In this document: positions 1 to 64,000 of the stretch, one piece after another | How positions within the stretch are numbered: position 1 is the stretch's first letter | Layout: each line of letters starts with the position of its first letter | IMG/VR virus record: IMGVR_UViG_3300046710_000057 | Span: 22,339-86,338 of that record | Length of the DNA: 64,000 nucleotides | Source of the DNA: a virus | Direction: 5' to 3' (one strand) | Made by a program: the position numbers and the translations under genes | Notes under the pieces: model-generated | The model's database searches: none | Told to the model about the DNA's origin: nothing | The model's input: the letters and a program-made list of their open reading frames with translations, nothing else

Positions 1-581
1 CAGAACACGACAGGCACAAGACCCAAGAGTGGGCAAGAGACGACGTTTATCTTGCCTACGCGAAGATGATACATTCCACCTTCAATAATGCCTTCTGACT
101 GAGCCTCTACTGTTCTAGGCTGAGTCTGAGTCTCAACAGTCTCTTCTGGCTCTTCGTCAGTGTATATCCCCTTAATGACTTCCTTTTTAGATGTTGTTCG
201 AGCGGTTCTTCGAGCAACACCTTCCAAATACTTTGCTGTAGCGCCAGTAGGCACTACCTCTTCGATACCCATGCCTTTGCGATACTTGGCAGCCGCCTCA
301 CCTCGCTTTCCAATCGTAACGATTGGTTCTGTAGAGGGAGCAGCCAATACCTCATCTGGCACTTCCATTCCTTCAGACGCCGCAACTGCTATACCGGCAT
401 CTGTCAGGTAGTAGAAGCCGTCTGTTGAGTCAACCAGTCCCATTCCTGACAGTTCATGAATGTCATCGAAGATGTGATCTTCGTCCTGGCCTATTTTCTT
501 GGCAATCGTGCTGGACTTTTGCTCGTCATAGCTTATTGCCTTGAGGATACGCTTTTGAGTTTCAGTGATTACCATTGCCAT
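1..581 (-). CDS. Hypothetical protein with winged-helix-like N-terminus (partial, runs off window)
   Basis: Manual translation MAMVITETQKRILKAISYDEQKSSTIAKKIGQDEDHIFDDIHELSGMGLV...; open to position 1; start overlaps the dUTPase stop. Confidence 0.6.
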   Translation of the reverse strand, partial: MAMVITETQKRILKAISYDEQKSSTIAKKIGQDEDHIFDDIHELSGMGLVDSTDGFYYLTDAGIAVAASEGMEVPDEVLAAPSTEPIVTIGKRGEAAAKYRKGMGIEEVVPTGATAKYLEGVARRTARTTSKKEVIKGIYTDEEPEETVETQTQPRTVEAQSEGIIEGGMYHLRVGKINVVSCPLLGLVPVVF

Positions 582-1029
582 TGCTGACTCCTGTGCTGCC
601 AAAGCCACCTGCTCGTGGGTGCTTTTGGCGAATATTATCGACTTCTATTAGTTCAACCCACGGCAATTTGCAGATAACCATTTGGGCAATTCTATCGCCA
701 GGGTGAACAGTGAATGAGGCGTCTCCCCCATTGAACAAAATGACACCAACTACATCAGGATAACCACAATCAATGGTTCCTGGGGAGTTGAGGACCAGTA
801 CACCATGCTTGGCTACCAGTCCACTTCGAGATCGAATCTGAGCTTCGTATCCTATTGGCAGGTCAATCCTGAATCCAGCAGAAATGATAACCCATTCTCC
901 TTCTTCGAGAAGGATAGGTTCGCGGACTGCTGCTCGAAGATCATACCCTGCATCTTCGTTGTGGATTTTTCTTGGGACTAATCCTTGGTTGTTTGCCCAC
1001 TGTGGCTCCATCGCAATTCGGATTTGCAT
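562..1029 (-). CDS. dut: dUTP diphosphatase (trimeric dUTPase)
   Basis: Motifs AGYDL, RSRSG, NSPGTIDCGY, GDRIAQ, RAGGFGSTG; likely start MQIRIAM at 1029. Confidence 0.95.
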   Translation of the reverse strand: MQIRIAMEPQWANNQGLVPRKIHNEDAGYDLRAAVREPILLEEGEWVIISAGFRIDLPIGYEAQIRSRSGLVAKHGVLVLNSPGTIDCGYPDVVGVILFNGGDASFTVHPGDRIAQMVICKLPWVELIEVDNIRQKHPRAGGFGSTGVSNGNGNH

Positions 1030-1063
1030 TGGTTGCCTTTTGTAGTTGGGGTCACGATTCCAG

Positions 1064-1459
1064 TTAGATTCGCTCCTCGGTGGGTCCGTCGTCGGTCGCT
1101 TTCCTACTTCCATAACGCTCCCTTGTTTCCTTTATCTGTCGTTCTTGCCATGCAAGTGTGTACAACTTGTCGTGCATTGCCTGAATGTCGCTCATCAGGC
1201 ATTCAATCGGTGCGATCATAGCATATATGCTGTCAAACGTGTAGATACGCCGTGTGTACTGCGATTTGCCAGGGAAAGGTCTACCTATCATTACGAGACG
1301 ATGTTCCAAATTGATTCCCACTGGAACATGCCAACCTCGTGCAGCAATTGCAATTCGCAACTGTGCAACCACAGCTTCTACCTTTATGGTTTGATGTATA
1401 TGCCTAGCACTTTCGCTACTCTTCTTCTCTGACGCTCTTTCGTTTTCTGAGCTTGTCAT
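1064..1459 (-). CDS. Hypothetical protein
   Basis: 131-aa ORF co-oriented with neighbours. Confidence 0.5.
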   Translation of the reverse strand: MTSSENERASEKKSSESARHIHQTIKVEAVVAQLRIAIAARGWHVPVGINLEHRLVMIGRPFPGKSQYTRRIYTFDSIYAMIAPIECLMSDIQAMHDKLYTLAWQERQIKETRERYGSRKATDDGPTEERI

Positions 1460-1577
1460 CTTCGCCTCTGCATCTGCTACAGCACATTAGTCTGCCATAA
1501 CGCTTTAGTTCTGAAGCCAGTGTTTCTTCGCCACAACTGTCACAATAACTGATACCTGGGAGTTGTTTCTTTTCCAA
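1416..1577 (-). CDS. Small zinc-finger-like protein (TTG start, not in ORF track)
   Basis: AAGGAG RBS; MEKKQLPGISYCDSCGEE...MCCSRC..., two CxxC motifs. Confidence 0.5.
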   Translation of the reverse strand: MEKKQLPGISYCDSCGEETLASELKRYGRLMCCSRCRGEDDKLRKRKSVREEE

Positions 1578-1728
1578 CCGAGTCACTCCTTGAGAATGGG
1601 TTTCTACTTCATCTTACTCCACTCAACAATAAGCGTGTAATGCTACCGAGAATCGCACATTATTTGCTGACTTACTCTCAGTAGGCGTATAATGCTTATG
1701 TGAGAAGCATTCTTCAGGAGGGACACAA

Positions 1729-2424
1729 ATGAAGATTCTGGTAGTTATTCTCCTAATCTTATCCATGAGTGTTTGCGCTACTGCGGCAAACTTGACGGTG
1801 CAATTCTATATTGTCTCAAAGACAAACACCGCAGAACTGAATGAATTGACGAATTATGCTACCCAGCATAACGCAATCAAAGACACGGCGTTCTTGCATT
1901 ACAGTGTTGCAACCAAGGTTATCTATCCTGGCAGTAGCCAGTGGACATATATCACCGCAGGCAAGATGTGCGAAGTGAATATTGGCACAAACTCAGCGAG
2001 ATATTATCTATACAACCCCAAGAGTCCATTGCTGCAAGCGTTCAAGGCTTACTATTGGAACAAACTTGTCACGCAAGGCGGATATACAGGAGTGACGGTC
2101 GATCAAACAGCAGTCGCTCTACCGAGAATTGCATATGGCGGAGTAATCGCCGAATACAATTCGATCACACTTGGTCAGCAATTCGGTTTTGATGTTACTG
2201 CCGGTGTCAACGCAACGCTCAAAATAATGACACCACCTCCACCTCCACCTCCACCTCCTCCTCCGCCTCCACCGCCTCCACCGCCTCCACCACCGGTTTT
2301 AACAGAACCAACGGTGACAATCACCATTCTCGCCGATACGCTCGGAGCAACAGGTGGCGATCAGGCTTGTTACGTGATCACCACGATCATCTATAGGAAC
2401 CTAGATATTGTCGTCACACCCTAA
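1729..2424 (+). CDS. Secreted protein with 21-residue polyproline tract
   Basis: GGAGG RBS; signal peptide MKILVVILLILSMSVCATAA; TATAAT at 1688-1693; opposite strand to its neighbours. Confidence 0.8.
   Translation: MKILVVILLILSMSVCATAANLTVQFYIVSKTNTAELNELTNYATQHNAIKDTAFLHYSVATKVIYPGSSQWTYITAGKMCEVNIGTNSARYYLYNPKSPLLQAFKAYYWNKLVTQGGYTGVTVDQTAVALPRIAYGGVIAEYNSITLGQQFGFDVTAGVNATLKIMTPPPPPPPPPPPPPPPPPPPPPVLTEPTVTITILADTLGATGGDQACYVITTIIYRNLDIVVTP
2233..2295 (+). repeat. CCN codon repeat encoding Pro21
   Basis: 21 consecutive cca/cct/ccg codons. Confidence 0.95.
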
Positions 2425-2531
2425 CACAGAGCTTGACTCTGCGAGCTAACGGAATGTTTGAATATGGTTCAATGGAACCTTGGTATGCGGTAGAAGACGA
2501 AGAGAGGGATAGACGTGCTATCCCTCTCTTT

Positions 2532-2756
2532 TTATGCTTTGAGCAGAGCAACGACAACATCATAAGCCTCTGGTGTGTGTACCCATCCACACTCGGAACA
2601 GTCCTTTACACCTGCTTCAGTGAACTTAGGTGTGCCAGGACAGGTCAACAAAGGATACAACGGACAATAGCAAAACAGACAGTTGATTTCCTTCTCTGTG
2701 TGACAAGGATAGTATTGACAATCGGTGTTGGAAAACCACTTATAGCTGTTTTGCAT
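2532..2756 (-). CDS. Cysteine-rich small domain protein (zf-like family)
   Basis: CQYYPCH...NCLFCYCPLYP...DCSECGWVH pattern. Confidence 0.8.
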   Translation of the reverse strand: MQNSYKWFSNTDCQYYPCHTEKEINCLFCYCPLYPLLTCPGTPKFTEAGVKDCSECGWVHTPEAYDVVVALLKA

Positions 2757-5668
2757 TATGACAACATAGACGCAGGCATCAGCCGGTCACTCTTCTCCAT
2801 GTCGATCTGCAACTTCGGTCGCTCACTTGCGTTCCGAGGCGGCAGTTTTCGCGCTTTGACTGCGACGGCTATACCTTCTTTGATGTCTCTCTTGAAGTAG
2901 CCCCAAGCACCGGCCCATACAAGGACATCAATACTCTCCTCAAAGTTGCTGATGGTTATGAATGCCATCTTACCGTTGCTTGCGGTATGCTCATAGATAC
3001 GGTCTACATAACCCAGCATTCGATACTGATGGTCAGGCGTGTAGTCGCCTTCGTCTAATTGCTGGATTACCTCGGCTACATCAAGCAGATTGTATGATTG
3101 TTTCAAGTACTCATACTTCTGTAGCGGAGGATTGATCAAGAACTCCTCTAAACGCTCCAGTTGATCGCCATTGGCTAATCGCTTTTGGAAATCAGACAGA
3201 AGCGTGATCTCGTATATGTTGATGTAGTCAGTGTTACCGCTCTTCTTGGCTTTGATGAGCACTGGCGCTTCCTCGGTAAGTTCTTCGTTGAAGAAGTGCT
3301 TGTAACGCTCGTACGCTTCTGGGTCAAAGAACCCTTGAATGAAGTCAGTGCCGTCGTCCAAGTTCATCTTAGCGTTGCCGTGCCACTCTTCCTCTTCACT
3401 GTCAACGTCACCAGTCTTACGACCTTTATCTTTGTAACCATGTTCGATACCATACGCCTGTCCCTTCAGAATGAAGAATCCAGGCTCTCCATCAGTTCCA
3501 AGGTCGCGAATATCGGTGATCTTGAAGTTACGCTCGACAGCTTCGTAAACATCTCCGTAGAAAGTCAACAGGCTCTTCTTAGGAGGAACCTGGAGCACTG
3601 TCATTTGCATTTCGATATATTCGCGCTCTCCCCAAGTAGATTCGCCTCTAGCCTCTTCGAGTGCCTCTAATGACGCCATTGCTTTCGGATACTTCAGTAT
3701 CGACTCCAGGTGCTCCAAAAGTGGCTTTGAGTTAGGGAACATTGGCTCGAATGCACCGGCCTTAACCAAGGCTCTGATTACATTACTGTTGACTTTGCGC
3801 CTGGTAATCCGTGTGAGGAAATCATTCCAGTCTGTGTAAGGCTGCTTAGAGATCAACTCTTTGGCTGCTTCAGGACCAATACCTTTGATCGACTGAAAGC
3901 CTACACGCATTCCATTAGGCTCAATCCTAAAGTCGATGTTGCTCCGGTTGATATGGGGCAACAAGATTTCCATTCCCATTCGACGTGATTCCTGAATGAC
4001 GTTGCGCATCTTATCAGGTTTGTCTCGGAGAGAATTGATTTCGCAAAGCAAGAACTCATTTGGATAGTAAGTCTTGAGCCAAGCCGACCTGTAAGCAAAG
4101 AAAGCATAACTGGCAGAGTGTGCGGCATTGAATGAGTAGGCTCCAAACTCTATGATTTGATCGAAGATTATCTTTGCCGCCTTCTCACTCAAGCCGTTTG
4201 TGATTGCGCCTGCGATAAACTCGACTCTAAACCCTTCCATAGTCTCTTTGCCGACAGACTTCGATATGGTTTTGCGTAACTTCTCAGTCTGTACCCAGGA
4301 CATTCCGCCCATGTAGTGAGCGATAGCCATGATCTGTTCCTGGTAGATCATCAACCCCATTGTGGCAGCAGTCGCTTTGTCATAAGCCTTGTTGATGCTT
4401 GGAATCTCACTCTTGTTCTTGCGCCTGTCTAGCCATTCTTGAAGGATTCCTGATCGCATAGGGCCAGGACGAGCGATTGCGTTTATGTCACCCAGGTCGA
4501 TAACGTTTTGTGGCACTGCACGCTTGACGAGCTTTCTGAATAGAGGAGTTTCAAACTGGAATATTCCGAGAGTATTACCTTCTTGGAAGATGTGTTTGAT
4601 AACCTCGTCGTCATCGTACTGGATGTTCTCCATCCAAACATCGAGGCGTGGTGGTTTGAACTCAACCAGCGATAGGTCTCGAAGTTCCTGACAACCTTTG
4701 CACTCGCATGTCTTGAAGTCGTGTCGCTGGTTGACCAGTTCAATCGTATCGGCCAGGACTCTGAGTGTTCGTAGTCCAAGGATGTCCAACTTGAGTAGAC
4801 CACGCTCTTCGACATCCTTCATTCCAAATCCAGCAACCTTAGTTCCGTCGCGTTTGATTGTTAAAGGAATATCGTTCACAAGTTGCCGGTCAGACACTAC
4901 AACACCTGATGGATGGACACCTTGCGCTCTGATCTGACCTTCCAGTTTGATGGCTTGCTCGACTACTTCAGGATACCGGACTTTGAACTTCTGGCAGGAA
5001 GGAATCTGATCAAATGTATCCTTGATACAGAAGTCGGCGTCTTCGTCTCCTTTGGCCCTGCTGTATATCAGTGGGGTCATCTTGTTGACCTCTGGCGGAG
5101 GAACTCGGAAGACTCGACAGACATCGCGGAAACACTGCTTCCCCTTCATCTTTGTGAACGTTGCGATGTCTGCTACACAGTCGTTGCCGTACTTATTGTT
5201 GAGGTATTCCTTTATCTCTGACCGACGAACATCCGCAAAGTCCAGGTCAATATCAGGATAGTCGATACGATTAGGGGAAATGAAACGAGCGAAAAGAAGT
5301 GGGGCCGCACCAGGACCGGCAACCATAGGATTGAGAGAAGTAATATCGAGTAGATACAGAGCCAACGACGCATTAGCACTACCTCTTGCGTTGAATGGAA
5401 TCCCATTCTTTCGTGCAAACTGACAGACATCCCAGACGATCATAACATACTTGACGAATCCCAATCGGTAGATTTCTTTGCACTCGAACGCGATTCGATC
5501 AAGATACACCTGTTCGTCTGGGATTTTGCCTGCGAACTTACGCAACCAACCATACTCTACTTTATAGAGCATAAAGTCAGTGAGTTCGTCGTAGGTACGG
5601 CGTTCTTTGTCTGACAAACCAGCAAGAAAGTCGCTGGCCGAAATAAGCTCAGTCTTCTTTTGAGACAT
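2756..5668 (-). CDS. dnaE: DNA polymerase III alpha, catalytic/finger/OB part (lacks PHP domain)
   Basis: RGSAN, PDIDLD, GVHPSGVVV, LKLDILGL, GIFQFE, YQEQIM, YSFNAAH motifs. Confidence 0.95.
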   Translation of the reverse strand: MSQKKTELISASDFLAGLSDKERRTYDELTDFMLYKVEYGWLRKFAGKIPDEQVYLDRIAFECKEIYRLGFVKYVMIVWDVCQFARKNGIPFNARGSANASLALYLLDITSLNPMVAGPGAAPLLFARFISPNRIDYPDIDLDFADVRRSEIKEYLNNKYGNDCVADIATFTKMKGKQCFRDVCRVFRVPPPEVNKMTPLIYSRAKGDEDADFCIKDTFDQIPSCQKFKVRYPEVVEQAIKLEGQIRAQGVHPSGVVVSDRQLVNDIPLTIKRDGTKVAGFGMKDVEERGLLKLDILGLRTLRVLADTIELVNQRHDFKTCECKGCQELRDLSLVEFKPPRLDVWMENIQYDDDEVIKHIFQEGNTLGIFQFETPLFRKLVKRAVPQNVIDLGDINAIARPGPMRSGILQEWLDRRKNKSEIPSINKAYDKATAATMGLMIYQEQIMAIAHYMGGMSWVQTEKLRKTISKSVGKETMEGFRVEFIAGAITNGLSEKAAKIIFDQIIEFGAYSFNAAHSASYAFFAYRSAWLKTYYPNEFLLCEINSLRDKPDKMRNVIQESRRMGMEILLPHINRSNIDFRIEPNGMRVGFQSIKGIGPEAAKELISKQPYTDWNDFLTRITRRKVNSNVIRALVKAGAFEPMFPNSKPLLEHLESILKYPKAMASLEALEEARGESTWGEREYIEMQMTVLQVPPKKSLLTFYGDVYEAVERNFKITDIRDLGTDGEPGFFILKGQAYGIEHGYKDKGRKTGDVDSEEEEWHGNAKMNLDDGTDFIQGFFDPEAYERYKHFFNEELTEEAPVLIKAKKSGNTDYINIYEITLLSDFQKRLANGDQLERLEEFLINPPLQKYEYLKQSYNLLDVAEVIQQLDEGDYTPDHQYRMLGYVDRIYEHTASNGKMAFITISNFEESIDVLVWAGAWGYFKRDIKEGIAVAVKARKLPPRNASERPKLQIDMEKSDRLMPASMLS

Positions 5669-5888
5669 ATGTCTTCACCGGTACTTCACCAAGCGCCTGT
5701 TCTATGAGGAGTTCCCAACATCCATTTTGGAATGCTGTGTTCTCACAGTCACTACGGTTTGACATAGTGCAGAACTTTGCATCCACCACCTCTTCCATGA
5801 ATGGGCAATGACGTGGTGGATGCTTCTTCAGATATTTGAATATCTTTCGTGTGAGCCTATCGCTCAGTTGTTTACTAGACAGAGACAT
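5649..5888 (-). CDS. Hypothetical Cys-containing protein
   Basis: 79-aa ORF overlapping the dnaE start. Confidence 0.55.
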   Translation of the reverse strand: MSLSSKQLSDRLTRKIFKYLKKHPPRHCPFMEEVVDAKFCTMSNRSDCENTAFQNGCWELLIEQALGEVPVKTYVSKED

Positions 5889-5898
5889 CTTCTATCTC

Positions 5899-6354
5899 CT
5901 ACTTGATCTTGCACTTGAACTTGATGGTGAGATTCCCACCTTCGTTGATCTGCTTGATGGATTCGCCAATGGTGAATACTATGTCAGTGTTGACTATCAT
6001 AGCTGGGATGGCTACAGCACCTACAAAAGCCGAGTTAGCTATGTAATCTACACCTGCTGCACTCATCTTGACGGCTGTAATTGTAATCGGCTTGGCGACG
6101 GTTACAGTAGGACTGGATGCTATAACATCTGGCATTTGTGCGCCATTTGCATCTTTGTATGATACTGTGACCGTGCTGACTATTGGCGGCTGTGCTGACT
6201 GCAAGTTGGTCAGAACCAACGTGAAGTCGATCACGTCTCCAGGTTTCACGTTCCCTACTGCGGAAGTCGTCAGATCAACTCTCAAGATTGACGATTGTCC
6301 GTAGGCAGAGATGGCTAGAGCAACCAAGATGATGCAAAGTAGAATCGTTCTCAT
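5899..6354 (-). CDS. Secreted Ig-like (DUF11-like) protein
   Basis: Signal peptide MRTILLCIILVALAISAYG; VKPGDVIDFTLVLTN resembles the DUF11 repeat. Confidence 0.6.
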   Translation of the reverse strand: MRTILLCIILVALAISAYGQSSILRVDLTTSAVGNVKPGDVIDFTLVLTNLQSAQPPIVSTVTVSYKDANGAQMPDVIASSPTVTVAKPITITAVKMSAAGVDYIANSAFVGAVAIPAMIVNTDIVFTIGESIKQINEGGNLTIKFKCKIK

Positions 6355-7628
6355 TGTTGTTCCTCCTTGATAATTGCCGAATCTCCAAAGACATCTTTGA
6401 GTCGGCGAATCGTTGTTTCGCAATATTCAGAACTGATGTCAACTCCAATGGAGTCTCTGCCCAATTCTTCGGCAGCAACAAGAGTGGCCCCTACGCCGTT
6501 CATAGGGTCCATTACGATACATGGTCGGATTTCGTCTGACATACACTGGCAAGTAGGCTCCCATCCAACAGTTTCGTATCCGGCAGATACACTTTTGACG
6601 CCCCTTTTAGTAGGGCGAGTGCCAGCCGTTCTGCCATCTGCGTGCTTGTAATGCCCCCTGCCTTCAGCGTTATCCTTTTCTGGGTCAGACCAATCCTTCC
6701 CAAGTAGTTTGGCATACTCTTCGGTTGGCTTAACCACTCTGCGATATGGAGCACCGCAGGAAGCGCAAGCGCCAAACTCGGAGGTGGCTGCTTTGATGCA
6801 AGTATCAGGCAGTTTGATTGGGAAGGTGGCGTAGTGTTTGTACTTTCCACTGATTCGTTCGATGGGGATAAACCAGACGCTTCGGAGTTGTCTTGTTCCA
6901 TCGTAGACTTTGTATTCTGCTGGTCTTGCATTGACCTTCTCCTGATCATGACGTTCTGCCGAACCTTTGGCTGCGCGAGTGCCAGCAGGGAACGTTCCCA
7001 CCTCTTTGACGGCATACTTATCATAGTAGAACTTTGTGTTCTTTGCAAACACGTAGACATACTCATACGATCTGTTTGTTCGCTTGTTGGCTGACGACGG
7101 CATAACCGAGCCAGGATTCTGAAACAGTATCTTAGCCTTCTTGCCTTCAGCGTCGTAAGTGTCCATCATCTTCTCGTTGTAAGACGCACCCTTGGCCCAA
7201 ACGATCTTGTCGGCCACTACCCAGCCGTCTTCTTCGAGAGCAAGTGCAAGGCGCTCAGGAATCATTCTGAGCCTACCGTTCTTGTGACAGTCACCGATGT
7301 TGTACCAGATAGTGCCATCGTCACGAAGGACTTTGCCCATCTTATGAAAGACGATAAGCGAGTTCTGGATGTAGCGATCTACAGTCTTCTCATTGCCGAG
7401 AACGCCATACCAGGAACCACAACCTCCGCAGAATTGTTCCCCTTCTTTGTTCGTCTTCATTGGGAACTTACTATGTTCACAATCAGGCCAGTAACCCCAG
7501 TACGAAGGAGCAATGCCATAGTCTCTCATATCGTGGTAAGGTGGGCTAGTGACAATGCACTGGGCTATTCCTTGGTATTCTGGTCGCTCACACACGTCGA
7601 TCAGATCACCGGTTACAACGTGAATCAT
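6351..7628 (-). CDS. Site-specific DNA methyltransferase (N4-C/N6-A, beta-class order)
   Basis: Catalytic TSPPY N-terminal, HYATFP, SAM-binding VMDPMNGVGAT C-terminal; Cys-rich inserts; ATGA coupling with the upstream gene. Confidence 0.9.
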   Translation of the reverse strand: MIHVVTGDLIDVCERPEYQGIAQCIVTSPPYHDMRDYGIAPSYWGYWPDCEHSKFPMKTNKEGEQFCGGCGSWYGVLGNEKTVDRYIQNSLIVFHKMGKVLRDDGTIWYNIGDCHKNGRLRMIPERLALALEEDGWVVADKIVWAKGASYNEKMMDTYDAEGKKAKILFQNPGSVMPSSANKRTNRSYEYVYVFAKNTKFYYDKYAVKEVGTFPAGTRAAKGSAERHDQEKVNARPAEYKVYDGTRQLRSVWFIPIERISGKYKHYATFPIKLPDTCIKAATSEFGACASCGAPYRRVVKPTEEYAKLLGKDWSDPEKDNAEGRGHYKHADGRTAGTRPTKRGVKSVSAGYETVGWEPTCQCMSDEIRPCIVMDPMNGVGATLVAAEELGRDSIGVDISSEYCETTIRRLKDVFGDSAIIKEEQQ

Positions 7629-8083
7629 TTCGTATACCTCTTCTGCACTTTGCGACAATACTCGATTGCTGTTGCTACTGAACGGTAAGGATTCCCACTG
7701 CCTCTTCTTACTACGCAACCTCTGCTCATTATAGTTCGGCATCGAAAGCCTAATGGTCGCCAACGATCTAAATGACGCGAACCTCGAACGGCTCTACCGG
7801 TGTCTGCAACGATCAGATGTTCTCCGGTGTGAAGTTGAATCACAGTGCCGAGAGGATAGTGACGCCGATCTGCGGCAACAAATCCAGGTCTAACTTTGTG
7901 TCCTGAAGCTGTTATCCCCTTTGTGTTTCCACATTGTTTCTTGGTCGCTTGGTATTCAGAAATCTTGAATGTAGCACCACGAGCTACTTTGGCAAAAACG
8001 AAAGCTGCCAGCACTGCAACTCCAATCGCTACCATCCAAGCAATAGCAAACGTCCGCCAGATGCTTTGGTCTTCTTCGTACAT
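7625..8083 (-). CDS. Membrane-anchored 3D (Asp-Asp-Asp) domain peptidoglycan-active protein
   Basis: N-terminal TM helix; GITASG...VAAD...PLGT...VADTG...HLD. Confidence 0.85.
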   Translation of the reverse strand: MYEEDQSIWRTFAIAWMVAIGVAVLAAFVFAKVARGATFKISEYQATKKQCGNTKGITASGHKVRPGFVAADRRHYPLGTVIQLHTGEHLIVADTGRAVRGSRHLDRWRPLGFRCRTIMSRGCVVRRGSGNPYRSVATAIEYCRKVQKRYTK

Positions 8084-8096
8084 AAGGTTGTCCTCC

Positions 8097-9188
8097 TTAT
8101 TCTTCGTGACCTTCTACAACTAGCGTCTCTATACTCTCTCGTAGCTTCAGTTGCCCTCCGGCCTGTTTCCACTTACCGAATCCGTCGTATCCGTTTGATT
8201 GCGTTATGTCAAGATTCGGCAATCGTTGTGTGGCTACAGGGAAATCAAAGGTTATTTTTGCCGCGATTTCACATGTAGCGTCCAGAGCACTTCTAACAAT
8301 ATCATCAGAGATACCAGGATGGTTAGCTCCAAATGCTTCCTCCATTTCTTGCCTTGTTCGCATATAGAGGTCGCGACAAGAGAACGACCAGAGATCAGGG
8401 TCATCGAGTGCTTTACCTTGTTGAATTGCCAATAAGATGTCGTGCGTTCTTGCTTCGTTTTTGTGGATGTAGTGGCAGTCGTTCGTTGCTACCATAGGGA
8501 TGCCGGTGTCATTCGATATGTCAATGAGACCAAGGTTACACTTGCGTTGGTCATCATCGTTGATCGGCATGATCTCGATGTACAGGTTCCCCTTGAATAT
8601 CTCGTCCAGCTTGCTGGCTCGGTCGAGAGCCAAATCGTAGTTGTCGTCTTTGAGAGGTCGTGACAGAATGCCACCAGAGCACGCTGTCATTGCTATCAGC
8701 CCCTCATGATGCTTCTCCAGGGCTACCCAGTCAGTACGTCCAATCATACGACCGTAGCCGCCTTCAATAGCTCCAATCAGATGAGCGTCGGCTATAATGG
8801 ACATCAGATTGTGATAGCCGGTCTCGTTTGCTACGAGCAACGTTATGTGGTCTCGCTTCTTACGCAAGCTGTTTTCGGCTTTGATCTGTTCCTTGATACC
8901 TGCGTGCTCCGAAGGTTCGTGGTCAAGTAAAGTTCGATCAATTTCGTCTTTTGAAATTGGCTTGACAAGACAATCATCAACGAAATACATCTCACATCCG
9001 ATGATCGGCTTGATGTCTGCCGCCTTGCAAAGATTGTAGAATTGGTTGCAACCACTGGCGGTTGCATGATCTGTCAACGCCAGAGCCTCAAACCCAAGTT
9101 CCTTAGCTCGTGCTACTATCTTGGGTAACAGACCGAAGCCGTCGAGTACACTAAACTCTGTGTGGACATGTAGGTGACAGAAGTTCAT
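8097..9188 (-). CDS. dnaE: DNA polymerase III alpha N-terminal PHP domain as a separate gene
   Basis: HLHVHTEFSVLDG, ALTDH, IIGCE, TACSGG, ATNDCHY. Confidence 0.95.
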   Translation of the reverse strand: MNFCHLHVHTEFSVLDGFGLLPKIVARAKELGFEALALTDHATASGCNQFYNLCKAADIKPIIGCEMYFVDDCLVKPISKDEIDRTLLDHEPSEHAGIKEQIKAENSLRKKRDHITLLVANETGYHNLMSIIADAHLIGAIEGGYGRMIGRTDWVALEKHHEGLIAMTACSGGILSRPLKDDNYDLALDRASKLDEIFKGNLYIEIMPINDDDQRKCNLGLIDISNDTGIPMVATNDCHYIHKNEARTHDILLAIQQGKALDDPDLWSFSCRDLYMRTRQEMEEAFGANHPGISDDIVRSALDATCEIAAKITFDFPVATQRLPNLDITQSNGYDGFGKWKQAGGQLKLRESIETLVVEGHEE

Positions 9189-9385
9189 AGTTGTTCCTAT
9201 AAACCGAGTGGGGCATATCTCAGCCCCACTACGGTTTTCAGCGTCTTGATTTGTCGGAAACCAAGTTGTGTATCTTGAACCTGATTTAGTTTGTTCACTC
9301 CTGGTAGATTACGCGCGGCCCATACCAAGGTACTTCCAAACCTTGAGACTCTTAATTACACAGTCTCACCCCAATCAAGACACAT

Positions 9386-10285
9386 CTACTTTGCATCGTC
9401 AAACGGAACTCGATCAGAGTCTTCTTTCTTGGTGCGACCGACTCTGCTAGGCGGCGGTTTCTTCTCTTCGACTGGACCACCACCACCAAGAAGCTCTTCG
9501 ATCTTCTTGACGTTAGCCTCATTGTCAGATGTAACCAAGCCATCGAGCTTAGGCATCTTCTCCATAATGAGGGTCTTCTCTTCGTCGGTCAGAGGATAAG
9601 ATTCGGAGTCGGCTATAGCGCCATACTCAACGTCCATGTCACCCTTCTTGGGGTTCTTACCTGTCGTCTTGGTAAGGTAGAGATCGCGAACAGAGAGATT
9701 GACTCTCTTCTTCGGTTTCTTGGTCTCAGGGTCCACGACTACTTCGCCCTTGGCATCCCTGACCGTCTCCAAGTAAGCAGGGTGAGTGGCAACTGCGCCG
9801 ATAGCCTTCCAGAGTTGAGGACCGGCCTCGATGATCTGAAGGTTGTTTGGCAGGCCGGATGCAGCTTGTTCCTCTTGATACAGCCGGTTGATTATCACGA
9901 AGTAGAACTTCGCTTTCGGATAGAACCGCTCGTATCCGTGTTCCAACGCCCAATCGCAGATCGGACAGTTCTCAGGGTCCAACTGAGGCTTAGGGGAGTT
10001 TTGTAAAGTAGTGATGTTACCTCTGCAAATAACCCTTTTCCACCCCTCTGGAGTCTGAACCATATGAACATAGGCTTGTGCGAATGTTCCGTATGGGCCT
10101 TTGACTACACGAACCTTCAGTCCGCCACCCTCAACAGGAATGTCCTGCTGCCGAATCAGAACCTTGCCCCCTTTATCGAGAGCCTTACGAGTGTTTTCCC
10201 ACATCTCGACGCTATCAGCATAGTCCTCGTCGAACTGTTCTTGCCGAATCTCTGCGTCTACTTTCTCTTCTTTTTCGTCACTCAT
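9386..10285 (-). CDS. Single-stranded DNA-binding protein, gp32-like
   Basis: H...C...CPIC zinc site, FYFVII, acidic tail ending PFDDAK; replication context. Confidence 0.7.
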   Translation of the reverse strand: MSDEKEEKVDAEIRQEQFDEDYADSVEMWENTRKALDKGGKVLIRQQDIPVEGGGLKVRVVKGPYGTFAQAYVHMVQTPEGWKRVICRGNITTLQNSPKPQLDPENCPICDWALEHGYERFYPKAKFYFVIINRLYQEEQAASGLPNNLQIIEAGPQLWKAIGAVATHPAYLETVRDAKGEVVVDPETKKPKKRVNLSVRDLYLTKTTGKNPKKGDMDVEYGAIADSESYPLTDEEKTLIMEKMPKLDGLVTSDNEANVKKIEELLGGGGPVEEKKPPPSRVGRTKKEDSDRVPFDDAK

Positions 10286-10306
10286 TGTCTGTTTTACCTC
10301 CAGGTA

Positions 10307-10906
10307 TTATTCGGAGTCTGTGACTCCATTGGGCGCTCCTACATTTGGTGCTTTGTAGAGTTCCTTAGCCATTGACAATTGAGACGGAAGCATATTTATC
10401 TTCATCTCAATTGTTTTGCAGAATCCACGCAACATAAAAGCCTTACTTTTTGCAGCGATTCTGCGAGCAGTGATAGCACTCCATGACTCATGAGGATACG
10501 CAACGCCGTTGATTCTGAGTTCCCATTCATCGACATCGCACTCAATAGGTATTGATAACTTGATCGCCGTTGCTGTTGGGATTTTAGGCGTTGTGCGTGT
10601 CGCTGCCGCCTTACCATCAGCTTCTTCATCAAGTATCTGCCGACAGAACTCATAAGCATGAGCATACCACTGTTCGTATTCGGCGTCAATCTCCATCAGT
10701 TCTCGTTCTGCCTCACCCATTTGGTGTATATACCAGGCGGCGTGTGATGGAGCGACAGCCATATCTCTCAAGAGCATATGGGGGTTGTCGTGTGTTTTGG
10801 GATAGAGAATCTTAGCGATTGGAAGTTTGAAGAACTCTGGTGGTAGGGTTCCCAGATCATCTTCAAACTCTTCTTCGTCTACTTCGTCATGAGCATCAAA
10901 ATCCAC
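10307..10906 (-). CDS. Hypothetical protein (possible recombination mediator)
   Basis: Acidic helical ORF directly upstream of SSB; function inferred from position only. Confidence 0.45.
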   Translation of the reverse strand: MDFDAHDEVDEEEFEDDLGTLPPEFFKLPIAKILYPKTHDNPHMLLRDMAVAPSHAAWYIHQMGEAERELMEIDAEYEQWYAHAYEFCRQILDEEADGKAAATRTTPKIPTATAIKLSIPIECDVDEWELRINGVAYPHESWSAITARRIAAKSKAFMLRGFCKTIEMKINMLPSQLSMAKELYKAPNVGAPNGVTDSE

Positions 10907-10910
10907 AGCG

Positions 10911-11438
10911 TCACCTCTTCTTGTAGTGCTTGTCGATTGTTGAAACTACTACACCGGCGTCTTCAAACAACCGAAGACACATACCATCATATACGTCACC
11001 GTTGAGGCATACAACTTCTTTGATGCCTGCATTGATGATTGCACCAGCACATCTCTGACAAGGCACACCACAGTAGCAATACATCGTTGCCCCTTCAGTT
11101 GAGATGCCGACACGCGCAGCCGAGTGAATAGCGTTCTCTTCTCCGTGCTGTGCAGGACAAAGCTCGATGCCTTGTCCACTAGGAATACCCAGTTTCCTAC
11201 GAGGACAATATCCTGCATCTTGACAGAGCGATGAACCAGCCGGTGAGCCATTGAATCCGAATGAGATTATGCGAGTTCCTCGGACAATCACTGCGCCGAC
11301 TTTGCGACTGGCACACTTAGACATCTGACTGGCTTCGTAAGCCAGGTTCATAAAGAACGCATCCCAACTCCCTTGCCTGGTAGGTCTAAGCGTTAGAGCT
11401 TCATTGAACTCAGGGTCTTCCCACCAACAGTTGTTCAT
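10911..11438 (-). CDS. dCMP deaminase
   Basis: SKCASRKVGAVIV, GFNG, QHGEENAI, PCQRC. Confidence 0.93.
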   Translation of the reverse strand: MNNCWWEDPEFNEALTLRPTRQGSWDAFFMNLAYEASQMSKCASRKVGAVIVRGTRIISFGFNGSPAGSSLCQDAGYCPRRKLGIPSGQGIELCPAQHGEENAIHSAARVGISTEGATMYCYCGVPCQRCAGAIINAGIKEVVCLNGDVYDGMCLRLFEDAGVVVSTIDKHYKKR

Positions 11439-11779
11439 GGGGTTTGGCCTGTCTGTTTGATGGCTTCATTCTCCTCTATAATCAACGATTCGAGGATGTC
11501 ACAGTAGTTGCGGATGTCATCAAGACGGCTAGTAATACCCTCAACGCTGTCCTTGCCGGTGCGGAGATAGGTAGCCAGCGAATCTACATGCTTGAACATA
11601 TAGATTCCACAAACTACTTTCGGACCAAGGTCAAGCATTCTACCGACGTGTCTGAAGTTCTCATTGCAGTCAACTCCACCACGGTCGGTTCCTGCATACT
11701 CGACATTCTTATCCCTCATGATCTTGGTACGGCGCTCGTTAGCTGTGTCCGTTACCGCTAGTCTTTCGGTAATGTTCAT
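11435..11779 (-). CDS. Nucleotide modification-associated domain 1-like protein (DUF1599-like)
   Basis: KNVEYA...NF...K...LDDIRNY pattern. Confidence 0.55.
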   Translation of the reverse strand: MNITERLAVTDTANERRTKIMRDKNVEYAGTDRGGVDCNENFRHVGRMLDLGPKVVCGIYMFKHVDSLATYLRTGKDSVEGITSRLDDIRNYCDILESLIIEENEAIKQTGQTP

Positions 11780-11787
11780 GACTCCTC

Positions 11788-12414
11788 CTAGAACGCAAAG
11801 TCTTCTTGCCAGTTTTCTTCGTTGGGCGTTACAATCTCCATACGCTCCAACAACTTGATTAGTTTCACAAGATCGTTGCAGTAGACAGGGTAGTTCCGTT
11901 CGTAGTTGTAGAGCAGAACGGCTGGATGGTACACAGGGAAGATCACGGCTTCCTTGAAGACCGAAACGGAACTGCCACCTTCAACGCCGTGCCATTCGGT
12001 TATCCGAATGTCTGGTGGTGCGCCAAGCACAGCTTGCAACGCTACCGCTCCCATAGGAATGACGAGCTTTGGTTTGACTATCTGTGCCTCTTCAGTAAGC
12101 CAGTGATAGCAGTTCTTCATCTCGTCAAGCGATGGTAGCCGGTTATCAGGCGTCCAGCATTTGACTGTGTTGGTGATGTAGACCTCTTCTCGCTCGTGTC
12201 CAATGGCCTGAAGCATCCGCATCAACCAATTGCCTGCTTGTCCTACAAATGGCTTGCCTGCTTTGTCTTCGTCTTTGCCAGGGTTCTGGCCGACGAACAT
12301 TATCTCTGCACTGGTATCACCAACACCTGCAATGGGGCCGTTACACTTCTCGCGTATCGAGCATTCTTTGCAGTTATGTAGCGTTTCGAGCCAGAGTGAG
12401 GTTTCGTTTGGCAT
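11788..12414 (-). CDS. Uracil-DNA glycosylase family 4 (Fe-S)
   Basis: CKEC, FVGQNPG, PFVG, TNTVKC, YHPA. Confidence 0.92.
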   Translation of the reverse strand: MPNETSLWLETLHNCKECSIREKCNGPIAGVGDTSAEIMFVGQNPGKDEDKAGKPFVGQAGNWLMRMLQAIGHEREEVYITNTVKCWTPDNRLPSLDEMKNCYHWLTEEAQIVKPKLVIPMGAVALQAVLGAPPDIRITEWHGVEGGSSVSVFKEAVIFPVYHPAVLLYNYERNYPVYCNDLVKLIKLLERMEIVTPNEENWQEDFAF

Positions 12415-12790
12415 CGTTTTCCTTTCCCCATTCCATGAACATCACCATGACCGTTCGGAACTCCGGTCTGGCATTGGGAAGAATGAGTTTTTGAGGAATA
12501 GGTTCTTTCTGAACGCCTATGGCACGAATCCGTCCTTCGACAGTTCCGTTCTCCGCCTTGAACTTGACTGCGGTGTTGAGTAGTGTCATAAGATCGCCAG
12601 CCTCGATACCAATGGCATCTGTCTTCGTAGGGACATCCATTATGATGTCAGGTTTTTCTTTGGCACGCTTGAGAATGATCATAATGGTGTCGGTCAGAGA
12701 TCGGCCATTCAATTCTGCCGGTGCGTTCTCTGCCAGCCATTCGTATAGCGTGGTCGCGTCTTCTGGAGAGATGGTTTTCTTCTTGCTCAT
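12374..12790 (-). CDS. Hypothetical protein
   Basis: 138-aa ORF in operon. Confidence 0.6.
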   Translation of the reverse strand: MSKKKTISPEDATTLYEWLAENAPAELNGRSLTDTIMIILKRAKEKPDIIMDVPTKTDAIGIEAGDLMTLLNTAVKFKAENGTVEGRIRAIGVQKEPIPQKLILPNARPEFRTVMVMFMEWGKENDAKRNLTLARNAT

Positions 12791-12804
12791 TGTAAGTACT
12801 CCTG

Positions 12805-13395
12805 CTAAATGTATCGTTGATCAACGTCCTCTTCTGGTATGTCCATCATCTCTGCTAACAAAGGTTTAAGACATTGATCTACAACTCCTTTCACGAACGT
12901 TCGTGACTCTTGCAAATGCTCAGAAGCCTCGGTTATTGAATACCCCTGAAGTAACAGACACAAGATGTCTTTTGCTTCAGGAGGGAGAAGGACTATAACC
13001 TTGTCTAATTCAATGCCGAATATAGTCTCTTCGAGTCTGTCAAGTCGGCTAGGTTCTGGGATTAGATCGCCCCTTGTCATTGTGTTGTTGCCGTCGTGTG
13101 AGTTGTTTGTAACTTCTTCGTCTAGTGAGAGGGACCGCGAAACGAACGTGTGTTTCTTTCTACCCTCTCTTCGTATGAAAACCTGGATATGATTGAGGAG
13201 ACATCCGTTACAGAATGTATCGAACTTCACTCCTCGTTCTGGGTCGAACCTTTCCCAACATCGCCAGACCTTCTCTTCAAGCTCATTCTCCAACAGTTCT
13301 TTGTCCCTAGCTCCAAAAGCGAACTTATTGATAAGCATTTTCACTTTCGGTCGCCAAGCACGCAAAGTTTCTTCAAGGTTTCCTGTGTATGCCAC
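12805..13395 (-). CDS. Phage RNA polymerase sigma-70-family factor
   Basis: Region 2 RFDPERGVKFDTF, SLD motif, region 4 LLQGYSITEASEHL. Confidence 0.85.
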   Translation of the reverse strand: MAYTGNLEETLRAWRPKVKMLINKFAFGARDKELLENELEEKVWRCWERFDPERGVKFDTFCNGCLLNHIQVFIRREGRKKHTFVSRSLSLDEEVTNNSHDGNNTMTRGDLIPEPSRLDRLEETIFGIELDKVIVLLPPEAKDILCLLLQGYSITEASEHLQESRTFVKGVVDQCLKPLLAEMMDIPEEDVDQRYI

Positions 13396-14420
13396 TCTTG
13401 CAGATACACTCCTTCCGAGATGGTCGGAAGGTTTATGAACTCTTCGTAGGAAGTAGTTGCTGGGTCTCGTCCTTCCGGCAGTTGTAGGACACTCACTTCA
13501 GTTCCGTACTGTAACAACAGCGGAATCGCTTTGTAAGCCCCTTCGCGCCCTGCCAGATCGCCGTCGAGAGCCAGGATAGTTCTCTTGTGCCTCTTTGCAA
13601 TTTGAGCGGCTTGCGTGGCTGTTAGACAGCTACCAAATATTACGTCAGCACATCTATTCCAAGTTCCCTGAATATGTATGCCGTCGAAATAACCCTCGCA
13701 AATGAATGATGGTAAATCGTCGTCACCTGTTCTAAGAGTAGCAACGTGAAGCTCTTTCTCCCAACCTTTTGGGTAGCGATACTTGTCGGCCACTCTTTTT
13801 TCGGTGAATAATCGAGCCACAAATGCTATCTGATCTCCTGTATCATCATCGAATACAGGAACAATGATTCTATTCTCATAGAAACCGGATGTGCAATAGC
13901 GAATGTGATCGGTTTGTAGAGCCTTGAATCCTTCTTTGGTGTACCCACGTCCACCTTGTTCTACAGGCGTCGTGAAGAACGTCTCAACCATATTCGTGCT
14001 GCAATGCTTAGGTAGATCGAAACGTTTGTGTTCAGCTTTTGGATGGTCGCCTAATGACTTGAGTTTCTTCGTCAACTGCTCAAGTTCATCGTTAGTCTTT
14101 GACACTGGAGAATCGTCAATTATGATGTGAGCCAGTTCATAGATTGCCTTCTTGATCGGCCAACCTTCCATCCTGGCAACAAACGTGACGATATTCCCTT
14201 TGGCTTGACAGTGCGTACTGAAGCAATGCCAGCAACCGGCACTGGGACCGCGTAGCTTCAGCGAGAATGATGGTGTGGCGTGATCGTCGTGAAAAGGGCA
14301 GTTAGCTACAAACTCATCACCAAGCGCCTCTCCTTGCACGTTGTACTGCTGCATGATAGTAAGGAGGTCTAGGTCAACGACGTGAGTAATGCCTTTGCAC
14401 TTTATGCGAATCTTTGCCAC
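13341..14420 (-). CDS. dnaG: DNA primase (CHC2 zinc finger plus TOPRIM)
   Basis: CPFHDD...PSF...HCF; ICEGYFD; LALDGDLAG. Confidence 0.92.
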   Translation of the reverse strand: MAKIRIKCKGITHVVDLDLLTIMQQYNVQGEALGDEFVANCPFHDDHATPSFSLKLRGPSAGCWHCFSTHCQAKGNIVTFVARMEGWPIKKAIYELAHIIIDDSPVSKTNDELEQLTKKLKSLGDHPKAEHKRFDLPKHCSTNMVETFFTTPVEQGGRGYTKEGFKALQTDHIRYCTSGFYENRIIVPVFDDDTGDQIAFVARLFTEKRVADKYRYPKGWEKELHVATLRTGDDDLPSFICEGYFDGIHIQGTWNRCADVIFGSCLTATQAAQIAKRHKRTILALDGDLAGREGAYKAIPLLLQYGTEVSVLQLPEGRDPATTSYEEFINLPTISEGVYLQEWHTQETLKKLCVLGDRK

Positions 14421-14650
14421 TAGATGTAATCCTGCTGACCACAGTTGGGTTTCCAGACATCTTCTTCGTCTTTACTCTCCCAGCTTAGAGAGAAATCTTC
14501 TCCAACGAAGATTGCACCAGGAATAGTCCAAACACGTTCTGTTTGGCTCCCACACTCACAGACAGGAGGGGTGTGATCGTCCAGCATTCCCATCTTCAAC
14601 TCGATCTTCTTTTTGCATTTGTTACAACGGAAAATGTAGACAGGCATCAC
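14420..14650 (-). CDS. FmdB-family zinc-ribbon protein
   Basis: MPVYIFRCNKC...CECGS...RV. Confidence 0.8.
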   Translation of the reverse strand: MMPVYIFRCNKCKKKIELKMGMLDDHTPPVCECGSQTERVWTIPGAIFVGEDFSLSWESKDEEDVWKPNCGQQDYI

Positions 14651-14668
14651 AGCCCCTCCTTGATTCGG

Positions 14669-15058
14669 TTATTCTTGCTTCTTGAATGGGAGATCGCACT
14701 TGTCCTTGTTTGGACAGTTATCACAATCCAACGGCTCTCCGTCAGGCGGAACTTCTGGTGCGGTCTTCTTCTTCATAATGCCCAACACGCCGTTAAGGGC
14801 GCTTGAGAAATCGAATGCCGCCATCATAGTTTCAGCTAGACCTACCATGAATCGCCGCATTCGTTCGTCACGTCGCAGTCTGACATACTCTGCGATCACT
14901 TTGACAAGAGTGATGACATATATGGCTAGGGCAAATCCTGCCACAACAAAGAACATATCTTCTGGCGCACCCAGAAAATACAGTAGCAACTCGGTCGCCG
15001 TTAAAGCAAGCACGATTGCTACATCAACGATGTTTCTCTTTACTGCTTGTAGCAGCAT
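14669..15058 (-). CDS. Membrane protein with C-terminal CxxCxxxxxC
   Basis: Two hydrophobic helices; CDNCPNKDKC. Confidence 0.6.
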   Translation of the reverse strand: MLLQAVKRNIVDVAIVLALTATELLLYFLGAPEDMFFVVAGFALAIYVITLVKVIAEYVRLRRDERMRRFMVGLAETMMAAFDFSSALNGVLGIMKKKTAPEVPPDGEPLDCDNCPNKDKCDLPFKKQE

Positions 15059-15059
15059 C

Positions 15060-15227
15060 TTACGACCTCCGCTTTCTGATTATGTAACCTACAAGGCCAA
15101 CGAACCCAGCACCTAAAGCTATCATAGATGACGGTTCGTACACCACTGGACATGGTGGTTTTGGTTTAGCTACGGCAGCCGTAGCTAATACCATACATGC
15201 ACCTATCAATACGAGCAGCTTGCACAT
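15060..15227 (-). CDS. 55-aa signal peptide plus PEP-CTERM-like protein (not in ORF track)
   Basis: GGAGG RBS; MCKLLVLIGACMVLATAAVA-KPKPPCPVV-YEPSSMIALGAGFVGLVGYII-RKRRS. Confidence 0.8.
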   Translation of the reverse strand: MCKLLVLIGACMVLATAAVAKPKPPCPVVYEPSSMIALGAGFVGLVGYIIRKRRS

Positions 15228-15238
15228 GGGCGTTCCTC

Positions 15239-16672
15239 CTAGAACACGATGTTTGGAGTTACCGAAGTGGTATCTGTTATCTGCCTTCTGATGAAGGTCG
15301 AACGTGCAAAATCTGTATGCACGTAAGCAATGAGATTGTCCTTTCCGTCTCTCACTTTGCTGATCTTTAAGTATGCTTCTTCATTGTTGGCGTGCTCCTC
15401 GTTTCTTATGATATGTATGACATAGTGTGCCGGTTGAGCGATCAAGTACGACAGTCCTATGTCCGCATTCGAGACCTCTTCGATCTTCTTCTTTGCGGCA
15501 GACACATGGTTCTGAACCAGAATCCACATTCCGATTCCTCGACCGCCTCGTGAATTGGTCAGCTTCCTGGCCTTACCCATCAGTGCTGCCGTTATTGCTC
15601 CTTGTGAATCCCAGGATAGACTACTCCGTCCATGTGCCATGTTGTCTGGACTTACCAAACCTTGATGGTCAATAATTACCATGTCAGGTCTCCAATCGCC
15701 GAATCTATTGACGATGATAGACTCTATGACGTTTGGCGTAGCTCCTTCTGGGATGTCAACGATCTTCAGTCGCGCTCCGAGGTCCGCACGCGATTGCTCC
15801 ATGTTTGCCACCCAAGACGGAACCCAGTCAGGGCAACCTTCGTCTGGTAAGGCGGCGAACTTGAATAGGTTATAGGGTAACTGACACAAGCGAGCGTAGT
15901 ATTTGAACTTGATAAGCTGGAGCGACGACTCAATGGTGAACTGACAAACATTATAGCCGTGTGTAAGCGCAGTAGCTCCGATGTCCACAGCCAAGGTAGT
16001 CTTTCCTCTTCCTGAAGGAGCGGCAATGATTCCTGTCTCTCCCCAGTGAATACCTTGGGTTTCTTGGTCAAACTCTGGAATCCCTGTAGGGATTCCGATA
16101 AAGTCCTCTGGATGTAGTCGTTTGTATTCAATCCATTGAAGGTCTTCTTCATAATCAAAGAGGTCTCCAATAACGATTCCTTCGGCGTTATCGAGTTCTT
16201 CGATCTTGAGCAGGGACGATCTGAGTTCCTTGAGTCCATCGGTGACTTCTCCTTTGACAACTAAATCGGCGAATGTTCCACCAATGTCAACGATCTCACG
16301 GTTCCGGTAAAGGGCAACCAAGCGTTTGGCAATCGCCATGCCTTCGTCTTTTGGAAGCGGTTCTGTCTGAAGCAGCCGGTCAATAAGGATGTCGTAGTTC
16401 TCATGAATCTTCTCGCGCTCTTCCGGTGACTTATCGCTTTCAGCCGTCTCTTCGTGCAGGATGGACATTAGCATATCTTTGGAAGGAATACACCCATCAC
16501 TGCGGTATCGCTTGACGACATTGAAGGCAATCCAGCGTAGGTCTCCTGCTGTAAACCATTGCCTACCGTGCTTAAAATCCCACATCGTCATGATCTCGTT
16601 GACTGTTTGTTGTCCAACGAGCATCCCTGCCGCCAATCGGCGCTCAAGTGTTACATCTTGGGTTTCCAGCAT
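15239..16672 (-). CDS. dnaB: Replicative DNA helicase, DnaB-like
   Basis: PTGIPEFD, Walker A AAPSGRGKT, FTIE, VIIDH, ISKVRDG. Confidence 0.9.
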   Translation of the reverse strand: MLETQDVTLERRLAAGMLVGQQTVNEIMTMWDFKHGRQWFTAGDLRWIAFNVVKRYRSDGCIPSKDMLMSILHEETAESDKSPEEREKIHENYDILIDRLLQTEPLPKDEGMAIAKRLVALYRNREIVDIGGTFADLVVKGEVTDGLKELRSSLLKIEELDNAEGIVIGDLFDYEEDLQWIEYKRLHPEDFIGIPTGIPEFDQETQGIHWGETGIIAAPSGRGKTTLAVDIGATALTHGYNVCQFTIESSLQLIKFKYYARLCQLPYNLFKFAALPDEGCPDWVPSWVANMEQSRADLGARLKIVDIPEGATPNVIESIIVNRFGDWRPDMVIIDHQGLVSPDNMAHGRSSLSWDSQGAITAALMGKARKLTNSRGGRGIGMWILVQNHVSAAKKKIEEVSNADIGLSYLIAQPAHYVIHIIRNEEHANNEEAYLKISKVRDGKDNLIAYVHTDFARSTFIRRQITDTTSVTPNIVF

Positions 16673-17322
16673 TACTCAGCCTTCTCCTTCTCTTCTTTGG
16701 CGGCTTGTGCTTCTGTTTTCAGCAGCCATTGTTTGTTGACATCGGAGAAGATGCTGAACATCTCAATGATTCGAGATGTCTGAACTTGATCTGGAGGTAC
16801 AGACGTGGCAAGGAACGTAGACTTGCGGTGATCGCGTCTCGTTCTGAGTATCGAAAGTAGCGTGCTTGTAGGCGGAGTCAACGACACACTATCAATGAAC
16901 AGTATATCGTACGATGCAAGAATGTTCTTTAGTTCCGCATATTCTGATTCGCCCTTCAAGAACAGAAGGTCGTCCAATATTGTATCATAGTTACCACGCC
17001 ACACTCGATACCTGCGCATCAATGTCCCAGGGTCAATCGCTGCCGACTTGAGTATGGCACAACCAAACATAGTCTTGCCGGTCTTTGCTGCACCGATTAG
17101 CGTCACACCTCTGCCCTGTGATATGCGCTCGCTAAGATGGTCAACATAATCACATACATCAAGATACGCTCGGTTGTTACCGATGTGTTTATTGATGTCG
17201 CTACGCTTGATGTCCCAAAACTCCTGGGGGATATTGGCCGTGGCGTAAGCTATATCCCTCGGATGCGCTCCCTTGGCAACAAGTTCTTGTGCCAATTGTA
17301 CCTCAAGACTGGGCATCTTCAT
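16672..17322 (-). CDS. DnaC/IstB-like ATPase (helicase loader)
   Basis: GAAKTGKT Walker A, ILFID Walker B; adjacent to dnaB. Confidence 0.8.
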   Translation of the reverse strand: MKMPSLEVQLAQELVAKGAHPRDIAYATANIPQEFWDIKRSDINKHIGNNRAYLDVCDYVDHLSERISQGRGVTLIGAAKTGKTMFGCAILKSAAIDPGTLMRRYRVWRGNYDTILDDLLFLKGESEYAELKNILASYDILFIDSVSLTPPTSTLLSILRTRRDHRKSTFLATSVPPDQVQTSRIIEMFSIFSDVNKQWLLKTEAQAAKEEKEKAE

Positions 17323-17539
17323 GCTCCTTCTTGTAGTGTGCTTTAGCGAACTCTAATGCAGAAGCATCGTCTACAACTGTTTCATCACCGACAAAATTGG
17401 CCGCACAGTAGACACACGATTTCCGATAACAGTAACCGTAACCACGTTCGTCTCCATGACAACGATAATATGTGCCACAATCTTGAACGACGGCTCTAAA
17501 ACGTTTACGGCAAGGTGGGAGACTGTCAAATAGGCTCAT
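17303..17539 (-). CDS. Hypothetical Cys-rich protein
   Basis: 78-aa ORF coupled to fabG. Confidence 0.55.
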   Translation of the reverse strand: MSLFDSLPPCRKRFRAVVQDCGTYYRCHGDERGYGYCYRKSCVYCAANFVGDETVVDDASALEFAKAHYKKEHEDAQS

Positions 17540-18303
17540 AGACTTGTACCCCCATCAATCACGAACGTCTGACCAGTGATAAAGTCGGCATCTGGCGAGC
17601 ATAGATAGTCTACCATTGCAGCAACTTCTTCCGGCTTGCCGAGTCTACCCATTGGGATAGTCTCTTTCCAATCAGAATCGGCGACTGTACCCTCGAATCG
17701 TTTCTGGATATTCTGGATTGGCGGAGTGTCGATCAGACCAGGAGCGATAGCGTTGACCTTTATGCCATAGTGCATTAGTTCCACTGCCATACTTCGAGTG
17801 AAACCTATGATACCGGCCTTCGTTGCAGCATACACAGCCTGTCCTATATAGCCGCGCAGCCCACTTATACTAGAGACATTGATGATGCGTCCGCTTCGCT
17901 GCCTCATCATTTGCTTGGCTACAAACTTAGTCATGAAGATCAAGCTAGTGAGGTTAATGTTAATGAAATCGTTGATCTGATTATCAGAGGTCCGAACCAG
18001 CAGACTCTCTTGCATAACGCCAGCGTTGTTGACCAGAATGTCAATTTTCTTGTATGTGGCTATGATCTCATCAATGTCTGTTTCAAGATGATTGCGGTCT
18101 GTGATGTCACGTCTAATGACGCGCAACTTCAAACTAGACTGCGTACACTGATCAACGGCAGTCTCCCACAGTTTGTTCATCGACTCTTCGGTCCTGGTCA
18201 GAACGATGACGTTTGCTCCGTGTTCAAGAAATCGTAATGTGATTGCTGTTCCAATGCCGCCTGCGCCTGTTACCACTACAGTCGAGTTGTCATACCAGTT
18301 CAT
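17536..18303 (-). CDS. fabG: 3-oxoacyl-ACP reductase (SDR)
   Basis: TGAGGIG, LVNNAG, NVSS, YAATK, NAIAPG, IPMGRLG..EEVA, FITGQ..VIDGG. Confidence 0.85.
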   Translation of the reverse strand: MNWYDNSTVVVTGAGGIGTAITLRFLEHGANVIVLTRTEESMNKLWETAVDQCTQSSLKLRVIRRDITDRNHLETDIDEIIATYKKIDILVNNAGVMQESLLVRTSDNQINDFININLTSLIFMTKFVAKQMMRQRSGRIINVSSISGLRGYIGQAVYAATKAGIIGFTRSMAVELMHYGIKVNAIAPGLIDTPPIQNIQKRFEGTVADSDWKETIPMGRLGKPEEVAAMVDYLCSPDADFITGQTFVIDGGTSL

Positions 18304-18410
18304 TATGTAACACTCCAAATCAACACACCGACAGCAACCAAAATTGCACACCCTGCAATCTTGAGAAATGTATCAAACCACTCCGTAGGTTCGCCCCCTG
18401 ACCATTCCAT

Positions 18411-18893
18411 TTATTGCTTTCCTCTGACCACATGAATCAAGTTGCCTTCCTGGTCATACGCCTCTCCAGACTCAGGAAGTTCCAATAGGACTTGTCCATC
18501 CTCTTTGAACACTTCGTCTACAGTCTTGCCTGTCTCTATGACATAGTACCCTGTTGAGCCTTCGTTCACAAACGTTGATTTGTAATAGTTGACGTTGGCT
18601 GCCAGTAAGAGGTATCCAGGGGCGCAAATGTCATCGAGATTTGTCAATCCCCATGTGACATAGTGTTCGTAGTTGAGACCGTGCCGATCACAAAACACCT
18701 TGAGGTCTCGACACGAATCGAAAAGTTTCCCATCAATGTGGATGTGATTAGCTTGCTCGCCGTATTCTTCACCTCGTATTTCCCTATACAGTCTTCGCCA
18801 AGCGTATACGATTGCTCGGTACTTGTCCGATTTTGATGTTCGTGATACCTGTAGACATCTTGTTAGCTCTTTGTCGAGATCAAAGTCAGCCAT
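18411..18893 (-). CDS. Hypothetical protein
   Basis: ORF with AGAGGAG RBS. Confidence 0.6.
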   Translation of the reverse strand: MADFDLDKELTRCLQVSRTSKSDKYRAIVYAWRRLYREIRGEEYGEQANHIHIDGKLFDSCRDLKVFCDRHGLNYEHYVTWGLTNLDDICAPGYLLLAANVNYYKSTFVNEGSTGYYVIETGKTVDEVFKEDGQVLLELPESGEAYDQEGNLIHVVRGKQ

Positions 18894-18910
18894 TATGGAC
18901 CATCTCCTCT

Positions 18911-19855
18911 TTATGCTGGCTGATAGGCGACAACCTCCGCCCAAGAGACAGTACTAGTTCCCTCTTTTGTAACTTTGAGTCCTGCTGCTGTGTTCGCTAG
19001 TCGCACTACGTCTTTGAACTCGTAGCCTTTGATTTGTGCAAGGGCAACCATAGCAATGACAGTATCACCGGCTCCGACCACACTCTTCTCTTCTACCTTG
19101 AGAGCTTCTACAGAGAGCATCTCTTTTTCAGAGCAACTAAGAGCGTACAGGCCGTGCCAACCATCTGTTATAATAAGGGTCTGCCAAGCATAATGATTCA
19201 TCAACTCACGAACTGCTTCTTCAGATACCGAGATACTAGCTTCGCCTACGATCTCTCTAAACTCTTTCGAGTTGACGATCACTGTGTCTACATTGTAGTA
19301 GAAGCCGATGTTTTGCGGCTTTGGATTGGCAATGACCGGAATCCTTTTGGTCTCACTGATGTCGAGGATTCGCTGCATCAAACGTTCAGTGACTACTCCC
19401 TTGTTGTAGTCAGAGACTATGATAGCATCGAGGTTCCTGGGTATCAGGTTAGACTCGATTTCCAGATCGACAACAACCTCAGAATCATAGTCGATACGAT
19501 TGATCGGACGACCGTCTTGATCTATGTATCGCAACTTGAACGTTGTGCTGTCAGAGTTTGGCATAAGATAGGGTCGAATACCGGCACGTTGTACCTCGTT
19601 ACTCAACCATTCGGAATGCTCATCATATTCATATACGCCGACCGAGCCAATAAGTGTACACTTGGCTCCTAGATCAATGACATTCATCGCAACGTTAGCT
19701 GCCATACCTGGAGAAGCTGTGTTTTCAACGATTCGATACACTGGTACTTCTACCGCAGAGTGTTCTGGCGAATGTTGATAGCGAACTTCTACCTTGTGGT
19801 ATCCATCCACACAAACGTCGCCTATGACCAAGATGTGAGGTTGTCGTTTTGTCAT
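18911..19855 (-). CDS. rfaE: HldE/RfaE domain I-like sugar kinase (PfkB family)
   Basis: VIGDVCVD, GMAANVA, SDYNKG, NPK, VVGAGDT, ANTAAG. Confidence 0.85.
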   Translation of the reverse strand: MTKRQPHILVIGDVCVDGYHKVEVRYQHSPEHSAVEVPVYRIVENTASPGMAANVAMNVIDLGAKCTLIGSVGVYEYDEHSEWLSNEVQRAGIRPYLMPNSDSTTFKLRYIDQDGRPINRIDYDSEVVVDLEIESNLIPRNLDAIIVSDYNKGVVTERLMQRILDISETKRIPVIANPKPQNIGFYYNVDTVIVNSKEFREIVGEASISVSEEAVRELMNHYAWQTLIITDGWHGLYALSCSEKEMLSVEALKVEEKSVVGAGDTVIAMVALAQIKGYEFKDVVRLANTAAGLKVTKEGTSTVSWAEVVAYQPA

Positions 19856-20109
19856 TTCTTCTTTCTCCAGAGCTTAGCCAGCCATTTTTGGTGGACGGCC
19901 TCGTCGCTTGCCTGTGCTTCCGCCAGTTGCTTTTCGAGGTTTACTATCTGCCTTTCGCAATCCGCCATCCGCAGATTTTCTTGACTTGCCATTTTGTACG
20001 CGGCGTCGCGTAACGACTGGTATATCTCTCTCAGCCGCTTTTGATGTGAAAGCTGATGCTCCAACTGCGATTTCAGGTCCAAGTATTTGGATTGCGTCGT
20101 TGAACTCAT
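19852..20109 (-). CDS. Coiled-coil hypothetical protein
   Basis: Heptad-rich; stop overlaps rfaE ATG (ATGA); nested in the next ORF. Confidence 0.55.
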   Translation of the reverse strand: MSSTTQSKYLDLKSQLEHQLSHQKRLREIYQSLRDAAYKMASQENLRMADCERQIVNLEKQLAEAQASDEAVHQKWLAKLWRKKK

Positions 20110-20584
20110 GTTGAAAATCAAACGGCTTCCAACCAGTCTTACCAATTGGTCTTTGCTTAGGTGATCTCCACCCTCGCTGCACTAGATCATACCGGAAGAA
20201 GTGACCGCCAGGGTATCCTTTGTCGTCTATCCAAAAGTGAAGTCGGCCCTTCGCATCAAAGAAGTGCTCACCATCGAAGAGCCAGTGTTGATTACAACGA
20301 GGACACAGAACAGTGCCGTCATCATTCCATCGAGCGATGCAAACGATTTGTCCTGGTCTGTCAAGCGATACATCAAAGCTGGTTCTATGGAAGCAATAGA
20401 ACAGAACAAATAGCTCTTCTATCTTCTTTCTGGTAGTACTTTCTACCGCTACAGGTTCAGAAGAGTTCCCATCTTCTTCGACAGTTCTTTTGTAGCCTTT
20501 CTTAGACGCAGCTTCAAGGCGTCTTGCAGCTTCCATTTCCTTCTTGGTGCGTCGATGCCGTTTTTTCTTTTCTTCTTCAGCCAT
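19874..20584 (-). CDS. Basic hypothetical protein with CPRC motif and AT-hook-like tail
   Basis: 236-aa ORF; ends KRRGRPPKMAG. Confidence 0.65.
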   Translation of the reverse strand: MAEEEKKKRHRRTKKEMEAARRLEAASKKGYKRTVEEDGNSSEPVAVESTTRKKIEELFVLFYCFHRTSFDVSLDRPGQIVCIARWNDDGTVLCPRCNQHWLFDGEHFFDAKGRLHFWIDDKGYPGGHFFRYDLVQRGWRSPKQRPIGKTGWKPFDFQHEFNDAIQILGPEIAVGASAFTSKAAERDIPVVTRRRVQNGKSRKSADGGLRKADSKPRKATGGSTGKRRGRPPKMAG

Positions 20585-20594
20585 TTGCTTTGCC

Positions 20595-22394
20595 TCACTT
20601 CAGGTGGGATTCGTCACCTGTAAGGATGTACTTCAGTTCATCTTCGGAGAACGTCTGAAGTATCTGCTCGTCTCCCATTATCTCATCGAAGATTTTTTTC
20701 TTGGTCTTGAGAATCTTCAAGACACGATCTTCGATTGTGTTATGACAGATCAGGTCAATGACACTGATGTTTTCAACACCTAAACGCTCAGTTTCTTTCC
20801 ATCCGTCACGGTCTGTTCTGCCGATTCTTTGCGCTACAGTGGCAGGATTGTAAGGCAGGTCGTAATCGACTACCCATCTAGCTGCTTGAAGGTTCAGTCC
20901 ATACTTACCTGCATCGGTCAGCAACAAGACAGCTTGCTTTGGGATTGAATTGAATCGCTTCTTGATCTCGTTGCGAGCGTTCTTGCTGGTGACCTTACCA
21001 CTGATGATCATGACTTCGACCTTATCGCCGAATCTTGCCTCAATATCCCTCTTGAGAATGGGAGTCATTCGCTCGAACTGAGTGAATACCAGAAACTTAC
21101 CTGGGTTCTCTGCTATCGCATCGAGTAATTCGTTGATTTTTCCAGAGCCTTTGATTGTATCGTCCATAAGTTCTGGAGAATCAACGATCTCACGAAGATA
21201 GATCATCTTAGTAATGACCGCAAACTTCGTTTGATAGTAGTCGCGCCCCCTCAGTGTCGTCAACATCTCAAGGGCTTGTAGGCTTTCCATTTCAATCTGA
21301 TCGTACATATCTTTCTGAGCAGGTAGAAGCGGACACAGCACTTGGTTGCGAGTAACCGGAGGTAGATCAGGCATAACGTCGCGCTTCTCACGCCGAAATG
21401 TCACTGGGTTCAGTTTGATGCGAAGTTCTTCTGCCTTGGTAGTTCCTTGTTGACCACCCCAAGGATTCTCCGACATATACTTCTTCTTGAACTTGAGGAG
21501 GTTACCAAAGATTGTTGGGTCTATGTACTCAAGGATGTTGAACAAGTCCTTGATCGAGTTTTCAATGGGCGTGCCGGTCAAAGCGAATCGGTACTTGGCC
21601 TTGATCGACTTTACGAGCGCGGAGGTTTGGCAACCTTGAATGACAGTGTTCCCCTTCTTATCTTGGACGAACTTGCCGGTTGTCTTAATGCGCTGAGCTT
21701 CGTCCAGGCCGACCAAATCCCACTTGATACTCTTGATAGTGGCGATGTCACATCGGACCTGTTCATAATTGGCTATCGTGATTAAGCGAGACCCCCACTG
21801 ATGTCTACGTTCGGCTGGTTCACCATCAACCACGATATAGTCGGCATACTGGTCAGGCACAAACTTGTCGATTTCATCTGCCCACTGGTACTTGAGAGTA
21901 GCAGGGGCGATAATCAGGATGCGTTCGATGTGTTCTTCGTCGGCAAGCTGAACGGCAGCCGAGAGGAACTGAGGAGTTTTTCCTAGTCCCATCTCATCGG
22001 CCAGCAATCCTCGTTCAACGTACCGTAGCCACCGAGCGCCTACAACCTGATAGGGATAGAGTGGTAGCTTGAGGTTTTGGATATTCAGTTGAGGGACTGC
22101 CTTTCCCTCTCGCATTGCACCGATGAGTTCTTGCCGAGCAATGTACGGCTTGATCGCTGAGTCTAACTCTTTACTAAGAGAGAAGTCAGGGTCGCCTACA
22201 CCCTTCAGATACTTGGTTATCTTCGTGTACGCATGAAACGAGAAGTAGAACTTCTGTGACTTTTGACCCCAGTGAGCGCCGTAGTAGTCCTCTCTCATAC
22301 CCAGTTCACGAGTAATCTGATTGAACTTCCTACCTTCGACTGCAAGAGAGATTATGCCTGGTGCAACAAGGTCCAGTGCTATCACGGTGCTCAC
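20595..22394 (-). CDS. SNF2-family helicase/ATPase
   Basis: LLADEMGLGKT, DEAQ, LTGTPIEN, GLNLQ, QRIGR. Confidence 0.93.
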   Translation of the reverse strand: MSTVIALDLVAPGIISLAVEGRKFNQITRELGMREDYYGAHWGQKSQKFYFSFHAYTKITKYLKGVGDPDFSLSKELDSAIKPYIARQELIGAMREGKAVPQLNIQNLKLPLYPYQVVGARWLRYVERGLLADEMGLGKTPQFLSAAVQLADEEHIERILIIAPATLKYQWADEIDKFVPDQYADYIVVDGEPAERRHQWGSRLITIANYEQVRCDIATIKSIKWDLVGLDEAQRIKTTGKFVQDKKGNTVIQGCQTSALVKSIKAKYRFALTGTPIENSIKDLFNILEYIDPTIFGNLLKFKKKYMSENPWGGQQGTTKAEELRIKLNPVTFRREKRDVMPDLPPVTRNQVLCPLLPAQKDMYDQIEMESLQALEMLTTLRGRDYYQTKFAVITKMIYLREIVDSPELMDDTIKGSGKINELLDAIAENPGKFLVFTQFERMTPILKRDIEARFGDKVEVMIISGKVTSKNARNEIKKRFNSIPKQAVLLLTDAGKYGLNLQAARWVVDYDLPYNPATVAQRIGRTDRDGWKETERLGVENISVIDLICHNTIEDRVLKILKTKKKIFDEIMGDEQILQTFSEDELKYILTGDESHLK

Positions 22395-22402
22395 CTTCTC
22401 TC

Positions 22403-22729
22403 TTACTGAGGTTCTGATGGAGTAACGAACTCCTTGATTTTGTCTTGTAGTGTTTCGTCGGAGACAAGGATAACGAGTACCCCTGTCAACAATCTGGTAA
22501 TTCTGTTCAGTTGGCGCGTGTTCGCAGACTCGATTTGACGAATCAATATGCCGCTCGCTGTATGCAGATACACCATCTTCTTGAGAAGATAGGCCGTTCT
22601 GACTAAAACGAGGAGTGACGCCAACAATGCTATAATGTTGACAACGAGAATGATTGTCATTTGGTTCTCCTCTGGAAAAGGTGAAAGCCCCAGCCCTGAT
22701 ACCAGGGCTTTCGATTCCTTATTCTTCAT
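22403..22729 (-). CDS. Hypothetical membrane protein
   Basis: Hydrophobic segment; probable start at 22660. Confidence 0.55.
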   Translation of the reverse strand: MKNKESKALVSGLGLSPFPEENQMTIILVVNIIALLASLLVLVRTAYLLKKMVYLHTASGILIRQIESANTRQLNRITRLLTGVLVILVSDETLQDKIKEFVTPSEPQ

Positions 22730-23795
22730 CTTCTTCGCTGACAGCTACGCTACTGTGATGTTCTTTGGACCTATGGGTAGCTCCGCAGGTTTCGCACCTT
22801 TCGATATGTGTGTCAACCACATCAAAGGCAGTACGCTGAAGGCGATGGCGACTCTCCCAGGGTATCTCAACGTTGTTTGCCGCACGAGTCAGGGCATTCA
22901 CGACGCCCCACATCGAATTGGCGATGTCCGGTTCAGCAGCCAGAGCTTCGATAGCCTGTTCAACGTCACGAGCAGGCAGCCTGAACTCTTCGCCAATACC
23001 TTCGATCAACAAATGAGGATACTCCACTGGGCGGTCAACAAGTTCCTTGAAGTGTTCGACATCTTCATCGAACTTGCCGACAGCGATCAGCACGCCTTCT
23101 CGGAGGATGTTCAGAAGGATTTCTGGGTTACCTGCCTGGGCAACCGTTTTGTTCTTCGTTTCCATCCTGGTCATACCGTTGGTGCAGATCAACCGCAAGT
23201 CCCAACTGCCGACGTAAGGAGTTGCCAGACCCTTCGGACTGGTGAAGACCTCGAACCCTGCCTTGATGATGTCACCAGCATCCGGTCGTACATTTGCTTC
23301 ACGCTGAGTGATGAATCGCATTATGTGACCGTCTGCTCGCTCAATGAACTCGTAGAGTTCAGCGTCATGAGCCTCTGCAATCCCAATCACTGTGTCGTAG
23401 ACATCAAGATCAGCAACAACAACCTGCCCAACAGGGACAATCGAGACAATGTTCTTGGCCCCTTCTTCACCGGTTCCGAGAACAACCTGTACCTGACCCT
23501 CAAGGCCAGTGAGGAAGTAGTTGACAACGTGTGCGGCCATATCATCGTCCATCGCATCGAGTAGCTCGGTCGATAGTTTGCGGTGAGCAATACCCAAGAC
23601 CGCAGCGTAAGCGTCAGGACTGAGAGGCCACTTGTGACTGACTGTTTTCTCGTGTTCTTTGCGATAGGCCAACTCAAGCAAAGGTAGACCCTCAACACGA
23701 CTGAAGTTCATCGTCTTGAACGAGACCATTTCGGTCTCAAAGTTCCCTTTGTCCCTGCGCAGCCTGTCAAGAACAACTTCCTGGTTGATTGACAT
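22719..23795 (-). CDS. DUF932-like protein
   Basis: RLICTNGM motif, WGVVNALT. Confidence 0.7.
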   Translation of the reverse strand: MSINQEVVLDRLRRDKGNFETEMVSFKTMNFSRVEGLPLLELAYRKEHEKTVSHKWPLSPDAYAAVLGIAHRKLSTELLDAMDDDMAAHVVNYFLTGLEGQVQVVLGTGEEGAKNIVSIVPVGQVVVADLDVYDTVIGIAEAHDAELYEFIERADGHIMRFITQREANVRPDAGDIIKAGFEVFTSPKGLATPYVGSWDLRLICTNGMTRMETKNKTVAQAGNPEILLNILREGVLIAVGKFDEDVEHFKELVDRPVEYPHLLIEGIGEEFRLPARDVEQAIEALAAEPDIANSMWGVVNALTRAANNVEIPWESRHRLQRTAFDVVDTHIERCETCGATHRSKEHHSSVAVSEEDEE

Positions 23796-23801
23796 TCTGA
23801 T

Positions 23802-24137
23802 TTACTCCTTGTCTATGCTCGTAATGATCGCCGGAAGTTGTATGTCCGACAAGCACTTGGTTGCATATTCTTCGGCGATCTTGTCCATGATCTCTTCCTC
23901 AAGCAGACGTTGTGAGTTACCACCACGCATTAGCATCATCATTCCGTATCGACTGAGTTCAACGAATGCAGTGAATGTCTCCCATTCGCCTCGCTTGAGA
24001 TCGGTCAATGTTCCGCTGACCGTAAGAATTGTCTTAGGATTCAACCCCTGAGTGTCTCGAATATCGAGATAAACTGTACAGCGTTGTTTCCTACCCATCG
24101 TAGACCTCCAAGGGAGAGAGTGGTGATACTTATTCAT
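23802..24137 (-). CDS. Hypothetical protein
   Basis: ORF in operon. Confidence 0.55.
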   Translation of the reverse strand: MNKYHHSLPWRSTMGRKQRCTVYLDIRDTQGLNPKTILTVSGTLTDLKRGEWETFTAFVELSRYGMMMLMRGGNSQRLLEEEIMDKIAEEYATKCLSDIQLPAIITSIDKE

Positions 24138-24157
24138 ACTCTCTCCCCCTCGATCTG

Positions 24158-25096
24158 CTAATCGGCGTCTCCAGTCCGTCGCTTTTCGATGGTTTGTTTG
24201 ATTTTGTCGATTCGTGACTGGACCCCAGGACTCAAGACCTTGGTAACTGTTGCTTTGGTTCCGACAACGACCTTTCGAGCGACCTTAACAGACGCTCTAG
24301 CCGATGTCCTTTGTGACCTCTTCATACCCCACAGCGAAGTAGTGTACTGCTTCGTTGTGATTACGCCGTTCTTGAGGTCTTCAAAGGCAGCAGGCGCAAG
24401 AGCACGATCTTCGTCAGAGATGTGCGAGATATACCGTGCTAACTTGTCCTCGTCTGACATCCGAACTCTGGTTGTCTTGATGAGTCCCATTCCCTTGCCG
24501 AGTCGAGTCCTTATGGCATCAAGCAGCTTGTACTCTGGACTGCCCACCTTCGTATGGGTCAGAGCAGGGATGTTCTGCTTTGTGACTCTGTGGAAATAGT
24601 GCGTGATGAAGTGCTCTTCATCAAACACCTTAACTTTGACACCATCAGGAACTTCGATCTTGTCGTCTGTCACGAGCCATATCTGCCACTTAGGACGGTA
24701 GTGAAGATCGACCTGCCGCATAACCGAGAGGAAGAACAGAGTCTCATCTGTGTTTGCAAAGATGAAGTAGCGACTCTCCTTCTCAGTAAACAGAGGGCCA
24801 TTGACCAGTCTGTTTCGGAGTTCCAAGTAGTTGACCGGCGTCTCTACTCCTTGGGCAGTAAGAGCGGCATGAGAATAGTTGACCATCTTTGCGATAGCCA
24901 GAGATTCTTCACAACTCTCTGGAATCACTGTGACACCTATGCCCCCTTTAGGGACTAGGTTTTCAGGCCAGAGATCGTGTCTCGCTTCTGATGTCGTCAT
25001 AACACCGAGAGCAGTAGCCATCGCCAAGATGTCATACTCGCCACTGTATACCTTACCTCCTTGTTCACCTTGATCGACTTCCAATTCGAGTATCAT
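24158..25096 (-). CDS. Hypothetical protein
   Basis: 312-aa ORF with GGAGG RBS. Confidence 0.7.
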   Translation of the reverse strand: MILELEVDQGEQGGKVYSGEYDILAMATALGVMTTSEARHDLWPENLVPKGGIGVTVIPESCEESLAIAKMVNYSHAALTAQGVETPVNYLELRNRLVNGPLFTEKESRYFIFANTDETLFFLSVMRQVDLHYRPKWQIWLVTDDKIEVPDGVKVKVFDEEHFITHYFHRVTKQNIPALTHTKVGSPEYKLLDAIRTRLGKGMGLIKTTRVRMSDEDKLARYISHISDEDRALAPAAFEDLKNGVITTKQYTTSLWGMKRSQRTSARASVKVARKVVVGTKATVTKVLSPGVQSRIDKIKQTIEKRRTGDAD

Positions 25097-25110
25097 TTTC
25101 CGGTTGCCTC

Positions 25111-25461
25111 CTACAAGTAGATTTGCTCAACGTTTTCCCACCTCAAATCATAGAGGAAGGTTCTGAACTCTTCTTCGTTTGTGCCGATTTTGATTTTGAA
25201 TATATCGTTGTCTTTACGAACGACAATCCAATAACCAACCAGTCGGTGAGTGAGTTTGGAGAAGCCAGGAGGTATGTATACAAACCCCATTGGCACGATG
25301 TTGTCGATGACTCTTGTTATGATGAGTGATTTGAGTCGTTCAGTATCCCAAGGAACAGGATTGAATGTAACAATCTGAACGAACACTCGCTCCGTCATCT
25401 TAGGAAGTAGTGGTCGCCCCACATCAGTTGCAATATCCGCTGCCACTTCTTCCGTGTCCAT
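25111..25461 (-). CDS. Hypothetical protein
   Basis: ORF in operon. Confidence 0.6.
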   Translation of the reverse strand: MDTEEVAADIATDVGRPLLPKMTERVFVQIVTFNPVPWDTERLKSLIITRVIDNIVPMGFVYIPPGFSKLTHRLVGYWIVVRKDNDIFKIKIGTNEEEFRTFLYDLRWENVEQIYL

Positions 25462-25465
25462 TTGC

Positions 25466-25711
25466 TTACCCTACTTTCTGTGTCGCATACTTGTCTCTGA
25501 TATGCGCAATGAAGAACTTGCCCTTTGATTCCTGAGCCATGAATTGATCGAATATCGCTTGAGAAACATCCTCATAGGTGTAGATTCCTCCGTGATGAAA
25601 CTCGACCACCAGCACAGAATACATTGGGTCGTATCCCACTGACCTGATGTTACTTGAAGTTACAGAGGTTCGTGGAATCTCCTGCCAATTCGGAAAAATG
25701 CCTTCTGTCAT
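25466..25711 (-). CDS. KTSC domain protein
   Basis: VTSSNIRSVGYD...LVVEF..GGIYTY..V...SKGKF. Confidence 0.9.
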   Translation of the reverse strand: MTEGIFPNWQEIPRTSVTSSNIRSVGYDPMYSVLVVEFHHGGIYTYEDVSQAIFDQFMAQESKGKFFIAHIRDKYATQKVG

Positions 25712-25929
25712 TTGACTTTACCCCTTTCATTTTACCCAGTTGAGTGTCTTCCCACTCGCTATTCGTCTAATCTTTCTCCTTTGGTCGATCATTGGTTGAT
25801 GCAATTCAGCCAATCGTGGAGCAATTGCATCCATACAAAACAACCAATGATGATGCAATCAGTCGCCTGTCTCACGCTCAGACGTATGCGCGTAGCTGAT
25901 AACCTCATGATGCAAACAATTTTCGGAAA

Positions 25930-26457
25930 CTATTGATTGGTTTGCGTGTTGTGCCACCTTTTACCATTGACAATTCGGCTAATTTGGACTTGAGACACTC
26001 CAAACATATCTGCTAATTGATATTGGTTGTATGTCTTTGCACCGTATAATCGGCGAATCTCAATGATCTGAGGCTCAGTCAACCTAGCAATGCCATTGCT
26101 CTCCCCACTGTTGTCTGGTATAACCAATCTACCCTTATTGTCTCTGTCATGCATGTTGTCTAAGTGAGTTCCAAGAAACAAATGAGCAGGATTACAACAA
26201 GGCGGATTGTCACAGGTATGAAGAACGTCTAGTCCTTTTGGAATTGGTCCATTAGTCAGTTCCCAAGCTACTCGATTTGCTCTTTGACCACGCAGTTGTG
26301 GACTTACAAAGAAATGACCATAGCCATCTTTATTGCGACCAGCTTGCCATTCCCAACAATCATCAGGATTGCCAATATGGACTTTGGACCAAAATCGTTG
26401 CGACATTGGAATGTTCATAACAGTGGTGTTACGAGGATTTGTGGATTCTAGTTCCAA
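25930..26457 (-). CDS. HNH homing endonuclease with C-terminal HTH (copy 1)
   Basis: RFWSKV, CWEW, LHTCDNPPCCNPAHL, DN..D. Confidence 0.9.
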   Translation of the reverse strand: MELESTNPRNTTVMNIPMSQRFWSKVHIGNPDDCWEWQAGRNKDGYGHFFVSPQLRGQRANRVAWELTNGPIPKGLDVLHTCDNPPCCNPAHLFLGTHLDNMHDRDNKGRLVIPDNSGESNGIARLTEPQIIEIRRLYGAKTYNQYQLADMFGVSQVQISRIVNGKRWHNTQTNQ

Positions 26458-26561
26458 CTTTTTACTAGGTTCCCCACCCCCTGAGCGAAAGGAGAAACTC
26501 TCAGGAGGTGGTTTGGGGGGCGGAACCTAGCTCACTGTCTACCACCGGCAGTAAGTCTTGA

Positions 26562-27122
26562 CTATTTTACTGTCTTCCATCTTCGACAGGTGTTTACGAG
26601 GGTCTGAATCTGATTGATTAGTTGCTTCAGATCATCGTCCGAATCCACAACCGCAAGAGCTTGTTCTTGCGCTTCGTATGCTCGCTTTTCTTGCGGTCGC
26701 TCTCGATACTTTGGTTTGCTGTTGAACTCCTCGCCGCTCTGATGATCGGCAGCGTGTTTGAACTCGTGGACCAAAGTCCCATATAGATTGAGCGCCAAGT
26801 CAGGATACATATTGAGTGGCGTGCCTTGATAGACACCTCTGGCGGTGGACATAGGAATGTAAGCTGTAATCCAACCTATGCAATCCGTGGTCTGAGCATA
26901 CAGTTTGCGCCAGCCGTGTTTATGTGTGTACGCTTGGCAGAACCAGCCGTGATTTTTTTTGCCTGCGGCAACTTTGACGGCTACTCCTTCGTGCTTTACA
27001 TCGACACGTTCAGCCGCTTTGAGCGCAAGCTGGTAGATCAGATTATCTGGGATTGGGGTTTCGTTAAACAGCTTCATACGTCCTCCATCCACACTCGGAT
27101 GTCCTTTCCGGTGAGTGTACAC
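26562..27122 (-). CDS. Putative zinc metalloprotease (HExxH)
   Basis: LVHEFKH...QEKRA. Confidence 0.55.
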   Translation of the reverse strand: MYTHRKGHPSVDGGRMKLFNETPIPDNLIYQLALKAAERVDVKHEGVAVKVAAGKKNHGWFCQAYTHKHGWRKLYAQTTDCIGWITAYIPMSTARGVYQGTPLNMYPDLALNLYGTLVHEFKHAADHQSGEEFNSKPKYRERPQEKRAYEAQEQALAVVDSDDDLKQLINQIQTLVNTCRRWKTVK

Positions 27123-28097
27123 TTTCCGAGCACTGGAATCTTTGTGTTGATAACGGTGTCGTCATCAATGGCCCCACTTGTGACCATATCACACAGCCGT
27201 CTGAGTGCTAGTGGCGCTTGTTCCTCGCACACTTGTCCACCTTGTCTGTCAAATGCAGCAACGCCACCTTGTTCAAAGATGTAGAGCGTTGTTACTTTGC
27301 TCATCATATTGCCCTTTCGTCCTCTTCTTTCATAGAGTCGAAACAACTCTTCTTGAGGACTGCGTATTTGCCGCCTGGGACATACTCTTGGACAAGAACA
27401 TCTTCGTCACTATCGCATACTTGTCCGCACCCACAACCGCAAGGTTTGCCCTTCATGCACTCTGGAAGTTTGAATACTATTAGGTCCATTTGACTCACCG
27501 CCTAACTGGAAAGTAATGGATATAGCTTGGCTGCTGTTTCAGGTCGCTTGTCAACAAGCCGATCAAACTCTCTTGGTCTCTGGACCTCGTTCAAAACTGT
27601 GATGTCTTCGTCACAATGAGGACAGACAACCATATCACGCATTGTGGGTAGGCCGTTCTCTATCGCGATGTATGCACGGTAGACGTTTTGACACCCCTTG
27701 CATCTGAAGAAGGCCATGTCGGTTAGAAGAAACAATCGCTTAGCCATTGGGTTCCTTTCTTACTTGCCTTTGACTGTTCCACAAACGGTGCATCGGCACT
27801 TGTTTTCGTCCTTGAGGACGTTGTGGACACGCAATCGCTTACCGTACTTCTTATCTTGGTAAGCATGTTCGCAGTTACATTCCTTGATTATTGTGTCTGC
27901 CATTATCTGCCCCATTCCTTTTCTTGAGATATTGGATACGTTTGGATTTGTAGTATGTCATCAAACTGTAGAGGAATATAATCGTGTCCTTGTTTGTAGA
28001 CGATCTTCCTCTCAGTAAGATTGATGGTAACGTCCGTCACGCCACGAATCTTTCGCGCTCCACCAACTTTTGTGATGACGACCAACACCATGTTCAT
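27074..28097 (-). other. Run of five small hypothetical CDSs (27074-27346, 27304-27498, 27502-27747, 27760-27903, 27903-28097), several with CxxC
   Basis: Abutting co-oriented ORFs; 27760-27903 (MADTIIKECNCEH...CTVCG) found manually. Confidence 0.6.
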
Positions 28098-28107
28098 TGT
28101 GTTCTCC

Positions 28108-28182
28108 TGGTAGCGCGACGGAGAGTTGAACTCCGACCAGGTGAGTGAAAGTCACCTATCCTATCCGTTGGACCACCGCGCC
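28108..28182 (-). tRNA. tRNA-Glu(TTC)
   Basis: Cloverleaf; anticodon arm GGTGA-CTTTCAC-TCACC; T-loop GTTCAA; encoded CCA. Confidence 0.95.
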
Positions 28183-28191
28183 AAAATTAAG

Positions 28192-28263
28192 TGGGCTTGG
28201 AGAGAATCGAACTCTCGACCCTTCGGTTAAAAGCCGTCTGCTCTGCCACTGAGCTACAAGCCC
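28192..28263 (-). tRNA. tRNA-Lys(TTT)
   Basis: GGGCTTG acceptor, TAGCTCAG, CTTTTAA loop, GTTCGATT; no encoded CCA. Confidence 0.92.
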
Positions 28264-28337
28264 TGGCTCCAGCGGCAGGACTCGAACCTGCGATGGGCGA
28301 TTAACAGTCGCCTGCCTTGCCACTTGGCGACGCTGGA
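28264..28337 (-). tRNA. tRNA-Asn(GTT)
   Basis: GGCGA-CTGTTAA-TCGCC; GTTCGAGT; encoded CCA abuts tRNA-Lys. Confidence 0.95.
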
Positions 28338-28342
28338 ACGAA

Positions 28343-28756
28343 TCACGAAGTCAATTGATAATCTTTTGCCCATCGTATTCTGACAACGTTATTGTTGAGA
28401 GGTGGGTCCACTCGAAGGCTACAATGAGACACCGGACATTCGCTTACTAGTATCGTGTACACCTTGTCAGTATCAGGGCAATACACAGCGAACATTTCAA
28501 TTTCACCTGTGTAGCTTTTCCGTTTTCCACCACGATGGGTATACGAACTTGATGCCGGAAACGTTATCACACCATCAACCAAGTTACCGGTTTTACACTG
28601 CACTCGTGTAAAGATTCCACCATCATCTATAACTAGGTCATACCGTTGATTATCGCCGAATGGAAGCAACACCACTTTACCTGCACGTATGAGTTCAGCT
28701 AAGATGATTGCTTGGCTTTTGTCTCCAACATCTTTTGTGTTCACAACAACTCCCAC
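28343..28756 (-). CDS. PD-(D/E)XK endonuclease, group I intron-associated type, free-standing
   Basis: GDKSQA..LAEL, RYDLVID, RVQCKTG. Confidence 0.85.
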   Translation of the reverse strand: MGVVVNTKDVGDKSQAIILAELIRAGKVVLLPFGDNQRYDLVIDDGGIFTRVQCKTGNLVDGVITFPASSSYTHRGGKRKSYTGEIEMFAVYCPDTDKVYTILVSECPVSHCSLRVDPPLNNNVVRIRWAKDYQLTS

Positions 28757-28760
28757 ATAT

Positions 28761-29005
28761 AAGCGGACTGGCGACCTGCGATTTTACCAGCAGCAGGATG
28801 CCGAACCTAATTCGACTTTTGGTTGTTTTACCTTGAGTGTCTTACCTCTGTAATCTCTCGGTGGTTTTTACTCGCCAGCCCTTATCGAAGAGAGCAAGAG
28901 AACCTACAGCATCGGAAGCAGTTCTCCGCTTGCACGCATTAACGAAGTTGCTAATCTCCGTCCGATTTCGCCCCTACTCACGTAAGATGCTCTCCTCAAC
29001 TCTGA
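28761..29005 (-). ncRNA. Candidate structured RNA with long-range pseudoknot
   Basis: No credible ORF; three 7-bp helices found by eye. Confidence 0.45.
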
Positions 29006-29008
29006 GTT

Positions 29009-29084
29009 TGGCTGCCCCACTACGACTCGAACGTAGAATCTCTTGGTCCAAAGCCAAGCGTGCTGCCAATTGCACCATAGGGCA
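29009..29084 (-). tRNA. tRNA-Gln(TTG)
   Basis: CTTGG-CTTTGGA-CCAAG; GTTCGAGT; encoded CCA. Confidence 0.95.
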
Positions 29085-29087
29085 AAG

Positions 29088-29258
29088 CTACTCCAGTGGA
29101 TTCTCCCACTGATCGTCAGTCAGCCAACGGATAGCTGCTTCGATTCCCTGCTCGTATGTCATACCAGGGTACTTGCTGCCGCCATCGTTGATCTGATCAG
29201 AACACTTATTCAGGAGGTCATCAACCTCTTCTTCTTTGCGGACTATCTCTGTACTCAT
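29088..29258 (-). CDS. Small acidic phage protein (not in ORF track)
   Basis: MSTEIVRKEEEVDDLL...YPGMTYEQGIEAAIRWL; GAGG RBS. Confidence 0.65.
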   Translation of the reverse strand: MSTEIVRKEEEVDDLLNKCSDQINDGGSKYPGMTYEQGIEAAIRWLTDDQWENPLE

Positions 29259-29443
29259 TTTTGTTCCTCTTGAAGACCAAGCGCCTTGATGATATACGAC
29301 TCAGGAACAATGTATCTCCTGCCAATCTTTGTTGCAGGGATAACACCATTCTTGACTGACGAGTAGGCGAGACAGCGTGAGATACCTAGCAGGGTGGCTG
29401 TCTCCTCAACGGTGAATGTTTGCTTTTCAATTGTGATTTGCAT
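29255..29443 (-). CDS. Excisionase-like HTH DNA-binding protein
   Basis: FTVEETATLLGISR...GVIPATKIGRRYIVP. Confidence 0.85.
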   Translation of the reverse strand: MQITIEKQTFTVEETATLLGISRCLAYSSVKNGVIPATKIGRRYIVPESYIIKALGLQEEQK

Positions 29444-29444
29444 G

Positions 29445-29888
29445 TTACTGGCCTGTCCCTCCATACTCGTAGGGAATGCCCCCCAAGTCCTTGAAAATCT
29501 TCATGATGAACCTTTGCGGTATTGCCGCCATGAACGACTTGTCGCGAACAAGAAGACGATACTTCTTGCCAGGAACGAGCTTCTTGTATATCTCGCCAGT
29601 CGTGACACACGTCTCGCCTTCCAGCGAAACAATGAAAAGCGTCTGATTGTAACTCACTGTAGCTGGCTCATTATTGATTGTATACGTCTTGATCGTCACT
29701 GGACGTTCCGTGATGAACTTGTAGGAAACCCTTCGATCAACAGTGTCCGTCCAATAGTGAGGGTCATACCAGAGTGAGTAGTCTGGCATATTGTCAATGT
29801 TGTTCTGTGGTACTTCACGAACAACTGCCTCTGCGTAGACTGACGTTACCATCAGCATAAACATAAAGACAAAGAGTGCTTGCTTCAT
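29445..29888 (-). CDS. Secreted hypothetical protein
   Basis: AAGGAG RBS then signal peptide MKQALFVFMFMLMVTSVYA; the ORF-track extension into tmRNA is unlikely. Confidence 0.65.
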   Translation of the reverse strand: MKQALFVFMFMLMVTSVYAEAVVREVPQNNIDNMPDYSLWYDPHYWTDTVDRRVSYKFITERPVTIKTYTINNEPATVSYNQTLFIVSLEGETCVTTGEIYKKLVPGKKYRLLVRDKSFMAAIPQRFIMKIFKDLGGIPYEYGGTGQ

Positions 29889-30031
29889 TCTAGTGCTCCT
29901 TGCATTCTTCCCATTCGTCGTTGTCCATCTGTCCATCTGTTGACGCCGCTTCACTTTACGTTTGGCCCAAGTCCGTTTGTGCCAATCACGCATATACGCT
30001 TTTTCGTCTTCTTCGTTCTTGTATGACATAT

Positions 30032-30347
30032 TGGTGGAGGTGGCGAGACTCGAACTCGCGTCCGAAAAGTTCAATCCCAAACATCTACGAGTGTGTTTAC
30101 TGTTTCTTCTGCCTTGCCTATGGTCAGTAACTAGCCAGCATCGTCTTTATGGAATCACTGTTCCTGGCTTTGGGTTATACGGTAGCCAGAAGACCGCAAT
30201 CGTCAGAGACCCCAATGGAGTCAATCTGGTCGATAATTGACTGTGAAACGTTCGCTTTTGATTGTTTGATAGATTCTTAACGAGGCCAACTATCATCCTC
30301 GACTCGCAGTTTGTTCGATTCCTCTCCGTCGATTCCAATTCACCCCC
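30032..30347 (-). ncRNA. ssrA: tmRNA
   Basis: 5' GGGGGTGAA...TCGACGG; 3' GGACGCGAGTTCGAGTCTCGCCACCTCCACCA with G3.U70; tag frame starting GCG AAC. Confidence 0.93.
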
Positions 30348-30532
30348 ATATTCAATCGCTCAAACCAGACACTTACACTACAGAGTGGGTGTGCTCCGAT
30401 CACCGAACCACGTAATACTGCCGACTTTCCAGGCCGACCGTGCAATTCTACTAGCGATGAGACTGTAATCCCAAGCGTTTCGTATGGCTCTGTGTCTACC
30501 TGTTACAGCAGGTTGTCTGAGCGATTGAATAT
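30348..30532 (-). ncRNA. 185-nt rod-shaped RNA, 6S RNA-like
   Basis: 15-bp terminal inverted repeat, interrupted rod with central bubble; lies between tRNA-like gene and tmRNA. Confidence 0.55.
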
Positions 30533-30535
30533 AGG

Positions 30536-30607
30536 CTCAGGGGAGAGGATTGGCTACCCCCATCACTGCGTTTATCAGACCCAGTGCTCTCGTTGAGCTA
30601 CCCCTGA
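30536..30607 (-). tRNA. Degenerate tRNA-Ile(GAT)-like gene
   Basis: TCAGGGG/CCCCTGA acceptor, GCTC/GAGC D-stem, CTGATAA loop; aberrant T-loop TAGCCAAT; G.G mismatch in anticodon stem. Confidence 0.6.
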
Positions 30608-30614
30608 GACGCTG

Positions 30615-31111
30615 TTACGACGAATGCTTCTCGATTGCCTCGGTCAGTTTCTCTTCGATCTCATCACTGATACCGAGGTGCATAACGGTAGCACCGCCTT
30701 CTTCTTCCATCGTCGTTCGCTTGCCGATCATACTTCTGGCAGTCTCAATGCCGCCTCTTACGCCACCAGCATGGATTATTTGGATTGCTTCGTTGTTGAC
30801 CTCACCAGTGGACCGGAGCGAGTCTATGACCACCTTAGCTGCACCGTCGCCGTTGTCACGATCATAACCCCAAGGGTCGATCTGATCTTTGGCAATATCG
30901 ACCTTCATAACTCTGCCTACCAGGTAGTCAAAGTAGAGGCGTCCTACTCCAACAATTGTCTGAGCGGCTTCGACAGTCATTGGGGCAGGGTCATACTGCA
31001 TGAATCCCATCCCCTGCGGCCTAGCTGCATTATACAATGCCGCTAATACTGCCGCCTTGTCGAGTCCAGCGATGTCTATGACTCGAAAATTGTCTACTTC
31101 CTCTGTTTGCA
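30615..31111 (-). CDS. Hypothetical phage protein
   Basis: IDIAGLDKAAVLAALYNAARPQGMGF...; AAAGGA RBS. Confidence 0.7.
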
Positions 31112-31133
31112 TTGTGTTGTCCTTTCGTAGATT

Positions 31134-31449
31134 ATTATGCCGGTTCCTGTTCAACCGGCTAAGTCACCTGTCTGTTCCAGGGTCAACGGCTTTTTACAGG
31201 CTCGTCCTGTCTTCGGATTATTTCACCGTGCCGTACCACGCGAACACTTTGGGCCAGAGGTTGTTATCGGTCACTGACAAAAATCGAACCTTAGCAAGTT
31301 GTCAGTCTTGCCAACTTTGACTGGCCCTAGATGGCAGTGAGGTTCAGTATCGCCTCAAAGCCAACCTTTGCAGAGATGGGGTTACCAGTGTAGTCGTCTT
31401 TTTCCCCATAAGACAGACTGACAGGGCTTGCACTAAAAGCCTCTGCAAA
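31134..31449 (-). ncRNA. Candidate multi-domain structured RNA
   Basis: ORF-free; 9-bp, 6-bp and two 7-bp helices. Confidence 0.5.
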
Positions 31450-31450
31450 T

Positions 31451-31592
31451 TGATAGGGGCCAAGGAATTGAACCTTTGCTCTTACTCCTTTTCGTAAGTT
31501 GCTTCAGCGACTAGTACGCTTACTTAACCAACCGTTTGGAAAAGGCGAGAATCGAGAGATTATTCTAGCTTACTCTCTCTCCAATGCCCCCA
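31451..31592 (-). ncRNA. Enlarged tRNA-like RNA (142 nt)
   Basis: Acceptor TGGGGGC/GCCCCTA, T-loop TTCAATT, inserted D-loop and variable arm. Confidence 0.55.
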
Positions 31593-31596
31593 CGAA

Positions 31597-31721
31597 CTCC
31601 CTTACCCACCTTCGTTCAATACTTCTTTTTTAGCTACTGTCAGGTAACTGTTAGTCCGTGCTGACACACCGCTAAACCGGCCTTCCCTTGACCGGAGTCT
31701 GAACGAAGGTGGGTAAGAGAG
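31597..31721 (-). ncRNA. Candidate structured RNA closed by an 18-bp perfect helix
   Basis: cttacccaccttcgttca (31601-31618) pairs with tgaacgaaggtgggtaag (31700-31717). Confidence 0.5.
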
Positions 31722-31731
31722 CTTGCGCTCT

Positions 31732-31899
31732 CTAAGAGTACATCTCAGGGTCCATATCGAACTCTTCCTTGCACTCTATGTCATCGAAGTAATACTTCTT
31801 GCCGTTGTAGGTGCATTGAATTGCCGAATCGTTAGCAACCACAGTCATGCCACAAACAGGACAAGAAGTAATATTGTTATCTCTATCTTCTTCCAACAT
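31732..31899 (-). CDS. YHS domain protein (not in ORF track)
   Basis: CPVCGMTV...YNGKKYYF..IECKEEFDMDPEMY. Confidence 0.8.
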   Translation of the reverse strand: MLEEDRDNNITSCPVCGMTVVANDSAIQCTYNGKKYYFDDIECKEEFDMDPEMYS

Positions 31900-32363
31900 T
31901 ATAATGCCTCCACGATCTTTTCGAGATCAGTGTCTATCCGAACAAACGGCTTAGGCACTTCGACCGCAATAGGTTCCCCTGCTGCGTTCTTAGGCATCGT
32001 CTTAGTGTCCTGGCACAACAGATCGAATGCCGCATCGTCCAACTTGAGACACATCTTGTGCTCGATAGCCCATTGCAGAGCGTCTGCTGGGTCATAGAGG
32101 CGAGCAGTGCCGTCAGCTACATTTACGCCTGGGAGAACTTTTTTGTTCCCATTGATTCCGTAGTACTCCAGAGCTTCTGCACGGATGGTTTTCTCTCCAT
32201 TGGCGACGGCGATTTTGAGCAAGTCTTCTTTGTCCCAAAGTGCTATGTTGGCAGCCTTGAACTTAGCTTCTGCTTCCTGCCTCTTCTTGGTAGCAACCTT
32301 TGCTTCGCCTCTGTCAACGCAGAGCTTCTTGAGTAGTCCCTTGAGTGGTTTCAGGCCGATCAT
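31899..32363 (-). CDS. Hypothetical coiled-coil protein
   Basis: 154-aa ORF coupled to neighbours. Confidence 0.65.
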   Translation of the reverse strand: MIGLKPLKGLLKKLCVDRGEAKVATKKRQEAEAKFKAANIALWDKEDLLKIAVANGEKTIRAEALEYYGINGNKKVLPGVNVADGTARLYDPADALQWAIEHKMCLKLDDAAFDLLCQDTKTMPKNAAGEPIAVEVPKPFVRIDTDLEKIVEAL

Positions 32364-33314
32364 TGACCTCTCTCCTTTCTATACGCGATATATGACTTCT
32401 TGATGCACAATCCACAACACTTACCTGATTTCGGACTGTCCAACTCGATTGATTCTGTCATCTTCTCAGTAGGTGCTCCACACCTGGTTACAGTGTCATC
32501 ATCATCGTTAGGGCGATGGAAGAAATAGTACATACCATTCGGTCCACGTCCAGGTTTCTTTACCCAGATTGCCACTATATTCTCCTAACTACACCCTTTA
32601 CCACTACCTACTATTATTGTCCGGTTTGATCTTGGGTATGTGTAGTTTCATCACGGCGAGCAAGCTATCGTGTCATGAACAGTAGTCCGACGCCCATACA
32701 GGACACGCCTAATCCCATAATCGTTCCGGCCAATGTTGGACTAGCGACGCACCAGATCGCTCCACCCATGCACACCAACATAAAGACTGCTTGGATTGCT
32801 TTCATGGTTCACTCCTTCTTGGTAGCCGAGATATGCCAATCGTGTTCACCACAACTTGACGGACACGGTGACTTGTAACCAGCTAAGCACTCCGCACTAG
32901 GGCTGTAGCAAGGAAACAGGTCTGATAACTCACAGGCACAATCTGCATCCTCGTTGAATAATCCGTCGTAACCTTGTTCTTTCAAGGCATTTTTCACGAC
33001 ATCTTTCAGCGACAACTTCTTCATTGACAATGCCTCTCCATTGCTGCTTGCAGCTTGATCTCGAACTCTTCGTGCGGTATCCGTAGTTTCTTGTCACCAC
33101 TGAGCAGATTCATATGTCCGCCAGTGAGTGACCCCCAGATATTCTGGGACATCACAAACCCATCCTCAACATCACGATACGCAATGATCGTCTGATAGCT
33201 GTAGAACAGGGTTATCACTTCCGGTATGGTCACTTTCAACGTGTCCAAATTGCCGTAGTGCTTCGTCTTGTGTGGAGTTCCGTATGATTCCACTCTTGGT
33301 AGCTCTCTGAGCAT
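32360..33314 (-). other. Small hypothetical CDSs (32360-32575, 32809-33030, 33021-33314)
   Basis: Co-oriented ORFs with RBS, Cys-rich. Confidence 0.55.
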
Positions 33315-33570
33315 CTCTGAGAGTCCTCCTTTGCTTTCGCTCGTGAATCTCACGCGCCAATTCACCGACAAGGTGATGGGGAGAGTAGTGATTTTCAGCC
33401 TCACTCAAGTCGATATTGAACACAGATTCGAGTTCCAGAATGATCTCGTAAATCGCTTTGTCGTCGTGACAATTGACTTCGCAAAACATTGTGTCAGGTT
33501 TGATCTTCTCAATTGACACTCTCATCTGTCGGCTGATAATCAGCGCAACCTGCTCGAAAGTACTCTGCAT
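33172..33570 (-). CDS. ACP-like protein lacking the phosphopantetheine Ser (Ser to Asp)
   Basis: AGGAGA RBS; MQSTFEQVALIISRQMRV...HDDKAIYEIILELESVFNIDL aligns with ACP helices; directly downstream of fabF. Confidence 0.65.
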   Translation of the reverse strand: MQSTFEQVALIISRQMRVSIEKIKPDTMFCEVNCHDDKAIYEIILELESVFNIDLSEAENHYSPHHLVGELAREIHERKQRRTLRDAQRATKSGIIRNSTQDEALRQFGHVESDHTGSDNPVLQLSDDHCVS

Positions 33571-33598
33571 GGGTTGGTGTTCTCCTATTGTTTTGTCG

Positions 33599-34837
33599 TT
33601 ATTTGTTTCGCCCAAATACGAGCGAGACATTGAATCCGCCGAATCCAAAACTGTTGGAAAGCACTGTATTGACTTCCCAACTCATTCCTTCATTGCAAAC
33701 GATCTTGCTTGGATTGAACTTGCTATCCAAACATTCGACGTTGATAGTCGGCGGAATATAGTTGTGTTGAATTGCTCCAATAGAGATCAGAGCTTCTATC
33801 GCGCCTGCTGCGCCTTGCATGTGACCGGTAACCGGCTTGGTCGAACTGACAAGCTGAAAGATAACTGGGCCAAACCCACTAGGAAACAACTCTTCAATTG
33901 CCCCCATTTCAGCTTCGTCGCCTTGGATAGTTCCAGTTCCATGTGCGTTGATATAATCAACGTTGATTGGTTGAATACCTGCGCTTTGCAGGGCGAGCCT
34001 CATAGCGTCGTATGCACTGTCAGCGTCAGACTGAACTACAGACATCGAGCTTGAAGCTGTGCCGTAGCCGAGGACTTCTGCATATATATACGCTCCTCGT
34101 CTTTGTGCGTGTTCCCATTCTTCTAAAACGAAGATTGTTGCTCCTTCGCCAAGAACAAAACCAGATCGGTTTTTGTCGAATACTTGATATTTGTCATCTC
34201 GTGACAACGCTCGAATTGTATCAAATCCGACATGGATAAACGGTACAATCGGATTGTCTGACCCACCGGTTACTACTACATCCAGAGACCCACTGCGAAT
34301 CATTCTGAATGCCTCTCCAATAGCATGACCACCACTGGCACAAGCTGAAGAGACCGTAAACGATGGGCCTTCAATCTTCAGGTCCATTGATACAGAGGCA
34401 GCAATCATACCTTGAGAGCCATTGTTGAAGTGGGAGTCCACTCGACCGGTTGACACAAATCGGTCATAGTGTTTGAATGCTATTTCCATAGCGCCCATAC
34501 TTGAACCAATCACTACGCCAACACGATGAAGATTGATGTAAGCATCTGGGCGGTTGTCCGGCGTACAACTATCTTTCCAAGCGTTACGTGCAGCGATCAT
34601 AGCATACAACGACACTTTATCTTGTGATGTTCGTTGTTTGATTGGAATATCGTCCAGAAACGACAAATCCTTGATCTCTGCTGCAATTTGCGCGTGACAA
34701 GTTGTAGCGTCAAACCTTGTGATTGGTCCAACTCCAGACTTTCCTTCGCTGACTGCCTTCCATACCTCTTCAGGGGTGTTGCCAACCGGACTGACTACGC
34801 CGATACCAGTGACGGCAACTCGTTTGTTTACGAACAT
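33599..34837 (-). CDS. fabF: 3-oxoacyl-ACP synthase II
   Basis: RVAVTGIG, SACASG (Cys), NAHGTGT (His), K..TGH..GAAG (His), SNSFGFGG. Confidence 0.95.
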   Translation of the reverse strand: MFVNKRVAVTGIGVVSPVGNTPEEVWKAVSEGKSGVGPITRFDATTCHAQIAAEIKDLSFLDDIPIKQRTSQDKVSLYAMIAARNAWKDSCTPDNRPDAYINLHRVGVVIGSSMGAMEIAFKHYDRFVSTGRVDSHFNNGSQGMIAASVSMDLKIEGPSFTVSSACASGGHAIGEAFRMIRSGSLDVVVTGGSDNPIVPFIHVGFDTIRALSRDDKYQVFDKNRSGFVLGEGATIFVLEEWEHAQRRGAYIYAEVLGYGTASSSMSVVQSDADSAYDAMRLALQSAGIQPINVDYINAHGTGTIQGDEAEMGAIEELFPSGFGPVIFQLVSSTKPVTGHMQGAAGAIEALISIGAIQHNYIPPTINVECLDSKFNPSKIVCNEGMSWEVNTVLSNSFGFGGFNVSLVFGRNK

Positions 34838-35364
34838 GATGTGTCCTCCTCTAACTCGTCTGGGTGACCTGAGCGACTACGCAATCTTACAATACTTACC
34901 AGTGGCGTGTCAAACTTGTTTTCGAGGTACGCCTTGAGAGTATACCCATGTTCGTTGATAGCATCCAGGTCTGAAGATGTGAACATCATCTCTTCTGGTA
35001 GCTTGTTGCCCTTTGCCGTTGACTCGTGCCAAACCAGTAGGAACTTGTGTAGTGTGGAAACACGCACATTGAAAGTCCCATTATCTTGGTCGTTGTCAAT
35101 CGTAACGTCGTACAGATGTTGACAGTTAGAACAAGCCCACCTATATCCCTTATAGATGAAGTTCAAGTCAATACCAACCGACATTTCGACCGGCTCACGA
35201 CAGCAGAAGCATGAAAAGTTGAGGTGCGACTGAATGCAATCAGTCGTTTCTGTGTTTCCCATAGTAGTAGTATTCACCTCGTTGGTGTTGTTTATGGTCT
35301 CCTCCTTGGTGGTTGCTTGGTTAGCTGGAACAATCCTCGATTGACCCCAGAGTGTTTTACCCAA
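34828..35364 (-). CDS. Hypothetical protein with CxxC motifs
   Basis: ORF coupled to fabF start. Confidence 0.55.
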   Translation of the reverse strand: MGKTLWGQSRIVPANQATTKEETINNTNEVNTTTMGNTETTDCIQSHLNFSCFCCREPVEMSVGIDLNFIYKGYRWACSNCQHLYDVTIDNDQDNGTFNVRVSTLHKFLLVWHESTAKGNKLPEEMMFTSSDLDAINEHGYTLKAYLENKFDTPLVSIVRLRSRSGHPDELEEDTSCS

Positions 35365-35949
35365 ATTAGACGAAAATAACTTGTCTGTGGCTGTCTGCTA
35401 ATGTCGAGCATAGTATAACATGAAATGTTATACATGCTGGGACATTTACCAGCCATCCTCTGCCAAAATCTCCACCAAATTGGATATTTCACTCTCGGAA
35501 TCAACGTGTGTTGCTCTATAGAGAAGCAAGCGAGCTTCGCTCTTTTTTCGGCGATTCTGAGGAGTTAGAAGTGAGTCTCGACACCTCCCCAATCGTTGAT
35601 TTTTGCCTTGTATAATGTACGGAACTCTTCTTTTTCCGATTCATCTAACTCGGCTACATCTAACAGATTGGAGATGTTTTGTTGTAGATCATAGGCGTCA
35701 CCGATGAACGTTTCGCGACCCAACTGAGGCAGACCTCATATCCTATGATTGCCGCCATCTTGGGCGACATATCTGTGAACCTACTCGGATGGAGTTTCTC
35801 CTTGAGCATCTGGCCCTTCCTTTCTTGGCAGTCGTGCTTACTCATCTTGAGTGCTTCCAGATTCTCCAATGTAGTCAGTCCATTTAGAACTTCGGCTATA
35901 ATATTCGGCGAACCTGGAGTCTCGTTTTTGACAACATCATTCTCGTCTG

Positions 35950-36804
35950 TCATTGTTTTGTCCTTTCGTCGGAAAGTGTGCAGTAGACTTTCTTCACAAA
36001 CATCGTGACCCAACCTTCGCCACCCATAGTGCTTAGGTTTTCATAACCTGTGACCACAATAAATCCTCGATTGATTAGACGCATTGCGTAGTCACAGTAT
36101 TCTTTGACAGGCTCAGGTCTTTCGTCATCGAGAAAGTAGTCTGAAAACTTCGGAACAGCAGAGAATCCTGCATCAACGACATCTTGATTGTCGCCTCTGA
36201 AGAACATTCCACTGATCTTATGAGCCTCAAAGTCCTCATAAGGCAAACCATTGGCGAATATATCCTCTTTGTAGCACTTCAGGCATACAATCTCACATTC
36301 GCTAATCCATTTGCCATGAGGATTGAGTCCGATGCTATCAATCACCTCTCGATAGCACCACTCACACATAAAGAAGCTCTCGCCGTAAGAGTCACGGCAA
36401 CTATCAGAACAGAAGACCTTCTTTACGCCGTCGTCGTCCCAAGCTGACATATAGTACATACCACCATACTCATCTTCGTAGTTGTGTTTGATGAACTCTT
36501 TTCCACAAGAGTCACATCGACCTACTTGAAGCTCGTGAGATTTGGCGAATGCTATTCTACACGCTTGCGAACAGAAGAACTTATCACTATACTCATCAAA
36601 AGGGATAAGTCCAAACTGGGGAGCGTCCTCATCTTCTACAAGATCGAACACGATCTCATCAGGTGAGAACGTCTGGAACCCACCACATTGATGACAGCTA
36701 GGTGTTTGGACCTGAACTGTGCCGATACGGACCTGAGCAGCAAGTCCTGGGTATCTCTGCTCAAAGTCCTTGACAGCCTCTTGCGGAGTCGGTAGACCTT
36801 TCAT
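35950..36804 (-). CDS. Multi-zinc-finger (TRASH-like) protein
   Basis: Repeated CxxC...FCSxxC units. Confidence 0.65.
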   Translation of the reverse strand: MKGLPTPQEAVKDFEQRYPGLAAQVRIGTVQVQTPSCHQCGGFQTFSPDEIVFDLVEDEDAPQFGLIPFDEYSDKFFCSQACRIAFAKSHELQVGRCDSCGKEFIKHNYEDEYGGMYYMSAWDDDGVKKVFCSDSCRDSYGESFFMCEWCYREVIDSIGLNPHGKWISECEIVCLKCYKEDIFANGLPYEDFEAHKISGMFFRGDNQDVVDAGFSAVPKFSDYFLDDERPEPVKEYCDYAMRLINRGFIVVTGYENLSTMGGEGWVTMFVKKVYCTLSDERTKQ

Positions 36805-37233
36805 CGTGTTCCTTTCTGAGCACCTTAGCGTTGTGTTCGTCGCGTTCCTTCTCATAGAAGAAGTGCCGGTCAATAGCCTCTGCAATAGCCTTGAGACCGT
36901 CTGGGCCGGTGTCGATGCGCAAAGTTCCAGTGTGGTGCTCAATACACAATGTCTTCTCGCCATCGACATAGACGCGCTGATCTTTCATATCGAAGGATAC
37001 TCTGGTTATCATGCTCATCTTGCACCTCCAGGGCAGTCCAAAATCTGTGTAGCTCCTCGTATGGCTACCTGATCTTTGACATCGACAAGGGCATGGCGGT
37101 GGCAGGCTTTACATTCGCCGATTGCTGTGCCGGTGTGCAATTTGAAGTGTTGGAATCTACCCAACTTATGCCCTCGGACAGTTGCTTTTTGTTTAGCCTG
37201 TTTGATTAGGCGATCAATCTTTGCCATAGCTAC

Positions 37234-37845
37234 CTATCTCCTTATCATGTCCATGAATGTCATACCACCAGGCACACCTCGAAAGGCATTTTTGACTTTT
37301 TGTGCTGCCTCTTCAACCGAGCACACTTCCTCATACGCATAGCGTAACTCTCTGTCTCGCTGTGTGGCACGCTCGTATGCCGGAATAGTCTCAGCATCTT
37401 CAAGGCCAGCGATCTCATCCTTGTCTGCTTCGTCATCGAGTATCTTTGCTCCGTCGAATGCAGGGTGATCTACCACAGAGAGTGCTGTCACTATGTCCGT
37501 ACTGACGTTCATCCGAATGTTATCATTGCCAATGTCGTTTGTTGGCGTAGATTTACCTGCTGGTGGCAGGAACTCGAACGAAACAGCAAGACATTCAGTG
37601 AAGGCTAAGAAGTCGTATGCTACCCTGGGCATAACCAGGGTAGCATATATCTTTCGGCCTTTGATGAGCCAATTCTTGACGTAACCGAGTTTGGTATCAA
37701 ACGGTGACTCTTGATGGCATAGGTTGATGTCAGGCGCAAAATGCGTGCTCATAATTGCTCGCCTGACCTCTTCAAGAGGAAACTGGCGACCATCCTTTGT
37801 AAACTCGCTTGGTAACACACAAGCGATCTTCGTCACGTTGTCCAC
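37234..37845 (-). CDS. Protein resembling P2 GpO/Mu-type prohead scaffold-protease domain
   Basis: TKDGR...INLCH...LGYV...VSFEF...LSVVDHPA pattern. Confidence 0.5.
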   Translation of the reverse strand: MDNVTKIACVLPSEFTKDGRQFPLEEVRRAIMSTHFAPDINLCHQESPFDTKLGYVKNWLIKGRKIYATLVMPRVAYDFLAFTECLAVSFEFLPPAGKSTPTNDIGNDNIRMNVSTDIVTALSVVDHPAFDGAKILDDEADKDEIAGLEDAETIPAYERATQRDRELRYAYEEVCSVEEAAQKVKNAFRGVPGGMTFMDMIRR

Positions 37846-37859
37846 TTGATGACTCCCTT

Positions 37860-38816
37860 CTAGTCGCCGTTCTTACCGGCCTTAGTGATTCGATCATTCA
37901 AAAGGTCTGCGGTATACCAGACGAATCCAGCATACATAAAGCAGCACTCTGATTTGGTAACCAGATAAGCAACCGTAAAGCCGCCGATTGCACCGACCGC
38001 TATAATCGCAAAATACCACCCCTTCAGAATGTGGTGGCACGCTACTGCCTTGGTAGCGATGTGGTGATTGATTCGTCTAACATGATCTTGCATTCAAACC
38101 TCCTCAATTGTTTTGGCGAATCTCTTACCACGACCCATTGATGGGCCGTACAACGATGTAAACCGGCAACATAACAATCACAAAGATGCCGATAACCGCC
38201 ACAAGAAGCTCCATGCTCGTCTCCTTTACAGGCTATCTGCCAATCCAAAACAGACAGCGATCAAGTTGTTGACGTTGGTGAAGAAGTTTGTCAACCAGAA
38301 GAACATTGTGATAACCCCTTCCTACAGCAGTTTCTCTGCTGCTACCACACAAGCGCCAGCGATAGCGTTGCCCCAAAACTCGATGGTCAGTGGGTTGCGT
38401 GATCGGATGTAAGCGTCTGCTTCCTTATCACAGTGCTTGCAAGTGCCGATGACGCCATCGTAACCAGTCAGGAACTCTGTTTCGAGTTTGTGTCCCTGAG
38501 CCTCAGCCTTTGCGACAAGCTGACGCTCAGCCTCTTCGACTGCACACAAACCAGGGAGGATTCGATGCTTGAGATTCGTGAAAATTGCGGACATTAGTTA
38601 CCTCTCTTTCTTGAACTTGTAGACAGGATTATGCGGAAGTTCCTCAACCTCTCGCATAATGTGGTAGTCAGTGCTAAGATCGTGCAGCGCGTCGTACACC
38701 TCTGGTATTGCACCAGATAAGAAGAACTCGCCTGCTTTGGGCTTTCGGAACTCACCTATCTTAGCAAACAAGCGTCGATCAAAGACGCCTGCTCCTCTGT
38801 AGACTTCGGTTATCAT
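37860..38816 (-). other. Small hypothetical CDSs (37860-38093, 38322-38594, 38598-38816)
   Basis: Co-oriented ORFs with GAGG RBS. Confidence 0.55.
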
Positions 38817-38817
38817 A

Positions 38818-39627
38818 TCAACCTCCCACTAACAAGTCGCTCACGCTGTCGCGTTTGATTGCTTCAGCCTCTCTTAGAAGCTCTTCATTGGAACATTTCT
38901 TGCCTTCGACCTTAATGGTCTTGTCCACCGAGTCACACTTCTGCGGACACAGTGAACGCATAGTCTGAATGGTAGGCAGGTAGTTACCCTGGACGTGAGG
39001 ATTCTCACGAGAGAAGATCATAACTTGGCAGTTGTGAACGTGTTCACTAGGGGTAGTGACCAGCTTATGATACTGGGCGTCGTCTAACTGTTCAATGACA
39101 GTCCTGAAGGCCAGCAATATCTCGCCGTGTGTGACGATGACAACGTTCTCATCTGGATGTAGCGTGTCGAGGAACTCTTCTATTCGGTGACAGACTTCAG
39201 GCATAGTCTCGCCGTTCTGTGGCCGGAACCAAAAGACGCTCATATCCTGGTCTTTCAGGTCAACACTAGGATAGCGTCCGTCATTATCGCCTTTGTCGAT
39301 GTCGCCCCAGTCTCGATCTCGAAGCGCGTTTGTTTTGACCCAACGTGCATCAGGTATTGCCAGATGACCTGCCGTTTCCTTGGTACGAATGAACGGAGAC
39401 ACATAGAAAGCACAGTTATCCTTGAATATGTGCTCCATATTGTCGCGTACCCAATCACCTGTCACTTGAGCTTGGCTTACACCTTGAGGAGTTAGCCGCC
39501 ATAGAGAACAATGCTTGTGGTAGAACCCATCTGATAAGTTGACCGCTTGACCGTCACGGTACAGGTGGTCGATAACGTTGCCTTCCGATTCTCCGTGCCG
39601 AACTAGGATAATGTTTCTAGGCAGCAT
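38818..39627 (-). CDS. Histidine phosphatase (phosphoglycerate mutase-like)
   Basis: LVRHGES, SPFIRTKETA, GET, VTHG. Confidence 0.9.
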   Translation of the reverse strand: MLPRNIILVRHGESEGNVIDHLYRDGQAVNLSDGFYHKHCSLWRLTPQGVSQAQVTGDWVRDNMEHIFKDNCAFYVSPFIRTKETAGHLAIPDARWVKTNALRDRDWGDIDKGDNDGRYPSVDLKDQDMSVFWFRPQNGETMPEVCHRIEEFLDTLHPDENVVIVTHGEILLAFRTVIEQLDDAQYHKLVTTPSEHVHNCQVMIFSRENPHVQGNYLPTIQTMRSLCPQKCDSVDKTIKVEGKKCSNEELLREAEAIKRDSVSDLLVGG

Positions 39628-39629
39628 AC

Positions 39630-42600
39630 TTAGTCTCCCAACGATGCGTCCACTTGCTCGTCAGCACGCTCGTTTTTGTCGTCGTCGTGTGCATCACTCC
39701 AGCCATTAGCCCACGCTTGGCGGAGGTCGGTAGCGTGCAGCACACACTCTTCGGCCTTGACGCCATCCATGTAGCTCTTGTAGCCTAGTCGGTAGGCTTG
39801 AGTTGCGATAACATCCTTAGCGGCTTCTTCTTGACGTTTACTTGCCACTGCATCCTCCTTTGGTTTTGGCACTAAAATGACTCCTGTATATGGAGCTAAA
39901 CTATTGAGAACGTGGTCTGTCACTTGACAATCTCCAGTTCTCGCGGCATAAACTGAAGCAATAGACCATCATCGAATCTTACTTTGATGGGGTAGGTTGC
40001 AGCCGACTCTGCTATACGTTCGACTGTTCCTACCTTGCCTACATAGTCATGATAGTGAGGGGCCGCGTTTATCACTTCGATGACCTTGACTTGTGACTTG
40101 CCGACTTTGAGTGCGTTCCACTCATCAGTATTCATAGTTACCTCACGACCGGCACACTTGCCTCTGCTGTTAGATGAGGCCGGTTGCGTTCAATCCAAGC
40201 AAGCGCAGGGCCAGCCTCGACAGAGCACTCGAACCCAACGCCGTGCTTCTTGCGGCAGTACTCGAATAGATCGTCAAGCTCGTGGTTTTTGCCCTCGAAG
40301 AACTTAGCCACATAGTCTGCTGGGTAGTCGAAGCCCCACTCACAGCGAGCGAGTGCTAAGATTTCCTCGTCGCTTGCTTGCTCAAACCACTTCGTTGCAT
40401 CGAAGTTAGCCTCATGAATGTAGTCGTCGGAATGAACCTCGGCAGTTATGGCGTCGTGTTCTATATCATCCTCGAAGACTACAGACCCAATTCGATCTTG
40501 GGTATCATCATCATGCTCGCCAATCACGCTATGCTCGTAATCTCCAGGCTCAGCAAAAGCCAACTCGTCGGCAAGTGCCGTGATAGCGTCAACCATATCT
40601 TGCCGGTATTCGGTTTCCAACTCTATTTTTATCTTCACGGATGTCTCCTTTCGTTAATCGTTCGGCCAGCAATCTGGCCCTTCTGCACCGCACCTCATAC
40701 ACCGACACTCATCAGGGTCAGCAGAGGTTGAGCAGTTTATGTGATACCAAACGTCACGCTTCAGGTCTGTGTCGTAAACCAGTTGCCAACTCTCTTTGAA
40801 TGGCACTTCGCCTTGCGTGCGGATGGGTTTACCTGGAACTGGAATCAGCATTAGCTTGCTCGCTTTCTCGTGCTTCACGAAAACCTTCTAACCAGCAACT
40901 CGCTAAGTCCTTATTGTCGCGAACAGCAAGGATATGCAGCCGGAGTATATCCCTATGAACGCGAGTGTGTACTTGGTTACTCTGGACATTTGACTGGCTC
41001 CTTGCTTATGATGACATCTCCACACTCAGAACAGACAACTGCAACGTCGCCTGGTTCAAGATCGACTGGGATGCCTGCTTCCTGTGGGGTAAGTAGATGG
41101 CAGTGATAGCAAGAGTGCTGTATGTCGCGCCCTTGCTTAGCAGCTAGACAGTGAGGACAGTCGCAGCTACTCATTAGTTGTCACCTCCCAACCGTTCAGG
41201 CCCATAGGTCTTGTCTTCAGGGTCAAGCACAGGGTCAGGGTCACGCTTCGGCTTGTCTATCGGTTCCATTTTCAGTAGCTTGACCATTTTCCATTGAAGC
41301 TCATCAAGATAGACACCGGCATCAGCCAGAGCTTCCTCCTGATCGGCTTCAAGTAGTCCGCTTGTCGCATCTTCGCCGAGGTTGTTTACCATAAACTCCT
41401 CAGCTTTCTCGATGAGGCGATTCAAGTCTCTGATCTTAGTCCAGACATCATCTGGCTCGTCTATAACTGATAGGCGACCATCATCATTGTCACTCAATCT
41501 ACGTCACCTTTCTTCCACTTGACGACTTCCCCCTTGGGGTCGCAACGCGGACACAGCACTGGCTTACCGCATACTGAGCAAACGTATGGTAGGACTACAC
41601 TTCTGGTTACTCGCACCCACAGTAGCCACACAGGGATACAGGTGGCAATCAAGATAACGAGTTGTGCAATGATAAGCCCAAAGTTGATTGCTGGAAAATG
41701 GTTGAGGTAAATCATTGGAACCCTTCTTACGGTCGCTTGTCACATGCTCTCCCATTGATGGGGCAGACCACGACCGTATACACGGAATCATCCGTGCAGA
41801 TAGTCTTGATGACTTGGTTGAGATGAGTGTGGCACGAGTTACAATGCGCTCCCTTGGCTGAGATTTCGTACTCTGCTTCGTTGCTACACTCGTGCCGCAC
41901 CCTTTGTCCCTTGTAGTCGCACTGTGGCATTAAGCCACCTTCCTTTCAGACCCTCGCCTTAGAATGTTGGCGAGCAGCAGTGCGTCATACACTTGCAGGC
42001 GCGTGGGATTGTCCAGGTCAGCCTTTTGCAGCGACAATCGTAGCGCGTCTTCGATTTTCCTGTAGGGGTTCTTTCGACCAAACATAATCTTACCCCTTTC
42101 GATCTAGCTTAGTCTTGGTGATGCTGATGAGCTTTTGTGAACTGGCTCTTCAGGCTGCCTGCTATGCCGATAGCTTCGCTGATCTCTTCGCGCACAGGGC
42201 CAGGGTCAACGTTCTTGAAGGCCGCGTGCAAGGCCGATTCTATCTTACCCAATTGCACGTCCAAACCAACACAGAACGTGCCTTTGCCTTTCTTGACTCC
42301 GATGCTTTTCTCTCCGAACATAGCGACTACTTCCTTTCTTCCTGCTCGCAATGAGCGCAATGTGGGTTTGCTTGTACAGGCCCAACAACGTGGACACCGC
42401 CACCGATGGGCTTTTCGCAATTGGCACACACGAGATTGTATTCGTGCGTGACCTTGTTGTAGGTTAGATACCAGGGAGCACAGCAACACTTACTGTGGAC
42501 GTAGAAAAGCTCATCCGGCATGTTTGTCCTCCCCCAGTGACTCTGCTCTGCCGAACGCCAACTCAGCAATCGACTGAGGCTCAGTTCCCTCTATACCGTC

Positions 42601-43281
42601 GAGTAGACCAACGATGTCGGTAGCAAACTGAACCGTCATCATCTTGAGCTTCAGAGCATCCTCTTCAGTCAGACTCGGAAGCATACCTGACATAGACTGT
42701 ATGGCATTGCGTACGAATCCGTGGAAGAGGTTGGGATACTTGTCCCATACCTTCTTTGCCTTCTCTAGCGGCCCACCTTCTTTATCGAAGCTGGACATAT
42801 CTTCTAGCAGGTGGACTAGAAGTTCCTCTTGCGTTGGGTCTCGCATCTTAGTTATCCTCTCTGGTGTACTCTGACACCACAGGTTCGCCGTCGAAGTCGT
42901 GGTCGATAATGCGGAGCTTGACATTGATCGGCACTTTGGTACGCACGATTTCGCCTTCTTGCACTTCGATTGTGACTAACTTCAGCCGTTTATGTTGTTT
43001 TTCAGCAGCCATACTTACTCCTTGGGCATGAACTCGGCAGCAGTCTTCAACATCCCACGCACGTATGCTATTCGCAGGTCGCCTGCAATCATTGCAGACT
43101 CGTCAGTTGTTGGCTTGCGAACGGAACCTTTGTCGTCTACAATCATCAAAGGTTCCTGACACTTCAGACAGATGGTAATATCGCCTTCCTTTGGTACGTG
43201 TTCGCCTGTAATGGCAGTACAAGCGTCGAGCTTGTAGCCACAGTAGGGGCAGTTTGTAGTCTCGATGTCGAACACTTGCAT
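39630..43281 (-). other. Array of small early hypothetical CDSs (e.g. 39630-39923, 39920-40135, 40138-40638, 40654-40878, 41174-41497, 42327-42569, 42511-42924, 43015-43281)
   Basis: Abutting minus-strand ORFs with overlapping stop/start codons. Confidence 0.6.
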
Positions 43282-43318
43282 TGAACTACCCTCCTTTCGC
43301 TAGTGGTATAATTGACCT

Positions 43319-43765
43319 ATGGAACGTTTTTGGTCAAAGGTCAAGATCGGTGAAGCCGATCAATGTTGGGAATGGCAAGCTGGCTGCGACACTGATGGGT
43401 ATGGTATGTTTTGGTTTAACGGCAGGATGGTTCATGCTAGTCGTGTCGCCTATATGCTTGCCAATGGTTCAGTCGAGGAACAATGTGTCCTTCATACTTG
43501 TGACAACCCACCTTGTTGTAACCCTGCTCATTTATTCCCTGGAACTCACCAGGATAACACGCTTGATATGCGTGCAAAAGGCAGGGGTGTAGACAATAGT
43601 GGCGAGAATCATGGAATGCACAAACTAACCGAACCACAAGTTATTGAGATTCGTCAATTATATGCAACCCAACAATTCTCTCAAGCAGAATTAGGTAGAA
43701 GGTATGGTTATGCTCCAGCGACAATATCAGATATTGTCCGTAGAGTTAGTTGGAAGCGCATCTGA
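43319..43765 (+). CDS. HNH homing endonuclease with HTH (copy 2), antisense to flanking genes
   Basis: RFWSKV, CWEWQAG, LHTCDNPPCCNPAHL; extended -10 TGgTATAAT just upstream. Confidence 0.9.
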   Translation: MERFWSKVKIGEADQCWEWQAGCDTDGYGMFWFNGRMVHASRVAYMLANGSVEEQCVLHTCDNPPCCNPAHLFPGTHQDNTLDMRAKGRGVDNSGENHGMHKLTEPQVIEIRQLYATQQFSQAELGRRYGYAPATISDIVRRVSWKRI

Positions 43766-44966
43766 CTACGACTTATGGATGTAAGCGTTGAGTCCGACAG
43801 TTACCGACTTGCCATCAACTTCAGCGTCGGTCTTGACGTTGCCGTGGCTGGAAGCCACAACGAGAGTCTTACCGCTTGCGCTGGGAACCGACTTAGGGTT
43901 CATAGGGATGGTGATGACGAGGTTGCCGTTTTTGATCTCTGCTTTCATAGTGAATACTCCCTTCGATTGTTTGCTTCGAGAAGTTACTTGACGCTGACCA
44001 GCTTGCCAGCTTTCATAGTTCCTGTTGCATACCACTTATGCGCGGCAGGAAAGTGTGGGCCTTCGAGCGTGACTGTGCCATTAGTAGGCGCAGGTGGCCC
44101 TAACCCTGGCTGGTATACATCAACCAGCCTACCACCGACTAGGGCTTCTTTGAGTGCTTTCTTGCTTGTGAAGTTAGGGGAAACGTACATTGAGGTTACT
44201 TCCTTATCTGATGCTGCCAAGGCAAGAGTTCATTTACTTCCTGCCAGGTTACTTGGCCGTCGTCACCTTTACCGTTTGTCGGATGCAGCAGATAGAATGC
44301 TGAGTCAGTATCAGGATAGATAAGTCCTGCACTCAGCAATCGCGCAATCTCTTCATTGGTAAGGTCTGGCGACTGCTCACAATTGTCGAGAATTGCGTTT
44401 CGGTGCTTCATGCTAGTTAGCCAGCCCCAATCTTGCGCGTCGCGCAGCACGGAACTCCTTGCACTCGCTCTTACAGTTCTGCGAGCACAGGAGCATCTTG
44501 TTGAAGCGGACTGCCTTATCGACATCCTCGCCGATTGCGGAACAGCCTTTTCTGTCACAGGGAAACGACTTCGGTTGCTTCATTATACGGTTGCTTCCTT
44601 TCTTGGTCTGCAAGAGTTGAGGTAGCTCTGCGTTACGATAGCTACCTCACCATTAGATGCGCGAAGCACGACGAATTGTTCGTCAGGTTGCTTCTTACGA
44701 AGTGATCTTAGCTTACGAGCGATCTGTTCCTTGCTTGGGCTGGCTGCCACTTAGCTGCCTACCTTCCTCTCGATGCGCTCGTTGAGCGGTTTGTCGTGCT
44801 TGTTCCGTCTGTTGCGGTCGAGGCCGAAGCGACCCAGCACGATCTTAGCCTCATCCTTGGTCATGCCGCCCATAATCTTTGCACCTTCGTCGCTGTATGC
44901 GAGCGTCTGCTTCGCAATTCTGATTTGGTGCTTGTCTGCTACACTAAGTTCACGTTTGATTGCCAC
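43766..44966 (-). other. Small early hypothetical CDSs (43766-about 43950, 43984-44220, 44413-44613, 44751-44966)
   Basis: Co-oriented ORFs. Confidence 0.55.
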
Positions 44967-45382
44967 TTGATTCCTCCTTCAAACTCTTTGAGCTTGATGA
45001 CAGACTGCTATTCAACCGACGTTTAGGCGGTAGCTCGACATAACACTCGTCAGTGGTTGCTTCGGCCCCATCAATTCCTTAGCAGTCTGTCATTAAACCC
45101 ACAGAGAAGCAGCCTGCTTACTAGATCGACTACCTTCCAGCAAAGCAGGCTGCCATTCCAATTAGTTGTTCAGTCAAATAATGTGAACTCGGATTTACCG
45201 TCTCTCGACTTTACCTGCCCATGTCACACCTCCTGAAGCCTTGGTAGGGCTTACACATTAAGTACAACCCAAGCTCCCTTGATGAGCTTGATGCTGGGTT
45301 GGTTTCCCAAAGACTTGGGGTACAGGCATACGCCAATCCCAATTTTTGGTTGGCACAGCCCAGCATTAAGCCCACCGATGGG

Positions 45383-45847
45383 CTATTGATTGCGTGTCTC
45401 GATTGCTTTGTCAAGGTAGAGCTTAGCGCCATTGAGGTCGATGACTGCTCCCCTTGCGTCCAGCACAGCTTCATTCGGCGCGGAATCTATCTCAAGTATG
45501 GACTTCTGATATTGCTGACCAGCAGAGGTTACAAGTTCTGCCGCTCTGTGCAGGTAGTAGTCAGGCTCACCGAACTTTGCGCTTGCTGTCACGGATTCGA
45601 GTTCAGCAGCAGTAGCCACTATCTTTGTGAGGCTGGCTAACGACCGCTCTCTTGCTGCTGAGCCGCCAATAACCCCATCCTCGACAGGTAGCTCGACTGC
45701 TGACAGTGCATCAGCCATTGCTGCCAGCTTGTCAGAAACAACTGCGTCGTGGTCGTCAGTTACTCGGCTACCTAGCCAGCAAGCAACAATCAACACGATC
45801 AGCACACCAACAACAATTGCAACTTTCATTGAAAGCTCCTTTGCCAA
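45383..45847 (-). CDS. Membrane-anchored hypothetical protein
   Basis: N-terminal hydrophobic helix. Confidence 0.6.
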   Translation of the reverse strand: MAKELSMKVAIVVGVLIVLIVACWLGSRVTDDHDAVVSDKLAAMADALSAVELPVEDGVIGGSAARERSLASLTKIVATAAELESVTASAKFGEPDYYLHRAAELVTSAGQQYQKSILEIDSAPNEAVLDARGAVIDLNGAKLYLDKAIETRNQ

Positions 45848-45865
45848 ACTCTAATGAGCTTGTCG

Positions 45866-45970
45866 ATGGGGTAAGGAGGAATCGAACCTCACATAGCGAG
45901 CAGGGTAGGTTTTCTAGCAGCCACCCTGTCGATTCGAGTCTTGCTAGAAGCTAACTCCCTTCTACCCCAT
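45866..45970 (-). ncRNA. tRNA-like RNA with acceptor and T arms but a pseudoknot/switch in place of the anticodon arm
   Basis: ATGGGGTAG/TTACCCCAT stem; GAGG-TTCGATT-CCTC T-arm; crossing helices TTCTAGCA/TGCTAGAA and CAGGGTG/TACCCTG. Confidence 0.6.
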
Positions 45971-45980
45971 GAACAAGCTC

Positions 45981-46799
45981 ACTCGATTGCAATAACGTCC
46001 GTGCTGTCTAACTATTAGGCTATCCGCCCTTAGATGAGGTAACAACGACCTCTAAAGTTTGATGATTGTTACAGCAGAGACTACAATCAGGTGAACTTGA
46101 TACTTGGTTGCCCTTTTGGACGATTGTACGCAGACCAGCTTATTCGCTGACACCAGGGAACAATCCGATCACCGTTGCGTGCTCGTTTACTTCGGCGATC
46201 TCTGTTCAGCTTAGGTGCTCGCTACACATCGCCTGTTGCCTTCCCTTGCGGTACTGGCAATCAGTCACACACGATCTCAGCCGCTTGCACTCTAGCCTAT
46301 CCTCATTCCGGCCTCAATATTGGGGAAACATAACCCTCGGTCGTTTGATGCTTTGGTTACTACCTTCTAGCACTTGACACCTTCATCACTTACAACTTAT
46401 CCCTCGCGATGTGCTCGCTTGCTGGTAGTTAGTCCCTCCTACGGTAGGGCTTTTCACTCACACTCTCGCAAGCTCATCATCACTATCGGCTAAGTTCAAC
46501 GGCGTCCGTTCGCTACATTCGCCTTCGCAACCGTTCCGATTCCCACTAATTATGGCTAAGTTTACCGGCTTTTACGGATGGGCCTTAGACTGCCCAGTTG
46601 CTATATCTTTTTCCGACAGGCTGCCAACCTGTCTTATCCTTCAACCAGTCTAGCTCATGACTGTCAGGACTTGGCTCTGCTCGCTCGCTTGAGTCTATTT
46701 TCGCCGAAGCTACTCATATCCGCGCCGTTCCGAGTTTTGCCGTTAGCTTGTCTCACCTCCCTTTGTGGGTAGCGCACTAGCGATCTCTCCGCGCCACCA
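45981..46799 (-). ncRNA. Candidate giant ornate ncRNA (about 820 nt)
   Basis: No minus-strand ORF; many hairpins, GNRA/UUCG loops, loop-E motifs; promoter directly upstream. Confidence 0.6.
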
Positions 46800-46804
46800 T
46801 AATC

Positions 46805-46833
46805 ATGTTACCAGGTTAAGATTCGACTGTCAA
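46805..46833 (-). promoter_or_regulatory. Sigma70-type promoter TTGACA-N17-TAACAT
   Basis: Read directly from sequence. Confidence 0.75.
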
Positions 46834-46940
46834 TACCCTTTTGGAAACTTTCGCAAATGATTTATTCGCCGATTGTTTCCTTGCTTGCTTAGCGCGACTG
46901 CTGAAGCATCTGCTTCTTATGAACCGCGCCCAACGAATCC

Positions 46941-46969
46941 ATGTTACCGCATATACTACCCTGTGTCAA
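46941..46969 (-). promoter_or_regulatory. Second sigma70-type promoter TTGACA-N17-TAACAT
   Basis: Same hexamers as 46805-46833; A/T tract upstream. Confidence 0.75.
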
Positions 46970-47089
46970 TAACTTTCGGCGATTATTCCAAAAAAAGTTT
47001 TTGCACAGGTCGTTTCATTCGATAATAGCAGACTCATCGGAGCAGAATCTCATCTGCTGACAGGGAGCAACCTCCCTGTTTCGTCCTAG

Positions 47090-47218
47090 CTACCCATCGT
47101 AGACTTCACGTTCAAGCTCGTGTATGCTTGACACAAGCTCTGCTTCGTCGGCCTTCTGTTGCTGTGCTATACGCTTCTGCTCAGCTATCCAAGCAAGGAA
47201 TCGTCTAATCAATCTCAT
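47090..47218 (-). CDS. 42-aa peptide MRLIRRFLAW... (not in ORF track)
   Basis: AAAGGAG RBS. Confidence 0.6.
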   Translation of the reverse strand: MRLIRRFLAWIAEQKRIAQQQKADEAELVSSIHELEREVYDG

Positions 47219-47231
47219 CAGTTACTCCTTT

Positions 47232-47390
47232 CTAAAGATGAGGTTCGCTTTCTAGCTCGACCAGTTCTCGATGAACGTCCGCTAAGCACCTACGCTGCTC
47301 AGCTATCATCTCTGCGTCTGCTTTCCTGTCTGCTACAGTCTGAGCGTTCGGTTGTAGCAAGTAGGCTATTATTCGCCGAATCAATCTCAT
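47232..47390 (-). CDS. 52-aa peptide MRLIRRIIAY... (not in ORF track)
   Basis: Paralogous start to the adjacent peptide. Confidence 0.55.
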   Translation of the reverse strand: MRLIRRIIAYLLQPNAQTVADRKADAEMIAEQRRCLADVHRELVELESEPHL

Positions 47391-48523
47391 CCGCGTATCC
47401 TATCCCTTTCGCTCTGTGTAAGGTTGTCAATGCCAAACTCATCAAGAGTCTCGCCACAGTTGTAAGCTGTGCCGTTGTCGGCGTCGTACTGGACTAGGCA
47501 ACCATCCTCATCAATACCCAGCACTTCACCGTCGGACGGCTCAACTTTGTTTAGCTTCCACTCATACAGAAAGTCCCTTTTCACAGTATGTTCCCTCGCT
47601 TGTCTAGGATGCCTGCTTCGATCATTCTGACAGCCTGCCTGCCATAGCAGCCCTGTAGCTGCCAAGCTAGTCCACTCTTGATGAGGTCGGAGAACAGATG
47701 AGTTGTTTCCTTCTCATTAAGCTCACCTGCTTCCCATTCTATAAGTCTTTCGTCAAACAATACGCTATCTCGCTTTCTTGCCGTCAACCACATACTGCGG
47801 TTCAAAGTCGCAGTATGAATCGTGCTCCATGCAGTAAGGTTCCTCGTCAAGCTCAGCAAGCTCAGCAAGCTCGTGGCTGACTCCTCGAATCCCATCGAAA
47901 AAGTGGTTGCTCGGTTCGTCGTCACCAGAGAACATGATCTGGCGAGCATCCTCACTGAGTCCTTCTTTCTCAGCTATTGCCAGTGGAATCGTTTTCAGAA
48001 CTTCATCAGGATAGTGGTTGCCTGTTATGCACCACCATTTACCCTTCAGCTTTCCGTCCATTGTATGCTTACCTCCAAGCGTATGTAGCTGCCTTGCGTT
48101 GACTGTCAACACAATTCGGACAGCACAGGTAGTTGTCATCAAGCTCGTCAGTCGGCCAGTACTCATTGCACCCTACGCATACTTGCAATCCGAGCTTGTC
48201 TGCTATCCTCTCTGCTTGCTTGAACAGTCTCAGCCATTCGCAAGCACACAAGAGGTAGTAGAGAAAGTTACGCTTCAGCTTATTCATCGAATGTTACCTC
48301 GCTAGATATAGGAAGCAGGCTCGCTACGCCGTTTCTTGCCTACCTTAGCAGTATCCGTGCCATACACCTTAGCTATTAGCTCAACAAGGCTTTTCCCTGC
48401 CGGTGTATGCTTGCACGTTTCACACGGCCCTTGCTTGTAGTCGTCAGCTTGCTTCAGCTTGAAACAAACTGGGCAGTAGTATTCGACCATTGTGTTACCT
48501 CGCTTCCAATTCGTCACGGACAA
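47387..48523 (-). other. Small early hypothetical CDSs (47387-about 47620, about 47581-47800, 47765-about 48060, 48069-48287, 48302-48523)
   Basis: Co-oriented ORFs. Confidence 0.5.
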
Positions 48524-48726
48524 AGAGAGTGCAAGGCTGCTTGATATGGTCGCCGACGCCGTTCGGCCAGAAGTTCAGGTTGTTGTCATCAAGCTGAACC
48601 GCTATCGCTGCACCATGATACCCAACAACAACCCCTTCCGCACCGATAAGGTTCAGGTGGTGCTCCCTGCTGCCGTGGAATTGTAGAACCTTAACTCTGC
48701 TATTCCTTTTCAATCTCGGCATTAGA

Positions 48727-49332
48727 CTAATCCTCCATCTGTAGAGTCTGTTGCAGTCCACCTTGCGTCTGTCTAGCATACACCCATAGTGTAGCCTGAA
48801 AGTCGCGTGGCGTCCAACCAACAAGTCGCGCTGCACGTCTGTATGCTTCAGCAATCGGAGCATACCATCTAGGCGTAAACCTAGTTATATTGTAGTCTGC
48901 TAGAGCTATCCTAGCAGCCCAGCGGTCAACGGTCACGGCAGAGCTATCCCCACAGATATTGAGGAAGAAACTGCTCACCTTGTTTCCGTGTATAGCTGAG
49001 AGATCACCGTTCAAGCAAGCATACGCTTTCTCGACCAGCTTCAACATCGTAAAGCCGACCTTGTTTGCAGGCTTGCCTGCTTGCCACGCCTTAATGATGA
49101 GCGGAACGTAAATCTGCTGCTGAGTCCAGTACGTGTTTGGGCTTGTTACAGCAACCACAGCCGCAATCCGCGTGTACTCAATGCCTATTAGCTCGCTAAC
49201 GCCCACACAGAACCGCTGAGCTTCCGAGTACCAATCTTGTCCTTGCTCGGTATCCGTATGGTCGATCTTGTTCCAATGATGTAGCAAGCGTTCGACCATC
49301 TCATCTATATCGAGTTCTTGTCTCTTTGCCAT
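48727..49332 (-). CDS. Early phage protein with HhH-glycosylase-like motif
   Basis: AAVVAVTSP, KVSSF..NI.GD..AVTVDRWA, FQATLW. Confidence 0.55.
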   Translation of the reverse strand: MAKRQELDIDEMVERLLHHWNKIDHTDTEQGQDWYSEAQRFCVGVSELIGIEYTRIAAVVAVTSPNTYWTQQQIYVPLIIKAWQAGKPANKVGFTMLKLVEKAYACLNGDLSAIHGNKVSSFFLNICGDSSAVTVDRWAARIALADYNITRFTPRWYAPIAEAYRRAARLVGWTPRDFQATLWVYARQTQGGLQQTLQMED

Positions 49333-49345
49333 TGTAGCAACCTAC

Positions 49346-51101
49346 CTACTCGTATGCGTGCTCGGCAGGATTCGTGTTGTATCTCTGACCACACTCGCTA
49401 CACGTTACCTGCTCAGTTATCTCGATCTCTTTGTTGAGCTTACCGCATGGGCATTCCCATTCGTACCCGCTTGCAACAAGGTCAACAGAGTCTAGCTCGT
49501 CAGCTTCCTTATCTTTCTTCATAGCGTCCATCCTTTCTAATAGACTAACATTCGTCAATTGTTATGTTACCACAACCAAACCCAAAGAACAAGCAGAACT
49601 ATCGGCCTTCGCAACTATGCTTGCCAGCCATACTTATAGCACCCTTGCCAAAGCATTTGTCACAGTAGCCGAGCTTGCTATGATTCCCACAGATGGGCTT
49701 GCCACAATCTCTACATTTGTCGAATGTTCCATTGTAGCAACGGCTCATAGAGCACTCAAGAGTACGTCCGAACGCTTTGGGATACTTTCTAACAGGCTTA
49801 GCCATAATTATCATCCTTCCTTGCTAACGCTAAGGCTCAGATTGTACTCTGGCCTAAGCTCATAAGCACGTCGAAACAAGCACATCGCCTGCTCAGCAGC
49901 AACATATTGGTCGCTTGCTTCAATCCTGTACGTCTCTTTGCACTTGTCGAGCACGTAGCAACCTAACTTACCCTGCTCAAGCAGGAACGTCTCAATGCTG
50001 ACCTTGTACATTCTATGTATGCTCCCTTCTAATAATCGTTTAATATTAGCTCATCTAATCTGACCTATCAAGCCGTGCTATATACAGTCAATAGATCAGG
50101 TTAGTCAACTAACATTCGATCAATCTCTACTATATCCTCCTTACGCAAGAGATAATCAAGCACAGCAACACTCATTATTGCCTATATAGCAAACACAGCA
50201 ATACTCATCTACAGCACAGGTAAATAACCCTGATAACAACCTAATCAGGTAAATTACCCTCTGCTTGCTACAGCACGCCTAACAAGCTCATTGCCACGTT
50301 CTATAGGGTCAGGCGTACCACAAGCTAAGCAGTATCCATTCTCAGCAACAACGTCACAGTTGAGATGTAGATACACATGAACTTGCTTCTCTGTATCCCA
50401 ACAATATTCCCATCGGTCAGTATACGGCTCCCTGCCATATACGATTTTAGGTTCGCCTGCTACTGCTCTAAGCACTACAGTATCCTTTCTAACTACCTTT
50501 GCAGCAACGACTTATTGTGCCTTGTTGCTAAGACGCTGTGCTTGCTGTGCTTTGGTATCTACACAGAAGACCTTGTTTGTCGATTTGAGCGTAGGTTTGC
50601 TATGCTCTATACAGAATGTGCCTTTGCCACGTCTGTATAACCTTGCTTGCTCTGCTGCTAATAGATCAGACTGATACATAGTATCCTCCTTTGCTACTCG
50701 ATACTGTCGAGATTGAACTCAATATGCTGCTCTGCTACAAAGTCCCATCCAATATGAGTGATAGCCTGCCAGCATCCATAATCACGTTCAACAAAGCTCA
50801 GGTCGATTATAGCACCAAGGCTCCTTGCTATACCAAAGCCCATACCATGCTTCTCTGCTTGAGTCGTTCCCTTGCTACAAGCACAGTTAGTCAATGTAAG
50901 GTTGCCACAATCATCTACCTCTACATAGCCGATCTTAGAGGGAGCGTGCCTTATATTGCCGAGCAACTCTTTAAGCGCCCACGCTATATCAGCTTCTTTG
51001 TCAATGTGTCCTGTTGCTACAGCGATCTTAGCTGCAAGCTCAGTTGCTACGTGCGTTTCCTCATCTATATTGAAGCGTCTGCTCGCTAACATTAGACTCA
51101 A
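49346..51101 (-). other. Small early hypothetical CDSs (49346-49558, 49599-49814, 49811-50011, 50254-50475, 50694-51101)
   Basis: Co-oriented ORFs separated by AT-rich spacers. Confidence 0.5.
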
Positions 51102-51332
51102 CTCCTTCCTTGCTTGCTATATACTAAGTTCAACAATACTTATCTATTGCTCAGTTTAGTATACTGCTATGCTTGATTATACCCATTATGCTCTACTGCT
51201 ATGCTTGATCTTTGACATGCTCTACTGTAACCTATACCATTCGAGCACAATATCAGTGGGTCAGACTCAGCCATAATCTTTTTTGACACAATACTTGAGC
51301 TTTTTGATTATGGCTGAGCTTGCCCTTGCTTG

Positions 51333-51671
51333 TTAGATCATAGGCTGGTCGCTTGCTTCTATCAGCCACAGAGCGTTTGAGTGCTCGATTGCTACACTCT
51401 CTTGCGTCCAACGCTTGCACGCTTCGATTGCGTATGCTCTAAGGCGCTCTGCTACATCGAGTTCTGAGTAAGCGGTCACTATGATAACCTCTTCTGTAAC
51501 TAGATCGCCGTTACTGTTGACCCAGTTGCCTTTGCCTGCTGTGCTTGTACAGCCACCACACAGTTCAGATAGATACTTCTCTACTTCAGCTTGTGCCTGG
51601 GAATGTGTATACCCGCTTCCGTTGTAGTCACTAGGCACAATAATCGCATACTTGTAGCTCAGCTTTTTCAT
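51333..51671 (-). CDS. Hypothetical protein (PII/ferredoxin-like fold suspected)
   Basis: GGCT...GNWV...G.LVTE...QESVAIE; first minus-arm gene. Confidence 0.6.
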   Translation of the reverse strand: MKKLSYKYAIIVPSDYNGSGYTHSQAQAEVEKYLSELCGGCTSTAGKGNWVNSNGDLVTEEVIIVTAYSELDVAERLRAYAIEACKRWTQESVAIEHSNALWLIEASDQPMI

Positions 51672-52140
51672 CTCAATATACTCCAGTCCGTATTCGTTGA
51701 ATCTTACCCGCTTGCTTGATACATTCCCTGTGGAGTAGTAGACAATTCAGTGGTCAACCGCTAGGAGTATCGGCCCTAGCTTTCGAGCTTTATAAGGTTC
51801 GGTCCCTCTGTTCAGCCTACTATCTGTTATCCACTCATCGCTCGCTCGCTTCGTCTCTCTTCTTTTCATCCATTCTTAGTATACCACACGCACGCACGCG
51901 CGAAACATTAGACTAAAACTATTTTACCAGGCACGCATCAAGCCCAGCCGTTCTATGCCCAGCCCAGCCGCGCATTCTATGCGCGAACGCTTGACACACA
52001 AACATCAAGCCCAACTGCGCGTCCACCGTCTGTCAACATCCTCGACCGTGACCTCCATATGCCCCCCTGGTTCTCTATACGAACCCACGCTTGACACGCG
52101 CCAGACCCCAGGGTGGGACACACAGCTACTTGATGTCATT

Positions 52141-52241
52141 TGAAACTTTTCAAAGCCCAATGTTAGCTCGCACTCTTGAGCTTTTCAAAGCCCAAAGTTA
52201 GCTTGCACTTTTGAGCTTTTCAAAGCCCATTGGTCGCTCGC
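52141..52241. repeat. Three tandem 35-bp repeats
   Basis: Core cttttcaaagccca at 52146, 52181 and 52216. Confidence 0.9.
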
Positions 52242-52296
52242 CATTTTTTGTTTTTTTCGCGTCGGAAACTTTCTTGGTTGTCGGCGCGTAGTACTA

Positions 52297-52540
52297 ATGG
52301 AACTCGCGGTTCAACGCATGGACAATTGGCTACGTCAACGTTGGCAGAGACTACCAACAGTAGCGAAAAGATCGGCAAAGTCTACCGGTCACCGCGAGTT
52401 CAGTTATAGGACCGGCTCGGCACTTGATCACGGTGTCTACGAGTCTCCTGGGCGAAGTCAAAGGAAAGACGCCGGTAACTAGCACTACTGGTCTGTCCAG
52501 GGTGGGAAGCCTCGTGGGGAATGGGGCAGTCGGTCCTCTC
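52297..52540 (+). ncRNA. Candidate two-domain structured RNA at the start of the plus arm
   Basis: 11-bp helix 52300-52310/52391-52401; 10-bp helix 52408-52417/52528-52537. Confidence 0.45.
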
Positions 52541-52716
52541 TTAATTTGAGGTTCTCAAGATGGTGCGACTCTCTCTTGGTTACAGTGTGGAAGGAACCGA
52601 AAAGGTAATCCGCGTCGCGGTGACTTTATAGGTGAACAGCGCCCATCCAAGGACTAGGAGAGCTATAACCGTCGCACCTTCTTGGGAACTTTGGATAAAG
52701 CGGGGTAAGTGGGGAA

Positions 52717-53120
52717 TGAAGAGATACGTTGTTGGATTGTTGTTTAGCTGGGACAGGAACTATGTGGTCCTGATTCGCAAGAAGCGTCCGTTCTGGCAGT
52801 CTGGGAAGCTCAATGGTCCTGGTGGTCACGTCGAGGATTTCGAGTTCTCGAAGGACGCTATGATCAGAGAGTTCAAGGAAGAGACAGGATTGAAAGTCGA
52901 GGGGTGGGAGAGGGTTGTCATCCTGAATGGGGTCAGTTATCAGGTGGAGTTCTTCAGAGCGTTCGGAGACATCCAGAAGGTGAAGACCACAACTGACGAG
53001 GAAGTGCAAATCCACTCAGCTAAGTATCTTCCACCAAACATCGTCACTGGGTTGTCTTGGATTATCCCGCTTGCATTAGATGACAAGATTCTAATGCCGA
53101 TGACAGTCAACGAAAGGTGA
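52717..53120 (+). CDS. Nudix hydrolase
   Basis: GGHVE......AMIREFKEETGL Nudix box. Confidence 0.9.
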
Positions 53121-53228
53121 CATTATGGGAGTGTTGGTTGGAATCTTTCTCGGTTGGTATATCGTGTCGAATGTGCTGAGACCTCGCGTGTCGAGAGCCA
53201 TCATCGCTCAGATCAATGAGGTGGTCAG

Positions 53229-54617
53229 ATGAAATGTGATTTTTGCGGCAAGAAGAAAGCTAGGTGGCAGTTGGTCCTGGGGTGCTACTTCCACAAGCAC
53301 GGTCTTGAGCATCCTGGTGATGAGAAAAGAGATTTGGTTGTCTGCGATACCTGCCTCAGTGGGGCTACGGTGGATGGCGAGATTGAACTGCTTCCCAAGG
53401 GCGAAGAAGTCAAGGTGGCGATTGATCTAGGAGACTAAAAAAATGCACATTCATGATTTGAAATGTCCCTGGTGTGGGACGCCGATTCAAAGTGATTACT
53501 ACAGAGCCAATGGTTACTATGGCGAGAGGGCTGATAAGTTCCGGTGTTCAGCGTGCCTCAAACTTGTTCATGTTACAGTGACCAAGGAGTACTCGATTGA
53601 ACGAGGGGAATCAATCAAGGAGTTTCCGCTCGTTGATAAGGCTTCTGCTTCCTCAGAAAAGATTCCCACTCGGAGGGTCAGAAATGGGTAGGCTGCTGTG
53701 CTGCTTCGGCATCCATCATTGGTTCTACGACACACTCGCTGTCCATCCGCGTGTAGTTCACAGGTGGTGCATTCGCTGTGGACACGATCAGTGGTGGAAC
53801 TGGCGCGGTTGGTGGGTAAACTACTACTACAAGCTAAACGAGGACAAGAAATGAGCTATGAGATGAGCAAGGACGGCCAGACATTCAACATGGGCGCGTC
53901 CATTGACGAAGTTGGCGCTGGGGATGCCGTTAAGATCGGCTCCCAGCTTGAGATCATCAAGAGTATCCGGCCAGTGGCAGGCTCTTCTTGGGATAAGGAG
54001 ATCACCACGCAGTCCGGTCAGAGGGTGACCATGTTTGGCGTGAATGCTTATGGGAGAAAGAAATGATCAGAAAGATTCTGTGCTTCTTAGGGTTCCACAA
54101 ATGGGACCAAAGTCGTCCTTTGAACATCCAAGATGGGATGCCGTTCTTCGGCGTTCCTTATGACGTTCCGACTCGGCACTGTCTGTGCTGTCCGGTAACG
54201 CAGCGATGGCTCCCTGGCTACGGTGGCTCAGAGTGGGGCTGCTGGATGGTGGTTGACACAAGGCAATAGCCTTAATCTGGGCGTTTGCAAGTCTATAGGC
54301 TTGAATTGGCCGTTTTCAAGCCTATAGTGTTGTGTTGGCCGTTTTCAACATTATAATGTTGTTTGGAGGTCGAGATGTCTTCGGAAAACATTGGCATGAT
54401 ATGTAACTGTGGGACGGAACTGAACATAGTGGGCGCTAAGGCCGTCCGGTGCTCAAACTGCGGTAGGTGGTGGACGATCACTCGCACTCCAACGAGCACA
54501 ACGATTGTGAACAAGGAATCGGAGATAGATGAGTGGCTTAGGAAGCTGATCAATCCTATTAGGCGATTTCTCATATGGCTGAAGCGAGAATGGAATGAGT
54601 ATTTGGGTATCCTATAG
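53229..54617 (+). other. Small hypothetical CDSs, mostly zinc-binding (53229-53438, 53443-53691, about 53685-53854, about 53850-54066, 54063-54269, 54363-54617)
   Basis: Coupled ORFs; two begin with a DUF1660-like L(L/I)C.(F/L)G.H.W motif. Confidence 0.6.
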
Positions 54618-54794
54618 ATGGAGGGTACTCAAATGATCACAAAGCTCTACAACTTACTATTGTACTGGGCTGAGGTGGAAAGCCCTTGGCCTTATGCCAT
54701 TCTCTTGGCCGGTACGCTCTTGGCATTGGTTTTTGGGGTCCATCCTACTGCCCACGCTCATTTGGTTAGAGTGTGTAGGACGATAACTAGATAG

Positions 54795-55095
54795 GCTCTC
54801 AAAGTGGGGCGACGCTCCTCAAGCTACAGTGGTCGGAAACAAAGCTGCAAACTATGGCGGAAACCACCATCCCAGGGCTTGAAAAATCTGGTCGTGTGTC
54901 GCCCCACTTTTGGAGCTTTCCCTGATCACCAAGAGATTGACCAACACGGAACGACTCGGTGGAGACGGTTTCAGCATCCACTTGATCAGGGAACTTTTGA
55001 TAAATGTGGAGCGTAGTAAGAAATGCGTTCCTAGCGCAAGAAGCCCTCAGAGTTCACAAATACACGTCCGAGAACTACATCCTCTGAGGGCTTCT
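54795..55095 (+). ncRNA. Candidate structured RNA with three long helices upstream of the ACP-like gene
   Basis: 13-bp, 11-bp and 14-bp perfect inverted repeats. Confidence 0.45.
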
Positions 55096-55117
55096 AATTC
55101 ATTCGAGGAGTTTTAAC

Positions 55118-55354
55118 ATGGGTACGACTTTCGAGCGAGTACAAAAGGTCGTGGTCAACCGGCTGAAGGTGTCTGCTGATGAGGTCAAGGAAGCGGTGAC
55201 CTTTGAAGACCTGGGGGCTGACGAACTTGACAAGATCGACGTGGTGATCGGTATTGAGGACGAGTTCGAGATCAACATTTCCGATGACGACTGGGATGGG
55301 GTCAAGACTATTGGTGAGGCGGTCACCTTAGTCAACAAACTGGAAGGCCGATAA
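55118..55354 (+). CDS. Acyl carrier protein homologue with Ser to Glu at the phosphopantetheine site
   Basis: TFERVQKVVV..L.V...FEDLGADELD..DVVIGIEDEFEINISD; GAGGAG RBS. Confidence 0.9.
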   Translation: MGTTFERVQKVVVNRLKVSADEVKEAVTFEDLGADELDKIDVVIGIEDEFEINISDDDWDGVKTIGEAVTLVNKLEGR

Positions 55355-55747
55355 TGCTGGAACCGGCTCCTCCACATGGTCGGCTGATGAAAGACGGTGA
55401 TGTCAGGGTCAGCAGGCACTCTCATGTCGATGAAATCGACACGTTGGGGGAACGTGTACGAATTGTCGGTAGTTTTCGACATGTCCTGACGTTTTGTACG
55501 AAACCTCTACACTTATCAACATGTGTCGATGTTTCGGTACAGTTGGATAGAAACCCCTACAAGTAGCAACAAGTGTTGGGAACTCTATCCGAGACAGACG
55601 GCGTATAAAGAAGTAGCAGATACACGATTAGTGACGGACAACCGAAGAAAGACCCAACATCTCAGCAAGCCCCTGGAGTCCATAAACGACTCTGGGGGTT
55701 TTGCTGATTTTGGGAACACATCAGAATCGTGCGGCGTATAAGAAGTT

Positions 55748-56191
55748 ATGAGACGGTTTTGGTCCAAAGTCCATATTGGCGGTCCTGATGACTGCTGGGA
55801 ATGGCAGGCCAGTTGTTTCGGAGAGGGTTACGGTAGTTTTTGGTACAAACGGAAGAACGTAGGTACTCATCGAGTTGCTTACGAACTTGGAGTTGGTCCT
55901 ATTCCAGAAGGTCAACAGATTCTTCATACTTGTGATAACCGAAAATGCTGTAATCCTGCTCACTTGTTTCCTGGGACACAACTGGACAACATAAGAGATA
56001 TGGACAGCAAAAAGCGAAGAGTTGGTAACGTCAAACTGACCAACTCTCAGATTATTGAGATTCGTCAAAAGTACATTCCAAGGGTTTGTACTCAACAACA
56101 ATTGGCCGAAGAATACGGCGTGGTTCAATCGCACATTGGACGTATAGTTAGAAACGAACAAAGAGAGGAGGAAAAAACCTATGAGACTTAG
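55748..56191 (+). CDS. HNH homing endonuclease with HTH (copy 3)
   Basis: RFWSKV, CWEW, LHTCDNRKCCNPAHL. Confidence 0.9.
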   Translation: MRRFWSKVHIGGPDDCWEWQASCFGEGYGSFWYKRKNVGTHRVAYELGVGPIPEGQQILHTCDNRKCCNPAHLFPGTQLDNIRDMDSKKRRVGNVKLTNSQIIEIRQKYIPRVCTQQQLAEEYGVVQSHIGRIVRNEQREEEKTYET

Positions 56192-56533
56192 AATTGGAAT
56201 TGACGGCAGGATACTGGGGTTTCTCGGTGTCCACTGGACGCTTGTGGCAAGAGATGTTGCGGAAAGCGATTTGGACAAGGCAGCGTGGGTTTGTGGATAC
56301 CTTGACAAGCTGACTGTCAACGTCCGCTTCCTTACTGGAGCGATATTCGCCACACTGACCCCAAACGTTCCTCCAGTCGTATAACATTTGACGATTTCCG
56401 ATTGTTTACCGACCGTGGTCGGAAACCTGGGCAGGATGCCCTATGGCTAGTGCAGCTAAGCGTTGAACCTTGGATGGAAGTAAACACCAAGTTGAGAAAG
56501 TTCCGCGAACCTGGCGAACGGTTGCCATTTCAT

Positions 56534-56680
56534 GTGGGAGTAGTTTAATACAAAGGCTGAACGGAATAAGGTACTGTCCTTGCATGAAGAGTAGTCTACC
56601 ATGCGAGTGTAGGCAAAACGTCTAGGTAGCGTAAGACCGGTTCAACCTAGAAGTTGGGGGTTCGATTCCCTTCTCCCACT
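56534..56680 (+). ncRNA. Enlarged tRNA-like RNA (147 nt)
   Basis: GTGGGAG/CTCCCAC acceptor; GGGGG-TTCGATT-CCCTT T-arm; about 65-nt structured D-loop insert; 7-bp anticodon stem with 17-nt loop. Confidence 0.6.
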
Positions 56681-56691
56681 TCCTGCCTATT

Positions 56692-58939
56692 ATGATCAAC
56701 AGAGACATCGACATCGAAGTGTTTGGCTATATGGGTGGCGGTGGCGTCACGGTCTTCTCGTGTCTTGATGTGCAGGAGACCTTCAAATGGACCGAGGAAG
56801 CTGTCGGACTGTGTATGGAGTGTCGCAACAGATATAGAGACGGAAACTTGCCACCTTGCTGCGATTGCAGCGGACTCAACCACTCAGACGATCACAATTA
56901 CTTCGAGGAGTTTGATTGGTAGCGAGAGCGTAACTGGGGAGCTACTCAGGAACCTCCTCTTCTGAGTAGCTCCTACTTTTTGGAGGTAATGATGAGAGAT
57001 CGGTTTTTTGCAAGTTGTTCTTTCGAGAATGATTGTTGGGGTCTGGAAGCAGGACTGATATTGGACCGTTGGGATGGCACTGAACTCACTTTGCGCATCG
57101 TAATCGGTCCATTTCACTTTTCTACCGGCGTGACAATAATCAAACCGAAAGAATACTGCGAATGTGGCGACCATGACTAGAGCAGAGCACATAAAAATCG
57201 TCAAAGACGGTTTGCACAAGTTCATTGACGAAAAAATCAACGAAGACAGTAAAGTGGACGTAGACCTGAGTCAAGGGATTTGTGAAATCCTAAGAGATGG
57301 CTATGTAGAGACGAGTCGCGAACCAAACGACACATACTCACTGGTCGTCTTGGTCAATGGTGGGGCGCACAACACTGAGAGAAAGGAAGAATGATGGATA
57401 TAGACTGGGACGATTGGCATTCAGTTGCTTGCGTAGCCTTATGGCCTATAACAGCCACAATAGGTCTTTGGATGGTTATAGGTGTTACGATCTTTAGAGG
57501 TCTGGGATACCTTGCGCGATTGGTAGAACGGAAGGAAGAATGAAAGCAGTCCACTTTGAACTTGGAGCAAATCCTGACGTGAAGACTACTTGGAGCATAG
57601 GTCTCCAAGGTGGCGAAGTAACTACTGGTCACAGAGTCGTCGCTCTCTGGTTTGGTCGTCGGTATCTTGCGATGACTTGGCTTCCAGGCTGGCGATTCAG
57701 CCTTCGGCGTCGGCGACCGAGCAAAGCGATTCCTCAGTCGATTGGGGATGTCATCAACGTTGCGATAGACGATGCTGGTGGCATACATTTGACCACTGTC
57801 ATCACTGATCAGAGGATATGGGACAAGCTGGCTGTTGGCGGTCCCATTCGACGTATTACCGCAGAAGTACGGAGGAAACCTTGAAAACCAATATAACTGT
57901 AGCAATCGTTCTTGTTGTCCTAGTGGTCTTGGTTGGTGCGATCTGGTATAACGCAGCAGTGAACTGCGGACAAAAGCCTATCGTTGGCACTGTGATCGCC
58001 AAGAACATCTGTCAGCACTGGAACTACTCTCATGACCAAGTAGCCGTTCAGGTCAAGACAGGCGGCGGCTATTCTCTCTACACGATCAATGTGAAGTTTG
58101 CTCACTATGGCGCTTTGCAAGTCGGCCATACTTACAGGTTCATATTCGATCAAGGTTTCTTTGCTGATCAGAAACCAATCCAGATTGAAGAGATCACTCC
58201 TGTACCCCAAGTGCCTATGCCTCGAAACGTAAACAGTTTGGCATAAGTGCCGACATTTCGTAACAAGGGGTGATCGGATGGTCAAGCGTATTTCGGACGC
58301 TGAGAAAGAAGACGATGTGGCCTTAGAGATAGGCCGAGCGGTGATAGAAGCGATGCGCATGGCTTCTCAGGACTATGGAGGGGCAGACATTGAAATCTGT
58401 CCGACTGATGGGACTGCATTTCACGTTCTTGTGCGGCGTTGTTCGGAAGACGTGACTCGAATCGAGAATTGTCGCTTACCTGAGTCGGTATGGGGTGAAG
58501 AAGATGGCAAGGGGTAGAATTGACGAAATCGTACTGGTCCAAAAGAACTCTGCGGTAGGACCATCAGATAAACCCACTCTATGCCGACAGGTATACTGGT
58601 TTGATTTGGGCGTCGTATGTGAACGTTGCGCTGCGGCATTTGGACGTAGAGTTCTGGGACTGGCAACATTCTACGAAACCCAATGCGATTGTTGCAAAGA
58701 GACGGTGGTTTGCACTGAACGAAGAGATTACAAACGAATTGTCGTAGAGGAGTAAAATGGCACAGAAGTATATTCGCAAGTGGGGTTGTGGTGCTAATGA
58801 CTGGCACGAACTCAAGAAGAACCGAAAGACGATGACCAAGTGTGGCAGGAAGATCACCGATGGCAAGGTGATAGACGAGGAAGAGTTCAAGTCTATGCCT
58901 AACCGATACTATTGTCACCGTTGTAGGGAAACTGTGTGA
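56692..58939 (+). other. Small hypothetical CDSs (56692-56922, 56980-57180, about 57174-57394, 57540-57884, about 57881-58246, 58278-58517, 58495-58755, 58757-58939)
   Basis: Coupled plus-strand ORFs. Confidence 0.55.
56939..56972 (+). terminator. Hairpin, possible intrinsic terminator
   Basis: GAGCTACTCAG/CTGAGTAGCTC followed by ctactttt. Confidence 0.45.
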
Positions 58940-59472
58940 TGGAATACGTCTGTAGGCGAGGTTTTGGTAGGAGAAATAAACCTTGGCACGTCCTTGACGA
59001 CAATCGGTTAAAGTGTGGCGCACACATCAACAACGGTCTAATAATAGACGAAACTGAGTTTCGTATGATACCAAGGCTGTTGTGTACTCGCTGCAAACAG
59101 ACTGATGTAGTTAAGATGCGACGTGAGCAAGAAAAGCGTACCAAGGTGAAAAAGAAGAAAGGTATCAAGCCACAGCCTCTCGATCAGCGTTTTTGGAATA
59201 CAGTCAAGAAGGCTGGACCTGACGAATGTTGGGAATGGCAAGGGTGCATTACTGAAGACGGCTATGGCTGGTTCAGAATGAACAGACAACGTTCAGTCTT
59301 AGCTCATAGGTTAGCTTATGAACTGACAATTGCACTTCTTCCTCCTCCTGGTTCGCGCCATCTAATGCGTGTCCGTCATAAATGCGAGAACAAAAGATGC
59401 TGCAATCCTGCTCATCTATATTCTTCGTGGAATAGGAAGAAAGATGGAATCGTACAAACTACCTTCGCTTAA
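58936..59472 (+). CDS. Zinc-binding domain fused to HNH endonuclease (copy 4)
   Basis: C-terminal RFW..V...CWEW...AHR...RHKCENKRCCNPAHL. Confidence 0.8.
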   Translation: MMEYVCRRGFGRRNKPWHVLDDNRLKCGAHINNGLIIDETEFRMIPRLLCTRCKQTDVVKMRREQEKRTKVKKKKGIKPQPLDQRFWNTVKKAGPDECWEWQGCITEDGYGWFRMNRQRSVLAHRLAYELTIALLPPPGSRHLMRVRHKCENKRCCNPAHLYSSWNRKKDGIVQTTFA

Positions 59473-60529
59473 ACTTGGCAAACATATCGTGCCTATACCA
59501 ATTATCCTTGGCGGAATGGGTGTAGGGATAACAGATGGCTATATGGCAGGTATGGCAGCCGAGGAAAGAATTGCCGGTACGATTGCCTCGGTCGGCCTAG
59601 TCCCAAGAAATTGTCCAGGTGCTACTTACGAAATCGAGTGTAGTCATGGTCTCTACAGAGAGATTGGAGTAGCCAGACAAATCTCTCCGAAGGGTATCAT
59701 CGGCGTCAACATCATGGTGGCTCTGACCAACTATGAAGAATTGGTCAAGACTGCCATTGAAGACGACATTGACTACATCATCTCTGGAGCCGGTCTACCT
59801 CTTGCTCTGCCGAAGCTCGTTGGCGAGAGAGGCAAGGATATTGCTCTAATCCCCATCGTTTCGTCTGCTCGTGCTGCCGATCTTATCTGTAAACGTTGGT
59901 GGAGAGACGGACATCTCCCTAATGCTATCATTGTAGAAGGGGCTGCTGCTGGCGGTCACTTGGGCGTGGCGAGGGCTGAGGTGGATACCTGGGGTATGCA
60001 GACGTTAGAAGCGGTTTGTAAAGAAGTTTTGCAGATTGCTAAAGAATGGGAGTTTTCTACTGACATTCATATTCCTGTAATAGCTGCTGGAGGAATATGG
60101 GACGGCAAAGACATTGTTCAAATGTTCAATGCTGGATGCGAAGGTGTTCAGATGGCAACACGGTTCATGGCGACTTCTGAATGCCCATTGGACGGTTCTT
60201 GGAAGCAATGTCTGGTAAACTCGAAGCCGGAAGACATGCTACTTATTGACAGTCCTGTTGGTCTTCCAGGTCGAACTTTAGGCGGCAGATTTGCGAGAGA
60301 AATCCTCGCAGGTGAACATAAACCAATCAACTGTCCTTATCACTGTCTCAAAACGTGTGACCCCAATAAAGCTCAGTTCTGTATTGCTGATGCTTTAATT
60401 GCAGCTAGACATGGCGACCATAAAAACGGATTTGTGATGGCAGGAAAAAACGCTTATCGAATCAACGAGATTGTACCGATTAGGAAACTTGTTCGACAAT
60501 TGGTGCAAGAAGCTGAAACAGCATTATGA
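59447..60529 (+). CDS. FabK/FabX (nitronate monooxygenase-family) flavoprotein with a probable 4Fe-4S cluster
   Basis: GGMGVG, SGAGLP, EG..AGGHLG, AAGGI, QMATRF, C-x3-C-x3-C-x7-C. Confidence 0.85.
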   Translation, partial: ESYKLPSLKLGKHIVPIPIILGGMGVGITDGYMAGMAAEERIAGTIASVGLVPRNCPGATYEIECSHGLYREIGVARQISPKGIIGVNIMVALTNYEELVKTAIEDDIDYIISGAGLPLALPKLVGERGKDIALIPIVSSARAADLICKRWWRDGHLPNAIIVEGAAAGGHLGVARAEVDTWGMQTLEAVCKEVLQIAKEWEFSTDIHIPVIAAGGIWDGKDIVQMFNAGCEGVQMATRFMATSECPLDGSWKQCLVNSKPEDMLLIDSPVGLPGRTLGGRFAREILAGEHKPINCPYHCLKTCDPNKAQFCIADALIAARHGDHKNGFVMAGKNAYRINEIVPIRKLVRQLVQEAETAL

Positions 60530-60984
60530 CACTCGAAGAACGATTGTGGGCAAAAATCAATATAGGTGGTCCTGATGAATGTTGGGAATGGCAAGCTGGT
60601 CGTTATAAAAGTGATTATGGTCAGTTCAAGTTAAACGGTAAAGTAGTTCGTGCTCACCGAGTTGTATGGGAACTTGTCAATAAACAACTAATTCCAGAAG
60701 GGCAATGTGTTCTTCATAGTTGTGACAATCCGCCTTGTTGTAATCCTACTCATTTGTTTCTTGGGAATCACCAGGAAAATATGGACGATATGATTGCCAA
60801 AGGTAGATTCGTTCATCAACCAGGCGAACAAAACGGTAGAGCAAAACTAACTGAGTCTCAAGTTGTTGATATTCGTCAATTATGGACAACCGGCCAATAC
60901 ACGCAGCGGCAATTAGCATATATATATGGTGTATGCCAAAAACAAATCAGCAACATCATTCGCCATAAAAGATGGAGGGGGTAA
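60526..60984 (+). CDS. HNH homing endonuclease with HTH (copy 5)
   Basis: CWEWQAG, AHRV, LHSCDNPPCCNPTHL. Confidence 0.9.
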   Translation: MTLEERLWAKINIGGPDECWEWQAGRYKSDYGQFKLNGKVVRAHRVVWELVNKQLIPEGQCVLHSCDNPPCCNPTHLFLGNHQENMDDMIAKGRFVHQPGEQNGRAKLTESQVVDIRQLWTTGQYTQRQLAYIYGVCQKQISNIIRHKRWRG

Positions 60985-60988
60985 GGAT

Positions 60989-61979
60989 ATGGCTGAGGAA
61001 CTCGTTGACGACTACATCACAGACGAAGATGCTCGTGCTATCACATTGAAGGCTTTGAAGCGAAGCCTTGCCTTTCTTTATCACCAGATTCGACTGGCGG
61101 CTGACCAGCAAAACTTCAAACTATGGCTTGATGACCCTTCTGCTCTGACTGAACTTCATGTCAACCATCTGAGGAGCAAAGGGTTCGAGGTTTGGCCGAC
61201 CGGTGCTGGATTTTGGAAGTGGATGAAACATACAGGATGGTTGATTTCATGGGAGAAGAGAAATGAGGCGGTGGAGAATGTTCAGGAAACGGTATGAGGC
61301 TGAAGTCTTTGAGGATAGTCCGGTCGATGCGTTCTATGCCGAAGAGAGGTTTCGATTTCGATGGTTGGCAGGGTTTTGGGCTAGATATACAATATTGACC
61401 AAATGTAAGGCCATCAGGTCGAGATACTTGATATACCATAGAGGCAAGCTAATCGAGCGTGGGCATTTTGAGTTCGACTGGGGTGGTGGCGAATGGGTCA
61501 TCATCCGAGAGAAGTAAAGGACGACATTCGAGAGATCATCCGTCGCTGTCAAGGCCACGGATGTCCACACGTCGAGAACAAACCGTGTGATACCCAAAAG
61601 CACGACTGCAATCAGTGCATACTCGATTGGGGAACCGCAGAAATCGTAAAGATCATAAAGGAGCAAGGTGATGTTTGAAGCAGGCCAGACAGTTTGTATG
61701 CTACAAGGTGGTCAGGTTGATTCTATTTGTGTGATCGACCGTGTGACGCCCACTATGGCAATCATCAAAACTATCAGATTCAATAAGGAGACCGGATACC
61801 AAATAGGTGATTGTTACCCTCATTGCCAAATCCGCGAGGTAACCCAAAAAGATCGTGACGAGATTCGGCGGCGGATACTGGTGGGGAAGTTGAACCAAAC
61901 GAAGTGGGGGCTGTTGAGCCTAGAAGCTCTGGAAACGATTTGGGGTGTGACTGAACGGTTGCGACAATCACAGCAATGA
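60989..61979 (+). other. Small hypothetical CDSs (about 60989-61297, 61263-61517, 61493-61678, 61668-61979)
   Basis: Coupled ORFs. Confidence 0.5.
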
Positions 61980-62431
61980 CACTCGAAGAACGCTTCTGGT
62001 CAAAAGTTAAGATCGGTAGACCTGACGATTGTTGGGAGTGGCAGGCGAGTCGTACCAAGAAAGGTTATGGTTCGTTTGGAATCACCTCGCGTAAAGTAGT
62101 TGGCGCTCACAGAATAGCTTGGGAATTGACTAATGGCTCCATTCCAGAAGGACTAGAGGTTCTTCATAGTTGTGACAACCCACCTTGTTGTAATCCTGCT
62201 CACTTGTTCCTTGGAACTAAAAAAGACAATCGTATAGATTGTGTCAACAAAAACAGACAAGCAGTGGGTGAACGTCAAGGAAACTCTAAATTGACTGCAT
62301 CTCAGGTTATAGAGATTCGTCAATTGCACGCGGACGGACAATATAATCATCATCAATTAGCAGGTATGTACAACACTACAGCGCCAAACATTTGTTGGAT
62401 TGTCAACAGAAAACGATGGACGCACATCTAG
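61976..62431 (+). CDS. HNH homing endonuclease with HTH (copy 6)
   Basis: RFWSKV, CWEW, LHSCDNPPCCNPAHL. Confidence 0.9.
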   Translation: MTLEERFWSKVKIGRPDDCWEWQASRTKKGYGSFGITSRKVVGAHRIAWELTNGSIPEGLEVLHSCDNPPCCNPAHLFLGTKKDNRIDCVNKNRQAVGERQGNSKLTASQVIEIRQLHADGQYNHHQLAGMYNTTAPNICWIVNRKRWTHI

Positions 62432-63111
62432 GCTTTTACAACTACTATGCAATTGACTATTGATCGTCCTGGTCCGACAATGAACTTCCCTTTATAGAAC
62501 AATCCACTGGACGAACCTCCGTCAATTCCATATGCCGTTGTGCAACCGTAATTCAACAATTGTTTTGCCATATCTCTCAAGTACATTGGTCTGCGAGATA
62601 TTGCAAAAATCAACTTGTTGGACTTTGTTATTGCTATAGCTGTCCTGATTCGGACTGCAAAGTGGACCTTGCCGGTGAACTTCTCTGATGCAGGGTCTAG
62701 TGCGATCTTACCATTCCAAAGTAGACGAGGACCAAGACCGATAATGTTACCTTTGCACTGTCGAGCTAACTGTCGAGACAGGAAGTGGACTTTGTTTCCG
62801 TTGGCAAGGAGATCGTCGCCATAACATCCGTGACGGCCAATCGAGTTGGTCCGAATGTCTCCGATAGGTCTCAGAGTTCGCATACAGAAGAATCCTCCGT
62901 TGATAGCGGCAACTGGTCGAACACGTTTGACCATAGAGCCGAAGGATTCGACACTACACGGCCCTTTGCGTGCGGAGACTATCTGTATATCGACAGTGGG
63001 ACTATTCAAGTTGATTTGCACAATGTTAAGTGCAGAAGTTGTCACTCTGGAAACGTTTTCGGCAAAAACTGTCGAAGGAAGTAAGAAGAGGACAATCAAC
63101 AGCCAGCGCAT
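62428..63111 (-). CDS. Secreted phosphodiester glycosidase (NAGPA-like) protein
   Basis: Signal peptide; AAINGGFF, GPRLL, RTAIA, IDGGSSS. Confidence 0.85.
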   Translation of the reverse strand: MRWLLIVLFLLPSTVFAENVSRVTTSALNIVQINLNSPTVDIQIVSARKGPCSVESFGSMVKRVRPVAAINGGFFCMRTLRPIGDIRTNSIGRHGCYGDDLLANGNKVHFLSRQLARQCKGNIIGLGPRLLWNGKIALDPASEKFTGKVHFAVRIRTAIAITKSNKLIFAISRRPMYLRDMAKQLLNYGCTTAYGIDGGSSSGLFYKGKFIVGPGRSIVNCIVVVKA

Positions 63112-63183
63112 AATAACACGCTCCTTTTTCGCTGCATATACTTTGTTATACTACGCAGGCGGCAGAACGGAGTATAGAATACT

Positions 63184-64000
63184 ATGAGTAGGAGAGATGG
63201 ACTACAACTGAACGGTGTTGCCCCAGGCGCAATTGAGTTGCCTGAGAAACGATGGGAGCATGGTGTCTTTTTTGACAACAAAAATGGAACTTGTGCTTTC
63301 ATAATTTCTGCATTTGTCAATTACAAAGATGTCAACAACGTCTGGCAAGAGATAGACAACAGATGGGAACCTGGAACCTGGCACGTCAGTAGCGAGGACT
63401 GGGACTACCGAATGGTGCAATGTGGCTATCGAGCTTACGTCAAGAGTAAGTTTGATGTTGGTGGTTCTTTGTTACGGCTGGAAAAGGATACTCACTGGCT
63501 TGAGTATAACCCTCGTGATCTACTTTGGGCAACCGATGGCGAAGACGAAGCTCTAGTAAAACACCCTCAACCTATCTACGCTACGAAAACAGACATCGGT
63601 GCTGATTCTCTCGTCCAGCAAGGATACCTTGACTGGATTAACGCCTATGGCGCAGGCATCAGTTTTAGATATACTCCTTCGACTCACTTCTTCGCAAAGG
63701 AACTCACAATCAACAGTCTGGCCGAACTTGGGACTCCGCCGACTCGTATCTCAACCAAACCAGGAGCTTGCTTGCAACTTGGATGGATGTTCAGTAGTGA
63801 CCTTGATCTCTATGTCGATGGAGTGATATGGGACAAGACAACGAAGAAGGACACTGGGGCTGCTGTTGTCTTCAAAGATGTCGGCGGAAATACGATTTGG
63901 AGTTGGGAAAATCCAACGGCGACTGACGCAGCAGGGAATACCGTTGCTGGAACTATCAGACTGATCAAGAGAGGAACGAATCTCTACAGTGTCTCGATTC
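63184..64000 (+). CDS. Large protein, N-terminal part (possible virion or surface protein; runs off window)
   Basis: Open frame MSRRDGLQL...ELPEKR...FDNKNGT...YKD..NVWQEID, like N-termini of large wall-associated/RHS-type proteins. Confidence 0.6.
   Translation, partial: MSRRDGLQLNGVAPGAIELPEKRWEHGVFFDNKNGTCAFIISAFVNYKDVNNVWQEIDNRWEPGTWHVSSEDWDYRMVQCGYRAYVKSKFDVGGSLLRLEKDTHWLEYNPRDLLWATDGEDEALVKHPQPIYATKTDIGADSLVQQGYLDWINAYGAGISFRYTPSTHFFAKELTINSLAELGTPPTRISTKPGACLQLGWMFSSDLDLYVDGVIWDKTTKKDTGAAVVFKDVGGNTIWSWENPTATDAAGNTVAGTIRLIKRGTNLYSVSI

Follow-up and report, generated by a model that had tools for sequence, protein, structure and literature searches.

A 55-residue mini-protein with a PEP-CTERM-like tail encoded in the replication operon of a peat phage

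The stretch of DNA analysed here, called the window below, comprises 64,000 nucleotides and corresponds to bases 22339-86338 of a 128,636-base IMG/VR virus record (IMGVR_UViG_3300046710_000057) that is rated complete. The phage, of about 129 kb, is present in several peat metagenomes and has no close cultured relative, its replicative helicase being 24.8% identical to that of the best GenBank phage. The replication operon is found on the minus strand of the window and encodes, in this order, a DnaC-like loader, the helicase, a mini-protein (below, the mini), a 129-residue protein, a zinc ribbon protein, a primase and a sigma factor. A gene for a FabG-like reductase (window 17536-18351, minus strand, phrog_3142, E 4e-60) is found 2.3 kb upstream of the mini gene and is transcribed in the same direction. 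The features around the mini gene are as follows, the five parts of the protein having been delimited by sequence inspection:

15239-16672, minus strand: DnaB-like replicative helicase gene, upstream of the mini gene and used as synteny anchor (phrog_19, E 6e-41)
15234-15239, minus strand: Shine-Dalgarno sequence GGAGGA, 6 nt upstream of the ATG of the mini gene, read in the sequence
15060-15227, minus strand: the mini-ORF (P0001), 55 codons and a TAA stop codon, from the list of open reading frames and its translation
15168-15227, minus strand: residues 1-20, signal-peptide-like, with Lys3, 16 hydrophobic residues and Ala-Val-Ala
15141-15167, minus strand: residues 21-29, the Pro/Lys-rich linker KPKPPCPVV with a single Cys
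15126-15140, minus strand: residues 30-34, YEPSS, with Tyr (TAC) at the position of the first Pro of the PEP motif
15078-15125, minus strand: residues 35-50, a Gly-rich transmembrane helix of 16 residues, MIALGAGFVGLVGYII
15063-15077, minus strand: residues 51-55, the basic cytoplasmic anchor RKRRS
14669-15058, minus strand: orphan gene encoding a 129-residue protein, downstream of the mini gene and translationally coupled to it, from the list of open reading frames

A sequence-only reading of the window had pointed to a 55-residue frame with a strong ribosome-binding site, and both are confirmed at 15060-15227 on the minus strand, with GGAGGA 6 nt upstream of the ATG. This site overlaps the TAG stop codon of the helicase gene. 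At the other end, the stop codon of the mini gene lies 1 nt from the ATG of the gene for the 129-residue protein, and the GGAGG site of that gene (15066-15070) is embedded in the Arg codons of the mini's tail. The frame thus takes up the whole 180 nt between its neighbours, in a minus-strand operon whose genes are tightly packed. Inspection of the locus gave no convincing promoter or terminator between the mini gene and the adjoining genes, and given this packing the gene belongs to the replication operon.

The downstream protein has two N-terminal membrane helices and a charged, Cys-rich C-terminal half ending in CDNCPNKDKC. It matched no family and had no named look-alike in the Atlas, and it shows no homology to the ORFs that related phages carry in the equivalent position. 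It was considered as a mini-exosortase and rejected as such, as it contains no His and matches no family model.

The mini itself had been described as a signal peptide of 20 residues, a linker of nine, YEPSS, a helix and a basic tail, with no passenger domain, and this five-part layout is right in every detail. The signal peptide was judged by rule, from Lys3, a hydrophobic core of 16 residues and Ala at positions -3 and -1 before Lys21. The C-terminus consists of RKRR and one Ser, followed by the stop codon. Two other readings of the layout were discarded. There is a Cys11 after Ile-Gly-Ala, but the 10 residues that precede it are too few for a lipoprotein signal, and a spanin would have to be longer to cross the periplasm.

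The codon usage of the frame amounts to 0.115 bit per codon. This lies at the 13th percentile among real 55-codon gene windows of the same phage, and 0.12% of off-frame windows reach it. The G+C content of the gene is 47% and that of the phage 48%. The mini-ORF is a real phage gene, as seen from its ribosome site, its coupling, its codon usage and its identity across peat samples.

Seven helicases with 54-56% identity to that of the phage led to syntenic loci in metagenomes and in IMG/VR. In all these relatives the slot after the helicase gene holds unrelated small acidic or Cys-rich ORFs (L003:5453-5641, L004:5597-5791, L005:5610-5804 and L002:4370-4531), or none, and the slot looks like a hot spot of gene turnover inside the replication module. 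No PEP-CTERM ORF was found in two complete relatives (113 and 124 kb), and the only TIGR02595 match in the relatives' records, a weak one (13.3 bits, in G003), was rejected because no convincing gene contains it. A search by shared words in 5.8 billion protein clusters returned only the mini itself, a tblastn search of GenBank phages gave no match at E<=10 (the low-complexity filter may mask it), and a pattern scan of IMG/VR with an alignment of three minis found no relative. The helicase or FabF used as single-protein queries against viral and genome contigs likewise returned nothing.

In peat metagenomes the picture is different. The whole mini is covered without differences in runs X2 and X5, and run X4 covers its 3' two-thirds, likewise unchanged. 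The sole difference in 831 bases of run X2 is a C>T change at 15238, which turns GGAGGA into GAAGGA on the coding strand. The contigs covering the mini are near-identical to the phage, that is, strain-level copies from three further metagenomes, and they are therefore weak evidence of conservation. A second contig of run X5, from a moderately diverged relative, matches the helicase gene with about 86% identity at window positions 15623-15888 and is too short to reach the mini gene. The sequence-only reading had let its case depend on conservation of the frame, and here the outcome is divided: the closest phage relatives that could be reached lack the ORF, but it is invariant in the strain-level peat copies. 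Taken together with the unrelated ORFs that the relatives carry in this slot, this indicates that the mini gene is a lineage-specific addition in a variable position.

When it comes to family membership, the NCBIfam PEP-CTERM model TIGR02595 gave 21.3 bits on the whole mini, above its cut-off of 16, while the Pfam model PF07589 gave 19.0 bits (E 0.0014), short of its gathering score of 20.7. The proposed match to PEP-CTERM models thus held for the first and not for the second. In a six-frame search of the genome the mini scored 19.5 bits with TIGR02595 (E 3.4e-4 per genome) and was the sole match in all six frames of the 128.6 kb; the same model had no match in 14 control genomes. A scan of variants with TIGR02595 gave 21.9 bits for the native tail, 29.6 for a version with PEP, 18.4 for YAP, 14.6 for YEA and 12.6 when YEP was changed to AAA, and the isolated helix and tail gave no match. 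Hence Glu-Pro lifts the match over the cut-off, and the Tyr costs about 8 bits.

It has been reported that Pro-Glu-Pro is near-invariant at the start of the PEP-CTERM domain (Haft et al. 2006, PMC1569441). The mini has Tyr-Glu-Pro instead, and the TIGR02595 alignment begins at the Glu. The other hallmarks are present: the motif is followed immediately by a hydrophobic helix, a basic cluster stands at the very end of the chain and, as judged by rule, the same protein has an N-terminal signal peptide.

The cell-wall anchor model for LPXTG proteins, TIGR01167, also scored on the mini, with 22.2 bits over model positions 11-32 only, and it gave 15.6 bits on the helix and tail alone. Since this model passes on the helix and tail as well, part of the score is generic. 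The mini contains no LPXTG-type pentapeptide, and it was rejected as an LPXTG protein, as only the positions of the helix and the tail were matched.

An exhaustive phmmer search of 1.84 billion representative proteins gave five matches other than the mini itself at E<=1e-3, and four of these are PEP-CTERM tails according to Pfam. The fifth, P0012 (576 residues), shares the heptad PKPPCPV, which was judged a chance match of low complexity; this protein carries at least seven repeats, each with P-K-P-P-C-P as in the phage linker. That the nearest neighbours among 1.84 billion proteins are PEP-CTERM tails, together with the TIGR02595 score above cut-off and its dependence on Glu-Pro, upholds the assignment of the C-terminus as a PEP-CTERM-type tail.

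The best full-length match in this search was P0014, which is 65% identical to the phage mini over the tail and 50% identical over the full length. The database call of this protein, with 121 residues, probably starts too far upstream. Read from a GTG that is preceded by GGGAG, it is a mini of 59 residues with a signal peptide, a Pro-rich linker, VPEPGS, a helix and RRKR, and the linker of the phage mini aligns with its Pro-rich linker. The gene (L017:1196-1672) is part of a unit of about 410 bp. The 5' flank of this unit recurs downstream of the stop codon, which suggests that mini genes are arranged in tandem arrays. For the gene adjacent to P0014, only distant homologues (<=38% identity) were found in Armatimonadota. 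An Armatimonadota genome (G295, L056:3942-4100) encodes a native mini of 52 residues that is 37% identical to the phage mini over the full length, and its gene has a promoter-like site, a ribosome site and a terminator hairpin. With TIGR02595 the mini of P0014 scored 25.3 bits and that of G295 17.2 bits. Both have the same signal-peptide-like N-terminal layout as the phage mini.

Clusters of Atlas look-alikes with 53-72 residues carry PEP-CTERM, VPDSG-CTERM, VPEID-CTERM or XrtJ-target families and are leads only; those of 53-62 residues with PF07589 are grouped here with the native minis. The library proteins P0013, P0015 and P0016 (406-2500 residues) contain two to 10 complete internal PEP-CTERM tails each, as if a row of tandem PEP-CTERM genes had been read through into one protein. 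In five Armatimonadota genomes, small open frames that match PEP-CTERM models were also considered as minis, and they turned out to be mostly gene fragments. The cargo-less build noted earlier is thus real, as the phage protein has no passenger, but it is not a phage invention, since native minis are found in bacteria, an Armatimonadota genome among them. As these are of the same build, the phage gene looks borrowed or imitated from a host mini gene, and less like a decoy architecture that arose anew. In the library of papers that was searched, no description of a phage-encoded PEP-CTERM mini-protein was found.

PEP-CTERM tails are more alike within species than between species (Haft et al., PMC1569441). 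Patterns taken from the phage mini and from its best match were used in a scan of 185,579 species genomes, which resulted in 11 confirmed loci. Nine of these are in genomes titled Armatimonadota, and a tenth is in a genome that came up in the sample taken of Armatimonadota. The tails found by the scan are 58-68% identical to the phage tail (residues 28-55), and 45-54% identical where the match extends upstream. These tails read like VPEPGSMLALG..GLVGLVGF.IRRRK. With HMMER, P0001 matched 81 genomes out of 401 from Armatimonadota, with a best E of 1e-7. Among 401 genomes from the phylum to which a MAG titled Sphingomonadaceae belongs, it matched seven, with a best E of 3.8e-4.

Two tail models were built. 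The first, the less circular one, was made from eight tails that the generic TIGR02595 had detected in Armatimonadota genomes chosen beforehand for their phage-like tails; it gave 34.1 bits on the phage tail, at most 29.5 bits on tails of other organisms and 8.4 bits on the next-best phage frame. The second, of 34 tails, gave 49.8 bits on the phage tail and is partly circular, because some of its tails were picked by their likeness to the query. At the motif position these 34 Armatimonadota tails have Pro in 32 cases and Ala in two, and none has Tyr.

Five of the Armatimonadota genomes with the closest tails were searched for the sorting system, and each has two exosortase genes and 11-38 PEP-CTERM tails. 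At both exosortase loci that were inspected EpsI adjoins the exosortase, and one of them also has an EPS priming transferase. Several of these genomes have a G+C content of 45-51% over the stretches read, near the 48% of the phage. The Armatimonadota-like wording seen in the sequence-only reading is thus borne out, with 10 of the 11 nearest tails in 185,579 species genomes and with exosortase systems in the genomes concerned. The phage itself has no match to the exosortase models PF09721 and TIGR04178.

Since PEP-CTERM tails are most alike within a lineage, the tail provides a sequence-based host hint for this 129-kb peat phage, which probably infects a peat-dwelling member of Armatimonadota. 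The hint has one line of evidence, the wording of the tail. A profile search did not find the helicase type of the phage in the 401 Armatimonadota genomes. The first 20 kb of the window, compared with six genomes of one Armatimonadota family, gave only matches of 23-58 nt and none of spacer type; two of them, of 23 and 26 nt, were checked and are not located in repeat arrays, and the short matches were therefore treated as chance.

The explanation that we prefer, with moderate confidence, is that this phage gene encodes a mini without passenger that is predicted to be exported through Sec, and whose sole recognisable part is a PEP-CTERM-type tail of Armatimonadota flavour. The gene may have been taken from, or shaped on, a host mini gene, in which case the host is probably a peat Armatimonadota bacterium. 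Its transcription would be shared with the helicase loader, helicase and primase genes of the early replication operon. After export and removal of the signal peptide, a peptide of 35 residues would be left in the inner membrane, with about 14 residues in the periplasm, the helix across the membrane and RKRR inside, so placed that the motif would be at the periplasmic face. There the host exosortase would encounter it like its own substrates. At lower confidence, the peptide might compete for exosortase with the 10-40 PEP-CTERM surface proteins of the host, and the Tyr in place of Pro may slow or block processing, leading to an altered surface or matrix display in infected cells. Processing as an ordinary substrate is nearly as likely as competition or blocking, and the two outcomes seem about evenly balanced.

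If the mini were such an ordinary substrate, the host exosortase would process it as it does host minis, the Tyr being tolerated, and a Pro/Lys/Cys peptide of about 10 residues would be released or attached to the envelope. As an account of its own this is rather unlikely, although the canonical native minis of bacteria speak for it, as does the rest of the phage tail, which is typical. So does the presence of Ala-Glu-Pro in two of the 34 Armatimonadota tails, one of which (L038, G010:C44:7349-7417) is on a frame of 275 residues and the other (L054:568-726) on a frame of 52 residues that has no signal peptide and looks like a gene fragment. Against this stand the lack of Tyr in all 34 tails and the two base changes that separate Tyr from any Pro codon, and the role of the native minis is itself putative.

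The sequence-only reading had put forward a decoy or inhibitor of the host exosortase that could block display of the receptor or S-layer and so exclude superinfecting phages, and such a role is plausible. In its strongest form the mini is a dedicated anti-sorting decoy. The mini would then be an uncleavable early substrate analogue that occupies the host exosortase and strips off or withholds PEP-CTERM proteins from surface and matrix, and this would exclude other phages or loosen the exopolysaccharide matrix. We regard so specific a function as a tentative proposal and improbable as it stands. The Tyr is two base changes away from any Pro codon, but since natural Ala-Glu-Pro tails exist the motif rule is not absolute, and the replacement of Pro by Tyr is in itself no sign of an inhibitor. 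A co-fold of residues 21-55 of the mini with an Armatimonadota exosortase (L032), used as a stand-in, gave a score of 0.02, which weighs neither for nor against an interaction.

It is also conceivable, though unlikely, that the mini is evolutionary cargo without a role, that is, a host mini gene or gene end that was recently captured in the variable slot and has been kept by chance. The small unrelated ORFs after the helicase gene in every relative agree with this, as do the orphan status of both the mini and the next gene and the two complete relatives without such a gene. However, the frame is intact, it has a strong ribosome site and it is coupled to the downstream gene. Its G+C content (47%) and codon usage fit the phage rather than a fresh import, and it is unchanged in three other peat metagenomes, where the strains are near-identical and the evidence is correspondingly weak.

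Small early membrane proteins are common in phages, and the mini could be a generic single-pass protein of this kind, for instance acting in the exclusion of other phages or by disturbing the membrane, in which case the PEP-CTERM likeness would be coincidental and no exosortase involved. The helix and basic tail do satisfy the LPXTG-anchor model as well, and the first Pro of the motif is missing. We nevertheless consider this quite unlikely, as Armatimonadota tails are 58-68% identical to the mini in Glu-Pro-Ser-Ser and the exact wording of the helix, an unbiased search returned PEP-CTERM tails as the nearest proteins, and no other phage frame exceeds 8.4 bits on the tail models. That the mini is not a gene at all, being a chance open frame in a 180-nt spacer, is very improbable: the ORF is short and has no homologue in related phages, but it has a ribosome site, fits exactly between its neighbours, shows a coding-like codon usage reached by 0.12% of off-frames and has a composite layout for export and sorting that matches native proteins.

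Cargo-less PEP-CTERM minis are thus a natural bacterial class that phages can carry, and the phage copy with its altered motif is a natural experiment on what an exosortase needs in a substrate. If the decoy function proves to be true, surface display that depends on exosortase could be switched off with it, which is of relevance to flocs and biofilms. It would also be the first exosortase inhibitor from a phage, and it would give experimenters their first handle on a poorly characterised family of enzymes. Its source would be an Armatimonadota phage, and we know of no cultured phage for this phylum.

The known system closest to the mini is that of the PEP-CTERM substrates of exosortases (EpsH, XrtA). 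It shares with them the signal peptide, the motif at the membrane edge, a Gly-rich helix of 14-16 residues and the C-terminal basic cluster, and its wording matches the tails of one lineage, as the expansion of the family within lineages predicts. It differs from them in having Tyr-Glu-Pro, in lacking a passenger domain and in scoring below the Pfam gathering score, and it is a single copy in a phage without exosortase, not a member of a paralogous family. By its sequence the mini would thus act like a PEP-CTERM substrate, but it is not filed as a strict member, because it departs from the Pro-Glu-Pro rule and falls short of the Pfam threshold, though it passes that of NCBIfam.

With the LPXTG substrates of sortases (TIGR01167) the mini has in common a helix and a basic tail after a short motif. 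It differs from these in having no LPXTG-type motif, and its closest tails are from diderm Armatimonadota. The XrtJ-associated TM-motif-TM proteins (PF27850), which are presumed exosortase targets, are similar in their length of about 56 residues, their hydrophobic N-terminus, their short motif and their C-terminal helix. This likeness comes from an Atlas feature look-alike at 0.91, which uses language-model features only, and an NCBIfam search of the mini gave no model of the XrtJ-target type at E<=10.

The native minis (G295, P0014 and the Atlas clusters) have the same four-part build as the phage mini and a length of 52-59 residues, and those of G295, P0014 and the phage all pass TIGR02595. 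The native proteins have the canonical Pro-Glu-Pro and are encoded in single-gene units or tandem arrays in cellular DNA, whereas the phage mini is encoded inside a replication operon and carries a Tyr in the motif.

Follow-up and report, generated by a model that had tools for sequence, protein, structure and literature searches.

FabX converts decanoyl-ACP to cis-3-decenoyl-ACP, and to our knowledge its homologues beyond Helicobacter are uncharacterised. Several described systems resemble parts of the locus studied here. Cyanophages encode lipid desaturases (PMC5776448), and fabG-acpP-fabF clusters in predicted prophages have been reported as viral auxiliary metabolic genes, AMGs (PMC8224337). 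Vibrio phage ICP1 carries a tandem pair of small acidic proteins of the acyl carrier protein (ACP) fold that lack the phosphopantetheine serine. In E. coli, apo-ACP inhibits sn-glycerol-3-phosphate acyltransferase (reviewed in PMC3896788).

Here we describe a peat phage that codes for a FabG-like reductase, a FabF-type synthase, a FabX-type flavoprotein and two serine-less ACP look-alikes; all five genes, listed in an earlier note made from the letters of the DNA, are present where that note placed them. The reading that we prefer, with middling confidence, is that the phage picked up the fatty-acid enzymes piecemeal, as AMGs dependent on host ACP, together with look-alikes that cannot be loaded.

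Source genome and probable host

The window, a stretch of 64,000 nt (positions 22,339 to 86,338 of the IMG/VR record IMGVR_UViG_3300046710_000057), is the middle part of a genome of 128,636 bp, 100% complete according to CheckV. The source is a complete tailed phage of about 129 kb from peat, recognised as a phage by the presence of terminase, portal and protease genes. The genome also codes for a GmhA-like protein, a GHMP kinase, a GT9 heptosyltransferase, GT1/GT2 proteins and an epimerase.

No relative of the phage with the genes considered here was found in the collections searched. Megablast of the phage sequence against cultured phages gave zero matches, and single-protein pattern scans with FabX and FabF revealed no close relatives in IMG/VR and GTDB genomes. 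For the terminase, IMG/VR contains a single relative, 53% identical; its contig, of 11.5 kb, is too short to carry these genes. Contigs from the phage collection matched by FabX and FabF in tblastn, all unannotated virome or "phage" sequences, were rejected as relatives, since they resemble bacterial fab operons. The fab and ACP genes recur with 100% identity on independent contigs assembled from other samples, which excludes an assembly artefact; the same identity means that no sequence diversity is seen across them, which we count against the preferred reading.

The host is probably an Armatimonadota bacterium, judging by the affinities of two genes, FabX and ACP1, from which the assignment was made. 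It is offered as a host prediction for a novel peat phage lineage.

Gene content and layout

The five genes lie at 17.5, 33.6, 55.1 and 59.4 kb, on both strands and in both genome arms, and do not form one operon; they are spread over 43 kb in three or four transcription contexts. Each of them has a ribosome-binding site or a coupled start and is oriented as its arm. The features of the region are as follows.

17536..18303, minus strand: FabG-like classical SDR (Pfam, NCBIfam and PDB matches, motifs)
33172..33570, minus strand: ACP2, orphan ACP-fold protein (phmmer, TIGR00517, AF2, Foldseek, Atlas)
33599..34837, minus strand: FabF-type beta-ketoacyl-ACP synthase, very diverged (Pfam, NCBIfam, PDB, catalytic columns)
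34828..35262, minus strand: gene of 144 aa, possible zinc-ribbon (called gene; weak Atlas leads)
55118..55354, plus strand: ACP1, AcpP-derived look-alike (PF00550, NCBIfam, AF2, identity to AcpP)
55667..55701, plus strand: terminator-like hairpin, 14-bp stem and T-run (consensus scan only)
58939..59472, plus strand: HNH homing-endonuclease-like gene (Pfam HNH_3), overlapping the FabX start
59444..60529, plus strand: homologue of FabX-type FMN/[4Fe-4S] acyl-ACP dehydrogenase/isomerase (PDB, residues, tree)
60526..60984, plus strand: HNH homing-endonuclease-like gene (Pfam HNH_3, 6e-11), overlapping the FabX stop

Six-frame HMM searches found no AcpS, FabD, FabH or FabZ/A in the whole genome, so that the absence of FabD, FabH, FabZ and AcpS noticed earlier for the window extends to all 128,636 bp. 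In the same six-frame searches the only condensing enzyme was the single KS. The statement that the window has no functional ACP also holds, and genome-wide the searches yielded neither a serine-bearing ACP (PF00550 has one match) nor a third ACP-like ORF. A normal ACP and a full fatty-acid synthesis (FAS) pathway elsewhere in the genome would have explained the set; neither was found in the genome-wide search. The gene maps revealed neither an acyltransferase nor a thioesterase. Because the genome has neither a loadable carrier nor AcpS, any activity of the enzymes would have to use host holo- or acyl-ACP.

The FabX-type flavoprotein

The reading frame of the FabX gene is open from 59369 to 60529 on the plus strand, with the called start at 59444 (361 aa). 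The product matches Pfam NMO (E 4.5e-42), and among PDB structures H. pylori FabX (7e1q) scores 2.3e-63 (217 bits) versus 5e-24 (88 bits) for FabK. The cluster motif is C-PYH-C-LKT-C-DPNKAQF-C, which is exactly the C-x3-C-x3-C-x7-C spacing that had been claimed for this FabK/FabX-family protein. In the alignment CPYHCLKTCDPNKAQFC pairs with CVSNCVAPC...C (C300, C304, C308, C320) of H. pylori FabX, and the four Cys, invariant in 21 aligned sequences, form a cluster site in place of the NAD(P)H-binding part of FabK. In the NMO-type TIM barrel, the phage protein keeps the catalytic His182, the FMN ligands Asn99, Glu175, Gln240, Thr243 and Ser273, and the ACP-contact Arg164 (alignment to 7e1q/9k7h; residue roles according to PMC8626469). 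These features mark the phage NMO-family protein as FabX-type by sequence, and not FabK. A split of its N-terminus by the upstream HNH gene was considered and rejected, as the full 361 aa align end to end with FabX.

The identity of the phage protein to Armatimonadota proteins is 55-58%. All named homologues at 53-58% identity come from Armatimonadota (57% for the match in genome G035), and in the tree the sister group of the phage protein is a clade of 19 rows, every named one of which is Armatimonadota (SH-aLRT 97). FabA is over the cut-off in none of ten FabX-bearing Armatimonadota genomes, and FA_desaturase is missing from eight of them, G035 included. Since these bacteria have no FabA and mostly no desaturases, the host probably makes its unsaturated fatty acids by way of FabX. 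A FabX profile scan of IMG/VR gave only three loci, all distant.

FabF, its coupled gene and the FabG-like reductase

FabF (412 aa) consists of the thiolase-fold N- and C-terminal domains (Pfam ketoacyl-synt and Ketoacyl-synt_C, PF00109 and PF02801). Its Cys-His-His triad is intact, as first noticed from the sequence: C166, H299 and H339, as well as the catalytic Lys (K334), are all in invariant columns. The top PDB match is B. subtilis FabF (9e-87). With the TIGR03150 equivalog model the protein scores 392.9 bits, under the cut-off of 493.75, and it barely reaches the cut-off of the subfamily model PRK07314 (387.9 versus 387). Among 8000 scored homologues none exceeds 45% identity to it; it departs from 39 of 138 highly conserved columns (28%) and has an end branch of 1.56 substitutions in the tree, with no donor. 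This divergence, counted against the preferred reading, could reflect a changed substrate or role.

The start of fabF is overlapped by 10 nt by the gene for the 144-aa protein, so that the two are translationally coupled. This protein has no match in Pfam; the leads from Atlas, all weak, are viral clusters and, by structure, Zn_ribbon_21 (TM 0.39/0.72). A FabZ-like hotdog protein was rejected as its identity, with no support from the FabZ search or Atlas. A FabF profile scan of IMG/VR yielded 80 loci, mostly at the ends of short contigs. An ACP lies near FabF in three of these, each time a canonical DSL acpP of host type, and no second example of fabF beside a serine-less ACP was seen among the 80.

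The frame of the FabG-like SDR (17536-18351, minus strand) is open to a GTG at 18351, and the called start is M17 (18303), giving 255 aa. The protein matches Pfam adh_short_C2 (E 2.6e-62), its top PDB matches are nearly all FabG, and the TGxxxGxG, NNAG and Ser-Tyr-Lys (YxxxK) motifs are present. It scores 241.7 bits with TIGR01830, under the cut-off of 297.75, and 223.2 with the FabG model NF009466 (cut-off 222). In E. coli FabG, the ACP-docking arginines are presumably R129 and R172; an R129-like Arg is present in the phage protein, and Tyr occupies the position of R172. Its identity to FabG of the Armatimonadota genome G035 is 35%. A heptose-7-phosphate-kinase-like (HldE-kinase-like) gene is located two genes away. 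Because of the sub-equivalog TIGR01830 score, the missing second docking Arg and this neighbour, the FabG-like SDR may serve another pathway.

Two ACP look-alikes

ACP1 (78 aa, pI 4.2) carries Glu36 (codon GAA) at the Ser position and reads GADELD where its homologues read GADSLD. In ACP2 (132 aa), separated from the end of fabF by 28 nt on its downstream side, the same column holds Asp, and eight of eight homologues in the ACP1/ACP2 alignment have Ser there. As both lack the D-S-L serine to which 4'-phosphopantetheine is attached, we do not file either protein as an ACP, and ACP1 is predicted to be incapable of phosphopantetheinylation at the canonical site.

Both proteins have the ACP fold. 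ACP1 matches PF00550 (28.2 bits) and NCBIfam ACP models (1e-19), and its AF2 model (pLDDT 90) is a confident four-helix ACP with the acidic docking helix II kept. ACP2 matches ACP1 in phmmer (7e-4) and TIGR00517 (3.6e-7), and its features in Atlas suggest "acyl carrier protein" (0.92). Its AF2 model (pLDDT 62) contains the ACP helices, with helix II less acidic than in ACP1 and a C-terminal tail of about 50 aa of low confidence; the top 50 Foldseek matches are all ACPs (TM about 0.6). An exhaustive HMMER search of 1.8 billion representatives gave no homologue of ACP2. A complex prediction pairing ACP2 (residues 1-95) with the dimer of FabF scored 0.00 and carries no weight either way.

ACP1 is 57-58% identical to AcpP of G035, the Armatimonadota genome that also holds the 57% FabX match; the best match by a word search of 5.8 billion proteins is 47%. 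By its sequence, ACP1 is a captured host acpP that lost the serine afterwards, so that the origin of this serine-less look-alike is unusually clear. A terminator-like hairpin closes the short ACP1 unit (consensus scan only). In the comparison with host copies, suggested together with the original observation, FabX and ACP1 show 57-58% identity to Armatimonadota proteins, but FabF, with its branch of 1.56, has no donor, and none could be identified for FabG and ACP2 either.

Proposed role and alternatives

If acquired piecemeal, the fab genes would be AMGs that top up the host elongation cycle in infection or bias it towards unsaturation. In bacteria without FabA, FabX would put the cis double bond on C10-ACP, committing it to unsaturated fatty acids, FabF would elongate the resulting cis-unsaturated intermediate, and the FabG-like ketoreductase would catalyse the step after FabF condensation, all drawing on the host's own holo-, acyl- and malonyl-ACP. 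With no acyl chain attachable at the canonical site, the look-alikes would act by protein binding. Most likely, ACP1 is an unloadable mimic occupying ACP-binding proteins of the host, and ACP2 is an accessory partner of FabF, co-transcribed with fabF.

The original suggestion was a single candidate system in which phage enzymes act on host acyl-ACP and decoy ACPs occupy host enzymes. Two parts of it stand, dependence on host acyl-ACP (given no loadable carrier or AcpS) and look-alikes that cannot be loaded; the single system finds no support, as the genes are dispersed and differ in evolutionary age. In its full form, with decoys blocking host FAS or acyltransferases, diverged phage FabF, FabG and FabX escaping the block, and lipids remodelled by a co-adapted unit, we regard it as unlikely. 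It would account for ACP2 adjoining fabF, for ACP1 closely mimicking host AcpP and for the strong divergence of FabF and FabG, including the putative ACP-docking residue of the latter, which could be an escape from the phage's own mimics; inhibition of an acyltransferase by apo-ACP (PMC3896788) provides a precedent. However, the genes of unequal age are scattered over 43 kb and both arms, FabX is little diverged and keeps the ACP-contact Arg164, being not visibly "immune", and the collections searched gave no relatives in which co-inheritance could be compared. Moreover, serine-less ACPs occur in ICP1, a phage without any Fab gene, because of which the look-alikes are more likely to be an independent module. 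By these sequence comparisons, the five genes appear to be a loose set and not one co-inherited system.

The long end branch of FabF with its 39 changed columns, the orphan status of ACP2, the sub-equivalog FabG near the HldE-kinase-like gene, and the genes from GmhA-like to epimerase listed above would also fit neo-functionalised FabF, ACP2 and FabG, for example producing a specialised lipid, or a 3-hydroxyacyl group for a glycolipid or glycan tied to the phage's heptose pathway, or serving as non-catalytic binders. We find this quite improbable, as neither the KS triad with its Lys nor the SDR tetrad has lost a residue, FabF and FabG head the family and PDB matches throughout, a KS requires a thiol-bearing carrier, which the serine-less ACP2 is not, and the gene maps show no acyltransferase or thioesterase. 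It is very improbable that the fab and ACP genes play no part in infection, being passenger DNA or host captures in decay. The HNH endonuclease genes flanking FabX hint at a recent mobile insertion, the key residue is lost from both ACPs, and relatives were not found in the collections searched; yet all frames are open and full-length, and the catalytic residues have survived large divergence (FabF at 43% identity is still free of stop codons), both ACPs have specifically an acidic residue in place of serine, as in ICP1, and each gene has its start signal and the orientation of its arm.

Under the preferred reading of piecemeal acquisition, promotion of fatty-acid synthesis and an ACP competitor look contradictory unless they are separate in time or target. 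A bolder version, to which we assign only a small chance, is that the acidic residue at Ser36 was selected as an imitation of the holo-ACP phosphodiester, turning phage look-alikes into unloadable competitors that bind host ACP-dependent enzymes with high affinity, and that the mimics and the still working enzymes (diverged FabF and FabG, host-derived FabX) make up a two-part takeover of lipid metabolism. Host acyl-ACP use would then be shut down and the leftover flux directed to unsaturated fatty acids, which has not been described for any virus. Provided that its enzymes are active, the peat phage is the first in this work to bring with it the enzyme by which the FabX route is committed to unsaturated fatty acids, and viral control of membrane unsaturation would extend to bacteria of anoxic soil, in a phylum with hardly any cultures. 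The serine-less look-alike beside a phage condensing enzyme is the only case so far, making the question of binding directly testable with defined partners.

Comparison with known systems

The phage protein and H. pylori FabX (PDB 7E1Q-7E1S; PMC8626469) share the NMO-family TIM barrel, catalytic His182, the FMN ligands, the four-Cys [4Fe-4S] site and the ACP-contact Arg164. In the phage, the loop joining the last two Cys (third to fourth) is shorter by four residues (x7 versus x11). The phage protein is virus-encoded, its nearest kin are from Armatimonadota and its activity is predicted from sequence, whereas the H. pylori enzyme belongs to Campylobacterota.

ACP1 and ACP2 resemble the ICP1 pair in being small and acidic, with the ACP fold and an acidic residue at the Ser36 position (LDELD in ICP1, read directly, and ADELD in ACP1). 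ICP1 has no Fab enzymes, whereas in the peat phage one look-alike adjoins fabF and the other is traceable to host acpP. The proposed mode of ACP1 would be analogous to that of E. coli apo-ACP, which lacks the prosthetic group and inhibits by binding; in E. coli the effect is an artefact of overexpressing a protein that belongs to the cell itself, while the unloadable state of ACP1 is genetically fixed.

The bacterial fabG-acpP-fabF cluster (Armatimonadota G035, L126) comprises the same three protein families, with AcpP 57% identical to ACP1. In the phage, the genes are scattered and fabF precedes ACP2, whereas acpP precedes fabF in the G035-type cluster; unlike in that cluster, both phage ACPs lack the serine, and for phage FabF and FabG the identity to their G035 counterparts is only 35-39%. 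The prophage clusters of PMC8224337 differ from the phage set in having a normal acpP and the host gene order, and may be host flanks.

These AMGs and the cyanophage desaturases (PMC5776448) are likewise predicted to alter host fatty-acid synthesis or unsaturation using host substrates. Cyanophages use a membrane desaturase, whereas unsaturation in the peat phage would run by an oxygen-independent-style FabX/FabF route, which may thus be seen as the anaerobic-pathway counterpart of the cyanophage lipid desaturases.

The gene set and the phage genome

Domain, motif and alignment checks confirmed that the five genes described in the earlier note are real and lie where it had placed them. Their positions in the window, with those of neighbouring endonuclease genes, are:

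17536-18351, minus strand: FabG-like SDR ORF (gene callers start at Met17, position 18303)
33172-33570, minus strand: ACP2, beginning 28 nt past the fabF stop, with its own GGAG
33599-34837, minus strand: FabF, with both ketoacyl-synthase domains
55118-55354, plus strand: ACP1, reading GAD-E-LD (codon GAA)
59369-60529, plus strand: FabX-type NMO-family ORF (true start 59444)
58939-59472, 60526-60984, 55748-56191, 61976-62431 and others: HNH_3 homing-endonuclease-like genes, flanking FabX among others

The record is 128,636 bp long and 100% complete according to CheckV, the window being its bases 22339-86338. The phage is tailed, and its genome contains head and packaging genes (large terminase, portal, S78 prohead protease), replication genes (split DnaE-type polymerase, primase, DnaB-type and SNF2-type helicases, RNR, SbcCD), four tRNAs and numerous HNH endonuclease genes. 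Gene orientation changes from the minus to the plus strand near 52 kb of the window, where the GC skew also switches. Cultured phages are distant (terminase 27% identical to SPO1-like phages, polymerase about 30%). The phage DNA is present in several peat metagenomes, and all other contigs bearing the five genes are 100% identical to the record.

In the split polymerase, the PHP domain and the main body come from separate genes (2756-5668, 6351-7763 and 8097-9188, all on the minus strand), with an N6/N4 DNA methyltransferase gene and a 3D-domain gene between them. The gene immediately 3' of the primase (12805-13395, minus strand) encodes a candidate phage sigma factor of 196 aa, which matches Sigma70_r2 weakly. 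In the early region (39630-39923), an 80-aa gene weakly matching PF04957 (RMF, ribosome modulation factor) adjoins a His_Phos_1 (histidine-phosphatase-family) gene (38818-39627); the pair may reflect takeover of host translation. One 3906-aa ORF close to the genome end (G000:C1:114969-126689 in whole-genome coordinates, plus strand) is without family assignment here.

When the entire genome was searched with HMMs in six frames, AcpS, FabD, FabA/Z and FabH were not found, which extends what had been noticed in the window for FabD, FabH, FabZ and AcpS; the same searches yielded a single KS and a single PF00550 match. No third ACP-like ORF was found by phmmer and hmmsearch with ACP queries. Hence these searches did not reveal an ordinary ACP with a complete FAS in another part of the genome, which could otherwise have explained the five genes.

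FabX-type flavoprotein

The cysteine motif C-x3-C-x3-C-x7-C, reported earlier for the flavoprotein, is present exactly (C-PYH-C-LKT-C-DPNKAQF-C). Over its full length the protein aligns with H. pylori FabX (7E1Q; E 2.3e-63, 217 bits), whereas FabK structures give at most 88 bits; from its sequence it is assigned to the FabX type, not to FabK. All residues named for FabX (PMC8626469) are kept, namely the catalytic residue His182 with its partner Ser273, the FMN ligands Asn99, Glu175, Gln240 and Thr243, the ACP-contact Arg164, and the cluster cysteines C300, C304, C308 and C320. The sole difference seen from the H. pylori protein is a loop before the last Cys that is four residues shorter.

Cellular FabX homologues number in the thousands and are stand-alone chromosomal genes; the nearest are 53-58% identical, and all named ones among these are Armatimonadota MAGs. 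The best among 151 Armatimonadota genomes (57% identical) is found in genome G035 (GC content 53-54%, versus 47.7% for the phage). In the ML tree (113 rows) the phage protein has a long end branch (0.82) and is sister to a 19-row clade (SH-aLRT 97), in which all 8 labelled rows are Armatimonadota. In ten FabX-bearing Armatimonadota genomes, possibly incomplete, no FabA was found at the cut-off (only FabZ-like matches of about 40 bits), and FA_desaturase was not found in eight of the ten, G035 included. Given this pattern, FabX is likely the presumptive host lineage's route to unsaturated fatty acids, as in H. pylori.

Two HNH_3 genes overlap the FabX gene, one its start and the other its stop, which suggests that the cassette may move between co-infecting phages. 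No FabX-type gene was found in cultured phages, and only three distant loci in IMG/VR.

ACP look-alikes

ACP1 has Glu where all 8 homologues read GAD-S-LD. Its AlphaFold model is a confident four-helix ACP (pLDDT 90) with residue 36 opening helix II; the acidic residues of helix II are retained, and the acidity (pI 4.2) equals that of bacterial AcpP. As modelled, ACP1 is a canonical ACP apart from the serine. Because the AcpP of G035, the genome with the best FabX, is 57-58% identical to ACP1, clearly exceeding the best match (47%) in a word-indexed search of 5.8 billion proteins, the most fitting reading of ACP1 is a host acpP that the phage captured and in which Glu later replaced Ser36. The gene forms a short unit ended by a terminator-like hairpin.

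ACP2, with Asp at the serine column, is far more diverged: its TIGR00517 match reaches just 3.6e-7, and a search of 1.8 billion representative proteins gave no homologues. In the model built from its single sequence (pLDDT 62), a long helix and then a disordered tail come after the ACP helices; ACPs make up all 50 of the model's best PDB matches (TM about 0.6 by target), and language-model features point towards ACP clusters. No fabF adjoining a serine-less ACP was seen on the other viral contigs searched.

FabF and the FabG-like SDR

Cys166, His299, His339 and Lys334 of FabF are invariant columns in an alignment with 17 cellular FabFs. Identity is at most 45% to any homologue and 37-42% to Armatimonadota FabFs, and in the tree FabF has an end branch of 1.56 substitutions (median 0.05) and no supported neighbour. 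Moreover, 39 of 138 conserved columns (those with conservation of 94% or more among cellular FabFs) are altered, compared with 8 of 112 in FabX. No donor is traceable by these comparisons.

Large IMG/VR viral contigs with a mid-contig ketoacyl synthase were also observed: L177 (IMGVR_UViG_3300032334_001259, 338 kb), L178, L184, L186-L195 and L198-L199. These synthases are 32-36% identical to the phage FabF, have no ACP gene inside 6 kb, and group away from cellular FabFs in a quick tree.

The FabG-like protein is a classical SDR (TGxxxGxG, NNAG and Ser-Tyr-Lys present). FabG comes first among its matches to families and PDB structures; its score lies under the FabG equivalog cut-offs and barely meets one FabG subfamily model. 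It is 35% identical to G035 FabG, and alignment points to no traceable donor for its gene, which lies beside a heptose-7-phosphate-kinase-like gene.

Heptose-type genes of the phage comprise a PfkB protein resembling the HldE kinase domain (18911-19855, minus strand; TIGR02198, 201 bits, below cut-off) and, in whole-genome coordinates (G000:C1), a SIS_2 (GmhA-like) gene (9814-10386, minus strand) and a GHMP kinase (11000-11971, minus strand). Directly 3' of the head genes, on the plus strand, there are a GT9 heptosyltransferase-family gene (105077-106342), a GT1/GT2 fusion (106926-108743) and an extended-SDR epimerase (108736-109821). Much of a heptose nucleotide-sugar pathway seems to be present in the phage, possibly for glycosylation of the virion or host envelope.

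The gene-by-gene phylogeny proposed earlier placed FabX beside Armatimonadota and gave FabF no supported neighbour. As FabX and ACP1 trace to Armatimonadota, whereas FabF and FabG could be traced to no donor, the set is judged to be a piecemeal one, its acquisitions differing in age or evolutionary rate.

Possible roles of the five genes

Since the genome has no loadable carrier, AcpS or malonyl transferase, the three enzymes would be limited to working on host holo-, acyl- and malonyl-ACP. FabX would place the cis double bond at C10, the KAS would elongate cis-3-decenoyl-ACP, and FabG would reduce the elongated product. Judging from the H. pylori pathway (PMC8626469), the trio would make biochemical sense as supplying those steps that only the unsaturated branch needs or that limit it.

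The ACP look-alikes must act by binding, because acylation at the canonical site is impossible. It is known that sn-glycerol-3-phosphate acyltransferase is inhibited more strongly by apo-ACP than by holo-ACP, and that ACP overproduction halts growth (review PMC3896788). As ACP1 nearly copies host AcpP, the most economical reading is that it would be a competitor or decoy. Judged by its position and its transcription with fabF, ACP2 may be an accessory partner of FabF.

The earlier note had joined enzymes acting on host acyl-ACP and decoy ACPs into one system remodelling membrane lipids. Its host-ACP dependence agrees with the gene content; the single-system part is the weak point. The genes are dispersed over both arms (17.5, 33.6, 55.1 and 59.4 kb), and their settings differ: the replication module for fabG, small early-type ORFs for fabF and ACP2, a unit of its own for ACP1, and HNH genes on both sides of FabX. 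Moreover, phages can carry serine-less ACP look-alikes without Fab enzymes, as Vibrio phage ICP1 does. Phage relatives carrying any of the five genes were not found in the collections searched. An integrated decoy-plus-enzyme system is thus unlikely. Neo-functionalisation of FabF, ACP2 and the FabG-like SDR is slightly less likely still, and that the fab genes and ACP copies are non-functional passengers is improbable. The best explanation, given about an even chance, is that the FAS enzymes, dependent on host ACP, and the unloadable ACP mimics form no more than a loose set.

Comparison with other phages

Vibrio phage ICP1 has two adjacent ACP-like genes:

L103:3893-4234 and 4235-4555 (MW794148.1 57120-57782): ACP-like genes of ICP1, annotated as hypothetical

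In the first, Glu stands at the serine position (LDELD), as in ACP1; the second keeps Ser (MDSLD). DSL is retained in other phage ACPs (Bajun, phiXF1, eugene), and the literature search found no paper on serine-less phage ACP look-alikes. The recurrence of an acidic residue at the serine position suggests to us a selected charge, perhaps imitating the phosphodiester of holo-ACP.

The phage trio would be the anaerobic-pathway analogue of cyanophage desaturases (PMC5776448). Earlier work (PMC8224337, and survey papers) has already pointed out fabG, fabF and acpP as auxiliary genes of viruses or prophages. Phage lipid AMGs and phage ACP mimics are both known kinds, and their combination here is no categorically new system.

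What the first reader, a model, noticed from the sequence alone, without database searches (positions are those of the whole stretch)
28108..31721. RNA cassette in which tRNA-like modules punctuate unknown ncRNAs
Seen, in transcription order: 125-nt RNA, enlarged tRNA mimic, 315-nt RNA, ORF, degenerate tRNA-Ile, 185-nt rod, tmRNA, ORFs, tRNA-Gln, 245-nt RNA, nuclease, then tRNA-Asn/Lys/Glu. Several junctions are 0-3 nt (tmRNA/rod, rod/tRNA-Ile, mimic/315-nt RNA, Asn/Lys). Established: RNase P and 3' tRNA processing can release flanking RNAs (tRNA punctuation). Inference: the phage uses real and fake tRNAs as cutting signals to mature a set of novel regulatory RNAs.
Basis: partly seen in the sequence, partly recalled or inferred. 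Interest (0 to 1): 0.78.

Follow-up and report, generated by a model that had tools for sequence, protein, structure and literature searches.

The report
Phage tRNA/tmRNA island with tRNA-like RNAs
An uncultured peat-bog phage packs four tRNAs, a worn-out fifth tRNA, a tmRNA, an oversized tRNA look-alike and two very stable hairpin RNAs between small genes, much like the long-known but unexplained tRNA region of phage T4, so it is interesting but not a new kind of system.

Summary
The listed elements are mostly real. On the minus strand lie tRNA-Glu, Lys, Asn and Gln, a tmRNA (113 bits), seven small ORFs with ribosome-binding sites, and an I-Ssp6803I-type PD-(D/E)XK nuclease. Spacers are 0-10 nt.

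- The "degenerate tRNA-Ile" passes Rfam's tRNA threshold (32.7 vs 29 bits) when scanned alone.
- "Mimic 1" is tRNA-like only in its acceptor stem and T-arm. Three such oversized modules occur in the genome, against 0.26 expected by chance.
- The 125-nt element and the "rod" fold exceptionally well (z -8.2 and -4.1). Each is closed by a 21-22-bp helix that ends flush with its tRNA-type neighbours.
- The "315-nt" and "245-nt RNAs" are best read as 5' leaders of the next ORFs.

No Rfam family matches any spacer. No homologue turned up in phage, viral-contig or metagenome searches, because the phage has no close relatives. No RNA run was listed, so processing and function remain inferred.

The closest known case is the T4 tRNA cluster: tRNAs, the segB homing nuclease, and the stable RNAs rnaD and rnaC. 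rnaC is 139 nt with a T-arm and an acceptor-like stem. This scan has reported similar tRNA-scaffold RNAs in many other phages.

Verdict: a plausible tRNA-punctuated operon. The claim of "novel regulatory RNAs" is unproven.

The parts
31597..31721 (-). 125-nt 'panhandle'. A 22-bp closing helix (arms 31700-31721 and 31597-31618, 18 bp perfect) encloses an 81-nt branched interior. It begins 10 nt after the YHS ORF stop and ends 4 nt before mimic 1. It has no U-tract, so it is not an intrinsic terminator.
   Evidence: z -8.2 and -7.8; inverted repeat I1; 2nd most stable of 12,852 windows; no terminator call
31453..31592 (-). Oversized tRNA-like RNA ('mimic 1', 139 nt plus discriminator). Acceptor UGGGGGC/GCCCCUA, T-arm AAAGG-UUCAAUU-CCUUG (4 of 5 pairs), no encoded CCA, non-tRNA body.
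   Evidence: strict acceptor + T-arm scan; GGTTCRATT motif; body not unusually stable; no RF00005 match; no single deletion restores a tRNA
31113..31452 (-). It contains hairpin 31329-31366. It also contains a tRNA-sized closed helix, 31251-31327 (GGGCCAG/CUGGCCC), with a T-loop-like GGUUCGAUU at 31282-31290; this may be a tRNA relic.
   Evidence: (z -1.7), (SNPs at 31273, 31336, 31343, 31352 and a 1-nt insertion; variant haplotype strengthens the hairpin from -14.1 to -18.6 kcal/mol)
30615..31112 (-). ORF of 165 aa with an AAGGA ribosome-binding site and no known family. Homologues at 39-61% identity occur in other phage contigs; 6 of the 23 metagenome loci have a tRNA in the fetched flank.
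   Evidence: (no family)
30536..30607 (-). Degenerate tRNA-Ile(GAU). Cloverleaf with anticodon loop CUGAUAA, a short D-loop without GG, an 8-nt non-canonical T-loop UAGCCAAU, discriminator G, no CCA.
   Evidence: RF00005 32.7 bits, gathering score 29; missed by ARAGORN and by filtered scans
30348..30535 (-). 188-nt spacer ('rod'). A 21-bp closing helix (arms 30515-30535 and 30345-30365, 15 bp perfect) starts right after the tRNA-Ile-like discriminator and ends 3 nt inside the tmRNA. The interior is multibranched.
   Evidence: z -4.1; folds as its own domain in 601-nt context; inverted repeat I4; no Rfam match, 6S included
30032..30347 (-). tmRNA with encoded CCA. The predicted tag is 26 aa and ends in LLATV.
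   Evidence: RF00023, 113 bits; tag read from the sequence
29445..29888 (-). ORF of 147 aa with a signal-peptide-like N-terminus and an AGGAG ribosome-binding site. The frame stays open up to the ATG at 30029. Orphan.
   Evidence: no homologue among 5.8 billion clusters
29255..29443 (-). HTH_17 / excisionase-like 62-aa ORF. It is absent from one strain variant.
   Evidence: run X5 joint 29252 to 29452
29088..29258 (-). ORF of 56 aa, no family.
29009..29084 (-). tRNA-Gln(UUG), CCA encoded, 3 nt after the preceding stop codon.
28757..29008 (-).
   Evidence: z -2.9; no Rfam family, no group I intron
28343..28756 (-). PD-(D/E)XK nuclease of the I-Ssp6803I (homing endonuclease) type. It is free-standing between intact tRNA-Gln and tRNA-Asn.
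   Evidence: PDDEXK_5, E 3.7e-36; PDB 2OST, E 5.8e-5
28108..28337 (-). tRNA-Asn(GUU), tRNA-Lys(UUU), tRNA-Glu(UUC), with spacers of 0 and 8 nt. The next ORF's ribosome-binding site overlaps the CCA of tRNA-Glu.
45868..45968 (-). Second oversized acceptor/T-arm module (101 nt), outside the finding, directly upstream of an ORF.
56534..56680 (+). Third oversized tRNA-like module (146 nt). It has a perfect acceptor stem, U8-A9 and T-arm, an insert of about 65 nt in the D-loop, and a 17-nt anticodon-position loop.
   Evidence: (15.4 bits for its 3' part)

Best explanation
This is a T4-style phage tRNA/tmRNA island, transcribed with its small ORFs as one precursor and cut up by the host's tRNA-processing enzymes. 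The tRNA-shaped modules are four tRNAs, a degenerate tRNA-Ile, a tmRNA and one oversized tRNA-like RNA.

RNase P would cut at the 5' side of each tRNA-shaped module, and RNase Z, RNase E or exonucleases would trim the 3' side. The pieces in between are of different kinds:
1. Mimic 1 is a tRNA-scaffold stable RNA of the T4 rnaC kind. Its acceptor stem and T-arm give it processing and stability; its cargo has no known function.
2. The 188-nt 'rod' is the spacer between the tRNA-Ile-like gene and the tmRNA. It would be released with both ends locked in a 21-bp helix, so it should resist exonucleases. It is also long enough to be an RNase III site.
3. The 125-nt panhandle has no cutting signal on its 5' side. 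It most likely stays on the upstream mRNA as a protective 3' cap after RNase P cuts at mimic 1, or it serves as an RNase III site.
4. The 340-nt and 252-nt stretches are 5' leaders of the 165-aa ORF and of the homing-type nuclease.

Shown here: the elements, their spacing and the stability of their folds. Inferred: co-transcription, every cleavage, and any function of the released pieces.
For: - tRNAs and tmRNA.
- tRNA-Ile-like above the Rfam threshold.
- All elements and ORFs lie on one strand with spacers of 0-10 nt, and every ORF has a Shine-Dalgarno sequence.
- Promoter- and terminator-like sites are at chance level, and none sits between the modules on the minus strand.
- Oversized acceptor/T-arm modules: 3 observed against 0.26 expected. 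All three lie in ORF-free gaps on the local coding strand.
- GGTTCRATT occurs 4 times in the window, only at non-coding sites with tRNA-like features: the three oversized modules and the possible tRNA relic in the 340-nt stretch.
- The closing helices of 22 and 21 bp end flush with the neighbouring tRNA-type elements.
- Fold z-scores are -8.2 and -4.1, and the panhandle ranks 2nd of 12,852 windows.
- T4 has the same layout: 7 tRNAs, segB, tRNA-Arg, rnaD 1 nt later, rnaC 6 nt later. rnaC is 139 nt with T-arm CCGGG-UUCGAAU-CCCGG and an acceptor-like stem.
[quoted passage not shown] They have been detected by Northern blot (PMC9697503).
- The nuclease is of a homing-endonuclease type, as segB is in T4.
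- One strain lacks the HTH ORF, which shows gene flux typical of such islands.
- Three linked substitutions in hairpin 31329-31366 all keep or extend pairing.
Against: - No transcript evidence of any kind is available for this phage.
- No homologue of any spacer RNA or of mimic 1 was found, so there is no covariation support for any of the folds.
- Mimic 1's T-stem has only 4 of 5 pairs, and its body folds no better than shuffled sequence.
- None of the tRNA-like modules encodes CCA, unlike 3 of the 4 real tRNAs and the tmRNA.
- A 17-bp perfect inverted repeat with an 84-nt loop lies inside a 1327-aa ORF. Long helices in this genome therefore need not mark RNA genes.
- Perfect long helices could come from a recent inverted duplication rather than from selection.
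Confidence: 0.55

Rival explanations
1. The 125-nt element, the rod, and the 315-nt and 245-nt pieces are dedicated trans-acting regulatory RNAs. The real and fake tRNAs exist to release them.
For: - Extreme fold stability of the 125-nt element and the rod.
- Helix ends coincide exactly with tRNA-type boundaries, so the excised rod would have closed, nuclease-resistant ends.
- Substitutions that preserve structure in one hairpin of the 315-nt stretch.
- Precedent: stable T4 RNAC and RNAD from a tRNA cluster.
Against: - No Rfam family at E<=10, and no 6S match for the rod.
- No homologues anywhere.
- The 125-nt element has no 5' cutting signal.
- The 315-nt and 245-nt stretches run without a terminator or a tRNA-like module into the next ribosome-binding site, and they fold weakly.
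- Similar panhandles lie elsewhere in the genome, away from tRNAs, and one is inside a gene.
Confidence: 0.2
2. Evolutionary debris. The spacers and tRNA-like modules are decaying tRNA genes and scars of mobile-gene traffic (homing nucleases, small ORFs) in a fast-changing tRNA island. They have no function of their own.
For: - The tRNA-Ile-like gene is clearly degenerate in its T-loop, D-loop and discriminator.
- A half T-arm, TCGATTCTCGCC, lies inside mimic 1 (repeat family D2).
- The 315-nt stretch holds a T-loop motif and a tRNA-sized closed helix, and it has the highest SNP and indel density.
- Two homing-type nucleases lie nearby: PDDEXK_5, and HNH_3 at 25930-26457.
- An ORF presence/absence difference between strains.
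Against: - Closing helices of 18 and 15 perfect base pairs, and their exact registration with tRNA and tmRNA ends, are not what random decay produces.
- Small-window RF00005 scans find no further tRNA relics in the gaps.
- Three independent oversized modules keep a perfect 7-bp acceptor stem and a canonical T-loop.
Confidence: 0.15
3. The long helices are features of the DNA, not of RNA. Examples would be nuclease or recombinase recognition sites, or hairpins used in replication or packaging.
For: - Perfect inverted repeats of 13-18 bp are over-represented genome-wide: 18 of at least 12 bp, against about 1 in shuffles. They are not limited to the tRNA island.
- Nuclease genes lie adjacent.
Against: - The repeats share no sequence motif.
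- The two in the cassette are flush with RNA-gene boundaries, and G-U pairs extend them on the transcribed strand only. That points to RNA.
Confidence: 0.07

Closest known systems
Phage T4 tRNA gene region: 8 tRNAs, the segB homing endonuclease, and the stable RNAs rnaD (species 2, 119 nt) and rnaC (species 1, 139 nt). NC_000866 70908-72530.
   Same: - A co-oriented tRNA cluster with a free-standing homing-type nuclease gene in the middle.
- Small non-tRNA RNAs abut tRNAs by 1-6 nt.
- rnaC, like mimic 1, is about 139 nt, with a canonical T-arm, an acceptor-like stem and a non-tRNA body.
- Function is unknown after decades of study (PMC3014915).
   Different: - No sequence similarity to rnaC.
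- The island here also carries a tmRNA, a degenerate tRNA, several small ORFs and two long closed-helix spacers that T4 lacks.
- The nuclease is PD-(D/E)XK, not GIY-YIG.
- Accumulation of these RNAs has not been shown here.
tRNA punctuation and tRNA-linked release of RNAs: the mitochondrial polycistron model, and spacer-derived RNAs of bacterial tRNA operons such as 3'ETS-leuZ (from my own knowledge, not checked here).
   Same: tRNA-shaped structures abut other genes by 0-10 nt, so RNase P and RNase Z cuts define the neighbours' ends.
   Different: No end-mapping data exist for this phage. Here the modules include non-decoding tRNA look-alikes.
tRNA-scaffold or 'tRNA-chassis' RNAs of phage tRNA clusters, as noted repeatedly by this scan on other genomes (for example e1-5410580, e1-4040420, e1-5382776).
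   Same: The acceptor stem and T-arm are kept, and the anticodon or D region is replaced or expanded by a folded insert. They are located in phage tRNA islands.
   Different: No shared sequence with those windows. Membership of their tRNA-Leu-derived family was not tested.
RNase III processing stems, such as those flanking rRNAs in rRNA operons and the T7 early-mRNA sites (from my own knowledge).
   Same: Closing helices of 21-22 bp flank an excisable interior and sit next to tRNA-type genes.
   Different: No cleavage data. The helices here are near-perfect, without the internal loops typical of the T7 sites.
I-Ssp6803I (PDB 2OST), the PD-(D/E)XK homing endonuclease encoded in a group I intron of a cyanobacterial tRNA-fMet gene (the intron context is from my own knowledge).
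   Same: The nuclease family and the association with tRNA genes.
   Different: No group I intron is detected, and both flanking tRNAs are intact. The gene is free-standing.

Membership tests
tRNA (Rfam RF00005): tRNA-Ile-like 30536-30607 | Covariance-model score at or above the gathering score (29 bits) over the full model | tested here: met
   32.7 bits, model positions 1-71, E 8.7e-6 in a 96-nt scan. Missed in larger scans because of the filters.
tRNA (Rfam RF00005): tRNA-Ile-like 30536-30607 | Canonical elbow: GG in the D-loop and a 7-nt UUCRANY T-loop | tested here: not met
   The D-loop is AACGA without GG, and the T-loop is the 8-nt UAGCCAAU (alignment). ARAGORN does not call it.
tRNA (Rfam RF00005): mimic 1 31453-31592 | Match to the tRNA covariance model | tested here: not met
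   No clan match at E<=10 in a 623-nt scan. No single deletion makes ARAGORN call a tRNA.
tmRNA (Rfam RF00023) | Full-length model match above the gathering score (47 bits), a tRNA-like domain with CCA, and a tag reading frame | tested here: met
   113 bits, model positions 1-374. Tag ORF of 26 aa read from the sequence.
T4 rnaC-type stable RNA of phage tRNA clusters | Oversized RNA (about 100-150 nt) with an acceptor-like stem and a canonical T-arm, inside a phage tRNA island on the tRNA strand | tested here: met
   Mimic 1 is 139 nt, with 7/7 acceptor pairs and T-loop UUCAAUU. T4 rnaC was read for comparison.
T4 rnaC-type stable RNA of phage tRNA clusters | Sequence homology to rnaC | tested here: not met
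   blastn (distant mode) of the region against 50,697 phage records gives only tRNA hits or none. rnaC homologues were found almost entirely in phages of enterobacteria.
T4 rnaC-type stable RNA of phage tRNA clusters | Accumulates as a discrete stable RNA during infection | not testable with these tools
   No RNA run was listed for this uncultured phage.
6S RNA (Rfam RF00013): the 'rod' | Match to the 6S model; a single long rod with a central bubble | tested here: not met
   No Rfam match at E<=10 in a 201-nt scan. The minimum-energy fold is multibranched.
Group I intron carrying a homing endonuclease | Intron core (RF00028) and a split host gene | tested here: not met
   No match. tRNA-Gln and tRNA-Asn are intact on either side.
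Y RNA / YrlA with Ro60 | A TROVE (Ro60) gene in the genome and a YrlA model match | tested here: not met
   No TROVE domain in the 128.6-kb genome. RF02553 gives only a sub-threshold hit, and it lies on real tRNAs.
tRNA-punctuated polycistron | tRNA-type elements directly abut the other genes on one strand, without intervening promoters or terminators | tested here: met
   Spacers of 0-10 nt. Promoter- and terminator-like sites are at chance level.
tRNA-punctuated polycistron | Mature RNA ends coincide with the tRNA boundaries | not testable with these tools
   No RNA data.
Intrinsic terminator: the 125-nt element | GC-rich hairpin followed by a U-tract | tested here: not met
   The helix is followed by UUCGUGGGGGC. 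The terminator scan does not call it.

The most novel reading that the evidence does not exclude
The phage makes a set of 'closed-end' small RNAs. These are the 188-nt spacer between the tRNA-Ile-like gene and the tmRNA, possibly the 125-nt panhandle, and three tRNA-scaffold RNAs. Their ends would be defined by tRNA-processing enzymes, and their terminal helices or tRNA chassis would make them stable effectors, for example decoys for host RNases, RNase P, CCA-adding enzyme or anticodon nucleases. The degenerate tRNA-Ile would be kept only as a cutting signal for the tmRNA and the spacer.
Probability: 0.2. Interest if true: 0.65.

Novelty: new variant of a known kind. Interest (0 to 1): 0.4.

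Why it matters
Phage tRNA islands have been known since the 1970s to encode stable non-tRNA RNAs (T4 RNAC and RNAD) whose roles are still unknown. This island adds three things to that picture: a tmRNA, a degenerate tRNA that may survive only as a processing signal, and spacers whose two ends are locked in helices exactly flush with the tRNA boundaries.

If such pieces accumulate, they would show that phages use the host's tRNA-maturation machinery as a general factory for small RNAs. That would also give a handle on what these RNAs do. As it stands, the case rests on anatomy alone, in an uncultured phage with no known relatives.

Tried and rejected
- **Homologue searches for the RNAs.**
  - megablast and blastn against phages gave only tRNA hits or nothing.
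  - nhmmer and blastn of each segment against all fetched loci and the phage's own genome gave nothing.
  - A tmRNA 5'-end pattern gave 0 hits in viral contigs. It gave 4 unrelated MAGs in genome contigs, which says nothing about the host.
- **Relatives through proteins.**
  - FabF and DnaE gave no viral-contig relatives.
  - The best non-self FabF hits are about 45% identical and bacterial.
  - The 147-aa ORF has no homologue.
  - Homologues of the 165-aa ORF (39-61% identity) do not carry the RNAs.
- **Record-level searches.** The metagenome records behind my loci are not held.
- **RNA evidence.** No RNA holder was listed for either query.
- **Strain variation.** Laying contigs of four peat DNA runs gave near-identical strains with too few differences for covariation.
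- **Rfam.** No family matched any spacer. That covers 6S, group I intron, self-cleaving ribozymes, Y RNA, ROOL and GOLLD.
- **Readings considered and rejected.**
  - Mimic 1 as two tandem decayed tRNAs, or as a tRNA with one insertion: deletion scans with ARAGORN never restore a tRNA.
  - The panhandles as MITE-like repeats: each is single-copy and they share no sequence.
- **Function of the 165-aa ORF.** No lead from Pfam, PHROGs or the ESM Atlas.
- **Own tRNA covariance model.** The MAFFT alignment was structurally off register, so no model was built.

Full report
**Source.** The window is part of a 128,636-bp IMG/VR virus record. Near-identical strains occur in five peat metagenome runs. 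GC content is about 48%, and genes lie on the minus strand up to about 52 kb. The phage has no close relatives. Its FabF-like gene has no relative above about 45% identity among 5.8 billion protein clusters. Its DnaE and FabF have no relatives in viral contigs. The 147-aa ORF is an orphan.

**Observation, in transcription order on the minus strand.**
1. YHS-domain ORF 31899-31732.
2. 10 nt of spacer.
3. A 125-nt panhandle, 31721-31597.
4. 4 nt of spacer.
5. An oversized tRNA-like module, 31592-31453.
6. A 340-nt ORF-free stretch.
7. A 165-aa ORF, 31112-30615.
8. 7 nt of spacer.
9. A tRNA-Ile-like cloverleaf, 30607-30536.
10. A 188-nt structured spacer, 30535-30348.
11. The tmRNA, 30347-30032.
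12. Three small ORFs: a 147-aa secreted-looking orphan, an HTH_17 protein and a 56-aa ORF.
13. 3 nt of spacer.
14. tRNA-Gln, 29084-29009.
15. A 252-nt ORF-free stretch.
16. A PD-(D/E)XK nuclease, 28756-28343.
17. 5 nt of spacer.
18. tRNA-Asn, then tRNA-Lys (0 nt spacer), then tRNA-Glu (8 nt spacer).
19. 10 nt of spacer, then the next ORF.

Every ORF has a Shine-Dalgarno sequence.

**The real RNA genes.** The four tRNAs score 56-62 bits and the tmRNA 113 bits. ARAGORN misses the tmRNA. Gln, Asn, Glu and the tmRNA encode CCA. Lys does not, nor does any of the tRNA-like modules.

**The degenerate tRNA-Ile.** Whole-window and 4-kb Rfam scans and the whole-genome search all missed it. A 96-nt scan gives 32.7 bits against RF00005, above the gathering score of 29, over the full model. 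Its anticodon loop is CUGAUAA (anticodon GAU). The D-loop lacks GG, the T-loop is an 8-nt UAGCCAAU, and the discriminator is G. It is tRNA-derived, but it probably does not work as an ordinary elongator tRNA.

**The oversized tRNA-like module.** I scanned the whole genome for a specific combination: a 7/7-paired acceptor stem flush with a T-arm (G53, TTCRANN, C61, at least 4 of 5 stem pairs), within 55-160 nt.
- The scan returns the four tRNAs plus three oversized modules: 31454-31592 (139 nt), 45868-45968 (101 nt) and 56534-56679 (146 nt).
- 300 shuffled genomes give a mean of 0.26.
- All three lie in ORF-free gaps on the local coding strand.
- GGTTCRATT occurs four times in the window, all at non-coding sites with tRNA-like features.

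So the acceptor/T-arm 'chassis' is real. The body of mimic 1 is not unusually stable (z -0.9). RF00005 does not match it. No single deletion turns it into a tRNA.

**The structured spacers.**
- The 125-nt element has a 22-bp closing helix, 18 bp of it perfect. Its z-score is -8.2, and it is the second most stable of 12,852 130-nt windows in the genome. It has no U-tract.
- The 'rod' has a 21-bp closing helix. The helix starts at the nucleotide after the tRNA-Ile-like discriminator and runs 3 nt into the tmRNA's 5' GGG. Its z-score is -4.1, and its interior is multibranched rather than rod-like.
- A spacer whose first and last 20 nt pair, exactly flush with two tRNA-type genes, is not a chance arrangement.
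- The 340-nt and 252-nt stretches fold only weakly to moderately (z -1.7 and -2.9). They run straight into the next ribosome-binding site.
- In the 340-nt stretch, three linked substitutions in a strain haplotype all fall in unpaired positions of one hairpin (31329-31366). Two of them create new wobble pairs, taking the fold from -14.1 to -18.6 kcal/mol. This is weak evidence that this one hairpin is maintained.
- The same stretch holds a T-loop-like GGUUCGAUU inside a tRNA-sized closed helix (31251-31327). It also has the highest SNP and indel density. It may be a tRNA relic.

**What the spacers are not.** No Rfam family matches any of them at E<=10, even in small-window scans with lax filters. 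That covers 6S, group I intron, ribozymes, Y RNA, ROOL and GOLLD. The genome has no Ro60/TROVE gene. The elements are single-copy and have no look-alike in 50,697 phage records.

Long closed helices are a wider habit of this genome. There are 18 perfect inverted repeats of at least 12 bp within 300 nt, against about 1 in shuffles. They include panhandles at 44993-45097 and 54797-54914, and a 17-bp repeat inside a 1327-aa ORF. This weakens the step from 'long helix' to 'dedicated RNA gene'.

**Comparison with the known.**
- The T4 tRNA region (NC_000866) reads Gln-Leu-Gly-Pro-Ser-Thr-Ile, then segB (a homing endonuclease), then tRNA-Arg, then rnaD 1 nt later (119 nt), then rnaC 6 nt later (139 nt).
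- Read directly, rnaC has the T-arm CCGGG-UUCGAAU-CCCGG followed by CGUUUCG, which pairs with the 5' CGAUUCG. That is the same chassis and the same length as mimic 1.
- Reviews state that RNAC and RNAD come from the tRNA region and that their roles are unknown (PMC3014915). They have been detected by Northern blot (PMC9697503).
- The nuclease here belongs to the I-Ssp6803I homing-endonuclease family, an HNH_3 nuclease lies 2 kb downstream, and one strain lacks the HTH ORF. This is the gene flux typical of such islands.
- After I had reached T4 independently, the scan's own notes showed that tRNA-chassis RNAs have been reported in many other phage windows, with T4 rnaC as the usual comparator. 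None shares sequence with this window.

**Mechanism.** The best-supported reading is a polycistronic precursor cut at every tRNA-shaped module by RNase P (5' side) and RNase Z, RNase E or exonucleases (3' side).
- Mimic 1 would be a tRNA-scaffold stable RNA.
- The rod would be an excised spacer with closed ends, or an RNase III site.
- The 125-nt element would be a 3' cap on the upstream mRNA.
- The two long stretches would be 5' leaders.

All cleavages are inferred. No RNA run was listed and no relatives exist for covariation analysis.

**Verdict.** This is a new variant of a known kind (the T4-type tRNA island with stable tRNA-like RNAs). Interest is moderate.

Noticed in passing
L011:1760-1946 (metagenome contig Ga0265297_10007871): A complete tRNA-Val(CAC) with CCA sits inside a tRNA-Met(CAT)-like gene, flanked by a perfect 14-bp helix (CCCCCACAAATTTT / AAAATTTGTGGGGG). 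Deleting exactly 112 nt just after the anticodon, at or next to the canonical 37/38 intron site, makes ARAGORN call a 75-nt tRNA-Met. This is a 'tRNA within a tRNA' about 250 nt downstream of a homologue of the window's 165-aa ORF.
   Followed up: partly
window 29252-29452: In one peat run (X5) a contig joins 29252 to 29452 with 6 other letters in between. That strain therefore lacks the HTH_17 ORF. The island varies by whole small genes between near-identical strains.
   Followed up: no
window 30536-30607: Rfam's speed filters hid a tRNA that scores above the gathering threshold in the 64-kb, 4-kb and whole-genome scans. It appeared only in a 96-nt scan. Other degenerate tRNAs may be missed in the same way elsewhere.
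   Followed up: yes
window 44993-45097, window 54797-54914, and G000:C1:89638-89763: Further single-copy panhandles: closing helices of 13-17 perfect bp around 69-84 nt. The last one lies inside a 1327-aa ORF. Perfect inverted repeats are about 15-fold over-represented genome-wide.
   Followed up: partly
window 30175-30255: The tmRNA tag reading frame gives a 26-aa tag ending in LLATV rather than the usual ...LAA. ARAGORN does not detect this tmRNA at all.
   Followed up: no
window 31251-31327: A tRNA-sized element closed by GGGCCAG/CUGGCCC. It holds an 8-bp hairpin whose loop contains CUGACAA (anticodon-loop-like, GAC) and a GGUUCGAUU T-loop motif. It may be a decayed tRNA inside the '315-nt RNA'.
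   Followed up: partly
window 31722-31736: A GNRA-tetraloop hairpin, GAGAGC-GCAA-GCUCUC, lies right after the YHS stop codon. It competes with the outer 5 bp of the 125-nt panhandle helix (CUCUC/GGGAG), so two alternative folds are possible.
   Followed up: no
L007, L008, L011, L015, L024, L025: 6 of the 23 metagenome loci holding homologues of the unannotated 165-aa ORF have a tRNA gene in the fetched flank, from under 100 nt to about 1.1 kb from the ORF. The gene family seems to travel with phage tRNA islands.
   Followed up: partly
L007:1685-1802: A LOOT RNA (Rfam RF03000, 61 bits) lies in an unrelated phage-like metagenome contig that also carries a homologue of the 165-aa ORF.
   Followed up: no
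window 33599-34837: The phage encodes a full-length beta-ketoacyl-ACP synthase II (FabF-like). It is only about 45% identical to any other protein in the database.
   Followed up: no

Follow-up and report, generated by a model that had tools for sequence, protein, structure and literature searches.

Background

In vertebrates, the 3'-end maturation of MALAT1, whose transcript carries mascRNA, and that of MEN-beta were reportedly described by Wilusz et al. in 2008. Efficient maturation of MALAT1 by RNase P requires an extended acceptor stem on mascRNA, formed by pairing between leader and trailer (PMC8457004). The t-elements of plant mitochondria are tRNA-like structures found at the 5' or 3' termini of mRNAs, where they have been proposed to serve as cis-signals for RNase P and RNase Z (PMC1920247). 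Among phages, an RNA of mycobacteriophage DS6A that consists only of a tRNA-like domain (TLD) has been proposed to act on ribosome rescue (PMC4131195, PMC11915505), and RNAC and RNAD, stable small RNAs from the tRNA region of phage T4, are unexplained (PMC3014915). Finally, the phage RNAs GOLLD and ROOL assemble via few inter-subunit contacts, and the linker of GOLLD sometimes holds tRNAs (10.1101/2024.12.08.627333).

Phages are increasingly found to carry tRNA look-alikes without a decoding role. The element described here is derived from a tRNA or a TLD, does not decode, and lies in an unusual stalk at the junction of a giant RNA and an mRNA in a peat phage; the function and fold proposed for it below are predicted. 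It provides a clean test case, in that such a junction, a stalk of RNase III size and two competing folds occur together. Like the t-elements, it is non-decoding and located between parts of a transcription unit; t-elements, however, are organellar, usually smaller, and possess neither an attached giant non-coding RNA (ncRNA) nor a long stalk. It shares with RNAC and RNAD a relation to tRNA and the lack of decoding, a likeness by description, but the two T4 RNAs are found inside a tRNA cluster and do not end a giant ncRNA.

Genomic setting and transcription unit

The window, which is the whole stretch of 64,000 nucleotides analysed, comprises bases 22339-86338 of the 128,636-bp (128.6 kb) IMG/VR phage record. 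The gene content of the phage includes a DnaE-type polymerase, helicases and a methyltransferase, and its RNA genes include four tRNAs, identified by ARAGORN, and a full tmRNA at 30032-30347, identified by Rfam with 113 bits and missed by ARAGORN. No gene for SmpB, RNase III, a CCA-adding enzyme or a tyrosine integrase was found in the phage. The genes around the element are on the minus strand, as are all coordinates of the element itself. Its surroundings are organised as follows, in the direction of transcription:

46941-46969, minus strand: promoter P1, TTGACA-N17-TAACAT, exact motif
46805-46833, minus strand: promoter P2, TTGACA-N17-TAACAT, TG-extended, exact motif, with a predicted start near 46798
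45984-46798, minus strand: giant RNA candidate, ORF-free and purine-rich, preceding the element (context only)
45383-45842, minus strand: orphan ORF of 148 amino acids with Shine-Dalgarno sequence AAAGGAG (45842-45836) and ATG at 45829

The promoter motif has five matches (at most one mismatch) in the window, against 0.35 expected. No minus-strand ORF of at least 40 amino acids is present in 45848-47089, and the candidate giant RNA would measure ~830 nt from P2 and ~970 nt from P1. It matched no Rfam family in all-family scans, in which GOLLD was covered, nor ROOL, which was searched singly. The element is placed exactly between this ORF-free RNA of ~830 nt and the next ORF, whose ribosome-binding site begins 11 nt after the stalk. 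No terminator was found between the element and the ORF; a weak one is located at 45291-45269, beyond the ORF. We infer from this arrangement that giant RNA, element and 148-aa ORF belong to one transcript. The search for homologues of the 148-aa ORF found none, and the proteins flanking the element are orphans or nearly so.

Two features near the promoters were also recorded. The interval 46934-46834 between P1 and P2 marks a P1-specific transcribed stretch of ~136 nt, which opens with a GGGCGCG...CGCGCU hairpin resembling the GGCGCG...GCGCU hairpin that opens the P2 transcript, and might have arisen by duplication of a leader. Two tandem small ORFs on the minus strand (47090-47218 and 47232-47390), located immediately upstream of the promoters, both begin with MRLIRR and look like paralogues.

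Structure of the element

The element is an RNA of ~101 nt that possesses the top half of a tRNA, has no anticodon and is mounted on a stalk of ~22 bp. Its parts are, from 5' to 3':

45972-45983, minus strand: 5' (leader) arm of the stalk, AGUGAGCUUGUU, paired with 45864-45853 through 10 Watson-Crick and 2 G.U pairs (probability 0.96)
45969-45970, minus strand: positions -2 and -1 (A, U), paired with U45866 and A45867 and extending the acceptor helix (probability 0.97)
45962-45968, minus strand: 5' acceptor strand GGGGUAG, with a predicted RNase P site 5' of G45968
45936-45957, minus strand: D-side hairpin GAGUU/GACUC with inner GCU/AGC, holding segment A and UAGC (outer stem probability 0.66)
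45928-45935, minus strand: octamer GAAUCGAC, which recurs unchanged in the D-loop of the phage tmRNA and whose reverse complement gives the T loop
45901-45928, minus strand: hairpin B/B' (8 bp) with a 12-nt loop carrying A' (45919-45912, UGCUAGAA); lower 6 pairs with probability ~1.0
45891-45900, minus strand: 3' linker CUCGCUAUGU of 10 nt containing GCUA 45897-45894, as read from the sequence
45875-45890, minus strand: T arm with stem GAGG/CCUC and loop UUCGAUU; C45875 is mismatched with U45891
45867-45874, minus strand: 3' acceptor strand UUACCCC and A45867 at the discriminator position (A73); no CCA encoded
45853-45864, minus strand: 3' (trailer) arm of the stalk, GACAAGCUCAUU, paired with the leader arm

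The first-pass annotation had described a tRNA-like small RNA in which crossing helices replace the anticodon arm, and much of that description agrees with the present analysis. The acceptor-like stem is formed by GGGGUAG (45968-45962) and UUACCCC (45874-45868), with six Watson-Crick pairs and G7.U66. As had also been reported, there is no G3.U70, G3 (G45966) being paired with C70 (C45870); no CCA is encoded, A45867 being followed by UCG; and there is no anticodon, the 7-nt anticodon loop being absent. The T arm, said to be perfect, does have the loop UUCGAUU (45886-45880), but its stem amounts to only 4 bp (45890-45887/45879-45876) plus the mismatch U45891 x C45875. The D-region had been called unpaired; the folding model indicates that 45957-45936 may form a hairpin. 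UAGC (45953-45950) is indeed complementary to GCUA (45897-45894), but the thermodynamic pair probability of the proposed helix is ~0. The crossing segments stand: A (45949-45942, UUCUAGCA) and A' (45919-45912) are complementary at all eight positions, giving 8 perfect pairs worth -9.3 kcal/mol, and B (45928-45921) forms eight pairs, one of them G.U, with B' (45908-45901), the slightly longer B' given before (45909-45901) working with a bulge. The linker between A' and B', put at 2-4 nt, was measured as 2 nt. The linkers of the crossing helices, 1 and 2 nt, are tight for an 8-bp helix.

The acceptor stem of 7 bp directly adjoins a consensus T loop (UUCRANN type), the T-loop 11-mer GGUUCGAUUCC fits the tRNA consensus, and position -1 is U. 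To assess the interior, 5000 dinucleotide shuffles of its 70 nt were made: an 8-bp perfect helix arose in 2.3% of them, crossing helices of 8 and 6 bp in 0.06%, and the octamer GAAUCGAC in 0.2%. These figures, like those of the genome scan given further below, come from post hoc tests designed once the features had been seen. The earlier remark that the interior is a partial pseudoknot or a two-state switch is reasonable, the crossing complementarity being non-random by the shuffles; the pairing itself is a prediction.

The 12-bp helix between leader and trailer, the two added pairs and the acceptor stem together make up the stalk of ~22 bp, in which C45971 and C45865 form a 1x1 mismatch. This stalk was kept in folds of 146, 166 and 969 nt (z = -5.4, -4.5 and -3.4, respectively), and in the 969-nt fold the 3' domain stays separate and stalk-mounted. 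RNase III stems measure about two turns, that is at least 20 bp of near-continuous duplex, and the stalk reaches this size with 12 bp, the 1x1 mismatch and 9 bp. The RNA island of the phage contains two other long helices of 21-25 bp, 30345-30365/30515-30535 and 31597-31618/31700-31721, which enclose interiors of 149 nt and 81 nt (z = -8.4 for the 141-nt fold). The first stops precisely where the tmRNA has its 5' end, and the second does so at the 5' end of a tRNA look-alike at 31454-31592. Both are candidate RNase III sites, and since they lie 5' of the tmRNA and of the look-alike, RNase III-size duplexes beside RNase P-type 5' ends appear as a theme of this genome. The possibility that the helices belong to MITEs was rejected, as the three long inverted repeats have no common sequence and no target duplication was seen.

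In another reading the element would remain part of the giant RNA as a 3' domain that is not cleaved, and its stalk would hold up a module with a T loop and a pseudoknot or kissing loops, used for tertiary docking, oligomerisation or 3'-end protection and comparable to the GOLLD-linked tRNAs and to the 3' tRNA-like structures of plant viruses. This reading is unlikely, but several observations are consistent with it: the domain is separate and stalk-mounted in the 969-nt fold, the loop-loop complementarity of A and A' is non-random, with the palindrome CUAG in both loops, and both assembly contacts of GOLLD and ROOL and tRNAs linked to GOLLD have been described (10.1101/2024.12.08.627333). In addition, nucleotides 46372-46361 of the giant RNA repeat UGCUAGAA and are complementary at 11 of 12 positions to UAGCUUCUAGCA of the element (45953-45942), with which they could make a long-range contact; the count of such complementarities is, however, at the chance level for 1.4 kb, where an estimated ~4 9-mers are expected. 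An uncleaved domain is also disfavoured by the lack of an Rfam match for the giant RNA, and by the ORF with its own ribosome-binding site 11 nt past the stalk, which favours the separation of two RNAs.

Relationship to tRNAs and tmRNAs

ARAGORN recognised the element neither as tRNA nor as tmRNA, and the Rfam models of tRNA (RF00005), tmRNA (RF00023) and mt-tmRNA (RF02544) gave no hit at E up to 10, the tRNA model being run on the whole phage. The best hit within the clan was tRNA-Sec (18.3 bits, E = 2.9), which is sub-threshold, compared with at least 29 bits for a canonical tRNA under the covariance model, and spans exactly the acceptor and T arm. Lacking an anticodon arm (5-bp stem, 7-nt loop), the element is not a tRNA; its interior consists of a 22-nt hairpin and a hairpin of 8-11 bp with a 12-nt loop. 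Three further identities were rejected. Only when relaxed to -ps80 did ARAGORN return a 'tRNA-Phe with intron'; this call forces an intron of 39 nt, misplaces the start, takes the stalk as acceptor and is an artefact. An attP site is contradicted by the absence of a tyrosine integrase and by the presence of the 5' acceptor strand, which an attP core does not need. The 10-codon frame AARKPTLLAM-stop crosses helix B', ends in the T stem and has a chance of ~60%, and the RNA cannot be alanylated.

Phage-encoded RNAs without an anticodon form a close comparison, namely the TLD-only tmRNA of DS6A and the mini-TLDs of IMG/VR (L008:5048-5124, L289:234-297, L100, L291). In common with them, the element starts with GGGG, has A73 and an identical T loop, and carries the D-loop motif GAAUCGAC followed by a hairpin; the helix comes directly after the octamer, as does helix 2a in tmRNA. 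TLD-only RNAs, however, mostly have G3.U70 and in several cases CCA, place 5-11 nt before the octamer (motif ...UCGAC of a stem-less D-loop) and 3-4 nt before the T stem, and are 64-79 nt long, whereas the element has G3-C70, an insertion that puts the octamer 26 nt past the acceptor, behind an inserted hairpin, a 10-nt linker, no CCA and a stalk. The identity of an alanine-accepting TLD was rejected on the same grounds of base pair 3-70, both spacings and the missing CCA. The first-pass annotation had suggested a mimic of the tmRNA TLD; the resemblance in start, A73 and octamer with following helix is retained, but membership in the family is not, given those differences and the absence of an Rfam hit. 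Descent from a TLD is plausible on sequence features: a T loop equal to that of L008, a start of GGGG, A73, and the octamer followed by its helix.

Such a descendant, tag-less and non-chargeable, might act in trans on ribosome rescue, for example by binding SmpB, as proposed for DS6A. This is a doubtful explanation. The octamer is the same as in the D-loop of the phage tmRNA and of the mini-TLDs L008, L020, L289, L100 and L291, with a helix following in all; T loop and D-loop/T-loop complementarity are the same as in L008; GGGG start and A73 agree; the mini-TLD-like L290 likewise has neither G3.U70 nor CCA; and passages in PMC4131195 (citing Mao et al. 2009) and PMC11915505 state that a TLD-like molecule inhibits tmRNA whether chargeable or not. 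On the other hand, G3-C70, the 26-nt insertion before the octamer, the 10-nt 3' linker and the failure of ARAGORN and of the tmRNA and mt-tmRNA models speak against a decoy, and the octamer is not rare, with 7 occurrences in the genome. Furthermore, full tmRNAs are present in the phage as well as in its relatives, so that a decoy would compete with the phage's own, and the phage has no SmpB gene.

Tag-less mini-tmRNAs made of the TLD only (64-79 nt) were recorded in IMG/VR at L008:5048-5124, L020:786-862 (minus strand), L027:3734-3810, L050:4844-4920, L289:234-300, L100:2867-2948 (minus strand) and L291:7563-7640. All seven have G3.U70, and CCA is encoded in all but L100 and L291; the first 20 nt of L289 are the same as in the phage's tmRNA. 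L290 (around 8005-8086) possesses a similar mini-TLD frame without G3.U70 and CCA. Oversized look-alikes without an anticodon (113-150 nt) are found in unrelated viral and metagenome contigs, namely L024:320-432 (also L032, L103), L123/L151:6223-6343 and L120/L140/L144/L191; they have full 7-bp acceptors and 5-bp T arms and are not called by ARAGORN.

Homologues and look-alikes

The exact 24-mer of T arm and acceptor was not found in IMG/VR, and blastn of GenBank phages found nothing. Other copies are limited to two JGI contigs, which match the region at 100% identity. Motif searches in IMG/VR and the JGI metagenomes brought up tRNAs, mini-TLDs and look-alikes unrelated to the element, but no homologue of it. 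As no diverged homologue was found, no helix has covariation support. The nearest relatives by DnaE, G001 and G002, share 51-52% identity and possess tmRNAs, but no tRNAs, no top-half elements and, by nhmmer, nothing that can be aligned to the giant RNA or the element; a 14-nt match in these genomes lies inside a coding region and was dismissed as chance. The tags of their tmRNAs end in ...MEVMAA (G001, 73827-74175) and ...MELMAA (G002, 11608-11992). G001 (IMGVR_UViG_3300037067_004608; 124 kb, 40% GC; also L282), the closest of the large relatives, contains, on the plus strand at 42583-43371, an ORF-free, purine-rich stretch of 789 nt that resembles a structured RNA. This stretch lacks a tRNA-like end, and no similarity between it and the giant RNA could be detected.

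The whole phage was scanned on both strands for tRNA top halves, defined as a consensus T loop with at least 4 T-stem pairs directly adjoining a 7-bp acceptor with at most one G.U. Six hits were obtained, whereas simulated genomes averaged 0.38 and never gave more than 3. They consist of three tRNAs and three look-alikes, namely the element, 31454-31592 and 56534-56679, the latter two also oversized. CCA is encoded in three of the four tRNAs and in the tmRNA but in none of the three look-alikes, which argues for a non-charged role.

These look-alikes bear on a further reading, in which the element is what remains of a tRNA or TLD gene in decay: a pseudogene with a surviving top half, its RNA having no function of its own. 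That is improbable. The phage contains at least three oversized non-decoding look-alikes, its closest relatives have neither tRNAs nor look-alikes, suggesting a recent gain followed by decay, and the T stem is weakened by a mismatch, all of which would suit a pseudogene. Decay does not, however, predict the crossing complementarity seen in so few of the shuffles, and the 12-bp leader-trailer helix fits exactly around an element that is located exactly at the ncRNA/ORF junction.

Competing folds

Thermodynamic folding assigns pair probabilities of ~0 to the T stem, to helix A and to UAGC/GCUA, and of 0.86 to 1.0 to B, the acceptor and the stalk. An alternative helix between GAAUCGA (45935-45929) and UCGAUUC (45885-45879) has a probability of 0.71 and is ~5 kcal/mol better by nearest-neighbour folding. 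The same mis-prediction of the T arm is made for mini-TLDs with G3.U70 and CCA, and a T-stem probability of ~0 is therefore by itself no argument against the tRNA-like state, which is the fold predicted here for the element.

That the T arm does not form in thermodynamic folding, and that the tRNA, tmRNA and mt-tmRNA models all fail to recognise the element, might be taken to mean that the resemblance arose by coincidence in what is simply the structured 5' leader of the ORF downstream. This is very improbable, since the probability that a 7-bp helix ends at exactly the right distance from a consensus T loop is estimated at ~1e-4 per helix and the genome-wide scan gave far more hits than expected. 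The element is real and its features are non-random.

Both folds could be used if the element were a two-state mimic, in which GAAUCGA hides the T loop and A/A' pairing locks one state. RNase P would then create the 3' terminus of the giant RNA, whether giant RNA and mRNA are separated would depend on folding or on the binding of a factor (SmpB, for example), and the whole would be a phage counterpart of MALAT1-mascRNA. We consider such a switch to have a low probability.

A predicted processing module

The interpretation we tentatively prefer, with somewhat less than even confidence, is that the element is a processing module derived from a tRNA or TLD, at which RNase P, and perhaps RNase III, would fix where the giant RNA ends and release the mRNA that follows. 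tRNA-like processing signals are characterised by a top half at the junction of transcript parts without a terminator, and this is the arrangement found. Among the readings considered, that of a processing signal fits the layout best, because of the two strong upstream promoters, the absence of a terminator, U at -1, the ncRNA/ORF junction and the leader-trailer stalk.

The module would have descended from a tRNA or from the tRNA-like domain of a tmRNA, becoming non-decoding while retaining the top half, and its interior would be idiosyncratic, with one hairpin on the D side and a second, long one, their loops being mutually complementary. A cut by host RNase P 5' of G45968 would provide the giant RNA with its 3' end, and the stalk may be cleaved by RNase III, either additionally or first. 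An endonuclease or exonuclease acting on the 3' side would trim after A45867, so that the downstream mRNA is freed with its ribosome-binding site, and an uncharged tRNA look-alike of ~101 nt would be released.

The top half formed by acceptor and T arm is the part of a tRNA that RNase P recognises. A fully paired leader, however, can hinder bacterial RNase P, which counts against processing at this site. The proposal is further weakened by the T stem of 4 pairs and a mismatch, by its folding probability of ~0 and by the relative with 51% DnaE identity that lacks the element. An uncleaved 3' domain and a TLD decoy, as set out above, would both be compatible with processing.

Comparison with known systems

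The proposed processing module resembles MALAT1-mascRNA in that a small non-decoding tRNA-like structure comes after a long ncRNA within a single transcript, and in that the acceptor stem is extended by leader-trailer pairing; the 3' end made by RNase P is known for MALAT1 and is a prediction for the phage. MALAT1 differs in being eukaryotic, and mascRNA, of 58-61 nt, has a stem like that of an anticodon arm and possesses neither a pseudoknot-like interior nor a 12-bp stalk. With GOLLD and ROOL the locus has in common a large, ornate phage ncRNA physically tied to a tRNA, some GOLLD RNAs having a covalently linked tRNA; in contrast to them, the giant RNA matches neither family in Rfam, and the attached module is not a functional tRNA.

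By analogy with these systems, the element is most likely a known device, a tRNA-like cut signal for host enzymes, in an unusual stalk-mounted form. If it is cut as proposed, the giant RNA would gain a defined 3' end for structural work, and phages would finish a long ncRNA by the same trick as vertebrate MALAT1.

Follow-up and report, generated by a model that had tools for sequence, protein, structure and literature searches.

The window analysed here, 64,000 nucleotides long, is part of a 128,636-bp IMG/VR virus record (IMGVR_UViG_3300046710_000057) of a peat phage whose genome is rated 100% complete by CheckV. Its plus strand carries a block of small genes coding for zinc-ribbon mini-proteins, a NUDIX hydrolase and HNH endonucleases. 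Embedded in this block is a gene for a protein with the fold of acyl carrier proteins (ACPs) that features a glutamate, Glu36, at the position where ACPs have the serine to which phosphopantetheine is attached (Table 1). The window codes also for FabF, for FabG-like and FabK-like enzymes, and has a second ACP-like ORF next to fabF.

Table 1. Features of the Glu36 locus and of the fab-related genes of the phage, with positions counted in the window
Feature	Position	Strand	Setting or property	Basis
FabG-like short-chain dehydrogenase/ketoreductase	17536..18351	-		PF13561 (E 2.6e-62), PF08659 (KR)
Second, divergent ACP-like ORF	33172..33570	-	directly 3' of fabF; Asp at the Ser position	hhalign, 93%
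fabF (KAS II)	33599..34837	-	Cys-His-His catalytic motifs kept	PF00109/PF02801; B. subtilis FabF 4ls5 (E 1.2e-86, end-to-end alignment)
Perfect stem of 14 bp with a 29-nt loop	55039..55095	+	just 5' of the Glu36 gene	RNA fold of 55020-55125, z = -3.2
Shine-Dalgarno-like GAGGAG	55105..55110	+	7 nt 5' of the ATG	sequence reading
CDS of the Ser-less ACP-fold protein (78 aa)	55118..55354	+	stop codon included	ORF list, PF00550, phrog_5934, PDB ACPs, AF2, Foldseek
Glu36 codon GAA	55223..55225	+	phosphopantetheine-attachment Ser position, first residue of helix II	HMMER alignments to 2x2b, 2n57 and 1hy8; DSSP helix 36-50
Codons 55-62, S-D-D-D-W-D-G-V	55280..55303	+	remodelled loop II/helix III	sequence and alignment
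Terminator-like hairpin (14 pairs) followed by a T-run	55667..55711	+	3' of the Glu36 gene and the structured spacer	consensus scan
NMO-family (FabK-like) flavoprotein	59369..60529	+	4 kb 3' of the Glu36 gene, same strand	PF03060 (E 4.5e-42)

The stem upstream of the Glu36 gene is possibly a transcript boundary or a processing site. The 390-nt spacer that follows the gene (55350-55745, plus strand) folds far better than its shuffled versions (z = -3.9), has the terminator-like hairpin with its T-run at its end and may be a structured RNA instead of coding sequence; a search of the region between 51 and 57 kb against Rfam returned no family. An overlapping ORF of 70 amino acids (55354-55566) was considered as the gene of a partner protein. 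It was rejected because the region folds as a structured RNA and because the ORF has no Pfam match, is not conserved beside the orthologous gene presented below and was called by a single gene caller.

The product of the Glu36 gene matches PF00550 over residues 6-71 (29 bits against a cut-off of 20.8, E 1.3e-6) and phrog_5934, annotated as acyl carrier protein (E 5.8e-18). Solved ACPs match it at E ~5e-15, in alignments that set Glu36 exactly on the serine of the DSL motif. The AF2 model, built with 73 sequences, has a mean pLDDT of 92.4 and helices at residues 4-16, 36-50, 56-60 and 65-76, which is the four-helix ACP fold. In a Foldseek search with this model the top 50 matches were all ACPs (TM 0.81-0.93, around 0.9 overall, and rmsd 0.8-1.0 Å). 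The acidic recognition helix II is retained (D35, D38, D41, E47, D48 and E49, for the canonical D35, D38, E41, E47, E48 and E49) and the protein has a net charge of about -11, with 20 Asp/Glu and 9 Lys/Arg in 78 residues. The attachment serine of the D-S-L motif, the family criterion for a type II ACP, is missing. Judged from these comparisons, the ORF is a real gene whose product has the ACP fold and is predicted not to be phosphopantetheinylatable at the canonical site.

An earlier description made from the letters of the DNA, called here the sequence-only reading, had proposed an ACP homologue with Glu at the phosphopantetheine serine that is non-loadable at this site. The homology is borne out by PF00550, the PDB alignments, AF2 and Foldseek, and the loss of loading is what a missing serine would entail; the helix II on which ACP partners dock is kept. 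The same reading placed the GAA codon at least two changes away from any serine codon, and GAA is indeed two changes from TCA and three from AGY. It also thought a single sequencing error unlikely. Three other assemblies have a 100% identical gene, as have contigs from three more peat-metagenome runs, which shows that GAA is not an assembly or sequencing error. A second substitution, Trp59 (TGG, 55292-55294), replaces a near-invariant Ala59. Both Glu36 and Trp59 are real departures from the family since canonical cellular ACPs have the serine in 122 of 122 cases and Ala59 in 120, a baseline from a profile search with the mixed alignment A2 that was too generic and returned canonical Ser/Ala59 ACPs only.

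Only one true orthologue of the Glu36 protein was found. This sister protein, P0020, is 50% identical to it, intact and also Ser-less, with His at the Ser site. It is encoded by a 2.2-kb contig sharing nucleotide-conserved patches with positions 51742-52099 of the window, which indicates that P0020 comes from a related phage. The patches themselves (51742-51816, 51841-51887 and 52032-52099, aligned with L005:163-560) have 76-81% nucleotide identity and sit 5' of the NUDIX gene, in a stretch without long ORFs. Small RNAs or regulatory elements that have been conserved could account for them. The two proteins form a pair with an SH-aLRT support of 95 in a tree with columns 36 and 59 masked, and a second tree gave the same support. 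P0020 carries the sequence S-D-D-D-W-D-G-V too, with one Lys inserted between G61 and V62. The serine was probably lost before the two phages diverged, and the protein kept afterwards. The His of P0020 implies that this lineage can do without an acidic side chain at the site and, since site 36 is not conserved between the two proteins, nothing specific can be attributed to the carboxylate.

A metagenome scan seeded with the Glu36 protein and P0020 led to Ser-bearing ACPs that are 52-58% identical to the former and are encoded in ordinary fabG-acpP-fabF operons. Their kin in a genome scan are the AcpPs of Armatimonadota and Abditibacteriota, and another close relative, P0022, comes from an Armatimonadetes MAG. 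The identity of the Glu36 protein to eight Armatimonadota-like AcpPs amounts to 69% for helix I and 70% for the segment of DSL and helix II, but only to 34% from loop II to helix IV. Between the Glu36 protein and P0020 the segment from loop II to helix IV is the best-kept region (59%). The positions that are invariant in the cellular group and changed in both phage proteins are S36 (E/H), L42V, P55S, E57D, A59W, E60D, K61G and I62V, to which Y71 (L/C), I72V and D30E are added. From established ACP structures, we take the shared changed positions to cluster where the phosphopantetheine arm exits and the acyl chain enters.

The Glu36 protein thus appears to be host-derived and of the Armatimonadota AcpP type, an assignment drawn from 49-58% identity over ~75 residues and a poorly resolved tree. 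The Armatimonadota match points to a donor and may point to the host phylum as well, as a lead rather than a proof. The pattern of change fits what would be expected of a protein that still looks like an ACP to a partner and has acquired a new selected surface in replacement of the cofactor. The conservation pattern also points to purifying selection on the protein.

The Glu36 protein resembles the AcpPs of B. subtilis (2x2b, 1hy8) and E. coli (1l0h) in its four-helix fold (TM ~0.9, rmsd ~0.9 Å), its length, and the DLGAD-x-LD context followed by an acidic helix II, the nearest AcpPs being the operon-encoded housekeeping proteins of Armatimonadota/Abditibacteriota. It differs from them by the change of Ser36 to Glu, which would leave it with no holo or acyl-ACP form, by the changes of Ala59 to Trp and Tyr71 to Leu, and by the sequence SDDDWDGV in loop II/helix III. 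It is encoded by a phage gene that belongs to no fab operon, in a genome where no PPTase was detected. In being devoid of a prosthetic group the Glu36 protein is like apo-ACP, which inhibits the E. coli glycerol-3-phosphate acyltransferase more than holo-ACP does and can stop growth (PMC3896788, a review). The targets put forward in the sequence-only reading, FAS II enzymes, AcpS, SpoT and MukB, are guesses, and in the case of SpoT the absence of interaction with apo-ACP, given in the same review (PMC3896788), argues against it.

The ten nearest matches of the first search all keep the serine, as do 78 of 80 ACPs on IMG/VR viral contigs and, in a sample from cultured phages, 9 of 11. When 1.84 billion representatives were searched exhaustively with HMMER, the best 150 proteins contained 192 ACP domains; 27 of these domains are without Ser, and 11 of the 27 have Glu. 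E36 and W59 of the query lift look-alikes in this ranking, so that the Glu preference and the association of Glu36 with Trp59 are biased; recurrence is therefore claimed here, and not frequency. The other Ser-less ACPs have Q, Y, W, H, T, L or D at the site.

The proteins with Glu include gp059 of Salmonella phage pertopsoe (Kuttervirus; VOG3101), which reads DLGGDELD, has the Trp and is 50% identical to the Glu36 protein over 52 residues. They include also the Vibrio phage ICP1 protein QVV98860.1 (L095:1393-1734), annotated as hypothetical, which reads DLCLDELD and has W59. Like the Glu36 protein, both are ACP homologues encoded by phages that combine Glu at the Ser site with a Trp close to or at position 59, but they are longer (107 and 113 aa, respectively) due to N-terminal extensions. 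Their genes have non-lipid neighbours, and fabF, fabG and fabK were not seen in those phages here. The ICP1 record has a second ACP-like place. Ser-less ACPs with Glu are found as well in two unrelated IMG/VR phages of 199 kb and 133 kb, in P0062, whose phage-like context features RuvC and a sigma factor, and in P0072, which adjoins an integrase. A different combination is present in Vibrio phages 1.187.O, eugene 12A10 and 1.161.O and in the metagenomic P0029, from a 67.7-kb phage contig. These small ACPs have the D-(E/D)-x-W-(E/D) motif of helix III in common with the Glu36 protein but keep the DSL serine and are presumably loadable.

The tree of these proteins, computed over 68 columns, is mostly unresolved and has P0062 with P0072, both E36 and W59, as the only supported pair (93) besides the Glu36 protein and P0020. 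This second Ser-less pair stands among Ser-bearing neighbours, showing that the serine was probably lost more than once. The Kuttervirus and ICP1 proteins lie on long branches away from the Glu36 protein and do not group with it, which suggests separate origins. The question raised by the sequence-only reading, whether this copy is a lone variant among homologues that mostly retain Ser, receives a divided answer: most homologues do keep the serine, but the copy is not alone, P0020 and several independent phage lineages being Ser-less. The recurrence of Glu in several lineages, each time requiring two mutations, is suggestive in that it fits the phosphomimetic role which that reading had assigned to the residue, in a sample biased towards Glu. 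The phosphomimetic claim is nevertheless not supported, considering the His of the closest orthologue and the variety of residues in the other Ser-less ACPs, and the conservation of Asp or Glu that might have been looked for in related phages already fails in the sister.

Departures at the Ser site are not confined to phages. P0045 (L091:10001-10300; also L092 and L093) is an ACP homologue of 99 amino acids with Trp at the Ser site (DLGADWTD). It was found on 7 contigs, and its gene lies in a bacterial chromosome between mnmA and folD-nifU-nifS (Fe-S cluster assembly), which makes it cellular and not of phage origin. P0017, P0023, P0055, P0079, P0109 and P0113, all from the exhaustive HMMER search, are proteins of 150-480 amino acids with two or three tandem ACP domains, some with Ser and others with E, W, P, T or F in its place. 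In the literature, phage 'acyl carrier proteins' were encountered only as annotations, and no study of a missing serine or of their function was found.

The ORF that follows fabF aligned to the ACP profile A1 in hhalign with its residues H-D-D on A-D-S. Its single-sequence AF2 model has a pLDDT of 75 with helix II beginning at D37, and Foldseek top matches of this model are almost all ACPs, with weak E values of 0.05-0.5. No Pfam match was obtained for this ORF. The frame overlaps the next gene, whose likely ATG (33314) stands behind an AGGAGG, by ~140 nt. It is probable that the ORF codes for a second Ser-less ACP. No PPTase (PF01648), FabD, FabA/Z, second PF00550 match or loadable ACP was detected in the 128.6-kb genome, which means that the phage Fab enzymes would have to use host holo-ACP and that the phage's own ACP-like proteins are predicted not to be carriers. 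A co-fold of two copies of the phage FabF with the Glu36 protein gave a score of 0.31, just below the mark of 0.34, in a run without controls, and speaks neither for nor against binding. The phage fabF, fabG-like and fabK-like genes, the host-derived look of the Glu36 protein and its remodelled loop II/helix III are points absent from the sequence-only reading.

The reading preferred here, to which we give a probability of about 0.55, is that the Glu36 protein is a host-derived, unloadable ACP mimic that acts by protein binding via the ACP docking surface. It would most likely descend from a housekeeping AcpP of the Armatimonadota type, of which a copy was captured. The phosphopantetheine serine would then have been lost in the phage lineage, leaving Glu here and His in the sister phage. 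Beside the Ser site, the surface of loop II/helix III would have been rebuilt to the conserved S-D-D-D-W-D-G-V, with helices I and II remaining host-like. A protein with no prosthetic-group site would carry no acyl chain, and its action would thus be exerted by protein-protein binding. Its most plausible role would be that of a competitor or adaptor, during infection, at the ACP-binding proteins of the host or at the FabF/FabG/FabK-like set of the phage. We infer that it binds ACP partners, and that the effect may go in the direction of inhibition or of scaffolding. A far-reaching extension, offered as speculation, would make Ser-less ACPs widespread convergent phage effectors ('carrier-protein mimics') that occupy the sites where ACP docks on host proteins, either those of lipid synthesis or ACP-regulated ones. 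One or both mimics of this phage, together with the FabF/FabG/FabK-like enzymes, would take over the host fatty-acid flux or re-route it, the SDDDWDG/Trp59 surface replacing the phosphopantetheine arm.

The Glu36 protein could alternatively be a non-catalytic subunit or regulator of a FabF-FabG-FabK-like module of the phage, working as a scaffold, an activator or a specificity factor while host holo-ACP carries the substrates, and not as a decoy for the host. The phage has a FabF that is apparently active, along with a FabG-like reductase and an NMO/FabK-like enzyme, but no loadable ACP, and the second probable Ser-less ACP is found directly 3' of fabF, as such a module would have it. The Glu36 gene, however, is 20 kb away from fabF among small early-type genes, and the Ser-less ACPs of Kuttervirus, ICP1 and the P0062 contig have no adjoining fab genes, so that this alternative is possible but doubtful. 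It is improbable that the gene is what remains of a captured host acpP that has lost its function and is decaying, with a frame still open by chance. Such a relic would agree with the serine being kept by most viral and all sampled canonical cellular homologues, and the copies of this phage, all identical, carry no information on selection; a look for RNA data on the gene turned up none. Against it stand the intact frame, the strong RBS and a model with pLDDT 92, and the sister protein, which at 50% identity is intact and Ser-less. Both proteins keep a shared derived motif of eight residues, which is not expected of a neutral relic. Ser-less ACPs recur, moreover, in unrelated phages, well-studied ones included.

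The net charge and the location among small early-type genes and HNH endonucleases would suit an acidic decoy of another kind, for instance a nucleic-acid mimic or an anti-defence protein that uses the ACP fold as scaffold only. All ACPs are equally acidic, though, and what is conserved is the ACP docking helix and the surroundings of the prosthetic-group site instead of a DNA-like array of charges, which renders this explanation quite improbable. Still more remote is a protein that remains a carrier, with its cargo on another serine such as S55 or bound as ester or amide to the Glu36 carboxylate. S55 is a derived residue common to P0020, and by analogy amino-group carrier proteins might provide a precedent as they use a Glu. 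The DDDWDG sequence also loosely recalls the acidic EDWGE tail of LysW, a weak likeness. What PPTases recognise is the DSL context where helix II begins, and the exchange of Glu for His in the sister shows that the carboxylate is not conserved; both speak against a carrier.

ACP is among the most connected bacterial proteins, with roles in fatty-acid, lipid A, phospholipid, biotin, lipoate and quorum-signal synthesis and with regulatory partners. An unloadable phage protein that presents an ACP docking face would offer a simple means of jamming this hub or redirecting it. In databases such genes carry the label 'acyl carrier protein' and rank among the auxiliary metabolic genes that boost lipid synthesis, a label that is probably wrong for the Ser-less copies. 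The new elements brought by the present analysis are a probable cellular donor lineage, a conserved rebuilt surface by the lost serine, a sister protein with a non-acidic residue at the site, and the presence, in the same phage, of fabF, fabG and fabK-like genes and of a second ACP-like gene without Ser. The look-alikes in tractable phages, ICP1 of Vibrio cholerae and Kuttervirus of Salmonella and E. coli, offer an entry to function, as a partner identified there would probably explain the Glu36 protein.

A megablast of 10 kb against GenBank phages gave no relatives of the phage, scans of IMG/VR with the ACP and with the DnaE-type polymerase returned none, and neither did a genome scan with the phage FabF; tblastn with the polymerase found only distant matches of ~30% identity. 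Three HNH_3 homing-type endonuclease genes are located within 5 kb (55748-56191, 58936-59472 and 60526-60984, plus strand), flanking both the ACP cassette and the FabK-like gene. Around 55753-55992, partial matches with loose ends occur in contigs from other runs, a hint that related copies of the endonuclease exist elsewhere. The DnaE-type DNA polymerase is seemingly split in two ORFs with a DNA methyltransferase gene between them (2756-5668, 6351-7763 and 8097-9188, minus strand), and both polymerase ORFs match phrog_405, at profile positions 333-1055 and 42-331.
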